From: a virus
Taxonomy: Duplodnaviria > Caudoviricetes
Virus record (IMG/VR): IMGVR_UViG_3300037313_001869
Coordinates: 320,001-384,000 of that record
Direction: 5' to 3' (one strand)
DNA: 64,000 nucleotides
The stretch's first letter is position 1. Each line of letters starts with the position of its first letter. The notes beneath the pieces were generated by a model. The model did not search any database. It saw nothing but the letters and a program-made list of their open reading frames with translations, and had not been told where the DNA came from. A program made the translations under genes and the position numbers. This document shows, in pieces, positions 1 to 64,000 of this stretch.

Positions 1-193
1 GGTCCCGAGGGCCGGCAAGAGCCGGTCGGAGAACCCGTAGTCCTTGGCGATGAGGTCGATCGGGGTGCCCGTCTCGTCGAGGCCCGACGTGGGGTCAGGC
101 AGGTAGCCGTAGATGTTTGCCATGTGCGCTCGCGCTCCTCGGAAGGAGCCCGAACGTCAAAGGTTTATTCATAGCCCGGGGGCTTGTGAGACC

Positions 194-481
194 ATGAGCC
201 AAGCCCGCCGCGTCGCCCGCCTGTTTCTCGCCCGCCGTTCGACCTACGCCCAGCTCACGGGTGAGTTCGAGCTGCCCCCCGGCCACCTGTTCGGATCAGA
301 AGTGCCGAAGGGGGGCGCGAACTGCGCGAAGTGCAAGTTCCTCTCCGAGGACAAAAAGCACTGCGGCAACCGCTACTTCCAGGAGTGGCAGGAGTCGCTC
401 GAAGTGGAGGACCCCTCGGAGCTTCCGAAGCCCCCGGGGTCCTACTGCTGCGACGTGTTCGAGGCGAGCAAGGCCAAGTAA
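194..481 (+). CDS. Cys-rich hypothetical protein with N-terminal RVARLF motif
   Basis: ATG at 194; MSQARRVARLFLARR, CxxC, CC; GC-typical codon use. Confidence 0.6.
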   Translation: MSQARRVARLFLARRSTYAQLTGEFELPPGHLFGSEVPKGGANCAKCKFLSEDKKHCGNRYFQEWQESLEVEDPSELPKPPGSYCCDVFEASKAK

Positions 482-498
482 CCCAAGGAGACCCTCCG

Positions 499-834
499 AT
501 GACTCGTGCCTCTTTCCTGCTCGCTCTCGGCTTCTCAGCCCTCGTCGCCACCTGCAAGAACGTCCCGGACGCGCCCGGGCCGAGCCCCATCAACGTCCCC
601 GACACCGATCAGTGCGCGGCCATGTGCCAGCACATCGGCCCGAAAGCCGAGGGAGGTCTCGGCTGCGAAGAAGGAGAGCCCGTCTTCGACTCGGACAAGG
701 GGCGCAACGTCTCGTGCCAGGAGTTCTGCGAGGCGACCCAGACCAACGGCGCCTTCTTGAACCCGAGGTGCGTCAAGAAGGTCGGTTCGTGTGACGAGAT
801 CGAGTCGGCGCGGAAGAAGACCTGCGCCGACTGA
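499..834 (+). CDS. Cys-rich lipoprotein
   Basis: SD AAGGAG; signal peptide with lipobox-like LVAT-C; multiple Cys. Confidence 0.7.
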   Translation: MTRASFLLALGFSALVATCKNVPDAPGPSPINVPDTDQCAAMCQHIGPKAEGGLGCEEGEPVFDSDKGRNVSCQEFCEATQTNGAFLNPRCVKKVGSCDEIESARKKTCAD

Positions 835-853
835 GCCTGCCAAAGGGCGGGGG

Positions 854-1060
854 TAACTCCCCGCCCGCAGCCAACTTCGGTTCGGCCGGAAGGGGGGCCG
901 GCATCCGAGCAGGGGGAGGGGCGGCCACCGGAAGCGCCACGACCTTGCGGCTCTTCAGCTTGGAGACCAAGTCCCGGGTGCGCTCCAGCATCTCTTGCGC
1001 TTCGACGACGACGGACTGCATCTCAAGCGCAGGCTTCCTCAGGGTACGGGCACCAGACAT
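854..1060 (-). CDS. hypothetical protein; end placed at in-frame TTA (standard-code end 773)
   Basis: SD GGAGG before ATG 1060; TTA at 856-854 removes a 62-nt convergent overlap. Confidence 0.45.
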
Positions 1061-1137
1061 GAACGAACCTCCGCCGAAAGTAGGTTCATAAAATGATGTG
1101 CGGTTCTGCCACGCTAGGGCAAACCGCCACACCCATT

Positions 1138-1710
1138 TTACCGCCTCGGCCCCTTGGGCGCTCCGTCCAGCGAAAGCACCGACTGAAGCCCCTTGAGGAG
1201 CCCGTTTGCTTCGGCTACGGCCGTGCGAAGCGCCAGCACGTCTTCGTTGTTCTGTCGCGTCGCCTGATCGAAGTCTTCTTCGGTCACGCACTTGTTGACC
1301 AGGCGCTCGATCCGGTCGAGGCTCTCTTCGGTCTCCCGAAGCCGAGTTTCGAGCGTCCGCATCTTGGCCACGGCCTCGTGAAGCTCTTCGAGGTTCAGAG
1401 ACGAGAGAGCCCGGCGAGCCGCCCAGGGCAGGTGCGCCCAGTCGGTGTGCGGGTGGCCGTTCTGAAAGATGGCGTCCATCTCGCCGCGGAGCTTCTTGGC
1501 CGCTTCCTCGACGATGAAGAGGGTGTAGACGATCCCCGACTTCGCTTCGACCGAACCGATCTTCGTCTCGATGAGGTGGAGTTTCTTTTCGGTCTCTTCT
1601 AGCCTCTTTTTGATGTCGCGGAAGAACGCGATGATCGCGGACGCGGCTGTACCGCCCCCAGAAATGACGGCAGGTAGAACATTCTCGACGAGCTGGTCCA
1701 AAAAGCTCAT
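1138..1710 (-). CDS. membrane-anchored coiled-coil protein
   Basis: N-terminal hydrophobic segment followed by heptad-rich helices. Confidence 0.6.
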   Translation of the reverse strand: MSFLDQLVENVLPAVISGGGTAASAIIAFFRDIKKRLEETEKKLHLIETKIGSVEAKSGIVYTLFIVEEAAKKLRGEMDAIFQNGHPHTDWAHLPWAARRALSSLNLEELHEAVAKMRTLETRLRETEESLDRIERLVNKCVTEEDFDQATRQNNEDVLALRTAVAEANGLLKGLQSVLSLDGAPKGPRR

Positions 1711-1761
1711 GACGCTCCGGGGGGTGACACACCACCCGCTGCATAAGAGCTTTCCGAGAAC

Positions 1762-2316
1762 CTACCTCGCGAGGTAACAGGGGAGGCACCTGGCTTCGTA
1801 CGCTTCGCTGCCCCCGACCAGGATCGGCGTGATGGAGCTGGCGATCTCATTCGGCGCGGCGGCAACACGAAAGGTCCGCGTTGCGGGCATCTCACACCGA
1901 ACGCAACGGGCCGTCAGCTTCAGCACCTCGTTGGCAAGCGCCATGAGGTGGGGCATCGGATGAAACGGCTTGCCCGTGTAGGTCATGTCGAGCCCGGCGA
2001 CGATGACCCTTGCGCCTCCCGCCACGAGCTTCTCGACGAAGGGCACGACCTGCTCTCCGAAGAACTGGGCCTCGTCGATTCCGATGACCTCGCTCTCCGG
2101 GTCAGCCCGCAGCTCATCGGGGGTCATCACCTCGGCGGCGAGGCGCTTTCCCGAGTGGGTCACGACCTCCGAGGCCGCGTAGCGGGTGTCGATCCTCGGC
2201 TTGAGGATCTGGACCCGTTGCCCGACCTGCTGGGCTCGGAGCGCCCGGGTGATGAGGTGGGAGGTCTTGCCCGAGAACATCGGGCCGGTGAGCACTTCGA
2301 GGCGGCCGGTCTTCAT
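1762..2316 (-). CDS. tdk: thymidine kinase
   Basis: GPMFSGKT Walker A, IDEAQF Walker B, Zn lasso CxxC...YEARCxxC. Confidence 0.95.
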   Translation of the reverse strand: MKTGRLEVLTGPMFSGKTSHLITRALRAQQVGQRVQILKPRIDTRYAASEVVTHSGKRLAAEVMTPDELRADPESEVIGIDEAQFFGEQVVPFVEKLVAGGARVIVAGLDMTYTGKPFHPMPHLMALANEVLKLTARCVRCEMPATRTFRVAAAPNEIASSITPILVGGSEAYEARCLPCYLAR

Positions 2317-2332
2317 CTACCGGGTCGGGCGC

Positions 2333-2368
2333 AAAAGAAGAAACCCCGGGCGGAGGGTCCGCCCGGGG
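2333..2368 (-). terminator. intrinsic terminator after TROVE gene
   Basis: 11-bp GC hairpin CCCCGGGCGGA/TCCGCCCGGGG followed by TTTCTTCTTTT on minus strand. Confidence 0.75.
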
Positions 2369-2393
2369 TCGTCCGGTCACCTGAGCCGGGGGC

Positions 2394-3962
2394 TCAGATT
2401 TCGGTCTTCTCGATCACGTCCACCCAGTGCGAGCCCTCGGCTCCTTCCTGGAACGCCTTCATCACGGTGAAGACCGAGTCCGAGAAGCCGCCGATGTTGA
2501 GGATGTCCTCCCGGTCGGGCGCCTGGCTCGTCGTGTTCGGCACGAGGTCGACGCAGACGAGCCGGCCGTTCGGGCTCTTCACCTGGTCCCAGAGCGCGAG
2601 CGTGTCGGTCGAGCCCGGATGGGAGAAGCCGTACCGCCGTCCCGTCGTCACCCACGACTCCATGTCCGAGACGTAGAGGCCGAAGTCGATCCGCTCCCTC
2701 TGCTGGAGCAGGTGAGCGAGGGGAGCGGCCGTGTTGGTCGCCCCGCCCCGGAAGGCCGCGAGCTTGGCGGCATTCTTGAGCACCGGCTCCTTCGCGTCGA
2801 AGCTCATCGGGTGTACGTCGTGATCGAAGGCGAGCACACGCGCCCTCGGGTTCTTCCGCAGGACCGAGGCCGTGATGAGCGCGGCCACGTCGATGCACCT
2901 CACGTCCGTCGTCGAGCCCTTCCGCTCGCCGGTGATCCGGTTCGTGGTCATCGAGCCGGAAACGTCGGTGAAGACGAACACGTTGCCTTCGAGCACCGGG
3001 ACGTTGTCGATCGAGACTTCCATGGCCGAGTAGAGGGCCTGGACGATGGGACCCGGCATCTTCCCTTCGGTCGCCTTCCAGGCCATGAAGAGCTGGTAGG
3101 GGAACGTCCGGGACCTGCGAACCTGATCGGGGTCGGCGATCCGGCTCGCGAGGAGCGAGACCATGGCCGGGTCCGAAAGGACGCCGTGCCGCTCGAAGGT
3201 CGCGAGGTTCTTCACGGTCTGCGTGAACGTCGCCCGCTCGGCCACCTGCTTCCAGGTCTTCTCGTCGAGCGTGAGGCCCGTCAGCATCTCGAACGGAGCC
3301 TCGGGCAGCTCGCTGCCAGGCTGCTTCCGGAACGCCTCGTACTTGGCCACGATTGCGGGCAGGTGCTCGGCCACCGAGAGCTTCTCACCCCCGAAGCTGA
3401 ACTCTTCCTTGCCGATGAGGTAGCCGAGCAGCGCCGCCCTTTCCTTGGTCGTGGGCCGCGGGTGGGCGAGCTTGATCACGTCACCGATGGAGGGGTTGTT
3501 GCCCATCGAGCCGAAGAAGATCGACCGGTCATCCTTGCCCTCGAACCAGCTCCGGAGAAGCCTCTTCGGGCCCGAGCCGAGCGAGGTCCGGCCAACCGTG
3601 CCGCTCCGCACGATCTGGGCGAAGTTCCGCACCATCCGGCCGTTGTCGATGACCTTGGGGAAGACCCGCGAGAGCATGGCCGGGTCCCGCTTCGAGAGGA
3701 CCGCGCACAGGAAGGCCGGCATGTCCTTCATGAAGCCCTTCTGCCGGGCGTACACGGCCGTCTTCGCGAGGAAGTCGGTCGGCACGGCCATGGCGAGCTG
3801 ACCCACCGTGGCGAGCTGGTCTTCGGCCGAGGTGTAGAAGGTGTTGTTGAAGCATCCGGTCGCGGCCATCTGCGCGAGGGCGTGCTTCTCGCCCATCTTG
3901 AAGGCGAGGCCGCCCGCGGAGTTGAGGACGTTGGCGACGGGCTTGTTCTTCGGGGTCTTCAT
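2394..3962 (-). CDS. rsr: Ro60/TROVE-vWA RNA-binding protein
   Basis: NxAGGxAF, TGCFNNTFY, FPYQLFMA, vWA MIDAS DVSGSM, GGFSD; start MKTPK with SD GGAG. Confidence 0.9.
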   Translation of the reverse strand: MKTPKNKPVANVLNSAGGLAFKMGEKHALAQMAATGCFNNTFYTSAEDQLATVGQLAMAVPTDFLAKTAVYARQKGFMKDMPAFLCAVLSKRDPAMLSRVFPKVIDNGRMVRNFAQIVRSGTVGRTSLGSGPKRLLRSWFEGKDDRSIFFGSMGNNPSIGDVIKLAHPRPTTKERAALLGYLIGKEEFSFGGEKLSVAEHLPAIVAKYEAFRKQPGSELPEAPFEMLTGLTLDEKTWKQVAERATFTQTVKNLATFERHGVLSDPAMVSLLASRIADPDQVRRSRTFPYQLFMAWKATEGKMPGPIVQALYSAMEVSIDNVPVLEGNVFVFTDVSGSMTTNRITGERKGSTTDVRCIDVAALITASVLRKNPRARVLAFDHDVHPMSFDAKEPVLKNAAKLAAFRGGATNTAAPLAHLLQQRERIDFGLYVSDMESWVTTGRRYGFSHPGSTDTLALWDQVKSPNGRLVCVDLVPNTTSQAPDREDILNIGGFSDSVFTVMKAFQEGAEGSHWVDVIEKTEI

Positions 3963-4088
3963 GTTCGTGGATCTCCATGCCCCTCGGGGGAGAGGCCAAA
4001 ACGTGAGGTCGACGTGAGTACACCGCTGACGGACCCCGGCCGCCCGGTCTGACACCCGAAGCGACTTTTCTCGACCCTGGCGATTTTC

Positions 4089-4115
4089 GGAAAAAGCCCG
4101 GGAGCCCGATCGTCT
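4089..4115 (+). promoter_or_regulatory. class A promoter-like motif GGAAA-N17-CGTCT (one of 24 copies)
   Basis: fixed 17-nt spacer; ATG 7 nt downstream. Confidence 0.75.
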
Positions 4116-4122
4116 CGGGGCC

Positions 4123-4323
4123 ATGACGACCATCACCCAGTCTCAAGCGAAGCTCCTCCTCTCGGCCAAGGACGACGGCGCCCCCCACGAGAGCTACGGC
4201 GATCCCGAGCCGCTCGTCTCGCTCGGCCTCCTTCACGAGGCCCCCTACTACGACCTCACGCCCCGCGGTCGGGCCCTCGTCGCCCGCTTCGCCTGGGTGG
4301 GCGAGAAGATCGTGATTCGCTGA
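4123..4323 (+). CDS. small winged-helix-like hypothetical protein
   Basis: LVSLGLL...YDLTPRGR pattern; follows class A motif. Confidence 0.55.
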   Translation: MTTITQSQAKLLLSAKDDGAPHESYGDPEPLVSLGLLHEAPYYDLTPRGRALVARFAWVGEKIVIR

Positions 4324-4404
4324 TCTGTCAGAAAAAACATTGAACCCCGGTCGTGTCGGCCGGGGTAAAGACCCGCACCCCGATCCGAAAGAGAGCTGAG
4401 TCCC

Positions 4405-5721
4405 ATGCCGAAGATCCCTCTGACCATCGAGACGAACTACCGCCCCAACTGGGGCCTCTGGCACGGCGTCCGCGAGCTGGTCCAGAACGCCGTGGACGCC
4501 GAGACCCAGTACAAGGCGCCGATGGACATCTCGTTCTCGAACAACACCCTTCGCATCGAGAACGACGGCGTGACCCTACCCCAGGAGGCTCTCCTGCTCG
4601 GGCACACGAGCAAGACGGGCGAGGGCCTGCGGGGCAAGTGGGGCGACGGGCTGAAGATCGGCCTGCTCGCGCTCGTCCGGGCCGGCTACAAGGTCAAGAT
4701 CCGCTCGGGCTCGGAGGTCTGGACGCCAGCCATCGAACGGCACGCCCAGTTCAAGGCGGACGTGCTGACGATCAACATCGAGACGGGCCGGCAGGACAAG
4801 AACCGCGTCCGCATCGAGATCGAGGGAATCTCGCTCGAAGAGTGGCAGGAGATGCGCGAAAACTTCTTGTTCCTCACCCTGCGCGAGAACCAGGACCGGG
4901 TGAAGACGAGCGAGGGTACCCTCCTGCTCAGCCCGAAGTACAAGGGCAAGCTCTACGTGAAGGGCATCTTCGTCCAGAACCACACTCAGCTCTCGTTCGG
5001 TTACGATATCGAAGACGCCGATCTCGACATCGACCGGAAGATGATCGAGAGCTGGTCGCTCAGCAGCAAGACCCGCCGGATCTACCTGGAGGCGATGGCG
5101 AGCCGCTCCGATCTCTTCGCCCAGTTCGACAAGCAGCTCGCGAGCGGCTCGTCGGTCGAGGTGCAGAACCTCTCGGACTACAACGTGGACGAGGTGCCCG
5201 AGGAGGCCGTGGCCTTCGTCGCCAACAAGTTCCGCGAGCGCCACGGGGATAACGCCGTGCCCGTCCGCACGCTCGGGGAATCGAAGGACCTCGATCACCT
5301 CGGCGCCAAAGGCGTCGTCGTCAACGAGCAGCAGCTCCTCGTGCTCTCCCAGGTGCTCGACACCGCCGACAAGGTCACGGCCAGGCTGCGGGAAGAGGTC
5401 GTCAAGCGCTTCGGTTGGCACGATCTCTCGACCGAAGAGCAGGACGCCCTCACCGAGGCGGTCGCCACGGTCAATGCCGTCGAGCCGGTTGGCTTCGATA
5501 CGGTCGAGGTGGTCACCTTCCGCTCGAAGGACCTGCTCGGCCAGTACAAGGACGGCAAGACCCTGCTCTCCCGGAAGATCCTGGCCGACTACGGCGAGAC
5601 CCTGGCCACGATCGTCCACGAGGTCGCCCATGCCCGCGGCGGCGACGGCGACAAGAGCCACGTCGCCCAGATCGAGCGCATCTGGAAAGAGATCGCCATG
5701 AACTACCGCGCCAAGCGGTAA
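4405..5721 (+). CDS. GHKL (HATPase) ATPase with C-terminal HEXXH metallopeptidase-like domain
   Basis: ELVQNAVDA N-box, IENDG, GKWGDGLKIG; HEVAH. Confidence 0.8.
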   Translation: MPKIPLTIETNYRPNWGLWHGVRELVQNAVDAETQYKAPMDISFSNNTLRIENDGVTLPQEALLLGHTSKTGEGLRGKWGDGLKIGLLALVRAGYKVKIRSGSEVWTPAIERHAQFKADVLTINIETGRQDKNRVRIEIEGISLEEWQEMRENFLFLTLRENQDRVKTSEGTLLLSPKYKGKLYVKGIFVQNHTQLSFGYDIEDADLDIDRKMIESWSLSSKTRRIYLEAMASRSDLFAQFDKQLASGSSVEVQNLSDYNVDEVPEEAVAFVANKFRERHGDNAVPVRTLGESKDLDHLGAKGVVVNEQQLLVLSQVLDTADKVTARLREEVVKRFGWHDLSTEEQDALTEAVATVNAVEPVGFDTVEVVTFRSKDLLGQYKDGKTLLSRKILADYGETLATIVHEVAHARGGDGDKSHVAQIERIWKEIAMNYRAKR

Positions 5722-5783
5722 CCCCTGGGGGGGCCCGGGTCCTTTGGAAAAAGGCCCGGGCCCCCTCCGTCTCTGGAGCTGCC

Positions 5784-6113
5784 ATGTCACGAAAGTACGA
5801 AGAGCCCACGGTCACCCACCGCGAAATCGTCTGGGTCGATACCACCCACCGGATGCCCGCCGAGAAGCTCGCCCGCCCGGGCGAGAAGGTCTACCGGGTC
5901 TGGACCTGGCTAGGCATTTCGGCCCTTGCCGACGAGCCCGAAAAGCCCGAGCTGCCGGCTCGTCTCGTCCACGGCCACAACGCTTTCCTGGAGGATTACG
6001 TCCACGACTGGACCCTCGATGCCCGCGGCTTCCGCTACTTCTCCCGCATCAGGGAGAAGAACGAGCCGACCTGGATCGTGGTCGAGTACGTGGCCGAAGA
6101 GAGCCAGCCATGA
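5784..6113 (+). CDS. hypothetical protein
   Basis: follows class A motif at 5746-5772; ATGA overlap with next gene. Confidence 0.6.
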   Translation: MSRKYEEPTVTHREIVWVDTTHRMPAEKLARPGEKVYRVWTWLGISALADEPEKPELPARLVHGHNAFLEDYVHDWTLDARGFRYFSRIREKNEPTWIVVEYVAEESQP

Positions 6114-6331
6114 GCGAGCCCATCTTCGGCCGGTGCGAGGCGTGTGGCGGCGAGGTCCCCCTCGTGTCCGGTCAGAAACAGACGTGCCGCGAGTCGAGCT
6201 GCTCGAAGTGCAAGCGCCGTTACGCTTACTCCTGCTGGGTCATCGGCCGGAGGAACGGCAACACCTACTACAAGATCGAGATGTTCCCCGTGCAGGCCGA
6301 CGGCACCCTTGCCGCGCCGAAGGAGGGCTGA
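6110..6331 (+). CDS. zinc-ribbon protein
   Basis: CEAC...CSKC. Confidence 0.55.
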   Translation: MSEPIFGRCEACGGEVPLVSGQKQTCRESSCSKCKRRYAYSCWVIGRRNGNTYYKIEMFPVQADGTLAAPKEG

Positions 6332-6332
6332 G

Positions 6333-7790
6333 ATGGACTGGTTTCAGGTCGACAAGGAAGGTCTTGCGAAGATCCTCGCCCGCAAGGGCAAGGAGTTCGT
6401 GTTCTTCGAGCTGCTTCAGAACGCCTGGGATACGAAGGCCGAGACGGTCGAGATGACCGTCCTGTCCCTTCCGAACAAGCCGTTCGTCCAGATCGAGGTC
6501 AAAGACGACGACCCCCACGGCTTCTCGAACCTCGCCCACGCCTTCACGCTCTTTGCCGAGAGCGAGAAGAAGGGAGACCCCACGAAGCGGGGCCGGTTCA
6601 ACCTCGGCGAAAAGCTCGTGCTCGCCCTCTGCACCGAGGCCGAGATCCGGTCGACCAAGGGCGTCGTGTACTTCGACTCCCACGGCCGCTCCAGCTCGAA
6701 CCAGGCCGCTGCCAGGCTCGAACGGGGCTCCATCTTCCGCGGTACCGTCCGCATGACCCGCGATGAGCTGGCCGAGGCCATGACGGCTGTTCGGACCCTC
6801 ATTCCTCCGGCCTCGTGCGTCACCCGCCTGAACGGCGAGATCCTCCGGGGGCCCGAGGTCGCCCACGTCTTCGAGACCACGCTCCCGACCGAGGTGGCTG
6901 ACGCCGAGGGCTTTCTCCGGAAGACCGAGCGCAAGTGCCAGGTGAGGCTCTATGCCCCCAAGCCGGGTCAGCCCGCCATGCTCTACGAGATGGGCATCCC
7001 TGTCGTCGAGACCGGCGACAAGTGGCATGTCAACGTGATGCAGAAGGTACCGCTGAACTCCGAGCGGGACAACGTCACGCCGGCCTACCTGCGGCTTCTG
7101 CGCACGATGGTCCTCAACCAGACCCATGCTCAGCTCGAACCGAGCGAAGCGGCAGCCCCGTGGGTACGTGAGGCGGCGGCCGATGACCGCTGCTCTCCCG
7201 AGGCCGTCGAGACGGTCATCACCAAGCGTTTCGGCGAAAAGCGGGTCATCGCCGATCCCAACGATCCGGAAGGTACCAAGCTCGCCATCGCCCGCGGCTA
7301 CACGGTCATTCCGGGCGGGGCTCTCTCGGCCGGCGAGTGGCGCAACGTCAAGGCCGCGGGTGCGGCCCTTCCCGCCGGCAAGGTCACGCCGAGCCCCAAG
7401 CCCTTCAGCCCCGACGGCGAGCCGCTCAAGCTCCTTCCGCCCGAGAACTGGTCGACCGCCATGGTCCACAAGGTGAACTTCATCGAGCGGCTCGCCGTGC
7501 GGGTTCTCGGCGCCACGGTGGCGATCGACATCGCCAACGATCCGCACTGGGGTTTCGCTGCCGCCTACGGTAAGGGCCACCTCACCCTGAACGCCGGGCG
7601 GCTCGGCTTCGCCTGGTTCGAGAGGGCCCACGGCGATCCGGAGGTGGTCGCGCTGCTCTCTCACGAGTTCGCCCATCACTTCGCCGCCGATCACCTGTCC
7701 GAGGAGTTCCACCGGGCGATCTGCAAGGTGGGCGCGGCCATCACCTGGCAGGCGCTCGCTTACCCTGATCTTTTCCGCGTTCCGGTGTAA
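6333..7790 (+). CDS. second GHKL ATPase with C-terminal HEXXH domain
   Basis: ELLQNAWD, VKDDDPHGF, RGRFNLGEK; HEFAHH. Confidence 0.8.
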   Translation: MDWFQVDKEGLAKILARKGKEFVFFELLQNAWDTKAETVEMTVLSLPNKPFVQIEVKDDDPHGFSNLAHAFTLFAESEKKGDPTKRGRFNLGEKLVLALCTEAEIRSTKGVVYFDSHGRSSSNQAAARLERGSIFRGTVRMTRDELAEAMTAVRTLIPPASCVTRLNGEILRGPEVAHVFETTLPTEVADAEGFLRKTERKCQVRLYAPKPGQPAMLYEMGIPVVETGDKWHVNVMQKVPLNSERDNVTPAYLRLLRTMVLNQTHAQLEPSEAAAPWVREAAADDRCSPEAVETVITKRFGEKRVIADPNDPEGTKLAIARGYTVIPGGALSAGEWRNVKAAGAALPAGKVTPSPKPFSPDGEPLKLLPPENWSTAMVHKVNFIERLAVRVLGATVAIDIANDPHWGFAAAYGKGHLTLNAGRLGFAWFERAHGDPEVVALLSHEFAHHFAADHLSEEFHRAICKVGAAITWQALAYPDLFRVPV

Positions 7791-7821
7791 CTCGGAAGGC
7801 ACGCTACCAAGGAGGTCCGTC

Positions 7822-15842: not shown

Positions 15843-16581
15843 CCCGGACGTTCGAGACGATCTCGACATCGCTCGTGTCGTGGACGTGGCCGCAGAGCAC
15901 GACGATCTTCTTGTCGTAGAACGTGTCGGCGCAGCGCAAGATCATGTCTCCCGTGGCCTTCGAGCAGTACCACGGCAGATGAAACTCATCGGAGACCCGA
16001 CCTTGGTACGTCGTCGCCTGGGGGAAGGGCGGAAAGTGCGTTGCGAAGATCACCGTGTCGAACTTCGAGAGCGCCTGGCAGAGTAGCTCCTCGGCTTGCC
16101 GGGCCGAGCGATCAGCGATCTTCCGGATCTCGGGCAGGATCGCGAACTTCGGCAGCCCTCGGAACTCCTCGATCCGCCGCCAGTCGTTCATGTAGACCGT
16201 CGAGGCTTCGGGGTTGCCCCAGCGGCCATCGTACCAGCCTTCGTGCCCGACGATGCCAATGCCCGGGCACAGCTCCCGCGCTCCGAGCCTCAACCAGTGA
16301 AGCTGACCCTCGCTCACCTTCGCCGCTCGCTCGTGGGTCTCGCGGTAGGACCCGTCCCAGAAGTCGTGGTTGCCGAGAACGAAGTAGACCGGCCGATCGC
16401 CGAAGCCCTCCGAGAAGCTCTGGAGGTAGCTCGCGAAGGACGTGCTCGTGCCGATGTCGCCCGTGATGACGGCCGCGACGGCGTCGGGGAAGGCGTCTCG
16501 CGCCTCTTCGCCGCAGGTAAAGGGCGTGTCGAAGCTGGTTACGTCGAAGTGAAGGTCGGTGAGCCACACGAGCTGGGACAT
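15736..16581 (-). CDS. calcineurin-like metallophosphoesterase
   Basis: TDLH, TGDI, LGNHD, THFPP, CGHVH. Confidence 0.9.
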   Translation of the reverse strand: MSQLVWLTDLHFDVTSFDTPFTCGEEARDAFPDAVAAVITGDIGTSTSFASYLQSFSEGFGDRPVYFVLGNHDFWDGSYRETHERAAKVSEGQLHWLRLGARELCPGIGIVGHEGWYDGRWGNPEASTVYMNDWRRIEEFRGLPKFAILPEIRKIADRSARQAEELLCQALSKFDTVIFATHFPPFPQATTYQGRVSDEFHLPWYCSKATGDMILRCADTFYDKKIVVLCGHVHDTSDVEIVSNVRVMTGSATYGDPQVTRGLRLPKDLGLEAHSALLRQE

Positions 16582-16637
16582 GCAAGAGGGTACCTACACC
16601 AGCATTAAACGCCGAAGGCCCCCGTAGGGGCCTTCGC

Positions 16638-16982
16638 TCAGTAACCGCCGAAGGGTCCGAGCCGTCCGGCCCGCGTTCCCTGGGGTCCGAACCGGACCTC
16701 GTAGGGCTCTTCCTCGCCCTCGTAGTGCTCCTCCTGGTCAGGCAGGAACATCCATTTCGCCGAGGCCCGAGGACCCTCGGCGCCGTCGGCGAGAGCGGCC
16801 AGGGCCAGGTCAAGGAAGCGGCCCGCGCCGCCCGCCGTGGTGAAGTTGGGCAGCCCCAGGTACTCGCCCTTCTCGCCCTCTCGCTTGAGGTAGGCGTGGT
16901 AGACGCGGTACCTCTCGCCGCCCTCGTACTTCGTGCCCGACCGAACCGCGCCCGACCAACCCGAGATGTCCGTCTTCGCCAT
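16638..16982 (-). CDS. hypothetical protein
   Basis: class A motif 17010-17036 upstream; hairpin downstream near 16612-16636. Confidence 0.55.
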   Translation of the reverse strand: MAKTDISGWSGAVRSGTKYEGGERYRVYHAYLKREGEKGEYLGLPNFTTAGGAGRFLDLALAALADGAEGPRASAKWMFLPDQEEHYEGEEEPYEVRFGPQGTRAGRLGPFGGY

Positions 16983-17068
16983 TTTCACACCCTCGCTTTC
17001 CTGTGCCCTAGACGCCTGAGACCCGGGGCTTTTTCCAAAGTCCCCGGGCCCGTGCTCTTTTTTCTCGC

Positions 17069-17455
17069 TCAGATGTAGCGGGGGGTGAAGGCTTCCATCT
17101 CGTCCGCCTTCTTCTCCGCTGCCACTTCTTCGGCCGCCCCGTAAGCGACGTAGGCTTCCGAGCCGTAGACCGGGCGCGAACGGTACCACTTGGCGCTGTT
17201 CACCGGGCTGAGGCCCGCCGCGAAGCCCTTCTCGACCTGACCGAGCAGCTTCTCGATCTCGGCCTGATCCCGCGACGACTTCTTGGAGGCGTATCGGTCG
17301 CCTCGCTCGTTCGTCACCGTCACGTAGTAGACCTCCAGGATGGGGCGCTCGCCGTCCTCGTTCATCGGCCCCTCGACCAGATCCGAAGCCATGCAGGCTT
17401 CCCAAACCACCGCCACCGCCACCGCCGCCGTCTCGCTCTTCGTGTTGTTCGTCAT
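17069..17455 (-). CDS. hypothetical protein
   Basis: class A motif 17466-17492 upstream. Confidence 0.6.
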   Translation of the reverse strand: MTNNTKSETAAVAVAVVWEACMASDLVEGPMNEDGERPILEVYYVTVTNERGDRYASKKSSRDQAEIEKLLGQVEKGFAAGLSPVNSAKWYRSRPVYGSEAYVAYGAAEEVAAEKKADEMEAFTPRYI

Positions 17456-17501
17456 GGTGAGCCCTAAACGGACGGGGCCCACGGTCTTTTCCGAAAATCG
17501 T

Positions 17502-17909
17502 CTAGCGGCCTTTTTTGCCGAGATTTGCCGCTGCAACGGCTGGGTCAACGGGCGAGCCGGCTACCCGAACGTGCTTCCACGACGGCTGGCCCGAGGGGGG
17601 TCTTCCCACCCCGGGCATCGTGAACGAGACCCGATAGGGTACCGGCTCGGGCGGCCGGGGCAGTTCGAGGGCCTGGACGTACTCGGCTACCTTCGTGAGG
17701 GCCACGAAGAGACGCGCCTTCTCGGGGTCGTCCGGGTTACGATCAGGGTGCAGCTCGAACGCCAGGCGCCGGAAGCTCTTTCTCGCTGTCTCCTTCAGCG
17801 CCGAAAGAAGCGCCTCGGCTCGGGCTGGGTCGCGCTCCCGGCCTACGGCCTCGATCGCCTCGGGCGTCACGCCGAGGTCGTGCAAAAGGGTCTCAGCCGA
17901 CGGCGGCAT
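17502..17909 (-). CDS. J-domain (DnaJ-like) protein
   Basis: RKSFRRLAFELHPDRNP. Confidence 0.8.
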   Translation of the reverse strand: MPPSAETLLHDLGVTPEAIEAVGRERDPARAEALLSALKETARKSFRRLAFELHPDRNPDDPEKARLFVALTKVAEYVQALELPRPPEPVPYRVSFTMPGVGRPPSGQPSWKHVRVAGSPVDPAVAAANLGKKGR

Positions 17910-17933
17910 GGTGTCAGAGGAAGTAGGCCACAA

Positions 17934-18395
17934 ATGAAAGCTGCTATCTCCGGGCCCCGAGACATTGCCCCCGACGACCATGCGCGAATCGAGCAAGCCA
18001 TGGCCCTTCTGGTTGCCCGAGAGGGTATCGAGGAGCTGTGGTTCGGGGGTGCCCGCGGCACAGATACCGTTGCCCTGCTCGCGGCCCTGGCCCACCGCAA
18101 AGAGGGGCGACCGAAGCTCGTGGTCGTCGTCCCCGACAAGGTGAGCCGGCAACCCTACGAGGCCCAAGCGGCGATCCGCCGGGCCGATCAGGTAATCGAG
18201 CTAGGGCACCCCATCACCAAGGAGGATCGCTACGCGGCCTTCAAGGAGCGCAACGTCTACCTCGTGGATCACACCTCGTTTCTCGTGGCGTTCTGGACCG
18301 GCGACTACAAGACCGGAACGGGCCATGCCGTGGCCTACGCCGAAAGAGACGGCATCAAGGTTTACAAGATCCCCGTCCGGGGCCTGCCAAAGTAA
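17934..18395 (+). CDS. SLOG-superfamily (YspA-like) protein
   Basis: ISGPR, GGARGTD, RNVYLVD, AFWTG, GTGHAV. Confidence 0.8.
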   Translation: MKAAISGPRDIAPDDHARIEQAMALLVAREGIEELWFGGARGTDTVALLAALAHRKEGRPKLVVVVPDKVSRQPYEAQAAIRRADQVIELGHPITKEDRYAAFKERNVYLVDHTSFLVAFWTGDYKTGTGHAVAYAERDGIKVYKIPVRGLPK

Positions 18396-18425
18396 CAGAC
18401 CGTATCGGATCGGTGTAGTCCCTGC

Positions 18426-18716
18426 ATGGGAGGCCCGGTCACGATGCGTATGTACTTTGGGACGAGGGAGTCGGGGCTGCGGTCGCTGAAAGCCGGAACG
18501 AGCGTGACCCGTGACTTCGAGGCGGCCGTGGCCCTGACAGGTCAGGGTGAGGGCCTTGCCTACGTCTACGAAGTCTTCGTGAGCGAAGAGTCCGTAACGT
18601 GGGAGAGCGAAGACGGGGGCCCGCTTCGTGCCCCTGCCGGAGTCCTCCGCCGGCTGCTGGTGGACCCCGGAGCACCCCCGATCCCCGTCCCCAAGAAGTT
18701 CGCCAGGGCTTCCTGA
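18426..18716 (+). CDS. hypothetical protein
   Basis: ATG 8 nt after GGTGTA. Confidence 0.5.
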   Translation: MGGPVTMRMYFGTRESGLRSLKAGTSVTRDFEAAVALTGQGEGLAYVYEVFVSEESVTWESEDGGPLRAPAGVLRRLLVDPGAPPIPVPKKFARAS

Positions 18717-18901
18717 TTCCTTCTATACGAAACCCCAAAAGAACCCGTGGTCCGCCCCCATGCCTGAGCCTGCCGTGCGGTGTTTACCTGCCCCATGGCC
18801 ATCCGATCGTCGCGAGCCGTTTCCCCTTTGAGGGTGTCGGCGGCTCGGGCGCAAGGCTGGGCTGCGTGTCTTCTCGTACCCAAGAACCCAAGAACCGACC
18901 G

Positions 18902-19222
18902 ATGACCGACGAAAAGCAAGACCAGACCATCCAGTGCAAGGGCTGCCGCAACCCGTTCACCTTCACCGCCGGAGAGCAGCGCTTCTACGAGGAGCGCCAG
19001 TTCACCCCGCCGGTCCGTTGCAAGCCTTGCCGGGACGCCCGCAAGGCCCAGCAGAACGGCCAGTCGGCGGCGCCCGCTCCTCTCCCCACGGCGCCCGAGA
19101 CCGTCGAGGTCGTTCGCCGGGGTAAAGGAGGAAGCTTCGCCTCCGAGAGCTACGGCAAGCCCCAGGGCAAGCCGGCTCGCCGCGGGGGGCGCGAGCGTGG
19201 GTACGACTCCTGGGAGGAGTGA
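18902..19222 (+). CDS. zinc-ribbon (zf-trcl-like) protein with basic tail
   Basis: CKGC...FTFTAGEQRFY...RCKPCR. Confidence 0.8.
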   Translation: MTDEKQDQTIQCKGCRNPFTFTAGEQRFYEERQFTPPVRCKPCRDARKAQQNGQSAAPAPLPTAPETVEVVRRGKGGSFASESYGKPQGKPARRGGRERGYDSWEE

Positions 19223-19333
19223 TCGCGGGTCGATTTCCGCTGCACACGCCCGAGGGGGCGTGTTAGATACCCCGTGGGCGGCGCCTCGCCCCTCTCTTGG
19301 CGCTGTCCGTGGGACTCGGTTGGACAGACCCAC

Positions 19334-19373
19334 GAAGGCCCGACCCTCTGCCGAGGGCCGGGCCTTCTGCTTT
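19334..19373 (+). terminator. intrinsic terminator
   Basis: GAAGGCCCG...CGGGCCTTC stem followed by TGCTTT. Confidence 0.55.
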
Positions 19374-19999
19374 CAGTCCGCTTCGCCTTCCGTCCTGCGC
19401 TGGGGCGGGTGCTTCAGCGCCACCCGGAAGAAGCTGGCCGGGTCGGCTTCGAGGAAGAGCTTCTGGGCGAGAAGCTTGTCTCCGACCGGCACGCCTCCGA
19501 TCGGGTAGATGCAGTAGGTCGCCACGACCTCACCCTTTTCGATGAGGTCGACGTTGGGCCCGCTGTATTTACGGACGCGGTAGCCCCGTCCATCGCCCCC
19601 CTCGACATCGAAGTAGCCCTCGGCCTGGTAGGTGGTGGCTTGGTCGGGCCGGAGATACCGGAGCAGAAGCGCCTCGGCCTTCTTCTCGGCTTCCAGCCGC
19701 TTTTCGTGGTCCTTCTGCGCCTCGACCATCTGGTCTTGCCGGGCCTGCGCCTCGGGGCCAAGAGGGACATCATCGGGCAGAGGCCGGGTCCGCCGCATCT
19801 GCTCGTACAGCTCCCACACCTCCCGGTGCCGAGAGCGCAGGTCCTTCCAGTCCCGGAGCGGGAACTCGGTGACCCATTCGTACGCGCCCGAGCAGTTGCA
19901 GGCGAACCCAAGGGTCCGGCGCCAGGGGTTACCCCCGGCCCGGAAGCCCCCGTGCTGGGCGTGCTCGGCCATGTAGTTGAGAATGCGCTCGGTCTGCAT
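19373..19999 (-). CDS. hypothetical protein
   Basis: coupled ORF with GC-typical codon use. Confidence 0.6.
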   Translation of the reverse strand: MQTERILNYMAEHAQHGGFRAGGNPWRRTLGFACNCSGAYEWVTEFPLRDWKDLRSRHREVWELYEQMRRTRPLPDDVPLGPEAQARQDQMVEAQKDHEKRLEAEKKAEALLLRYLRPDQATTYQAEGYFDVEGGDGRGYRVRKYSGPNVDLIEKGEVVATYCIYPIGGVPVGDKLLAQKLFLEADPASFFRVALKHPPQRRTEGEAD

Positions 20000-20286
20000 C
20001 AGGCCCGCCTTCCTACCTGAAACGTCATCACGTCGTTCGTCGTGTTGCGCACTTCGATGCTCTCTCCGTTGAAGTCGCCCGAGATGTACCCCCCGGGCCC
20101 CAGCTCGATCGTGGTGAAGCCTCCGCGAGAGACGACCCGCACCGATCCTTCCGAGAGGCGGCGGACGGCCATGTCGGTAGCCGGCTTCAAGGCCAGCTTT
20201 TTCTTGGGCCGGAGCAGGAAAAAGGCTGCAATCCCAAGTGGGACGGCGACCAACGATACCAACAAAAGCTCGTACATCACGCCCAC
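19999..20286 (-). CDS. small membrane protein
   Basis: N-terminal hydrophobic helix. Confidence 0.5.
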   Translation of the reverse strand: MGVMYELLLVSLVAVPLGIAAFFLLRPKKKLALKPATDMAVRRLSEGSVRVVSRGGFTTIELGPGGYISGDFNGESIEVRNTTNDVMTFQVGRRA

Positions 20287-20861
20287 CTTTCAAGAGCTTC
20301 GAGGACCCGGCGCACCTCACGTCGGAGATCCTCGGTCCCTGCTTCGTTGTCGATTGTGAGGTCCTGCCGAGACGGGAGATCCTTCGCAGCCACCTGGGCC
20401 AAGGGCTCGGACAGGCCCCTCGACCTGACAAGGCGCGAGGCCCTCGTTGCTTCCGAGGCCACGACAGCGACGATCGGCCGGACGCGGGACCGGAAGCGCT
20501 CCTCTCCGATCCACGACGCCTCGATCCCGATCCACGGCGCCCCGGCCTTTCCGATTCGCTGCGCCTCTTCGTCCATGGCCTGAACGTGCATCTCCCGCAC
20601 CCGTTCGAGAACGCGAGCGGTCATCTGGGGGTCAACGAGGCTCGCGACCGTGATCTTCGGCCAGTCGATGAGCCCATCCGGCCCGACGACGCCCGCTCCC
20701 GTGGCCCGGACGAGGGCCAGAAACCCCCTGCTACCCGGGGCAAAGAGATGGTCGAGGACCACGTCGGACTCGACGATGGGGACCCCTTCCTCGCGGAACA
20801 TCGACGCGGCGAGGGTCCGTCCCGAACCCCGCCCCCCGGTCAGCCCGAAGAGCCGGGCCAT
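20277..20861 (-). CDS. dephospho-CoA kinase-like protein (divergent P-loop)
   Basis: GLTGGRGSGRT, G.PIVESD, GLIDW; Walker A Lys replaced by Arg. Confidence 0.65.
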   Translation of the reverse strand: MARLFGLTGGRGSGRTLAASMFREEGVPIVESDVVLDHLFAPGSRGFLALVRATGAGVVGPDGLIDWPKITVASLVDPQMTARVLERVREMHVQAMDEEAQRIGKAGAPWIGIEASWIGEERFRSRVRPIVAVVASEATRASRLVRSRGLSEPLAQVAAKDLPSRQDLTIDNEAGTEDLRREVRRVLEALERWA

Positions 20862-21256
20862 CAGACCTTCTTCCCGATCCCCTCGAAGAGGCACCGGTTG
20901 AAGAAGCTGAACGTAGACCGCTGGCTCACGAGCACTTCGGGCGGGAGCCAGCGGGTGATCGCCCCCTCCCTGTCCCCAGGGGTACCGCTCCAGGTGAGAA
21001 CCCGGTAGCAGAGGCAGCGCTTGCCGCCCTGGTTCGGAGCGTCGGGGCCGTCGAAGATGAGCGACAGCTCGCCCAGCTCGATGCCCGTCTCTTCGCGGGC
21101 CTCGCGCCGGATGGCCGCCTCCGGGCTCTCGCCCGGGTCGATCTTGCCTCCGACCAAGCCAAAGCTCTCGTGGTCGTTCTTGCGCGAGACGCACAGGATC
21201 GCCCCGTCGGCCCGTTCGATGTAGGCCACAACGGAGAAGATGGGGGTGAACGTCAT
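20861..21256 (-). CDS. Nudix hydrolase
   Basis: GGKIDPGESPEAAIRREAREETG. Confidence 0.9.
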   Translation of the reverse strand: MTFTPIFSVVAYIERADGAILCVSRKNDHESFGLVGGKIDPGESPEAAIRREAREETGIELGELSLIFDGPDAPNQGGKRCLCYRVLTWSGTPGDREGAITRWLPPEVLVSQRSTFSFFNRCLFEGIGKKV

Positions 21257-23315
21257 CACCCCTCCGGCAGCTCGAAGGCTGAGCCCCGCGCCGACGGGTT
21301 CCATCCGAGCCCGAGACCCTGTCTCACGGCCACAGCGATCGTCTCGGGGGTGACGGGCGCTCCGTACGGGTAGCGGAACCGGAGCACGTTGCCCGGCTTC
21401 TCGGCTTCTTCTTGCACCACCACGACCAGCTCTTTCTGATCGTGGTGGTCGGGAATGTGCGTCTCTTTGACGAGAAACCGATACGGCTTGCCGTCGACCT
21501 CGGTGCGGCGGCTGCCTTTGCGCGGGATGCCCATACGATTTGTTACACCGCGAGCCTGGCGGCCTTGCGCCGGAGAAGCTCGCTCTTGCTGTCGGGCGAG
21601 AGCTGCCATTCGATGTTGAGGGTGCTGCCCGGAGACTTGACGATCACGGGGAAGCTCGTGCCATGAATCACCTCTTGGTCCGTTTCCGAGGCGAAGACCC
21701 CGACGCCCGTGATGCGTAGCGTCGGACCTGTCGCAGGGATGAAGACGCTAAAGCACGTCAGCCCCTCGTCTGACCCGACCACTACCGGCGTACGGGTCGA
21801 CCCTTCGTAGGTGATTTCCTGCCGGTATTCGTCCAGGAGGCCGATCCAGAAACGTCTTCTATCCTGCTCTTCTTCGGAGACCCGGGCTCGCTCTTGACGG
21901 GCCGCTATCGGGCTCACCTCGTCCCAGAACTCTTCCCACGCTTCGGAGACAATCATGCCTGCACCACGAAAAGGGGCTGTCTTCTAGCGACCACGACGGT
22001 CGCTGGAGGACGCTTTGCACCGAAACTACCGCCGAAAACACCCGAGAACCACGACCAAACGCGAAGGAAACGGCCGCGGTTGGTGGAAGGTCTACTCGCT
22101 CCGCTGGTGGAAAAAGCAGCGGGCCCGCGATAGGCGGGCCCGTGATCGGAGCCTCATCGAGCGCGGCAAGTACGACGACCTGACAACGCGCTACCCGATG
22201 GATATCCTTTGGGATTACTGGTGATCTACGCCGTCTACCGGGGCCTGGTACGAGGCCCCGGTAGACGATGCGCTCTCGGCCAGTCGCTCGAACCGGCTCG
22301 GGTTCGGCGCCTCGGCCTGTCGCATGTCCCCTTGCTCCTGATCGACGCCCGCGAGGGTGAAGATGGCAGCGGCGATCTCGTCTTCTGACCGGCCGACGGT
22401 TCGGGCCACGTCCATGGCCGTCCCGATGAGGGTTCTCTGCTCGCCTTGGAGCATGTTTTCGCCTTCGTCCCGGTCTGCCGGTCGAAGGGTCGCAGCCTGA
22501 CGCCCACGCCTCCAGGCTCCGGTCCGCGCCTCCCGACCCTGGGGCAGGGATTCTCCGGCGACCATGGCCGTCGGTTGGTTTCGGAGCTGGCGCCGCTCGG
22601 TCGCCGAAGTCGAAAACTGCGTGTTCTCGACCAGATGCGCGCGGTAGACGTTGCCGAGGGCGTCGGTGAGGAAGAGCAGGTCTCCATCGTTCCGGCTCAT
22701 CGGAGGCGAGGCGAAGGCCGGACCCCAGCTTGCGAGAAAGTCGGGGAGGCGGGTCGTTTCGACAGGGGCTCCGATCGGGGCCATCAGCGAGACATGGATC
22801 TCGCCCGCGTCGGTGACGAGCACGTCATGGACCGGTCGAAGCTCGCCCGTGTCGTGGCGACGCGCGAGCACGCCTCGGGAGAGCCAAACGGGCAAAGCAG
22901 GGGATTGGACAGGGGGCATCGGTCAGTCCTTCTTGAACGGGTCGTTCTCGGCCCGGGGCATGTCGGACAGGTGCTTCTCGGCGATCATGTACTTGTCGCC
23001 GCCCTTGCGCATGTCCTCGGGGAGCTTGAGATCGCCGATCGGCACCTCCTTGTGGAGGAGGCTCTTCGGGGCGAGGAACTCCTCGGGCGCGAGCGCTTCC
23101 CGGACCTTTCGGACCGTGCGGACGTAGTCGCTCGCCCGGGTCTTCAGGGCAACTTCCAGCTCCTCCATCTCCCGGTGCATCGCTTCGAGATCGGGGAACT
23201 TGGCGAGGATCGCTTTCGTCTCCTCGTCGGCCCCGGCCTTGATGGCCTTCAGCGCGAGCGGGTTCAGGTCGTTGGCGGAGAGGAGGGTAGCGGTTTCTTT
23301 GCGAGTGAGCGGCAT
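21256..23315. other. cluster of hypothetical ORFs (21256-21534 -, 21543-21956 -, 22015-22224 +, 22215-22919 -, 22923-23315 -)
   Basis: tight packing and codon bias; 22215-22919 carries SRFERL. Confidence 0.5.
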
Positions 23316-23320
23316 GGTGT

Positions 23321-24151
23321 TCAGGCTCCTTGGATGTAACCGTTTCGGTCGAAGACGTAGCCGTTTTCTTTACCCCAGGCGACCCAGCGAGCCGCGATCT
23401 TGGCGACCCTCCCGGCGTCCTCGGGCGGGATGAAACCCTTCGGCTGGGGCACGATCTCGCTGAGCGCGATCGAGGCGTTCGTAAAGAGCGTCGGGAACTT
23501 TTCGTTCATTGACACGCGCCGAGCGTCTTCGAGAAGCCAGGGGATCGCTCGCTTTCCGATGCCGACGATCTCCCGGTGAGCGAAGTGATCGGTCCGCATG
23601 TCGCTGAGGTAGCCCGTGTCCCGAGCCCAGATGTGGACGAGCCGATCGTAGACCGTCCTCGGCAAGGGCATGTCCTGGCCTTGCCGCACAAGCTCCCGGA
23701 CCTGCATCCAGAGCTGCCCGAGCTTGTTCTTGCCCGTCCCGCCCTTCTCGAAGGCGATGCCCCAGTAGTCATCTTCGGGGCTCTGCTCGACGAGCAGGGC
23801 GTCGCCCGTCGCGAGCAGCGGCTCCCGAAGCTCGGGGTTCTGGGCCACCTTCAGGTAAAGCCCCTCGAACATCACCCGGTCTTTGACCAGCTCGATCGCC
23901 CCGTCCGGCCACACGTCGGGCCACTCCCAGTCCCTCCGGCGCACCATGAGCCGGCCGTTTTCCATGGCCAGTCGAGGCCGAGGCGCCGTCCGGATGGCCT
24001 CGTGGTCTCCGTCGCTCTCGGCCTTGCGGGCCTGGTAGAGGTGCTCTTGCGTCGGGTACGTTCGGCCTCCCCAGACGATCGGGTGGGGCGAGAAGTTCGT
24101 GAGAAATCCGCAGGGCCCCTTTGTCGTGTAGAACTCGATCACCTCGGGCAT
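23321..24151 (-). CDS. NADAR (YbiA-like) domain protein with C-terminal extension
   Basis: FLTNFS, YPTQEHLYQARK, LLATGD, DDYWG, GKNKLGQLWMQVR. Confidence 0.9.
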   Translation of the reverse strand: MPEVIEFYTTKGPCGFLTNFSPHPIVWGGRTYPTQEHLYQARKAESDGDHEAIRTAPRPRLAMENGRLMVRRRDWEWPDVWPDGAIELVKDRVMFEGLYLKVAQNPELREPLLATGDALLVEQSPEDDYWGIAFEKGGTGKNKLGQLWMQVRELVRQGQDMPLPRTVYDRLVHIWARDTGYLSDMRTDHFAHREIVGIGKRAIPWLLEDARRVSMNEKFPTLFTNASIALSEIVPQPKGFIPPEDAGRVAKIAARWVAWGKENGYVFDRNGYIQGA

Positions 24152-24208
24152 GAGGGGCTCTACACCGGAAAGCGTGGCGGATCTTCTCATGGAAGCGGGC
24201 TTCGTACG

Positions 24209-24625
24209 ATGCCCCTGTTCGAGAGCCAAGAAGCCATGAGCCAGGAAGTCCGCTGCTACAGCGAGGCCGGGTGGGCCGTCATCCCATGCGATGACCCCGA
24301 GCACGGCGAGGTCGGCCACCTCGCCTTCCGCGAGCAAAACGGCGAGGAAGAGACCGTTCTTCTCTCCTGGTACCCCTTCGGCCCTCGGTCTCCCGAGGTG
24401 ACGTACGCGACCAGCGAAGAGAGCTTCGAGGCCGCCCTCGTTCGTCTCGGCTCCGGGCCCCGCTACCGTTGCGACGATCCGAAGCGGCTGCTCCTCGGGC
24501 TGGTGACCTACCCCGAAGGCGAGACCGTGGCCCGCATCCTCCAGGTCCGCCTGACCACCTTCTCGGGCTTCGGGGATGCGTCGAAGAAGGCTGTGCTTTC
24601 GGTCGGGACGCTCAGCCGAACCTAG
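24209..24625 (+). CDS. hypothetical protein
   Basis: codon bias; fills gap between minus-strand genes. Confidence 0.5.
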   Translation: MPLFESQEAMSQEVRCYSEAGWAVIPCDDPEHGEVGHLAFREQNGEEETVLLSWYPFGPRSPEVTYATSEESFEAALVRLGSGPRYRCDDPKRLLLGLVTYPEGETVARILQVRLTTFSGFGDASKKAVLSVGTLSRT

Positions 24626-25049
24626 CCAGGCTCTTCAGCACGAGCTGCTTGACATTCACGGGTACCGGGTCGACCGACCAGGCGGTCGACGAGACCCATC
24701 GCACGTCGGTGAACTCGTCGCAGAGCACCACGTTTCGGTGGTTGGCGAGAACCGCGAAGGCGAAGTTCATGTGGATTCCCTGGTCTTGCGAAGCGTGCTC
24801 CTCGTATGCAATCAGCCCGGCCGGGGTCCCCGCCACCGCGTCCGGGTCCTGCGGCGCGAGCCGATAGTCCCGGTCGATCTTCCACCCCAGCTCTTCTTGG
24901 ATCTCCCGCACGGCCGTTTCGATCGGCCGCTCCCCCGGCTCCATTCGTCCGCCCGGCGGAACCCAGGCCCGTTGGCGCTTGTGGTTGACGAGCAAGACCT
25001 CGCCACGGTGGACGGCATAGACGGACGAGGTAAAGACGCGGTCGAGCAT
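24612..25049 (-). CDS. Nudix hydrolase
   Basis: PGGRMEPGERPIETAVREIQEELG. Confidence 0.9.
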   Translation of the reverse strand: MLDRVFTSSVYAVHRGEVLLVNHKRQRAWVPPGGRMEPGERPIETAVREIQEELGWKIDRDYRLAPQDPDAVAGTPAGLIAYEEHASQDQGIHMNFAFAVLANHRNVVLCDEFTDVRWVSSTAWSVDPVPVNVKQLVLKSLARFG

Positions 25050-27538
25050 GGGTCGCTTTCGAGGACGCGATCGAACCTCGACCGCGGAAGTGGGGGTACC
25101 GACACGAAGTACACCGACACGTCGTGCGCGTCGTGGACGGTGTTGGTCACGTCCGCCCTGGCGTAGCGCCGCTCCCCTCCCGCTTCGAGTGTGTAGACCC
25201 CGGTTACCCGGTCGTACGCGGTCACCCAATAGCGGTCCTCTCCGATCGGGAAGATGTCGCCGATCTGAAAGAGCTGCATCAGAAGTCCTCGTCGAAGCGA
25301 TCGAACCGGCTCGGGCCCGTGGGCTCGCTCGGCTCGGGCCCCGGAGGAGGCGGAGCCGGGGCCGGCAGGTTCTCGTAGTCCTCGGGCGGCTCGTCGATGA
25401 TGAGATCGAAGCTCCCATTGCCATGGTTTTCTTCGAGCTGTGCGTTCTTGGTCGCCTTGGTCTGCAAGTCGAGCAAGACGAGCGACCGGCCGACGACCGA
25501 GCGGACCTCGAACTTCCGGTTGCCCGCCGTGAGGGTCTGTCCGACCGTGAAGGGAGAGTCAGGCATTGAAGGGTATCCTTTCGTAGCGCTTGGGGTAGCG
25601 TTTCGTCTTCTTGTCTTCGGCGACCCAGGGGACCACGCGGCGGCGCAGAAAGGCCCGGATCTCCTCGGCCGAAGGCTCCGCAAGAGCGATGCGCCACGAG
25701 AGGGGCGGAGCCGAGACGGGCGGCGGCATCTTCGCGAAGAGGTTCGTACCGAAGACCCCGAAGTACATCCTCACCTGGCCGTCCTCGGGGTGGATGTACG
25801 CTTCGTAGCCGTCGGGCAGCACGGTGACCGACCGGCCACGCTGCCAGGCGAGGGCGCGAGGGCCGGGGTCGTCCCTGCCCCTGACCCGACGCTCGATCAC
25901 GTCCGCTTCGGTCGAGCGTTGCTCGTGCATCCGTTGGTGGTCCCGGCGCAGGGCTACGTCCCGGCTGACCGCCCCGTCCATCGGGTTCGGCTTGTCTTGC
26001 GGCAAGCCCTTGGCCCACGCTTCGCGGTCGAGCCAGGGGATCTCGATGAGAGCTGACCGCGAACCGGAGGTCGCGTTCAGGAACGCGAAGTTCGGGATGC
26101 GAGGGCTCAGCAGGTAGAAGACCTCTGGTTCTTCGACCACTCCGAAGTTGGCCATGTCGTCGAAGATGATCGCGTGCGTCGTCAGGCCCCGGATGCGGTC
26201 GGGGGAAGGGGGACGGATGCTGTCGACCGATACCGTGATGAACCGGTAGTCGGGGTCGCGCATCGCCTCGCGGGTCATGGCCATGACCCGCTGCCGGGTG
26301 TTCTCAAACTCGGCCATGACCCGCTGTTCGGTCGCCTCGAAGTCGATGTGCCCGAGGATGCTACGGTACTGGACCATCGCCCCCATGCTGACCCTGAGCG
26401 AGCTTCCGATGTGCGTGTCGCCGACGAACTGCATCCTGCCCGTGGGCCCGTACTGCCTGTCGGTCGAGCGACCATAAAGCCGCTGAAACGTCTCCAGCAT
26501 TGCGTGTGATCTTGGGGGCACGGCGTTTCTCCATTTCGCGTCGGATCTTCTGGATGCCAGGGTCGAGCTGCATGGCGAACTCGATGTATTCGAGGCCGAG
26601 CTGAGCCTTCAGGTTCTTGCCCCCGCGCATGGCCCGGAGGATGTTGGGGGCCCCCTGGCGGGGGAAGGTGACTTCGAGTTCCTCGAAGTCACCTTGCTTC
26701 TTCTCGAACCAGGCGCGGATCACCTGATCACGCCGAAACTCTTTCTTGGCCCGGTCCCTCTCGCGGCGCTTCGCGGCCTCTCTGACCCGAGCAAGGCGGG
26801 TCTCTTCGGCCCAGGCGCCGCCGTCGAGCACGGCCTGAAAGCGATCGTAGAGGCGACGGGTCATGCCGAGAGCGTCAGCTCGTAGGGGTCGAAGCCGTCG
26901 TCATCGGCCAGGCGAGCGAAGCGATCAGGACGGGACTTCTCCGCTTCCGCGAGCCGGGCCCGGAGGTCGGCTTTCATCTCCTCGATCCGAGCCGGCACCC
27001 CCGCCTCTTCGGGCGGCAGGTTGCGCGGGATGGGGATCTGTTCGAGCCGCCGAAGGGCCTCGGCAAGCTCGGTCTCTTGCTCCCGCTCCCATGCCGGGGT
27101 GATCCGAGGCTCCTTGTAGCTCTGAAAGACTCCGTTGTACTCGGTCCGAAAGGCCATGAGTAGCTCGGGGCTGAGGGGTTCGGGCTCGAAGCTTGGGACC
27201 CGGATGCGCCGGACCGCTTCGGGGTTAGCCCAGAAGATCCCCGGCTCTTCGTATGCCGCAAAGCCCACCATGGGGGCCCTGGTGAAAGGCGTTTGGATCA
27301 GGTCGGCGTAGTCGAGCCCTATGCGGAACGGTCCGCGAAGGGCGTGGGAAAGCCGCGCCTCGAAGAGGTCCGGGCTGTAGATGTAGCCCGAAAAGGGCTT
27401 GCCCTCGTGGTTGACGATCATCTGGGGTTTCGCTGCTCGGTAGCGAGCCCGGACGATCCGATACCGTTTCGTCTGCGAGGGCTGCACGAGCAAGGCGAGC
27501 GAGGCCGGGTCGGTGAGGATCGTGGGGTCAGGGGGCAT
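25031..27538 (-). other. run of five hypothetical ORFs, four with R(F/Y)xR motifs (25031-25279, 25279-25566, 25559-26500, 26475-26864, 26861-27538)
   Basis: SRFDRV, SRFDRF, KRYERI, DRFARL; two ends placed at in-frame TTA. Confidence 0.55.
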
Positions 27539-27953
27539 CGTCCAGCTCCTCCGGTGAGAGGTAGAGAGACCTCGCCCAGCGAAGCAGATCGGGAGGTACC
27601 TCGCCAGGGGCCCTTCCCTTCAGGATGTCCCGCACCTCTTGGAGCGGCTTGCCCCAGCGGCGCACCAGCTCTTCGATCTCCACCTTGTGCTCGTCGTACA
27701 TCGCAACCCACATGAAGCGGAAGGCCGGTCCTGAGGTGAGACGAGCCCGAGCGAGCTTCGCCCCGATCCTCCGGCTGGCGTTCTCCATGTCCGGGCCCGA
27801 GCTGAGCCATTCTTCGTGCCAGGGGCAGGATTTGTCGAGGCACTGCACGGCCCGGAGCATGACCTGGAAGCGCTGGCCTTCGTACTCCCGGACGAACGGC
27901 GTCTGGACTTCGCGCGTCGGGCCCTTGCAACGGATGCAGATTTCGTCAGCCAT
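27528..27953 (-). CDS. MqsA/YgiT-like zinc finger plus HTH protein
   Basis: CIRC...QC N-terminus, helical C-terminus; GGTGTA upstream. Confidence 0.5.
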   Translation of the reverse strand: MADEICIRCKGPTREVQTPFVREYEGQRFQVMLRAVQCLDKSCPWHEEWLSSGPDMENASRRIGAKLARARLTSGPAFRFMWVAMYDEHKVEIEELVRRWGKPLQEVRDILKGRAPGEVPPDLLRWARSLYLSPEELDDAP

Positions 27954-27969
27954 CGGGGTACTCTACACC

Positions 27970-28290
27970 GTGCCTTGCTCGATCCCGCTCTCGGTCGCTC
28001 GTGACCTCTACGCTCGGTTCTGCGACAACCCCGATCACCCGATGGGGGTACCGTCGCCCTTGCCGTCCCCGTACAACGGCACCCTTCGCGTGCTCTCGTT
28101 CGAGTACCACGAGGCAGAAGACCGCCGAGGGTACGTTCTCGGCGAGGTCTCTTTCATGACCCGTGAGGGTACCGGCCAGTGGCGCCGAGCCTCGATGGAC
28201 CTCGGAGACTTCGCCGAGGCTGTGGTGGGCGGCTTTCTCAAGCCCCGCGCCCATCCCCGGCCCCGGTACGAACGCGAGGACGTGATCTAA
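27970..28290 (+). CDS. hypothetical protein ending PRYEREDVI (start uncertain)
   Basis: TAA at 28288-28290. Confidence 0.5.
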   Translation: MPCSIPLSVARDLYARFCDNPDHPMGVPSPLPSPYNGTLRVLSFEYHEAEDRRGYVLGEVSFMTREGTGQWRRASMDLGDFAEAVVGGFLKPRAHPRPRYEREDVI

Positions 28291-28572
28291 GCCCGCGTCC
28301 CGGCCCCGCTTGATCAGGATGACGTAGTCGCTGTCGACGAAGCGGTGAAAGCCCCGGGCGTTGCTGCCGTCGGTCCGCTGCCGTGTCCCGTAGACCGCGT
28401 AGCCGCTGGTCTCGATGGAGTTATCGACGAGAACCCGCTCGACCACGAGTGGGTAGGGCTGGGGTCCGGGGATCACGATCTCGTCGTCCTTCTTGATCGC
28501 GTGCGGCAGGATCATGCACGACTTCCACACGACGGCGGGGAACTTCTCTTCTTTCGGGGAGGCTTTTGCCAT
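28288..28572 (-). CDS. hypothetical protein; end placed at in-frame TTA (standard-code end 27946)
   Basis: otherwise it overlaps the whole opposite-strand gene. Confidence 0.5.
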
Positions 28573-28629
28573 GGCCTTAAACGACACCGCCCGGCGGAGG
28601 GCCGGGCGGGGGGTTCGTCCTGTCTTTTT

Positions 28630-29070
28630 TCAGCTCGGGAGGACCTTGCGGACGGTCTCCATCAGGTCATCGAAGGCTTCGAGGTCTTCGACGCGGAGAC
28701 GGGCGGCGAGGCGGGCCGTGACCCGGGCCTCCGAGAGGGCCACGCAGCGGACGGCGAGCACGAAGAGGCGGTAGTCGTTCGAGCCGGTGAGGTAGGCTTC
28801 GAGGTCGTTCTTCAGGAAGCTGAGCTGATCTTCGCGGCTCTTCTCTCGCAGGGCGCCGAACGCGATGCCCGAGCCGTCGCCGTATTCCACCGAGCCGAAC
28901 TCGATGTTGAAGTGAATCGGGCGGCGGTGGCGGGGGGCCGCCTTGCCGCTCCCGCCGCAGCGGAAGCAGCGGCCGGCCTGAATGTGGTTGTAGTGGGGGA
29001 GGTGACCCGAGCCGTTGCACTTGCCGCAGGTCATGTTGCTGTGAGTCGAGGTCGAGGTGGTCATTTTCAT
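28630..29070 (-). CDS. DnaJ-type zinc finger protein
   Basis: CGKCNGSG...CFRCGGSG; class A motif 29087-29113. Confidence 0.7.
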   Translation of the reverse strand: MKMTTSTSTHSNMTCGKCNGSGHLPHYNHIQAGRCFRCGGSGKAAPRHRRPIHFNIEFGSVEYGDGSGIAFGALREKSREDQLSFLKNDLEAYLTGSNDYRLFVLAVRCVALSEARVTARLAARLRVEDLEAFDDLMETVRKVLPS

Positions 29071-32000
29071 CGTCTCCTTGCCCCCTAGACGACGGGGCCC
29101 CGGACCTTTTTCCGAAAAAGTGATCGGCCCTTCGGAAAGGCTACGCCGCGAGGCGGCCCCTCTCGGCGATGCGAGAGAGGCGGCTTTCCCACGCCGGCTC
29201 GATGAGCTGCCAGAGTAGGGGCAGCTCGGTCCGGACCTGATCGAGCACGGCCGAGGCTTCGACGAGGGCCTCTTCGGTCGCCTGGTTGATGAACTTCCGG
29301 AGGACGAGGGCGTCAGCGATGCGGCTCATGGGGTCGGGGCTTTCGGGGTAGGAGGGGAGAGCCAGCAGCGGCCACAGATGGCCGTGCTGTCATTCATCTT
29401 GCTGGTACAGAGATGGTCGCAGCACTCGGTACCGCAGCGGCGGCACTTCCAGAGGGCCCGCTGGCTCTTCTTGCAGCGGGAGCACCGGCGCCGATTCACA
29501 TTGCGCCGGGTCACAGGGCCACCACACGGGCCCGGATGGTCCGGCAGGGGTCGCCCTTGTTCATGTTGAACTCGTCGTCCGAGAGCCGGTTCAGGTGCCG
29601 GGCGTAGAAGACGAACACCCGGCCTCGGACGGTGAAGGTCACCTGCACACTGTGGCCGTAGTCGGCCCCCAGCTCCTTGACCTCGGTGATCTTGCCCTTC
29701 TCGTGCTTGGCCACGCCGTAGGAGGGGTTGCCCTTGAGGATCTGAAGAGTGCGGCCAACGAAGCTCTGAGCGGGGGTGGTGTTCATGGCTGTTTGATCTC
29801 CGGAAAGGGGTTGGGGGACGATCAGCCCTCGCCGCGGGCGAGAGCCTTGCTGACGCGGCGCTCAGCCCGGGCCGTGAAGCGCTTGGCCCAGCGGACGTGA
29901 GAGGGGGTGCAGGCGCAATCGAAGAAGTCACGGCCCCGGAAGGAGCGGCAGGCGCGGGCGTTCGAGAGAGCCTTGTTGATCTGCTTGGTCATCGTCATCG
30001 TGGGTGCTCTCCGAACGATCGAACCTGCCGACTTTTTCCGAAAAAGTGTCAGCCCTTCCTCTGGGCTTCGTAGGCGTCCCACTCGGCCAGAGCCGCGACC
30101 CGCAGGGCCGAAACTGTGCGGACGGTGGCCGTGAAGTAGCCGTGCCTCCGGGCGTAGCGCTGGCACGCCTCGGAGAGGCGACGCTTGGACGCGGGGGAGT
30201 CGACGTAGTTGATCACCTTGGCGGGCTTCTTGGCTTCCATGACAGGGTCCTTTCGGGAGAGGCTCAGCCGCGATCCTTTTCCATGGCGACCGAGAGGGAG
30301 TAGACCGCGCGAAGAGCCTCGGTCAGGGCGGGCTTGCCCAGGGGGCCCAGCTCGAAATCCCCTCGGAGCCGCGCCGAGTCGATCCGCTTGAGCATGTCGA
30401 GCACGTCCATCACTTGGATCTCGGCCTCGCGGGTCGTGGTGGGCTGGGGCGGGAGCTTGTTGGTGGTCTTCTTGCTCATGGTGATCCCGAGACGATCGGC
30501 CCTGGTCCTTTTTTCCAAAAATCAGCGGCGCTTTTTCGAGGGCACAGGCGGGTAGAGGGCGAGGACCTTCCGGAGCACCGAGACGGGCATTCCGTAGGCC
30601 GCCTGGGCCGTACGTTCCTCGTCCCAACCCCGATCGGCCATGGTCTTCCGGGCGGCGTCGGCCCATACCTGGTTCACGATCCCGCCCCAGTGAAACGAGC
30701 TGTCCGCTTCCATGCCCTCGGCGTAGACGGCTGAGACCTGGCTTGCTCGGTAGTAGAGGCCCGAGGCCAGGGCCTTTTCACTCATGTAGATCGCCTGGCC
30801 CCGGATGGCCGCGATCGTGCCCTTGGTGGTCACCATCCCCTCGCGTGCCTCGATGCTGCCGAGTACGAGGCGCCCGACCGGATCGCTCAGGACTTCGATG
30901 TACGGCATGATCAGACCTGCTCCGTCAGGAGGTGGAACGAGACGATGTCGAGGTTATCGCCGAAGGCGTAGACCGAGCGGCTGTCCATCGACACGCACAC
31001 CCTCTCGACCGTCTGGCCCGTGAGGACGTTGCGATAGGTGGCCGTGTAGTCGAGACCGCCGAGGTGGGCCCTCATCCGGTTCTCTTCCTCGTTCGCCAGG
31101 TACCGGCCCTCGCGCTCGCGCAGAAGGGCCCAGCCCTCGGCCTTCAGCTCGTAGCCCCCGTGGAAGGCCGACCGGCGCACGAAACCGGCCTTCGCGAGGC
31201 CGCGGAGCCGCTTGACGAGGCTCGGCTGAATGTCCTTGAGGGGCAGGTCCCCGCCGGCTCGGGCGAGCTTGGCGAGGGCCAGGTGCTCCAGCCGAGCGTG
31301 GCCGCCCGTGCCGGGGAGCGCCTTATGGACCGGGAGGAAACCGAGCATCGAGGTCTTCATGGTGCCCAGAAGACGACCGGGGCCCCCGACTTTTTCCAGA
31401 AAAGATCAGGCCCGGCCCATCCTTGGGTTTTGCCTTGCCTGGTAGAGCTTCTCGCCCTCGGTCATGGCCTCGATCAGGGCCCGCTGGACGAGCACGATCA
31501 GGACATCCCTCGGGGGAAGCCGGGTCATGGCCGAGAGGGGCGCTGTGCCCCCGGCCTGCTTGTAGAGGGCGAGGATCTCGGTATCCTCGCGCCAGGCGCC
31601 GGTAGCGAAATGGCCCTTCACAGCGGCCAGGCTGATCCGGTACTCGCCCGAGGGGGACCGGAAGCCAAGCTGGAGGCTCTGGGGATCGTCGAAGGGCTGG
31701 CACGCCTTCCGGCCGTGCTCGCCCACCTGGGTTGTCAGCGCATCGAGGTACTCTTGGAACGTCATCGGGCCTCAAAAGCCCCCGGCCCGGGTACCCTCTT
31801 TCGAGAGCCCGGGCCGGGGGGTCTACTGTCGTCCCTCTTCGGGAGGGACACCGCACGCCCGCCGCCTCTCACGCTGAGGGGGTCGGCAGGGATAGGGGGC
31901 GAGGCGCCAAGGATCTCTCGGCTCGGGCTACACGATGCCCGCCTCGCCACGTTGCCTCGGCTTCCGGCCGAGTGACGGGGTCTCCCCTCCCGGGCCCAGG

Positions 32001-32392
32001 AGAGGAGACCTGCTATGCACGTATCACCTAGACACCAGAGAGACGCGGATCTGACCGCCGCTCTCTTCGCCTCCGGCCGCCTCGGGGAAGGCCGCCAGGA
32101 CCTCCCGACGGCTCTCGGCCTCGTTCGCCTGGAAGAAGCGCACGATGGCCTTGCCCCGCTCGTCCTTCGGCATGGCCTTGATGGCCTCGGTGGGGCGCCG
32201 CGACGCCACCGCCCCGTAGCAGGCCCCGTCGGGGCCGTGGGTCAGGGTCATGTGGTCGCCCGTGAGCGAGGAGGGCTCCCACGCCTCGTAGACGGCCACC
32301 GAGGCGCCGATGACGACGGTGCGGGTGATGAGCTTGCCAGCGGGGGTCAGGACCGAGGTGCTTTTCATGGTGGTAGCCAAACGGAGAAAGGC

Positions 32393-32662
32393 TCAGGCTT
32401 TTTCCGAAAAAGCGCGCTGCTCGCTCACGAGCGCCCGAAGCTCGGAATCGTGGGGAAACTCACTCTCGATCCAGGCCAGAACGAAAGCGATCTTGCTGTC
32501 TCGCTCGGCGGCGAGGATCAGGCTCGTATGCACCTCGGCCATCGGACCGGCGAAGTTGACGTGGTAGGGGTTGAGCCCGGAGTTGATGGCCAGGTAGTGG
32601 GCCTGCTTGGCCGTCGGGTAGAGACGGCCAAGCAGGGCGTGAAGGCGGGTAAGGGTGTTCAT
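32393..32662 (-). CDS. stand-alone effector-associated domain (EAD1-like) protein
   Basis: LL.RLYP...LA..SGL...VNF...LI.AA....KI..VL.....EFP....L pattern. Confidence 0.55.
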   Translation of the reverse strand: MNTLTRLHALLGRLYPTAKQAHYLAINSGLNPYHVNFAGPMAEVHTSLILAAERDSKIAFVLAWIESEFPHDSELRALVSEQRAFSEKA

Positions 32663-33435
32663 GGCTCAGATGCTCCCGGGGCCGGTCGAGAACGCCTCGT
32701 GCGAGCGGTAGTCGCCGCCCTTCTTCACGAAGGCCCGGAGCGAGCCGCAGGCCCTCTCGGCCGCCGCCTCGCTCCGGTAGACCTGCCGGCCCGAGTAGGG
32801 GATCATCTCTTCGTTCTCTTCGCGGACCATCTCGACGAACCACCCGTCCGCCTCGAAGCGGCCGTCCTCGTCCGAGGCCCAGTAGCGGCCCGGGACAGGT
32901 CGGAAAGTCATCGTCTCGCTCGCCTTGTTGGTCGTGGTCTTCATGGTGTCTCCGAGACGATCGGCCTCCGGGCCTTTTTCCGAAAATCAGCCGATCTGGT
33001 AGCGGGCCAGGAAATCCTCGGCCGCGCGGCGGGTCTCGGGCCGGACGAACTCCCGCAGGTATTGGGCGTAGCGCTCGTCGTCCATGTGGCCCGGCTTCCA
33101 GTTGCCCGTGACCATGGCGAGGCGCTGGCGCATCTGGGACGCGAGGATCTCGTCTTCGTAGGCCATGTCCCGGGTCAGTTCGAGCCGGCCCTCGTAGGTC
33201 TCGCCGTTGCTGTAGGCGACCGAGAAGTTGCCCTTGTGGCACGTCCCGTCGTCGGGCGCCGTCCGGGCCATGCGCCGGATGATCTCGTCGGCCTCGGCGA
33301 GCGAGCCGGCCTGGAACGTCCCGGTCTCGCTCGTGAAGCCCTCGCCCCGGGTGACCGAGACGGACGTGACAGTGAAGCGATCAGAAGGGATGGCGGCGAG
33401 CATGATCATGGGAAGGGGTTCCTTTCGGCGGGGGT

Positions 33436-33708
33436 TCAACGCTCGGCCATCTCGATGAGGGCACAAGCGAGACGGTGCTTGCAGTGGTTGCCGCCCTGCT
33501 GAGTGTCGGGACAGGTGCAGGACGAGGTACGGGCGGCGCGGTTGATGGTGACCGTGTAGTCGCCCGTGGCGCCCTCGACGCGGTAGGTGTTGTCGTCGAC
33601 CTTGTGGATGCCGCCCGTGAGCGCCACCGCTCGGAAGATCCGAGGAGCAAGCTCGGGGTGCTTGGCGGCCCAGCGGTTCGCGACATTCTGAATCTTGGTG
33701 GCGTCCAT
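33436..33708 (-). CDS. SWIM zinc finger protein
   Basis: YTV...CTCPD...CKH. Confidence 0.8.
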   Translation of the reverse strand: MDATKIQNVANRWAAKHPELAPRIFRAVALTGGIHKVDDNTYRVEGATGDYTVTINRAARTSSCTCPDTQQGGNHCKHRLACALIEMAER

Positions 33709-34288
33709 GGTGCCTCGGAGACGATCGACGGCCTCGGGTTTTTCCGAAGCCGTCGATCTTTTTTCGGTCACGCCTCGAAGTGCAGACCACACCTGCGGCA
33801 GCACAGCTCACGCCGGCTCGTGCAGCCGTTGTCCTCGTGCGGGCCCTCGTCGCCGCACTCGGGGCAGGCGATCTCACGGCGGGCTTCTTTGGCGAGGGCT
33901 TTCAGAGCAGCCGCCTTGCCCGAGCGTTGCGTGGTGAGGATCTGGAAGGCTTTGCGATCGGTGGGGGTCATGGTCCCGAAGAGACGCCCGAGGCGCCGAT
34001 CTTTTTCCGGCATTCTTCGCACCAGACCGAAGGGTCGGGCAGCGCCTCTTTCGCGAGCGCGAGCGAGCCGTGACAGACCATCGTGGCGTGGTCTTCGCAC
34101 AGGGTCACCCACGGCAGCTCGGGGTCGGTTTCGATGCCGGCCTGCATGGAATGGTAAAGGCCCGCACGGCTGCCCGTGATCCGGCTCTTGCGGATCACGA
34201 CGCAGCCGGCGAGCCCGTCGAAGCCGTACTCTTTGATCTGGCGAGGCATGGCCGGGGGAGACGATCTCAGCCCCGGCTTTTTTCCCGG

Positions 34289-34729
34289 TTAGATCACGTC
34301 CCGTTCAGGGAGCGGCCGGGAGTTCCATTGCAGTTGGAACCTCCGCAGGTACTCGGAGAAGCTCTCGCCCCGGAACGGGTCAACCCCGTCCTTGGCCTCG
34401 GGACCGGCCGAGAGAACCTCGTCAAGCGCCTGGACCACGCCCGCGAGGGTCGTTGGGTAGCGGCAGACCATGCGCTCGAAGGGCAGGTTCACCGAGAGCC
34501 AGTAGCGCTTTTTGCTTGGTTCGTAGGTGATCGAGAAGGTGACCGATTCGGGCCGGGCCACCTTCCGAAACCGGTTCTCGCCCGGACGGACCCTCACAGC
34601 GGGGCGGCCGAGGGTCGGCTCCCGCCGGCCGCCGTGGCCGAAATAGATCACCTCGTCGCCCCTCTTGTACGTCTTGCCGATGGTCAGGCCGCGCGAGGCG
34701 CAAGCCCTCCGGAAGGTCGACTCCCTCAT
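34289..34729 (-). CDS. hypothetical protein
   Basis: SD GGAGG; ATGA overlap with upstream gene. Confidence 0.55.
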   Translation of the reverse strand: MRESTFRRACASRGLTIGKTYKRGDEVIYFGHGGRREPTLGRPAVRVRPGENRFRKVARPESVTFSITYEPSKKRYWLSVNLPFERMVCRYPTTLAGVVQALDEVLSAGPEAKDGVDPFRGESFSEYLRRFQLQWNSRPLPERDVI

Positions 34730-35004
34730 GGCTCCTCCCGAAGGACCCGATCGAAGAGGGTCTTTGGCGGGTTCTCTTCCAGCTCGAACTCGTGCCAGCC
34801 GTAGGCCGCCACGCTCCCGTCGTCGTGCTTCACCCAGTACACGTCGCCCCCGTGGCCGCCGACGAACGAGCCGAGAACGCCCCGCAACCCTCCCTTGCGG
34901 GCGGCGAGGTAGTCTTGCCGGACCAGCATCCCGGTCGGGGCGCCGATCTGGTCGTGAACGACGATGCGCGTGCCTGGTGTGAGGATCTCGCTTGGCTCTT
35001 GCAT
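34726..35004 (-). CDS. hypothetical protein ending TLFDRVLREEP
   Basis: SD GGAGGGAG. Confidence 0.6.
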   Translation of the reverse strand: MQEPSEILTPGTRIVVHDQIGAPTGMLVRQDYLAARKGGLRGVLGSFVGGHGGDVYWVKHDDGSVAAYGWHEFELEENPPKTLFDRVLREEP

Positions 35005-35015
35005 GGGCTCCCTCC

Positions 35016-35059
35016 GAAAGCAGAAGAGGGGCCTTCCCGCTCACCGGAAAGGCCCCTCT
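35016..35059 (-). terminator. intrinsic terminator
   Basis: AGAGGGGCCTTTCC/GGGAAGGCCCCTCT stem followed by TCTGCTTT. Confidence 0.6.
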
Positions 35060-35071
35060 CCCGGGGTCAGC

Positions 35072-36151
35072 TAACCACTTGCCGTCGCGCACGCCGGGGG
35101 CCGGAACCGGCTTCGGCGAGAGGTCCCGGATCTGCTCCTTCGGGATCTCGATGCTCTTGGCGATGTCGGCCGCGAGGTGCATCCCCTTCTGGAAGCCCAG
35201 CTCCTTCAGGCCCTTCAGGTTGGCGAGAAGGGGCGTGCCTTCGAGCGCCTTCAGGTCCTCACGGTAGTAGTCGAACCAGGGGTAGCCGCGCTGGCGGTAG
35301 TAGTCGGCCGAGGCCGGGGTCGAGGGCGCCGGCTCGCCCGTGATGATCTCCCAGGCCAGGCTGTTGGCGAGGCTGACGAAGCACCTCTCCTTGGCCGAGA
35401 GGTCCCACACGTCGAGCCCGTGCGGGTCGTCGAACACCTGCTGCTTCATCTTGCCGCCGGCCGCGAGGCCCATGTCGGCCGCCGGAGCCGCCGCCGCGAA
35501 GGACATGCACTCCAGGGCTCCGCCCATGCTCTCCAGGCTCCTGATGCCCCGGCCGCGGTAGCGCCGGTCCTCGGGCACGATCGGGAACTTCTTCTCGAAG
35601 ACCTCGCGCTTCATCGGGTAGGCTTCGATCTGGATGCCGCCGAAGGTCTCCTTGCCCGTGAGCTGCGCCTCGACCGTGAAGCCCATCCCGAGCGGAGCGG
35701 CGACGAACTGGCGGATCGTGCCCTTCTCGACCGTGAAGCCGTCGAGCCACGGCTGCTCGGGGATCGTGACGTAGTCCTTCGCCCGCAGCTCGTTCGTCCA
35801 CGCCTCGCCCGTCACGGCCGAGCGCATCCCGGCGCCGATCTTGAGCGCGATCGGGTAGTTGGTCTGCCGCTCCTCGTCGAAGGTGCCGCTGAAGGAGAGC
35901 CAGAGCGCCTCGGCCTGGTACATCGGCAGGAAGATGCCGCCCCGCTCGACCCACGAGGCCGGCACGCGCTCGCGGTAGGAGTCCACCTTGCGCAGAGGGA
36001 AGCTCCCGAGACCCGGGGGCAAGGGGTAGTTCTTGCCGTCGTCGGGGATGCGGATCGTCCGCTCGAACTCGATCTCGGCCTTGGCCGAGGGGTGGACGTT
36101 CGGGAACGCGAACGCGAGGCGGGTGTTGTGCTGAGTCAGGTCCATCTTCAT
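35072..36151 (-). CDS. conserved uncharacterised protein (RTIRIPDDG..YPLPPGLG family); end placed at in-frame TTA
   Basis: motifs LPMYQAEALWLSF, QPWLDGF, MGLAAGG, GYPWFDYY. Confidence 0.7.
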
Positions 36152-36201
36152 TTCCTCTCGTAACGGGTGGGTACTGCCGGACAGGAGCTTTTCTACACCG
36201 A

Positions 36202-37145
36202 TCAGGTCGCCGGAAGATCCGACTTTTCGCCGGGCAGCGCCGGCTGCCAGCTCGTGTCGAGCTGGATCTTGAAAGCGTCTTCGACCAGCTTGGCCCAGTG
36301 CTGCCAATCGCCGATCGTCGTGAAGAACTTGGTTTCCAGGACCGGCTCTCCGTTGCGTTCGCCGGGGCCCCGGGCCCGGCCCGTTCCCTTCGAGCCAACG
36401 ACCCACTGGCCGCTGTTCACCTCGAAGCCGTTCGGCCCGAACCGAGCCATGCAGCCCAGGATGCCGTTGACCCACACGATCCGGCCGTCGGTCGAGACCT
36501 CGTAGGCGCCGATCTTCTTCGTCTTGATCTTTTTCATAGGGCCCTTTCGGGGGAGCGCTCCCCGCCTCGGCGAATCTACACCGAGGCGGGGAGAAGGGCT
36601 CAGAGGCCGTCGTTCTCGCTGAGCGCTTGCCGAACCCGGCGAAACCGCCACTCGGGAAAGGCCCCGCCGAAGTAGAGCGCCGCGTCGACTCCGTTCTTGG
36701 CCAGCACCCGCTGCTCGAACTCCCGCCCGCTCGGGTCGCCCTCGATCACGAAGGAAACCACGTAAGCCGTCCGCTCGCCCGCGGCTTTCACGAGGGGCGA
36801 GACCTCTTCGATCTTCGACCGAAGCCTCGGGCCGTCGAAGCCGAGCCTCTCGCAGACCTCGTGCGTCAGGCCCTCATCGCCGAAGATCACGAGCCGGACG
36901 GCCAGCTCGTTCAGGTTGATGTCGACGAGGTACCGGGCGTAGCTCTTGTTCGCTTCCTCGTGAAGGGGCGTTTCGTAGCCCTGGACCATCTGGTCGATAA
37001 GCTGACGCTGCCTCTCGGGCCAGAGCTGCCGAATGGCCTGGACCATGAGGGTCTCGGTCCGGCTCACCCGGATCTCGTCGGTACCGTCGCGAAGCACGGG
37101 AGAAAACGTCTCGGGCAGGGGGCTTGAGGGGGCGAGGCTGGTCAT
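36202..37145 (-). other. two hypothetical ORFs (36202-36537, 36600-37145)
   Basis: preceded by class B (36577) and class A (37173) motifs. Confidence 0.55.
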
Positions 37146-37206
37146 GGCAGGGGTTCCTTTCAGGCAGGCCCGAGACGATCGGGCCTGCCCGCCTTTTCCG
37201 AACTTC

Positions 37207-37794
37207 TCAGGCCGACAGGATCTCGATCCGGCCCCGGTCGTTGATGAGTGCCCCGGGGAAGCACTTCCGGAGGGCCGAGAAGAGCGCCCCCTCGCACGAG
37301 ACGGGCACGAGGCGGGCCTTACGGGCCCCGTCCCAGCGCTGGCCAGGGACCGACCACATGCAGCGGAGGAACGCCTCGTTGTAAGGGCCCTTGACGATCA
37401 GGCTCGATCCCTCGACCTCGACCGACAGGCCCTTCTTGCCCTGGAGGCGCTTGCTCACCCGTTCGGCGAGGACCGAGAAGCCGAGGTGGTGGAGGGCCAG
37501 GGTCCAGCGGGCCACCTTCTCGCCCGTCTGCTCGCAGGCGATACGGTGAACCAGGATGTTCGCTGCGCGGCGGAGGTCGCCGTCGATCATGGCCCGACGA
37601 GCCTCGGGCAGGTCGAGGGCGAGAACCCAAGCGTCTTCGAGTGAGACCTCGCCGCTCTGCTTCGTGTAGCCGTGCTTCTTGCGGCAGACCGGGCCCATGC
37701 CGGTCTCAATGCTGACGGCGTCGAGAAGCTCCTTGCCGCAGCAAGCGCAGAAGGTGGCGAGAAGCTGGGTGGCGGGGGCGGTTTCGTAGCTCAT
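37207..37794 (-). CDS. DUF6011-like zinc finger plus HARP-like domain
   Basis: CACCGKEL.D..S...GMGPVC; PYNEAF...VPGQRWD. Confidence 0.6.
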   Translation of the reverse strand: MSYETAPATQLLATFCACCGKELLDAVSIETGMGPVCRKKHGYTKQSGEVSLEDAWVLALDLPEARRAMIDGDLRRAANILVHRIACEQTGEKVARWTLALHHLGFSVLAERVSKRLQGKKGLSVEVEGSSLIVKGPYNEAFLRCMWSVPGQRWDGARKARLVPVSCEGALFSALRKCFPGALINDRGRIEILSA

Positions 37795-38185
37795 GGTGCC
37801 CCCGAGACGATCGAGGTCCCGAGCTTTTTCCGAAAAAGCGCGCCCTACCTGCCGAGGTTCATCCGGAACTCGTTTTCGCGGGCTTCCCACGAGACGAGCG
37901 GAGCCGTCACCGCCTCGTGGACCCACGCTGTCACCCGCTCGTCGGTCGCCTCCCCAGCCCGCAACGTGAGCGAGAGCGGGGTAAAGCCCTCGGCCGAAGC
38001 CACGGCCACGATGTAGCGTCCTTCGTTGACCGCCTCGCGAAGGAACGCGAGCGCCCGATCCGGCTCTTCGGTTCGCTCCTGCCGAAAAACGAGCTTCCGG
38101 GCCGGGTCGGCAGGCAGGAGGATCGTGAACTTACGCGGCATGTCCGCCATCTTGCACCGTCCGTGCCGCAGGGGCGAGAGGTTTC

Positions 38186-38350
38186 TCAGCCCAGGTCTTG
38201 TGCGTAGACCTTCGCGGCGCACACGATCAGAAACGCCCCCGAGGGCGAGAAGCCCTCGTGAACAAGCATGTCGAGGGCCCCCTCTTCGCCGATAACCTCG
38301 ATGAGCTGGGCCACACGACGGATGGTCTCGGCGAAGGGAGGGGCGGGCAT
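38186..38350 (-). CDS. 54-aa hypothetical protein (below ORF-track cutoff)
   Basis: SD AGGAG; [13 protein letters not shown]... Confidence 0.5.
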
Positions 38351-38379
38351 CGGGCGAACTCCTGCTCTCGGTGGACCGA

Positions 38380-39063
38380 TAAGACGTTCGTGAGGAACTC
38401 GTCGTCCGACGGCTCGACCTTCGCATCGCTCGGAGCCGGGATGGTCCGCTCCTCGGGATCGGGCTCGTTCACCCGGTCGTAGCGGTTGCCGCCCGGCAGG
38501 CTCCCGGTCTTGCCGCAGAGGCGCTCGACGAACTCCACCACCTGCCTTACCGTCGCCGCCTCTCCCCGCAGGATCAGGGTCTCCTTGTCCCCCGAGACCT
38601 TCAGGTAGTAGCGGACCGGCATCGGGATCTCGGCCGAGGCCGACGGAACGCCCTGGCCGTAGCTGCCGGTCTGCATGGACCCGGTGACCGTGTAGGGGGC
38701 CTTGTCCTCCGGCCGGCCCTGGGCCTCGCGGATCTCCAGCTTGGCCCCCGTCGCCCCGCCCGTCTCGAAGACCGAGGTGTAAGAATACAGGTGATCAGCC
38801 ATGCCGTTCAGGACGGCCGCGGGGGTGTGCTCGACGATGTCCTTGGCCTCTTTCAGGCCGAGGCCCGTCACCTGCCGGACGGCCTTGATGCAGTTGATCC
38901 GGTTGATGCCCGGGTCGACGAGAACGAGCACGCTCGGCACCGGCCCGGCCGCCCCCGGTCCCGCGAAGCGCTCGACGAGCCCTGTCGCCTCCGAGAGCCG
39001 GGCGATCTCGGTCTTCAGGATGGCCTTCTGGCCGTTGATCTCCATCTTCAGGTAGGCGCGCAT
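38380..39063 (-). CDS. protein containing a ribosomal L7/L12 C-terminal domain; end placed at in-frame TTA
   Basis: [24 protein letters not shown]. Confidence 0.75.
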
Positions 39064-39064
39064 G

Positions 39065-39373
39065 TAAATACTCCTCCGGCAGAAGCGCCGTCGTCACCGA
39101 GCGATCGGCCTCGGTGATCACGTACACCTTCTGCTTGCCGAACTGGTACACCGACAGGAGCCGGTCGCCCGAGGTGACGCCGTCGTCGTTCGCCTTCTTG
39201 TCCTCGGCGCACACGTTGCCCCAGTCGGCCTTCGCGTGACGGGCGAGAAAGCCCGACAGAACCTCTCCGGTCACGCCCGCGGCGGCGACGCCGGATGTGT
39301 AGACGACCTCGCCCAAGCGAAAGAGGTTCTGCTCGGGCATCACAATGACAAGGGGGGCTTTTTTCATGTTCAT
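39065..39373 (-). CDS. conserved phage/plasmid protein (F.LG...T.G...RH..DWG...TEADRS.TT.LLPEEY); end placed at in-frame TTA
   Basis: family-typical C-terminus LLPEEY followed directly by TTA. Confidence 0.75.
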
Positions 39374-39744
39374 TTCCTCTCTTCGGTAGCTCAGGAGATG
39401 CCCGAGTCGCTGAGGGTCACGCGCAGGCCGGGGAAGAACTCCTCGACCATCTGACGCGCCTCGGCGTTACCAGCCCGGTCGATGCCGTACTCGCGGGAGG
39501 TCTCGCTGTCCCTCCGGCCGATGACCATCCTGAGCGAGGCAACACTGTAGCCCGTGGCCGCGAGCTTCTCGACCTTCTGGGCAAGGCTTTCCATGGCCTC
39601 GCGCACCGTTGCGGACGGCTTGCTGTCGAGGGCACGCTTGCTGTTGACGTTGGCGCTGGCGCGGTAGAGCTTGGGGGTGTTCATGTCCCCCAGACGATCG
39701 AGCCGGCTGTCTTTTTCCGAAGCCGGCTCGATTTCTCGCCGGAC

Positions 39745-40032
39745 TCAGACCTTGTTGTAAAGCAGGGTGATATCGCCGTTGGTGACCGTGGTGCCAGTCG
39801 CGAAGACCTGCCGGATCGCGATCGGGATAGGCACGCCCACGGCGCAGGCAGGCAACGTCACCTCCGAGCCGTCACGGGTCTTCACCTTGATGGCCCCGCT
39901 CGCGTGGAGCATGAAGCTCACGGCGTGCCGCTTCATCTCGAAGTCGTCGCTGATGACGCCAGCGGAATCATCGGACTTTGTGGCCACGTCGCCCTGCTGG
40001 GCGTCGGTCGCTACGATGTGGAGAATGTGCAA
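39745..40032 (-). CDS. capsid spike-base-like protein (Rcc01079-like)
   Basis: GAIKV...G.EVTL...VG.PIPI.IRQVFATGTT; SD GGAGG before TTG. Confidence 0.6.
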   Translation of the reverse strand: MHILHIVATDAQQGDVATKSDDSAGVISDDFEMKRHAVSFMLHASGAIKVKTRDGSEVTLPACAVGVPIPIAIRQVFATGTTVTNGDITLLYNKV

Positions 40033-40068
40033 GGTCGGGCCTCCGAAGAGGCGAGACCTATCGAGAGA

Positions 40069-43000
40069 TTAAGGCAGGATCTCGACGACGTGGGCCGGAT
40101 TGACCTCGATCTCGACCACGCCGCACTTCGGGCACGCCTCGCCCTCGGCCGGCTCGTCCGGCTCGACGTAGAGCCGGATCGTCGTCGGCGCCGTCGGGTG
40201 GTCGCCCCGGACGTGGCGCACCGTGCCCACGACTTCGCGCGGCGTCCCTTCGACCTTGGGCTGGACGCCCGCGAGCGAGACCGTCCTGGCCTCGACCCAG
40301 CGGGCCCGGAGCCTCGTGCCCTTGGTCACGTAGCAAGGCGGGCTCACGCGCCCGCCTTGGTGGCCAGGAAGGCCGCCAGCTTGGCCGCCCGCTCAGCCTT
40401 CCTCTGCTCGTCGGCCGCGAGGGCCTTCTCGTTCAGGGAAGGGAAGAGGGCCCGGCCCGCCTCGCTCAGCTCCTCACGGCCGTAGTAGTACGTGCGGAGA
40501 GCCATCTCGTCGGCGAGCCACTTCGCCCGCGCTTCCTCGGTCATGCGGGCGAGAAACTCCTCCTTCGGCACCTGACGGAGCAGGCCCTTCTGAAAGAGGG
40601 CGTGCCGCACGCGGGGGTCGGGCACCTTGATGCCTCGGGCCATGATCTCCTTGAAGTTGGAGAGGCCGTAGTAGAGGACGCCGTTTTCCTGAGCGGGGGA
40701 GAGCTTCTTCATGGTGGGGCCTAGACGGACGGGGTACCGGGCTTTTTCCAAACTTCGTCAGGTGCCCCCGAGAAGCTTCGCCTTCGCCCGGGCGAGCGCC
40801 TCGGGGTCATGCCCGAGCACCTCGGCCAGCACCCGAAGCTGAGCATCCCGGGTCCTCTCGGCCTCGACCTCGGTGGGGTTTCTGAACCGGCGTACGTCCT
40901 CGACGGCCTCGGCCGCCGCTTCGGCCGGGTCGGTCGCGTGGTAGCCCCGGAAGGTGCGAGTCAGGGCCGGCTTGCCCTTGTTCGCCCTCACGACGACGAA
41001 GATCGCCGCCTCCCAGACGAACGCCCCTTCAAGCTTCGAGAACGTGAACGAGACGTTCTCTTCGGTGACGCTGGCCTTCTTGGCCGTTTCGATGACAAGC
41101 TGGGTGAGGTCCATGGCAGTCTCCTAGACGGACGAGAGCCGGCGCCCTTTCCGGTCTCCCCGGTCGAACGCCAGCACGACCAGCGCCGCGAACAAGAGCC
41201 AGCTCACTTGGTCGCCTCGGGCCCGAGCCACTCCTCGGCAAAAACCACGCGGTAGAACGTGCCGCCGGGCCCGCCCCAGGTCGAGATTTCGTCGCGATGG
41301 AGGTAGAAGAAGCGCGAGACCGCGTCCCTCCAGGCCGAGTCGTGGTCGCCGATCTTCGTCCAGGCGCTCTCGCCCTTCCGGTAGCCCTTGCCGGGCTTCG
41401 GCTCCTCGGTCTTCTCGTCGAGGTCCTCTTCAGGGATCACGTCCCACCGCTCCCGCTCGAAGACCCGAACGTAGTTCATCGGGGCAAAGAGCAGAAGATC
41501 CCGCGACCGGTAACCCTCTTCGCCCTCGCGGGTGTCGATGTTCACGGTCACGACCATAGCGCGGGGCCGCTCCTGCTGAGCCTGGAACTTCCCCGCCTCT
41601 TTCATGAAGGTCTGGCAGACCACGTCGGCCAGGAGATGATGAAGCATGGGTCACTCGTCTTTCAGGTAGTCACGCTGGCGGTTACGGGCGCCGCCCCGCC
41701 CTTCGGTCCGGTGCTTCATCGTGGTCGTGGTGCGGCTGTAGCGAGCCGCCATCGCGACCACGATGGGGTTTTGGGGGAGCTTCGGCTGGGCCTTCTTGGT
41801 CTTCTTGCTCATAGGCGAGAGACGTGCGAGGCCCGGGCTGTTTTCCAAACTACTTGATCAGCTCGACCAGGTCCGCGAAGATCGAGGCAACCTCGGAATG
41901 GCCGTTCGCGTGCCCCAGCTCGTACGCTTTGGCAAAGCAGAGGTCGGCCTTCGGGTTCTTGGTCACGTCGTGGTAGAGCAGGAGATCCCGGCGAAACTCG
42001 ACATCGAGCCTTGCCTGATCCCGATTGCAAGCGGTCATGGCGGACTGGCCCCCGCGCCAGTCGAGCTTGGTCTTGTAGTAGTCGTTGTCGAGCTTCTCCC
42101 GGAACGCGAGGACGAGCGTGGTCTCCTCGGGAGAAGACCCGCGGGCCTTCTTCTCCGGCTTGATCTTCTTCAGGGCCGGGGGCTTCTTCGCCGGAGAAGG
42201 GGCGTCGTCCTCGCTGATGCGGTCAAACCGGGTCTTCTGGCTTTTTGCCATGGCATGGGCTCCTTGAACGGGAGAGACGTTCGAGGCGTCTCGGTTTTTC
42301 CCTGATTCAACGTCGCGAAGATGCCAGCCTCGCAGCGCTGTCTCGGAGCGCGAACCGGTCCATCGAAGCCACCGGCCCTTCCGGCAGACCTTCGACGCTG
42401 CTCGCCCGGACGTAGAGCACGAGCACGGGCGTATCGCGCCAATCGATAAGCCAGGGCCGCTCCCGCATGGCTTCCAGGGTCACGACGACGATCGTGCGCC
42501 GGTCCCAGCCCTCTTGCTCCAGGGCTTCGCCGCTCTTCACCAGGACCCAGCGGAACTCGGGCCGGTACATCCAGGCTTCCGGGTCTTCCTCGGGCGCGGT
42601 CTCCATCGTCACGTCCAGGATTCCGCCGGGCTTCCAGGTGGTGTGCGGGCACATACTCAGAGCCCCGGGACGTGGATCACGATGTAGCCCGAATCGCAGA
42701 TGACCGCGTCACGCTGGACGTAGCAGGCAAACGATTCGTAAGGCTCTGCCGACGCGGGCCTTTCCTTCTTCAGGTGCGGCCGGAACGCCACGCTCGAAGC
42801 CTCGGTGATCGGCTCGCCGTCGGGGTAGGCGGCCTCTTCTTTGACCAGTTCCGCGATGATGATCCGCCCCGCTTGCTCGAAGGTGGGGGCGTGGCCAACG
42901 TGGCGGCGGCCTTCTTTGATGCTCAGCATGGCTCAGAGGGTCTCTCCGGTAAGAACACGGTAGAAGCGATCAGGCGGAGGGTCCTCGATGGTCACCCCAT

Positions 43001-43580
43001 CGTCGCCGCAGGTGATGATCGATGCCGAGAGACCCATGACCTCCGCGAGCGTCTGCCACTTCACGTCGACATCGACCGAGATCCGGATCGGCCCCGTTCT
43101 TCCGGGCAGGTACTCCGGCATTGCTCAGCTCCCCCGGAGAAGGCGAAAGCGCTCGACCGCCTCGGCGAGGTCGTCGTCTTCGATATGCCCGAGCCGGCTC
43201 TCGTTCGGAGAGAGGGCGTTGCGGAGGAGCTGCCCGAGCCGCTGCTCCTTGTACTTCGGCTGCGTCCAGATCCACAAGATCCGCTCGACGATCTGCCGCT
43301 TCTGATCGTCGGTGACGGCCCGGCCGCGTGGTGAGATCGCCACGTTCACGATGTCGAGGTCGTCGAGGAGGTTGTCGCCCGCGCCGTTGTCGACCTCGTC
43401 GCCGAGGTCCCGGAAGGAAGCGAGCAAGGAGCTGTAGAGAACGGCAAGCTGGGCCGGCGAGAGGTGCTCGCGCAAGTACCTGCCGTGCTCTAGCCAAGTC
43501 CGGGCTGTCGAGCCCTGCAAGAGGTCCCGGAGCCGCCCGGTCATGGCTTGGGCGTTTGCCCGGGCCTCTTCGAGGGTCAT
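40069..43580 (-). other. cluster of about 10 small hypothetical ORFs
   Basis: class A motifs at 40723, 41126, 41820, 42275; 41850-42251 begins KTRFDRI. Confidence 0.55.
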
Positions 43581-43774
43581 GGGTGCGCGAATCCCTCCCG
43601 GATCATCCGGGCTAGGTGGTTGGCCATTGTCCGGTGGTCGCTTGGGGTCCCGCTGGTCACCAGGATGCGTCTCCCCGCTTCGGGGGGCACGAACCGCCAG
43701 TGGCTCTTTCGTGTCCTCTCCACCTTCCACCCCTGCCTTCGCGCCTCTCGGATCACCTTTGCTAGATCGTCCAT
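43577..43774 (-). CDS. HicA-like (dsRBD-fold) protein
   Basis: ARRQGWKVERTRKSHWRF..P...TPSD. Confidence 0.6.
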   Translation of the reverse strand: MDDLAKVIREARRQGWKVERTRKSHWRFVPPEAGRRILVTSGTPSDHRTMANHLARMIREGFAHP

Positions 43775-43790
43775 GGGTCACGCTTTCTTT

Positions 43791-46700
43791 CTACACCGGG
43801 GTTGTGGTCTCAGGCTGGGCTGGGGCCTCGCCCTTTTCGAGCGCCGCGATCTCGCTCTCGATCTTGCGAGTCTTCTCCCGAAGGACCGAGAGCGTCACCT
43901 GAAGGGAACGGACGCGCTCGCTCGTCATCTTGCGCTTCTCCTTGGCGTACGAGATCGCCTGACGAGCCGTCGGGAGCGCCTGGAGGATGACGTAATCCTC
44001 GGTGAGGACCATCACCACGCCGAACCAGCGCTTACGCCGCAGGGCGCCGCGCGAGGTCCGGTAGTCGGCCGCGAACTCCAGGGCATCGAACACGTCGAGC
44101 GCCCCGACCATGTAGAAGCACTCGCCCCGCGCCGGGTCGAGAAAGTCCCGGGAGAGTCCCCCGGGCTTGGTCGGATCGATGCCAATGATCGCAACCCAGT
44201 TGCTCCCCCGCTCGTGCGTCTCGTGGATCGGTACCTCCATGAGGGCGCCGTTCGCCACGGCAAGCTTCACCGGCTCGGCGGGGGCCGTCGACACATTCAG
44301 AGGGGCTTTGCGTACTGGGGTGGTCATGGGGTGCCTACGTGCTCTCTCGGAAGGGCTCTGCCAAGTCCGGTAGTTTTCAGCCGTAGTCGGGGTCAGGGTG
44401 GGCGTGCTGCTCCCCGTATTCCTTCTGGAGCTTGTCTTGCTGATCTCGCAAGAAGTCCCAGTTGTACCCCGTGTCCGGCCGCTCCTCGATGGTGATGAAG
44501 AGCCCGTAGCTCTCCTGTTTGACCTTCGAGACGATGGCCCAGCCGCCCGCGAAGTCGTCCTCGCCGTGGTCGATGTACCACGCGCTCGGAACGTAGATCC
44601 GGTCGCCTACCTGGGGCGGGTCGTTCCGTGTTTTCTCTGTGTCGCCTGCGATCCGATCGAAACGGGTTGCCATACGGTAGAGCTACACCGGCGGCTCTCG
44701 GTAGTAGCGGGGCAGGGTCATCGGAAGGGCCGAGATTTTCCAGCCCTGCGCGGCCAGGGCCTCGAAGGCAAAGCGCCGGACCTCGCTGTTATCGAACACT
44801 AGCTCCGCTCCCCACCAGCCTACCTCGACCACCCCAGCCCGTAGGCTCGTCTCTCCGATCTGAAGGGTCATCCCGGCCCGCAAGTTCTTGCGCCAGAAGG
44901 CCGCTTCGTGCTCCCGAGGCTCTCGCTTTCGGAAGAGATTCCACAGACTAAACGGGAGCTTCACGGTCAAACCTCGTGGGTACCGGTTCGATCAGGTAGT
45001 AGGCGGCGAGGTCTTCGAGCCTCACCCGGAGCTTCTCGCCCGAGGGACACACGACCTCGGCTTCGTCTTCCTCGTCGAGCACCTGAAGGACCGTGACGAG
45101 CCCCCGCTTGGGGTACCGGACGTTTGTACCCTTGCAAAGCCTCGCCCTCAAGTAGCAGACGTGGTCGTTCACTTCATCGACGAAGGCTTCTCCGTCCTTC
45201 GGGGTCCAGCCGGGCGGGGGCTCGCCGCGAAACCGCACCCAGTAGGCCGTGTAGAGGAGGTTGTCAGCTTCGTCGAACAAGGCGTTCTTGCTCGCCAGGG
45301 TCCCGCTGAGCGTCGCCCGATCCGAGACCCGATCGTACTCGGCGACCAGGGCTTCGTAGGTCCAGACCCGGGGTGGTCGGGTCTCTCCCGTTCTCGCGTG
45401 CTCCATCTTCCGGTCGAGGCAGTCGCCGCAAAGAAGGGGCGAGCCGGGCTTGATGCGGCACCCCAAGCATTCGACGAACGGCTCGCCCATCGCTCAGATC
45501 CTTTCGTAGCGGCTCGGGAACCGGGCCCGTGCGGCCTGCTCTTGTTCGATCTCCCACTCGATCTGCGCAAACCAGAGGTCGAACTCCTCCCGGGCAGCGA
45601 GGTTCTCCGGCAGACGAAAGGTCCATACGCCCGCCGCGTAGGAGGTGCTCAAGAAGCCCTGGTAGGTGAGGCTCTCCGCCTCCGGGCTAGCGGCCTCCCT
45701 CGCCTCGGTGATGGCCCCCTGCGCGAGGAGCCTCTGAAGAAACGCTAGCTCCTTCGGCGTCGGTCGGTAGCTCTTTTGCATCGTCAACCTCACTCGCATC
45801 GCCTACCCTCTCGTACCTCGTTGGAAGCGCTTCGTGCTCCGCTTCGGCCTTCGCTTCCTCGTCGAGCTGCTTCAGGACCTTCATGTCCTCGGAAAGCCTC
45901 ATGAATGCCTGGGTGATGAGGTCGAAGCCCCGGGCCCTCACCGCCCACGAAGCCCCGTACGGTGCCTGGGGCAGGGCGTCCAGCTCGGCTCTTTCGGGCG
46001 GGTCCTCCCCGGCTTCCTCTCGAACCCTCGCCTTCTCGGCCTCCTGGGCTTCGGCCGCTTTCAGGGTTTGGGTGATGCTCTCTTCGAGGTCCTTGTCCAT
46101 CGCTTCTTTTACACCCGTTCGTACCGGAGCCGTGGGGCGCCCACCTGCCATTTCACCACCTCGTCGAGGGGCCAGACGTGGTAGGCGCCCCCGTGGCATT
46201 GGGGGCGAAACCGGATATCCTCGCGCTCGATCGAATCGACCTGGATCGACTCCCCGTTGTAGTGCCGGAGAAAGGCCCCTGGGTGGACCCAGGCGAGCAG
46301 GGCCGTCACAGCCGGGTTCTCGGGGCGCTCCGGTACCCGGCAGAAAAGCGGCTGAGCCGCCCGGGGCTTCAGCCCCGCGGCCTCGATCTTCGCCCGGAGC
46401 TTCTCTGTGGCCACGGCCTTCCGCCGCCGGTCCACGAGCCAGTTCGCCACCGGGCCGTCCAGGATCTCTCGCTCGTAGCGGGTCGGGGCCATCAGATCGG
46501 CTCGTCCCGGTCGAACCGGGTTGGGGGTGGCGGGGGCGGCGGCGCTTTCGGGAGGTTGCCCGTGCTCGACGAGCGGTAGATCATCCCCTCTTTCTGGAGC
46601 TGGCTGATCAGCCTATGAACGACAGAGAAGTCCTGCCCCGAGGTCGTGACGGGCGGGTCCGGGTGGTAGACCGTGACCCCTTCCGATCGCAGAGCCTCGA

Positions 46701-47309
46701 CGGCCCCGACTCTTCCCGGTTCCCAGGGCCCGAGCGGGATCTCTCGGCAGGGGTTCCGGCCGATCGAAGGAGGCGGGAGGAGGGTGCCTGGCTCGGCCGG
46801 AGGGGGCGGCAGGATCACGACTCGCCCTTCGGCGAGGAGCCGTCGCATTTCTTCGAGCGAGGGCGGGAGCGACGCGGCTTCGGAGGCGAGGTCGATTCGG
46901 GTGGGCATTCGAGGTTGATCCTCTCGTAACGGGTCAGGCGGTCGTCGAGGTGCGCTGCGCCGCACGGGCCCCGGCGCTTGCTCGGTTTGGTGATGCCACG
47001 GTCTTCGAGGGCCCGCACGAACCGGCTCCGCTGGGCCCGTGCGGCGGCCTCTTCTTCGTCAAAGAACGCGCCAGCCTTCATCAAGGTGAAGAAGAACGTT
47101 TGCCGGAGCTTTTCGCGGGGGTTCCTCCCGGGCCAGACCTCATTGAGCTGATCGAGGTGCCGCATGGCGTTCTTGTAGGTTTGGTCCAGCTCTTGGATCA
47201 CCTCGGTCTCGCCCCGCATCTGAAGGAACCCGATGGTCTCGGCGAGAAGCCGAGCGAGCTTGTCGGGATCTTCACGAGCCGCAACGACACGCTGACGAAA
47301 CCGTTTCAC
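43791..47309 (-). other. run of nine hypothetical ORFs, eight with R(F/Y)xR terminal motifs
   Basis: TRFDRI, PRYYRE, TRFDRE, SRYERI, TRYERV, TRYERE/LRYERV, TRFDRD, TRYERI. Confidence 0.6.
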
Positions 47310-47353
47310 GTCTTCTAAGACACCGATCCCCCGGTGTCAGAGAGAGCACGGCC

Positions 47354-48272
47354 ATGAGCTACCGCGAACCTGCCCCCGTAGAGGCTCTTCCCGAGCCCCA
47401 GAAGCGCTCGTTCCGTCTGCCCCGGGCCTTGCGCCTGTCCGACGGGGCCGTCCGGTTCTGGCTCATCGTAGGCGCCTCGGTGCTCGGAAACGGGGTCAGT
47501 CACCTCTGCATCGCTTTCAAGGCCGGTGGCTCGCTCGCGGCACCGGTGGCCCTGCTGGTCATCGGTGCCGTCCTCCTCGTCGTGACGATCGTGTGGGCGA
47601 TCCTGAGCGACCCCTGATGCCCAAGATCGACAAGAGCTGGTACGCGATCTGCTGGGAGGTCCCCTTCTGCCCCGCGTGCGACTGGGCCGCCTACGAAGCG
47701 TGGTGGGCCTCGGGTGACCGGGAAGAAGAGCAAGAGCAGCTCATCCGGCTCGCCCACGCCCGAGCCCACCCTGACCGTTACCCCACCATCACCTTTGCCG
47801 ACGAGCCCATGACCTACCGCAACCCCGCCCCCATCGAGCCGACCGAACCCCAGCCGAAGCCTCTCGACCTCGAACGTTTCACCCCGGGCCGGGTCTTCGG
47901 TACCATGGCGGCCGGCTTCCTCGCGATCGTCGGGCTTCTCACCTTGGAGTTCGGCACGCAGGTCCTCGGCTGCGCCGCGCTCTTCGTGATCTTCCTCGTC
48001 CTCGTCGCCTTCATCCCCCAGTGAAAGAACCCATGTACGAGATCGTCACCCGCCAGGTCTACTCTCGCAAGAAGCTCGCCCTCGTCACGCTACGGGAGAT
48101 CGAGCCCGTGACGCACGAGGTCCTGAAGGAGAGCGCCCGGCCCCCGGTTGGCACGACCCTCCGCGACCAGCTCGGCAACCTCTGGAAAGTGAAGAGCCAC
48201 GTCGGCGCGGCCGTGGCTCTTTCGGGTCCGAGCGATCTGCCTTCGGGCAACTACTTCGAGACGGGGAAGTGA
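47354..48272 (+). other. small membrane proteins (47354-47617, 47617-48024) and a hypothetical ORF (48021-48272)
   Basis: paired hydrophobic helices; shared M(S/T)YR(E/N)PAP(V/I)E segment. Confidence 0.55.
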
Positions 48273-48447
48273 GCCCCACGCAGGGGCCGGCCCCGCGAGG
48301 TCTTTTCCTTGGGGGCGCCCTGCTTCTCTAGCGCCGCCCGGAGCTTCGCCTCGTCGCCGAAGGTCCGGTAGCTGTAGCCCTGCTCCAGGTGCCGGACCTT
48401 CCAGGCGCCGGGCCCGTCCTCGACCGCCTCCATGGGCCCGACCTGGA

Positions 48448-49011
48448 TCATGCGCTCAGGGTTTCGGTCGGGCTCGCGAGCGACGGGGACGAAGGCGTGG
48501 GCGATGATGACGACGGGTCGCTCGCGGGTGAGAGGACGGGGGCGCTCTTGGGCGACCGGGGCCGGGGGGACCTCTTCGCCTTTTCCTTCGGGGCGTTCGG
48601 CTCCTTCGAGATCGAGAACGCCTTGGTCTTCTCGTCCTTCACCAGCATCCGGTCCTTCCTCAGGTGGTAGAGGACGTTGTAGACCTTCGTTTTGTCCTCC
48701 CCCGCCGTCCCCAGAAGCTTCAGCAGGGCCCGGGTCTTCATCGGGCCGCGGTCCTGGATCAGGTCGTAGACCTGCTTCCGAAGGCCGGTGTGCGGCCCTC
48801 CGACCGGGCCGCGGGACGGGGCGGGGGGCACGCCGGGGTTCGCCGCCCTCCGCGAGAAAGGGCCCGGGGGCGCCTCCTGGCCCGACGCGGTCTCGATGTC
48901 CGTGGCGACGGAGGAGAGCAGCCGGAGAGCCACCTCCGGCGAGAGCGGCGCGAGCGTCCGAAGGACCTCCGCCTTGATCTGGGCCTGCTCGGCCAACGCT
49001 TGGATAGCCAT
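48448..49011 (-). CDS. winged-helix DNA-binding protein
   Basis: VYDLIQDRGPMKTRALL...VYNVLYHLRK; basic tail. Confidence 0.55.
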   Translation of the reverse strand: MAIQALAEQAQIKAEVLRTLAPLSPEVALRLLSSVATDIETASGQEAPPGPFSRRAANPGVPPAPSRGPVGGPHTGLRKQVYDLIQDRGPMKTRALLKLLGTAGEDKTKVYNVLYHLRKDRMLVKDEKTKAFSISKEPNAPKEKAKRSPRPRSPKSAPVLSPASDPSSSSPTPSSPSLASPTETLSA

Positions 49012-49880
49012 GGCTCCTGTCTACACCGGGTCGGGCCGATCGAAACGGGTCTCGGCGAGCGGGCGATAGAAGGACTCGATCGACCAGAGGTGCATCGTCA
49101 GTGTCGCCCCGTCCGGGACCCGCGCGAGCACCAGGCTCTTGTTGACCATGCCCACCACCTCGAAGACCTCTTCTTTGGCCTTCTTGTCCATCTTGCCGAT
49201 GACGAACTTTCCCCGGTAGAGCCACGGGGGCACAGACGAGAGCCGGCGCTCGCGGAGAAGGGAAAGCACCCCCTCGACCGGGAAGCGCCGTTTGTGAATG
49301 AGGGGCCGTAGCTCGTCGGCGAGGTACCGTTCGTCCTCGGTCGAAAAGCCCCCCTTCACGAGGCTTTTCGCTAGCTCCCTCGCCGTCGTCGCCGCCTCGA
49401 TGAGCGGGATGCGTGGGTCGTCTCCCTGGCTCATAGCGGATCTTCCCTGTCGAAGCGGGGCAAGGGTACCGGCTCGTAGTCGTCGAGCACTGAGCGGGGA
49501 CGGACCTTGATCGTGGCCCCGTCGCGGTAGGCCACGTTGCCCATCTCGGTGAGGCGCGGAAACTCCTCGTCGGGCAGTACGAGGATGGTCCTGTTGGTGC
49601 GCGGGTTGCGGTAGGGTCTTGGCGGGGGCATGGCCCCTTCTGTTACACCCGAGCGAAACGAGTCGGGGGCTCGGGCCGGAAGAGCGCATCAAACGACTCC
49701 TTCGGCCAAAACCCCCGCCTACCCCACATATCCTCGACCACCATCACCGGCTCGACGCCGGGCCCGGGCCTGCGGATCTCGACAAGCGTGACTACCTCGT
49801 CGCTCGAAAGGCACAGGTACGTCCGGGGGCGCCTCACACGTAGGGGATTTTCATAAACGGAAACGGTGTAGCTAGCTTGC

Positions 49881-50705
49881 ATGTACGACACGTTTGGCAC
49901 GCTCCTTCCTGAGCAAAAAGACGCACTTCGGCCCTTCGTTCGCGGGCGCAAGGTGACCGACCTCGGCGCCGGCAGCGGGGGCTTTTCTCTCGACCTGCTC
50001 ACCATGGGAGCGAGCGAGGTCACGGCCGTCGACAAGGAGGAAATGTCTCTTCCGCCTCGCAAGGGGCTTCGCGCCGTACGGACGTACTTCTCTTCCTTTT
50101 CCGACACGATCGACGTGGCGTTCCTCTCGTGGCCAGCGAACCGCAACGATCGGGACCTCAACGATCTCCTCGCGTCGGCCCCCACGGTCGCCTACCTCGG
50201 CAAGAACACCGATATGGTCTCGTGCGGGTCCACGGGGCTCTTTGTCGGCCTGCTCGGCCGGCCGATCCTCGCCTACGTGCCCGACCGCAAAAACACCCTG
50301 ATCGTCTACGGCCCCAAAGCCGAAAGCGGCCCAAGGCTCGTCCGGGGCGAAGAGGCCGCGGGCCTTCTGCTCTACAACCCCGACACGGGCGAGCCCTGGC
50401 GGTACGAAGAGGCGGAAGGTACCTCGCCAGAGCGGCTCACCGAGATGGTCGATAAGCCCGGCTACCGGCCGAAGCTACGCTTTGCCGAGCTGGAGGATGG
50501 CACGGTCGTGTGCGTTTCGATCCAGCCCGTGAACGAGCACGAGTCGACCCTCGTGCTGAACGGTGATCGGATGCGGAGTCTCTACGAAAACAGCACGGCC
50601 GCCGACGACGCCCGGCGCCTCGTCGAGATCCGCTACCGCTCCAGGATCGTTCGCTGGAGCGCCGACGGACCCGGCAAGGCTCACTTGCCCTTGAAGGCCA
50701 CGTAG
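49881..50705 (+). CDS. class I SAM-dependent methyltransferase-like protein
   Basis: VTDLGAGSG motif I, VTAVD. Confidence 0.7.
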   Translation: MYDTFGTLLPEQKDALRPFVRGRKVTDLGAGSGGFSLDLLTMGASEVTAVDKEEMSLPPRKGLRAVRTYFSSFSDTIDVAFLSWPANRNDRDLNDLLASAPTVAYLGKNTDMVSCGSTGLFVGLLGRPILAYVPDRKNTLIVYGPKAESGPRLVRGEEAAGLLLYNPDTGEPWRYEEAEGTSPERLTEMVDKPGYRPKLRFAELEDGTVVCVSIQPVNEHESTLVLNGDRMRSLYENSTAADDARRLVEIRYRSRIVRWSADGPGKAHLPLKAT

Positions 50706-51589
50706 AGAAGCAGGGCGGGTACCTTGCGGTTCAGGCCCGCCTTGACCCGAGCGGTCATGTTGTAGAGGGCCGAGTTCCGGGCCGCGAGCGCAGCCTTGTG
50801 CAGGGCCTCCCAGTGAACGGCCGAGACCGTGCCGGGCCGGTAGTAGAGGAAGTTCTTGCCCACCATCTCGTCCCGCGCCTCGTCGATGATGGCTTCGAGC
50901 TTGTCGAGCGGCAGAAGAAGCTCGGCATCTTCCCGTGGGATGGCCGGGGCGTTGATCGAAGCGAAGATGAGGCTGCGAGCCGTCACTTTCAGGATCTCGA
51001 ACTCGATCCACGCCCCCATCGCATCTTCGTCGTTCTCGATCGCGTCCGGCAGCCGGAGATCCACCTCGTCCGGCCGGATGCCCGGGTTCTTTTCGTAGAG
51101 GCTCTCCCGGGTGCGGGCGATGGCGTTCTCGAAGTCGATCCTCGCTTCCTTGGCCGCCTGGTTACGGTTCTCGACCATGCGCGAAGCGTAGAAGGCGCGC
51201 ATGTACCGGACGAACGCCGCCGTCGCCTTCGCCGCCTTGACCAGGAACTCCTTGTCGAAGCTGTCGATCTTCGACAGGTTGCTCTTGTACTTCTTGACGA
51301 ACTCGACGATCGCCCGGAGCTTCAGCTCCGACGCCTTCGGGGCGCTGATCTTCAGCTCGTCGTATTCTTCCTTCGCCTCACGCATGTCGGCGATCTCCTG
51401 GTCCTTCAGGATCTCGTCGATCTGGTCGCCGCGGTAGTCTTCCGACGAACCCTCCCCCTTCTTCAGGCAGTAGGCCATGGCCGCGAAGCGGGCCGGGTCG
51501 GCCCAGTGGACCTCCTGAAAGACCGTCTTGATGTCGGTGATGTGCGCCCGGCGAAGGACGCGATGGGTGAGCGGGTCGAGACGCTTCAT
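50681..51589 (-). CDS. helical hypothetical protein
   Basis: strong codon bias; ATGA-coupled to upstream gene. Confidence 0.7.
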   Translation of the reverse strand: MKRLDPLTHRVLRRAHITDIKTVFQEVHWADPARFAAMAYCLKKGEGSSEDYRGDQIDEILKDQEIADMREAKEEYDELKISAPKASELKLRAIVEFVKKYKSNLSKIDSFDKEFLVKAAKATAAFVRYMRAFYASRMVENRNQAAKEARIDFENAIARTRESLYEKNPGIRPDEVDLRLPDAIENDEDAMGAWIEFEILKVTARSLIFASINAPAIPREDAELLLPLDKLEAIIDEARDEMVGKNFLYYRPGTVSAVHWEALHKAALAARNSALYNMTARVKAGLNRKVPALLLYVAFKGK

Positions 51590-52770
51590 CGGGAGACCTC
51601 GATCAGAAGAAGATCCGAGAGGGGCCGGGCGAGCAGGTTGGACGCCTCGGCCGAAGAGACGCGCGAGAGGAGCTTCGCGTAGCGGCTCGCCAGGTACTTG
51701 CCGTCGGCTCGGTAGATCGCCTGGAACTCTTCCTTGTCCTCGTAGTATTCGAGCGCCTGGGTGAGGGCCAGGATGCACTCGGTCGGCTCGTGGGTGAGCG
51801 AGAAGACCAGGTCGCCGAGCGCGAGGGCTTGCGAGTGGGCCTTCATCCGGGAGAGGTTCAGCACCGTGCCGTCGTCGACCACCTTGGTCGTACGGTTGAG
51901 CATCTGGACGAAGCGCTTCTCCTCGCACGTCGCCGGGTCGAGCTGCCACTGCCGCCCGTTGACCCGGACGTGGATGTCGTAGCTCTCGTACTTCGCGTTC
52001 GGGCTCCGGTCCGGACCCCGGCGAAGCTCGTTCAGCTTTTGCCGAAGCTCGTTCTCCTCGAAGACGATTTCGACGATCGGGGCCCGATCGACCTTCTTCT
52101 TGGTCGCCCCCATCCCGAGCGTCTCCAGGGTCGTCTTCATCGGCGCCCCGCCCCGCTGCCTCGCCGCCCTCTTGTACGTCTGTTCGGTCAGCTTGCCGCC
52201 CGGCCAGACGTTCCAGTTCCGGACCGGGCTCGCAAACCAGCGGTCCCCGAGCTTGCTGAGGGCCTTGCTGATCTCCTTGCCCACGTCGCCCTTGACCGGC
52301 GGAAGGACGAGCGCCTCGACCTCCCACCAGTATTGGGGCTGGCCCGTCGGCGAGTGCTGGATGCCCGCGACCACGACCTTGCCGCCCTTCACCCCCACGA
52401 AGGCCAGGCACGAGTAGACCTTGCCGCCTCCGTTGCTCCCGCCCCACATCTTCCAGTCCACCCCGGAGGCGATGCCCGCTTTCGACAGCTCCCCGTCGAG
52501 CGTTGCTTCCTCCGCCCCCTCGGGCGGCTTCGGCTCGTCGTCGTCGAGGTCGAGCGGCTCGTCGAACACGTCCCGCTCTTCTTCCGCGACCCGAAGGAGC
52601 AGATCCTTCGCCGCGTGCCCGACAGGGCCGAGACCCCGGGATGCCTCCCAGGCGCGAGCAATCGACGCCGCCGTACGGGTCTCGCTCTGGGGCAGGCCAA
52701 GAACTAGGGCCGCTTGCTCGGGCGTGAGAGACGCTCGCTTGACCCAGTAGCTCGCTTCGATTTTGCGCAT
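51586..52770 (-). CDS. hypothetical protein with degenerate J-domain-like N-terminus
   Basis: TPEQAALVLGL; no HPD motif. Confidence 0.65.
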   Translation of the reverse strand: MRKIEASYWVKRASLTPEQAALVLGLPQSETRTAASIARAWEASRGLGPVGHAAKDLLLRVAEEERDVFDEPLDLDDDEPKPPEGAEEATLDGELSKAGIASGVDWKMWGGSNGGGKVYSCLAFVGVKGGKVVVAGIQHSPTGQPQYWWEVEALVLPPVKGDVGKEISKALSKLGDRWFASPVRNWNVWPGGKLTEQTYKRAARQRGGAPMKTTLETLGMGATKKKVDRAPIVEIVFEENELRQKLNELRRGPDRSPNAKYESYDIHVRVNGRQWQLDPATCEEKRFVQMLNRTTKVVDDGTVLNLSRMKAHSQALALGDLVFSLTHEPTECILALTQALEYYEDKEEFQAIYRADGKYLASRYAKLLSRVSSAEASNLLARPLSDLLLIEVSR

Positions 52771-53759
52771 CGCAAGACGAGCTTCCTCACAAGAGGCTTA
52801 TTCTTGCGATGGCCATGGACCCAAAAAAATTTGGGAATGGACGCGACGTTTTCCCCGGATCAGTGGATCGTGCGCGGCAGCTCGTCCCTCAGATCGAGCG
52901 CCCGGGCGTCCTCGATCATGAGCCCGATCAGATCGGGGCTCTCGACCGTGGGATCGGCGGGTACCGCCCTCGCCGCCACGATCCTCTCGCCGAGCCCGAT
53001 CCCCCGGGCCAGGGCCGGCAGCTTCGAGACGGGCAGAGGCCGCCGGCTCACGTAGGGCCGGGTCTGATCTTCGGCCACGCAAAGGCACGCCCAGACCAGG
53101 CCCTCGACCGGCGTGGGCGTCACCGTCAGAAACCCAAACTCCCCACGGCTCCCGCGCAGAGCGAAGAGCCACCTCGTGGTCGTGCTGAACGTCGGCAGGT
53201 TCATGTCAAAGAGTACACCGGTGATCTTCGGTGTAGAGAACCGGGCGATGCACCCCTCCGAGCGCCTCGTGGCCTTTCTCTATGACCTCATGCGGGACAA
53301 CCTCCCGGTCGGCACCGTCGAGCAGCTCGTGCGGAACAACGAGCCCATCGGGCTCGGCGAGATGGTCACCTACTCGAACAAGTACCTCGCGACCTACGCC
53401 CGGGAGCTGGCCATCCGGCTCACCTCGGTCATCGTCCAGACTCCGCACGAAGAAGCCGCGACCCTGCCCATCACCCGCATCCTCTACGGCCTCGCCTCCC
53501 ACCGGCTCGTCCCCTTGCAAAATCTTGGGCCCATCGTCGATCAGGTCGTCAAATGCCCCAAGACCCCGACGAGCATTGGAGGGGTCCGGGTCCCGGCCCC
53601 TTCGCCCGCGGCCCGGCTTCTCTGCGTCCTCGCCGCCAACAACATTCCCTTCGACAAACTCCCGCCCGGCACCTCGATCGCCGACCCGCCCGATCTCGAC
53701 GTGGGGCTCTGGCAAGGCTGCCGCGTCTGGGCGAGACGCATCGTAGAGGAGACCTGACC

Positions 53760-54212
53760 ATGAAAGTCCTGGAAAAAGGCACCCCCACCGCTCCCACCTG
53801 GACCGCCGAGGTCCTCTGCACCGGCGTCGGTACCGGAGGGGGCGGCTGCGGCGCCAAGCTCCTCATCGAGAAGGACGACGTGGTGGCCGTCCCCCACCCC
53901 GACGGCCACGCCGCCCAGATGTTCGCCTTCTGCTGCCCCGAGTGCGGCGTCGAGACGGGCATCGCTTCGGTACCCAGCTTCGTCCGGAGCCAAGCCCGGG
54001 TGATGCCCGCCCAGGCCCCGGTCGACTCCGGCGAAACGGCCCGGCTCATCGCCCGGATGACCGAGGCCCGCATCGCCGTCGAGGCGATCCGCCCCCCTTC
54101 GCACCGGGGCTCTTGCCCCATCGAAGACGACACCTCGTACGCCCCGTGCAACTGCGGCGCAAGCGACGTAGAGCGGGCGATCGAAAAAGCCAAAACCCTC
54201 CTGAGGGTCTGA
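53760..54212 (+). CDS. zinc-ribbon protein, paralog 1
   Basis: CTG...GGGCGAKLL...FCCPECGVET. Confidence 0.65.
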   Translation: MKVLEKGTPTAPTWTAEVLCTGVGTGGGGCGAKLLIEKDDVVAVPHPDGHAAQMFAFCCPECGVETGIASVPSFVRSQARVMPAQAPVDSGETARLIARMTEARIAVEAIRPPSHRGSCPIEDDTSYAPCNCGASDVERAIEKAKTLLRV

Positions 54213-54870
54213 CCCCATGCCCAAAACCCGGTTCGATCACATCTGCGGGGACGACGCCCCACCCCCCGTAGAAAAGGGCGTCTACAACACGGCCCCCGTC
54301 TGGCCCAAGGAAGACCGGTACGCCGCTCTGACCCGGATTCGCGAGGCCCGCCTGGCCCAGTGCCGGAAGAGGGGCTGCGTGGGCTGCCCTACGTGCCGGG
54401 CTATCGAGCGCGTCTTCGAGGCCGACCGGCAAGACGAGAGAAAGAAGGCCCGCGAGGCCGAAGACCAGGCGTGCATGGAAGAGCTACGGATTCTCTTCCA
54501 GGACCGGTGGCCCGACCCCATCGAGCTGATGGCGCAGGTTCTCGCCTTCATGAAAGACGCCCGTGTGGCCGGAGTCAACTTGCCCAATCTGATCCGGCAG
54601 TTGAAAGCTACCAAAGGGGTGTAAGGGCCAGGACATGAAAGCCAAGGTCGTCGAGTTCAACGTCATGCCCTTCGATCCCTACGAGCTGTGCGGGCTGCCC
54701 CCAGGGATCTCTCACATCCTCCTTCGCTTCTACGCCGACCCGGAGGCTACAGCCAGGATCGTGCGCTTCTTCAAGGAGAACGGCTTCATCATGGACGCCG
54801 ACGCCTCCCCTCCCCCTGGACCCGACCCTATCCTCACCGAGGGTGTCCCTGCCCTCCCGGAGAAAACGCC

Positions 54871-55158
54871 ATGAGAGTCCTGAAGAAAGGCACCGGCCAG
54901 CGTGGCTGGAGCGTCGAGGCCGAATGCACCGGAGCCAACAACGGCGGCGGCGGGTGCAGCGCGAAGCTCCTCGTCGAGCAAGACGACCTCTACAAGACCT
55001 ACTCCTCCGACCGCCCCGGCTACCAGATGCACATCACCTTCCGCTGTCCCGAGTGCGGCGTCGAGACGGACGTGCCCGACAACAAAGTCCCGGGCCACGT
55101 CGTCTCGAAGCTCGTCGACAAGAAGGACAGGCACCCTACCGACCGGGACCCGCTCTGA
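54871..55158 (+). CDS. zinc-ribbon protein, paralog 2
   Basis: CTG...GGGCSAKLL...FRCPECGVET. Confidence 0.65.
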   Translation: MRVLKKGTGQRGWSVEAECTGANNGGGGCSAKLLVEQDDLYKTYSSDRPGYQMHITFRCPECGVETDVPDNKVPGHVVSKLVDKKDRHPTDRDPL

Positions 55159-58009
55159 TGAGCGACGCCATTCTTGCCCAGGCTCGTATCTCGTTCCGGA
55201 GTCTTGGCGTCCGCGACGCGAACCTTCGGATTGAACCTTCCATCGAGGAGCGGACCGCCCGCGGACCCGACGAGGGCCCGTTCGCTTCGCTCCTCGAAGC
55301 CACCGTTCCCTCAGGACGGACCTACCACCTGGTGAGGGGCGACGAAGACCTCGTCGTGGGCTACCTCGCGATCCGTAACGGCAGGGTGGTCGAGTGCGGC
55401 ATTTCGTGGATCGCCACCGACATGGCCCTGGGCCTTTCGGTTCTTCTTCCCGCCCCCATGGCCACGGTCCGGATCATTGATGCCCCGTGGTTTCACCTCC
55501 GGGCCCTTTGGGTCACCGACCCCTCGGGTCTCGAACGCTGCTGGGTCGGAACGCCCCCCTTCCCCTGGGACGGACCGAAGGGGGAGCAAACCCCGGAGAC
55601 TGTCTGCCACGCCCTCGCGAACAGGACCCCGGAAGGAGGCATGGTCACGGTCTTTCTCGACTGAGCCTCAGGTGACGAACGCGCCCCAGCCGGCGAGGTT
55701 GACCGCGAGCACGGCCGTTTTGTGGGGAACGGCCAAGAGCGTGCGCAGCAAGTCATCGGTCGGCTGGCCCGGCTGCATCGGTAGATCGAGCCTCCGACCC
55801 GCCACCCGGACGATCCCCCCCTCGTCCCAGTAGGCCGCGAGGCCGGAGAGATCGTAGCTCTCCGTCGAGCACGCGCAGTCCGTCTGCACGTCGAGGTGGA
55901 AGGCTTTCAGCAAATCCTTGCTCACGCCAGAGAGCCGGAAGACGGGGTCGTCAGCCACGCTTCTCTGCCTTCGCCCTGCGCCTCGCCATGTACCCGGGCT
56001 TGTAGTCGGGCAGCCGAACCACCGGACCCTCCGAGAACGAGGCGTACCAGAAGATCCCGTTGTGGCCCGGGTCCTCGTCCTGGTTGTGGCACCGGAGCGT
56101 CAGCACTTGGCTCATCGGACGCTTGTAGTGGATCTCGTCGCGGACCGAGACCACGACGTACTTCCACATCCCCTCGGTCCCTCGTCGCGGCGTCGCAAGA
56201 TCGGGCGCATGGTCGATGATGTAGAGCCGGTGCCCGAGCGGCCTCTTGAACGACGGCTGCTTCTTGCCCTCTCGCTTCCGGGTGAACGAGTAGCCGTAGC
56301 CCGCGTAGATCCCGGGGGTGCAATACTTCGGCCGAAGGTCGTCCTCTCGTTCGATCCCCTCCTCGATCAGCACGGCCAGGGTCGTGCGGTAGCGGGAAGG
56401 GTCGATCTCAGGTTTGCCCGTCAGGTCGATCAGCATCCCTTCCCTACACCAGCCACGACTCGAACGGGAGAAGCTCGTAGCCCACCGGCACGAGCTTCTT
56501 TACCCCGCCCTGCCCCCAGACCCAGGCGTGGGTCCCCAGCGCTACCCAGGCGTCCGCTTCTTCGAGGCTCGTCGCCGAACCAAGGCTGAGATTCGGCAAG
56601 ACCACGCCGACAACCTCCGTCACGCTCCAGCCCCTCACCCGATCTTGTCCCATCGCGTGCTCCTCTTCTCTTCTTCCTCGAACTTCGCGTACGCCAGGCG
56701 GGCACGGTAGAGCGACTCCCGCGCCTCTTCCTCGTCGTGGTGGCACTCGGTCTCGCCGAACCTCCCGTCGGTGACGAGCCACACGTCGTCCTCGACCCTT
56801 CTCATCCTCGGCCCAAGCTCCAGGTCGGGCTCCGTCCTCATGTGCCAGTCCACCCCCACCTTCACGAGCCCCCGGTCATGCAAGGTCAGCGCTGCCGACG
56901 AGACCTCCCCCCGAGAGCCCTCGTAGGGGTACTCGTTCGGCATCAGCCCCTCCTCGCCTCGTTCGTGAACCGCGAGCAGAAGCCGGACTTCAAGATCGGT
57001 GAGCGGGCGCAGGGCCATGGCCCGGGTACCTACACCGGGCTTGGCGGTGAGCCAGTAGTTGGGCGTCGGGACGACACGCAGGTCACGGGGGCTCATGGTT
57101 TGACCCCGACCTCTGCCAAGGCCCGAAGGGCCCGGGCGTCCTCTTCCCTCCGGATGAGGTCCATCAGGAGCTTCGGCCTCGGGTCGAGGCCAAGCGCCCG
57201 ATCCAGAAACCGATCCTTCCAGGCGAACCGGACGTAGGGCGTAGGACCCGGGAGACTCTCGACCTGAAGCTCTCCGGCCAGGATGGCGATAACCCGCGCG
57301 TCTTCGTAGTCAGCGATCGTCATGGGGTTGCTCCGCAGTCAGGACAAACCGAACGAGGCGTCGGCCGGACCCAGTCGCAGATCGGGCACGCCCTCGCGTC
57401 CATGTACCGGTCGGCGCAGCCGTGGCACTGCCTCAGCCCCCGGCCCCGATCCCCAGGGACGCCGCACGACCCGCCGAGGAGCCTCCCCCCGCACACGTCA
57501 CACCGACTCCCGCGGTAGGCCCGGTACCGAGCCCGCGACCACGCCGCAGCCCACCGGAGCAAGGCCCCTACCACGACCCCGAGCCCGAACACGGCAAGGG
57601 CTGCGGGGCTGGTCACGGCTTCTTCTTCCGGTCTTCGAGCCGCTCGGGCACAGCCCTCTTGAACATCGCCGAAGCCCGCGCCTGCGTCATGCCCGGGACC
57701 CGCTTGACCATCTGGCCCACGAAGTAGTCCTTGGCCCGGTGGTAGAGCACGACCCGGTTCACGACCGCCTCGACCCGCGTGAGCCCCACCCTCGTGCAAG
57801 GCTCACACGACAGCTCCCACGGCTGCGGGTGCTGCCGATAGTCCTCGCAATAGAGGGCCCGAGAACGGCCGCAGCTCTGGCATTTACCCCTGGCCTTCCA
57901 GACCTTGAAGTGGAGGTCGCCGACGCTCTGGTGGATCGTGAACGTCTCGGGCTCTTGCGGCAGGGCCGGTGTTTTCTTGGGCTTCGGGGGCATGGGACCT
58001 ATTTACACC

Positions 58010-58530
58010 CGTGGACCGAAAAAATGGCCGGGGGAAAATTTTGGAGCCGGGCTCCTAGTCCCGATCGGTCTCGACTTCGGCGCGGACCTCGGCCTTCGCC
58101 CCCGTTCGCTCCGCTTGCGTCTCGATCTGCTTTCGCTTCGACCACGCCCGCTTCTGGTTCCGGGACCCGAGCACCGTGTCCTTCCAGAACTTGCAGCGCT
58201 GTCCGTACCGGCTCTTGTTCGACCTGCTCATGATTTACCGCCTTTCCCCAGAAAAAGAACCGGGGGACTTTTTAGGAGGCCCGGGCCTCCGAGGGGCCTT
58301 TTCGGTTTTACCTGAAAAATGCGGCCGGGCCAGTTTTTCCATGGGAGATACCGGGTTTTGCCCGGTCACGATCCATTTCCGCTCGCCTACTGAATACGCC
58401 CATTTACGCTACCCGTGCAAAACGAAAACGATAATGAAGCGGTTTTTCGTTGCACTTCCGGAGGGTCTACCCAGTGACCCCCGGAGATACGTTTCAGTCT
58501 TACGAGCGGGTTCGATGGGCACTACCCTCC
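58010..58530. other. AT-enriched, apparently non-coding region; candidate replication origin
   Basis: A/T tracts; visible switch from C-rich to G-rich plus strand. Confidence 0.45.
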
Positions 58531-58718
58531 CGTCCATGCAAGAAAAAAGCGATGCGATCGAGAGACCGAACCGCAAGATGCGCCGGGCCGTGGCGAAGAC
58601 CTACCGATCGAACCCAGGGGCCGAGGTGGTAGGTCTTGAGCTACCGCGCGAGGACATGACCCGCGACACGAAGAGGCGCGAGGGAGGGAAGACGGGCCGG
58701 TTCTTCCCCTCGGGCACG

Positions 58719-58997
58719 TAAGTCAACGAAGAAATCGCGAAGGGCCTTCTTGGCCTCTGCGAGGGTGGAGAAGCTCTTCTCGTCGAGGGCGTCTGCCCCC
58801 GGGCGGGAGAAGGCCCGGCCCACGAGGGCCACCTTGTAGCCGGTGACCTCGACCCTCTGCTGTCGGGTCGAGCCCACGTAGGAGACGGAGACCTCCCGCT
58901 CGATGTAGCCCACGAGGGCCTCGCCGTGGTGGACGAGGGCCGAGGGGTTGTTGCCGGGGGTGACCTTGCCGAGCTTGCCGAAGGAGAGGAGGGACAT
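58719..58997 (-). CDS. hypothetical protein; end placed at in-frame TTA (standard-code end 58641)
   Basis: class A motif 59005-59031; TTA coincides with opposite-strand TAA. Confidence 0.55.
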
Positions 58998-59069
58998 GGG
59001 GGAGAGACGAGCGGGAGGGGGGCTTTTTTCCAAAAAAGCCTTCCCCAGGGGGGTGTACTGGAGGGGGCG

Positions 59070-59744
59070 ATGCGAAACGCTCTTCCCGTCAAGCCGGCGG
59101 AGTGGCCCGAGCGGGCCTACAAGCTGGCGTACGTGAGCCCGTCCTGGGGCCCGGAGGGGTCTAGCCGAGACCTCTCGGACCTGATGAAGCTTCCGGTGCC
59201 GAGCCTGCTCCTGCCGCCCGCGGTGGTGCTTCTCTGGGTACCTGGGGGCAAGCTGGAGGAGGGGCTGGATCTGCTCTGGGGGTGGAAGCTCCATTACCGG
59301 GGGGTCGCGTTCGTCTGGGTGAAGACCGACAGCAAGGGGGTACCTCTCGGGGCGCACGGGCCGAGGCCGACGGTCTCTTCGAGGGGGTCAACCGAGCTTG
59401 TGCTGGCGGCCGAGACGGGGCCGGAATACGTGCTCGCGGGATCGACCGAGAAGAGGGGCCGGCCCTTGCCCATCGTGGACGAGACCGTGGGCCAGGTGGT
59501 GATGGCCCCTGTAGGTCCTCGGCCCCCGGAGGTGCGAGCGAGGATCGAGCGCATGTACGGCTCGGCCGTCTCTCGGGTCGAGCTGTTTGCGCCGGGCGAG
59601 GTACCGGGGTGGGACGTATGGGCCCCCGGGGCCGCGGTGGTGGTCTCGGCTCCTTCTCGGGAGGGGGCGGAAGAGAAGCCTGCCCCCCAGGGCGGGACCG
59701 AGAAAGAGGGCTTCGAGCTGGCGATGGGCCTCGACGATGAGTGA
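59070..59744 (+). CDS. MT-A70-family methyltransferase-like protein with degenerate catalytic motif
   Basis: LLWV, FVWVKT, TELVL, RIERMY, RVELFA, GWDVW; SPSW in place of DPPW. Confidence 0.75.
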   Translation: MRNALPVKPAEWPERAYKLAYVSPSWGPEGSSRDLSDLMKLPVPSLLLPPAVVLLWVPGGKLEEGLDLLWGWKLHYRGVAFVWVKTDSKGVPLGAHGPRPTVSSRGSTELVLAAETGPEYVLAGSTEKRGRPLPIVDETVGQVVMAPVGPRPPEVRARIERMYGSAVSRVELFAPGEVPGWDVWAPGAAVVVSAPSREGAEEKPAPQGGTEKEGFELAMGLDDE

Positions 59745-60314
59745 AGAGACCCCGAAGCCCCCGATGCGAAAGGGCGACCGCTACCGGGTGCGGGCTCCGT
59801 ACGGGGGCTGGGCCGAGGGCCAGGTGATGATCGTCTCGGAGGCCCGGGCGTGGGGCGGCTGGCTCGGGGGCTTCCGGGTGCAGCTCATGGGGCAGGAGCA
59901 GCGAGGGGACCTCTTCTTCGAGATCAGCGTCACCTTGAAGACGACCGAGGCCGTGGCGGCGTGGCAGGAGAAATGGGAGCTACTGCCCCGGGCCAAGCGA
60001 AAGAGCCCTTCCCACCGGGCCTACGGGCGAAGGGTCAAGAGCCGCTTCGAGAGGGTGCTCGGGTGAGACTGCCCAGGATGGGCGCTTGCTTTCAGCTCGT
60101 CCGGCCCTTCGGGGGCTGGACGGTGGGCGAGAGGGTCGAGGTCGGCGCCATCAACGACGGCTACGTCTGGCTCTGGACCTACCCCGAGGTTCTCAACCCC
60201 TACGGCCACCGGGACTGGACCGCCTGCGTGCCCCTGAAGGGGTGGCTGAAATGGGTGAAGCCCTGGAGAGAGGTCCCCCTGCCCACCCGGTACGAGCGGG
60301 TGCTCAGCGGGTGA
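59737..60314 (+). other. two ORFs ending SRFERVLG and TRYERVLSG (59737-60066, 60063-60314)
   Basis: coupled overlaps; terminal motif. Confidence 0.6.

Positions 60315-64000: not shown

Follow-up and report, generated by a model that had tools for sequence, protein, structure and literature searches.

Genes ending at in-frame TTA codons in the window

The DNA analyzed here, a stretch of 64,000 nucleotides referred to as the window, is part of the complete genome of a 435-kb soil-type giant phage (G000). The first-pass annotation of the window had listed nine in-frame TTA codons and proposed that UUA acts across it as a stop or release codon. All nine were confirmed in frame at the coordinates of Table 1, with the coding signal ending at each of them, and with read-through the genes would be 25 to 395 codons longer before a standard stop is reached. 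Two more in-frame TTAs, at 17465 and 36161, were observed upstream of likely ATG starts and not within genes.

Table 1. Genes ending at TTA and associated RNA features in the window.
Feature	Coordinates	Strand	Remarks
55-aa candidate gene	854..1021	-	TTA 854-856; weakest of the nine; score 21 in the four-stop gene model
DUF4419 copy 1, 363 aa	7822..8913	+	TTA 8911-8913; copy 2 from ATG 8956, same frame
tRNA, anticodon CUA (would read UAG)	11932..12021	-	Type II, discriminator A73, encoded CCA; Rfam tRNA 58 bits; ARAGORN
82-aa gene	25031..25279	-	TTA 25031-25033; upstream of a same-frame NUDIX gene; gene model
129-aa orphan gene	26475..26864	-	TTA 26475-26477; read-through +38 aa over the next gene; gene model
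99-aa gene	28288..28587	-	TTA 28288-28290; read on the + strand, this trinucleotide is TAA and ends a convergent gene
19-bp perfect RNA hairpin	35021..35063	-	Starts about 10 nt past the TTA at 35072; followed by UGCUUUC
359-aa gene	35072..36151	-	TTA 35072-35074; read-through +261 aa
227-aa protein, ribosomal L7/L12 C-terminal domain	38380..39063	-	TTA 38380-38382
102-aa "plasmid related protein" family member	39065..39373	-	TTA 39065-39067; next ATG 1 nt later
92-aa gene	58719..58997	-	TTA 58719-58721; coding score 0.48 before, -0.51 after

Alignment of the 359-aa gene with its homologue in the relative G001 (63% identity) placed VRDGKW followed by TTA against VRDGKW followed by TGA, and a second relative has TTA itself at offset 0. 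The C-terminal W is invariant in five aligned homologues, all of which stop 0-3 residues later. This TTA had been described as lying just before a terminator, and strand folding agreed with that description, giving the 19-bp hairpin a dG of -45.6 kcal/mol (z = -3.8); a simple terminator scan made no call at this site, where the T-run is weak, despite the strong hairpin. For the 102-aa protein 986 homologues were found, and among the matches listed these are mostly about 85-113 aa long. LLPEEY had been called the family-typical C-terminus, and 12 of 12 aligned homologues indeed end in ...LLP[ED][ED]Y at an invariant Y102. The 90-aa tail that read-through would add has no counterpart in these 12 homologues, and the G001 homologue also carries TTA directly past LLPAEY.

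The claim that the TTA at 8911 ends the first DUF4419 copy was likewise upheld, as a complete domain precedes it: both copies match the Pfam DUF4419 profile from end to end (1-303/303), copy 1 with its residues 70-360 and copy 2 with 69-366, and one orthologue of copy 1 stops at +4. Under the standard code, the two copies become one fused 759-aa ORF. In the gene for the L7/L12-domain protein, the coding score drops from 0.70 to -0.48 at the TTA, and the tail beyond it, which looks non-coding, holds a second TTA (38293-38295). The next gene, at 38186-38350, begins 29 nt on and is recovered only if TTA is a stop. The public call for the L7/L12-domain gene (P0122, 278 aa) is read through, and the only database match of the 129-aa orphan is its own 167-aa read-through call, P0244.

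At 28288-28290 the plus-strand frame ends ...PRYEREDVI followed by TAA, which makes this one of 17 junctions in the genome where convergent genes share a TTA/TAA trinucleotide. The standard-code ORF at the 25031 site is 468 aa long and has its NUDIX domain at residues 337-443, past the TTA at codon 329. A possible convergent partner of the 92-aa gene (58515-58721, plus strand, ending in TAA) has a low coding score and is weak, and the 55-aa candidate gene has a low coding score and no Pfam matches. For the nine TTA sites with coding signal on both sides, alignment to G001 or G002 showed no homology across any TTA. No Pfam domain spanned a TTA in the 19 ORFs scanned.

Position of TTA in genes throughout the phage genome

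The first-pass annotation had suggested comparing the position of TTA with that of CTA, ATA and GTA, and this comparison supported its reading: genome-wide, the last decile of standard-code ORFs holds 24 of the 50 in-frame TTAs (48%; binomial p = 9e-12), compared with 10-17% for the three control codons. The corresponding share for TTA was 14% in the relative G002 and ranged from 0 to 23% in nine groups of bacterial loci with a similar GC content (1.25 Mb in all). The sequence after TTA is non-coding-like in 58% of the cases with at least 15 codons to the standard stop, the value for all codons being 5%, and conserved internal positions of genes contain no TTA. By position, TTA was the sole outlier codon in the gene model under the standard code, and once it was set as a stop no anomalous codons were left.

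With our own codon-model caller, which is not benchmarked and a few of whose TTA-ended calls are short and weak, setting TTA as a stop raised the number of genes from 589 to 632 (43 recovered), the coverage from 87.1% to 90.4% and the summed coding score by 6.4%. No comparable gain in the gene model was obtained with CTA, ATA or AGA as control stops. TTA ends 71 of the 632 genes, about one in nine, virion genes among them, and back-up stops occur within three codons after it in 7% of cases, a frequency like that for TAA. At 17 of 53 convergent junctions, both genes end on one shared TTA/TAA trinucleotide, so that a single-base error could not repair both. UCA was unaffected, and TTG is an ordinary codon; the phage encodes tRNA-Leu(CAA). 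We relied on gene-level and orthologue tests; a first stop-agnostic sliding-window test proved to be confounded for rare codons in the phiCbK control, and phiCbK has a single TTA (n=1), too few for it to serve as a control.

Other sources of the positional bias were considered and rejected. A shift of the reading frame by +1 into a stop (T-TAA or T-TAG) does not fit the base after TTA, which is C or G in 78% of cases and A in only 4%. An effect of rare codons in general, or of SD motifs near gene ends, was set aside as well: the mild enrichment of AGA, CCA and ATA seen under the standard model normalizes with TTA as a stop, and the TTA effect is missing from the equal-GC bacterial loci and from G002.

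TTA aligns with the stop codons of homologues

Whether TTA maps to the stop codons of homologues, another question raised in the first-pass annotation, was answered in the affirmative. For 28 TTA-ended genes and 235 orthologue pairs, the TGA, TAA or TAG of the relative was at offset 0 in 63% of the pairs, at most 2 aa away in 79% and at most 5 aa away in 89%, which matches the baseline for TGA-ended genes (53, 82 and 92%, respectively). In one family, a standard stop directly follows ...LDLR[VI] in 79 of 80 IMG/VR homologues, and the phage has TTA at this position.

Distribution of the trait, tRNA repertoire and tmRNA tags

The trait was seen in assemblies from different metagenomes and is stronger in the relative G006 (323 kb, 58.6% GC) than in the phage under study. 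In G006, TTA ends 98 of 330 genes (30%), occurs 1.2 times per 1000 codons vs 15.6 for CTA, and is found in the last decile in 71% of cases (p = 7e-51). TTA is read as Leu in the relatives G002, G007 and LR745208.1. The major head protein of LR745208.1 is 83% identical to that of the phage, and TTA is a conserved Leu there; a close relative that reads TTA as Leu implies that the code switch must be evolutionarily labile.

A gene for tRNA-Leu(UAA) is absent from the tRNA sets encoded by the phage (44 tRNAs) and by G006 (39 tRNAs), and is encoded by the TTA-sense relatives G002, G007 and Tunturi_5. An exception is G008, which seems to terminate at TTA although it has an aberrant tRNA(UAA) of 76 nt. 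Tunturi_5 is unlikely to provide a cultured model for TTA termination, as it encodes tRNA-Leu(UAA). The tRNA with anticodon CUA in the window has a counterpart (75 nt) in G006, which is likewise a clear TTA-stop phage; G002, G007 and G008 yielded none, and a tie between this tRNA and the change in TTA is unproven. It did not clearly resemble any of the tRNAs for Leu, Ser or Tyr, and its derivation from tRNA-Leu(UAA) was rejected. Recoding of TAG to sense by this tRNA was also rejected, as the three standard stops, TAG, TGA and TAA, continue to act as such: coding signal past these sites came from new starts or from shadow frames of the antisense strand, homology did not truly extend across them, and the G006 gene-model score falls if TAG is dropped as a stop.

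The phage also encodes a tmRNA, the tag frame of which reads ANDNFAASPALAA-TTA. The tag frame of the G006 tmRNA reads ANDNVEAAPLALAA-TTA, and no standard stop follows for >20 codons. Both end ALAA-UUA, and the tmRNA tags of relatives have TGA or TAG at the place of the TTA. That tmRNA tags end in UUA favors active release over mere stalling.

UUA as a probable fourth termination codon and rival explanations

Altogether, the homologue ends, the tmRNA tag, the improved gene model and the absence of tRNA-Leu(UAA) from the phage tRNA set support UUA as an end-of-protein signal and bear out the proposal made for the window. Judging from these sequence comparisons, UUA probably serves as a fourth termination codon in a phage lineage that includes G000 and G006 and probably G001, G008 and contig L186. 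Of the two mechanisms offered in the first-pass annotation, reassignment of UUA and a hungry codon, the first seems the more probable.

We consider it unlikely that UUA is an unassigned (hungry) codon, for which there is no tRNA and at which stalling is followed by slow release of the peptide with no dedicated recognition, whether by rescue systems, by drop-off of the peptidyl-tRNA or by ordinary RF1/RF2 acting on a near-cognate codon. In its favor, the phage has neither tRNA-Leu(UAA) nor a release-factor gene and carries its own tmRNA, and the lability of the trait among close relatives would be easier if only tRNA loss were needed. However, both TTA-stop phages close their own tmRNA tag with UUA, so that the rescue message would itself need rescue, 11-30% of genes, virion genes included, depend on UUA, and TTA is not reinforced by back-up stops. 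Unassigned codons in Micrococcus luteus extracts reportedly did not release peptide, which also counts against a hungry codon. Less likely still is a conditional stop, which would terminate when host tRNA-Leu(UAA) is scarce and otherwise be read as Leu to give extended or fused regulatory products, in a bldA-like manner. UUA-dependent regulation and the UUA-induced bypassing proposed for a Streptomyces phage terminase gene (PMC10732093) provide a precedent, and about nine TTA sites have a same-frame gene downstream. These amount to only about 9 of 53 co-directional cases, however, less than the one-third expected by chance. Moreover, the tails after TTA have neither coding signal nor counterparts in homologues, 17 of them would run antisense through a convergent gene, and the tmRNA tag would no longer end in ALAA.

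The standard code, with TTA read as Leu and the sites explained by stop-loss mutations, long overlaps or sequencing and assembly errors (miscalled TAA or TGA), strikes us as barely credible. A change from TAA or TGA to TTA requires a single base, and the public gene calls P0122 and P0244 do read through. Nevertheless, there are about 70 such sites in G000 and about 98 in G006, which are independent metagenome assemblies, and at the 17 convergent junctions a base change only shifts the problem to the other strand. In addition, conserved internal positions lack TTA, while G002, G007 and LR745208.1 use it as an ordinary Leu codon, and loss of tRNA-Leu(UAA) correlates with the trait.

No precedent for UUA as a stop in phage or bacteria was found in the searchable literature, consistent with the earlier remark that none was known for phage; a change from sense to stop has so far been reported in a few mitochondria and plastids only, and the present case would place it in a phage lineage. 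Termination at UUA in 11-30% of the genes of this lineage would mean that four stop codons are workable for a bacterial translation system. Annotation under the standard code would get about 10-30% of the genes of these phages wrong, giving spurious C-terminal extensions and fusions and missing about 40 genes, and extended protein forms are already present in public protein databases (P0122, P0244). Near relatives with and without UUA as a stop, in one contrast with head proteins 83% identical, offer a natural experiment on a change in codon meaning.

Candidate release mechanism and host

Phage-encoded release machinery was rejected as an explanation: no RF-1, PCRF, Pth, SmpB or GTP_EFTU (translational GTPase) domain was detected in the complete phage genome. 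The genome search that the first-pass annotation had suggested thus found neither a tRNA-Leu(UAA) nor a release-factor gene in the phage. No RF-1 domain was detected in G006, G008 or G009, and an RF-1 domain protein was found only in the TTA-sense relative G002. A ribosome reaching UUA would find no decoding tRNA, and the peptide would then be actively released, the likeliest agent being a host class-I release factor of the RF2 type with widened second-base reading, a route proposed for UUA stops in labyrinthulean mitochondria and peDinoflagellate plastids (PMC12574857). The host would then share the code; otherwise, the phage would have to remove host tRNA-Leu(UAA) and use an unrecognized factor.

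We put forward, tentatively, that the phage either mirrors an uncultured soil bacterial host that itself ends proteins at UUA or imposes an extra stop on a standard-code host. If shared, the code may depend on an RF2-type factor with widened reading and on the lack of tRNA-Leu(UAA) in the host lineage. A free-living organism with a sense-to-stop code would be a first, and the code would have been overlooked because such genomes contain too few TTA codons for code-inference tools. Alternatively, the phage may act on a standard-code host through an unrecognized factor, in which case its genes would be unreadable for competitors and the host's UUA codons lethal. A contig scan with the 359-aa window protein matched chromosomal homologues from many different phyla, which gave no lead on the host. 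The remaining leads conflict: the nearest cultured relative, Tunturi_5, infects Acidobacteriota, and the L7/L12-domain protein has its best matches in Myxococcota, whose tags the ANDNV...ALAA tags presumably resemble.

Comparison with known systems

The closest parallels are organellar. UUA is a stop in Labyrinthulea/Thraustochytrium mitochondria (NCBI table 23), and UUA and UCA are stops in peDinoflagellate plastids, a case called the first outside mitochondria; UUA stops are by now not limited to the organelles with code 23 (PMC12574857). In these organelles, as probably in the phage, the same codon has changed from Leu to stop. In both it occurs only at homologue-defined 3' gene ends, apparent fused genes dissolve once it is read as a stop, and the organelles, like the tRNA set of the phage, lack a gene for the cognate tRNA(UAA). 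However, the organelles have <100 genes and a nuclear-encoded RF2 with an SPF-motif substitution (PMC12574857), whereas the phage is a 435-kb virus that uses the bacterial ribosome, has no release-factor gene of its own and leaves UCA unaffected. In mitochondria of Marsupiomonadales and Pseudoscourfieldia, UUA and UUG are stops and mtRF1a is altered (PMC12574857). A Leu codon has become a stop there, as it probably has in the phage, and the decoding tRNA is lost, as it is from the phage tRNA set, but both UUR codons changed there, whereas the phage keeps TTG ordinary with its tRNA-Leu(CAA). Human mitochondria use AGA and AGG as terminators with an mtRF1 paralogue (cited in PMC12574857). Codons for which the mitochondrion, or here the phage, encodes no tRNA end reading frames in both cases, but the mitochondrial case concerns two genes only and has a dedicated release-factor paralogue, and no such factor was identified in the phage.

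In Streptomyces, UUA is rare and is decoded by the bldA tRNA (PMC10732093). Decoding of UUA is limited by tRNA supply there, as it may be here, in a high-GC system, and a phage exploits this; however, UUA still means Leu, lies within genes and regulates few of them, whereas the phage UUA is never internal and ends 11-30% of genes. Finally, some phages recode stop codons, using suppressor tRNAs to insert an amino acid at TAG or TGA (Al-Shayeb et al. 2020, PMC7162821). The phage studied here resembles them in its large size, probable non-standard code and many tRNAs, including tRNA(CUA). Borges et al. in 2022 are likewise said to have dealt with stop-codon recoding in phages. The direction of the change is opposite, however: here a sense codon has probably become a stop, while TAG, TGA and TAA keep their function.

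Homologue ends at in-frame TTA codons

The ends of homologous proteins were the decisive line of evidence for TTA as a putative gene end in the whole phage genome (G000), an IMG/VR virus record of 435,218 bp with direct terminal repeats, 65% GC and a completeness rating of 100%, of which the window covers positions 320001-384000. The homologue of the VRDGKW gene in the related phage genome G001 (63% identical) ends in VRDGKW-TGA, and the C-terminal W of the window gene was invariant in five homologues, all five of which had a stop within 3 residues of it. The first-pass annotation had taken LLPEEY as the typical C-terminus of the family of ~95-residue proteins, and 12 of 12 aligned members stop with ...LLP[ED][ED]Y, the final Y matching the last residue ahead of the TTA in the window gene. 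The TTA that it had placed at the end of the first DUF4419 copy sits three residues past the first domain in the 759-aa ORF. These DUF4419 genes are a tandem duplication of 363 and 381 aa with the same architecture: in both, an N-terminal region of ~69 aa precedes the complete domain.

We then compared gene ends for 28 TTA-ended G000 genes (235 pairs), using orthologues that had to reach the C-terminus and that came from the related genomes G001, G002, G006, G007 and G008 and from 80 IMG/VR loci. The orthologue stop lay at the TTA position in 63% of the pairs; allowing an offset of up to 2 aa brought the share to 79%, and of up to 5 aa to 89%. The corresponding baseline for TGA-ended G000 genes was 53, 82 and 92%; by this alignment test the two classes are indistinguishable in orthologue stop position. 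Furthermore, in a family from the structural region, which has 288 relatives in IMG/VR, TGA, TAA or TAG stands right after ...LDLR[VI] in 79 of 80 homologues, where G000 has TTA, and the remaining homologue, in the related locus L186, has TTA at the same place. No alignment of G000 with G001 or G002 was found to span a TTA.

Coordinates of genes and tRNAs discussed in the text
Feature	Location	Strand	Remarks
VRDGKW gene	window 36151-35072	-	ends VRDGKW-TTA
Family of ~95-residue proteins (986 matches)	window 39373-39065	-	ends at TTA
759-aa standard ORF	window 7822-10101	+	two complete DUF4419 genes
Type II tRNA, anticodon CUA	window 11932-12021	-	A73, encoded CCA; well-formed
Type I tRNA, anticodon UAA, 76 nt	G008 (IMGVR_UViG_3300036715_003906) 248035-248110		two anticodon-stem mismatches
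225-aa open frame, RF-1 (GGQ) domain	G002 (IMGVR_UViG_3300022719_000283) 48386-48712, locus L273		93 bits

Coding signal and position of TTA

Gene models were our own, a codon log-odds model being trained on long, high-GC3 ORFs and followed by greedy calling. The coding score was positive before and negative after each of the nine in-frame TTAs named in the first-pass annotation; with TTA set as stop each became a gene end, and reading through to the next stop added 25-395 codons. Genome-wide, the in-frame TTAs in standard-code ORFs of G000 (n=50) had a median relative position of 0.88, and 48% of them fell in the last decile (p=9e-12). Where at least 15 codons remained before the standard stop, non-coding-like sequence followed 58% of TTAs vs 5% for all codons. 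The 'internal' TTAs with good downstream coding signal each had an in-frame ATG within a few codons, i.e., two genes share one frame. With TTA added as a fourth stop, the model had 632 genes instead of 589, a coverage of 90.4% instead of 87.1% and a summed score higher by 6.4%; no such gain was seen when CTA, ATA or AGA was added to the G000 model. AGA, CCA and ATA had been slightly over-represented at ORF ends, but were no longer so once TTA was a stop. An earlier sliding-window test was dropped as evidence, being confounded for rare codons.

As a control, the same pipeline was run on the relative G002 (619 kb, 58% GC), where TTA was ordinary, with 14% of TTAs in the last decile and 8% preceding non-coding sequence. 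TTA was also ordinary in the relative G007 (50% GC). Bacterial loci (1.25 Mb, 59-66% GC), divided into nine groups, had 0-23% of TTAs in the last decile.

The share of TTA among stops peaks in the virion gene region of G000 (200-250 kb), where TTA ends 28% of genes (15 TTA vs 2 TAA and 2 TAG), as though TTA had taken the place of TAA in this module.

Distribution of the trait among relatives

The trait was stronger in G006 (IMGVR_UViG_3300031576_000001; 323 kb, 58.6% GC) than in G000. TTA occurs there at 1.2 per 1000 codons (CTA 15.6, GTA 16.2), 71% of TTAs lie in the last decile (p=7e-51), TTA closes 98 of 330 genes, and orthologue stops lie within 2 aa of the TTA in 77% of 77 pairs. GC bias cannot explain this pattern. 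G001, G008 and L186 probably share the trait, judging from 3 of 3 fitting sites, 15 of 15 end-like in-frame TTAs and one TTA end, respectively. It is absent from G002, G007 and the uncultured huge phage LR745208.1; in the latter, a TTA falls on the Leu that is conserved in an STLSMG motif.

Gene arrangement around TTA

At 17 of 53 convergent junctions of G000, one trinucleotide is shared, serving one gene as TTA and its partner as TAA (e.g., window 28288-28290; G000 86521, 101218, 271318 and 402930). Because such pairs abut on a single trinucleotide, there is no intergenic space for a terminator. At window 28288-28290 the opposite-strand partner ends in ...YEREDVI-TAA. Opposite-strand genes at window 27958-28290 (+) and G000 33752-34102 (+) share a C-terminal motif, ...YEREDVI and ...FDREDVL. 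After the TTA at 35072, where the first-pass annotation had noticed a terminator, a 19-bp hairpin (dG -45.6) starts 10 nt downstream.

Window 38230-39063 and 26364-26864 appear in public collections as products of 278 aa (P0122) and 167 aa (P0244). These database proteins are standard-code read-through forms with putatively spurious C-terminal tails.

tmRNA tags and tRNAs

tmRNA tags have ALAA at their end, followed by a stop. The tag frame of the G000 tmRNA (Rfam 78.8 bits) reads ANDNFAASPALAA and then TTA, and that of G006 reads ANDNVEAAPLALAA-TTA, with more than 20 codons beyond it lacking a standard stop. The tmRNAs of G008, G009 (a further related genome) and G002 have TGA or TAG at the equivalent position. 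The predicted tags would be independent functional evidence for UUA as an end signal.

tRNA-Leu(UAA), marked for a search in the first-pass annotation, was absent from the tRNA sets of G006 and G000, the latter encoding 44 tRNAs and a tmRNA; it is encoded by G002, G007 and the Tunturiibacter phage Tunturi_5, the nearest cultured relative. The 76-nt tRNA(UAA) of G008 may be either a degenerating tRNA-Leu(UAA) or a novel element. The tRNA(CUA) of G000 lies far from the 43-tRNA array, and that of G006 (75 nt) is of another type; despite these tRNAs, TAG still acts as a stop in both genomes.

Mechanism and alternative explanations

The sequence comparisons show that TTA marks predicted protein ends in G000 and that the phage brings no tRNA for it. 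A domain search of the complete genome found no RF-1, PCRF, Pth, SmpB or GTP_EFTU domain; among the relatives, an RF-1 domain protein was found only in G002, where TTA is a sense codon, and in none of those with TTA stops. Since UUA closes the tmRNA tags and TTA has no back-up stops behind it, release at UUA would be active. By analogy with organelle cases in which UUA is a stop (PMC12574857), the releasing agent would most likely be a host factor of the RF2 type that reads the second base less strictly.

The initial claim that UUA ends proteins is supported by the homologue ends and the tmRNA tags. It had been offered with two explanations, of which we prefer reassignment; UUA as a hungry codon with slow release is ranked lower, as is a conditional, bldA-like stop (cf. 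PMC10732093). A standard code, with the pattern arising from errors, is likewise ranked below reassignment.

Relatives and comparison with known code changes

The major head protein of G000 shares 83% identity with its counterpart in LR745208.1; the values are 47% for Tunturi_5, a jumbo phage that infects soil Acidobacteriota, and 38% for Bacillus phage G. A 227-aa phage protein (window 38380-39063, minus strand) contains a ribosomal L7/L12 C-terminal domain (residues 47-89), a domain that recruits translational GTPases; its best outside matches, from the Myxococcota Nannocystis and Archangium, are L7/L12-domain proteins of atypical form. The host leads for G000 are in conflict, Acidobacteriota vs Myxococcota.

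A full-text literature search found no report of UUA as a stop in any phage or bacterium, in agreement with the earlier remark that no phage precedent was known. The sense-to-stop changes described in PMC12574857 are organelle cases only, among which that paper calls a plastid case the first beyond mitochondria.
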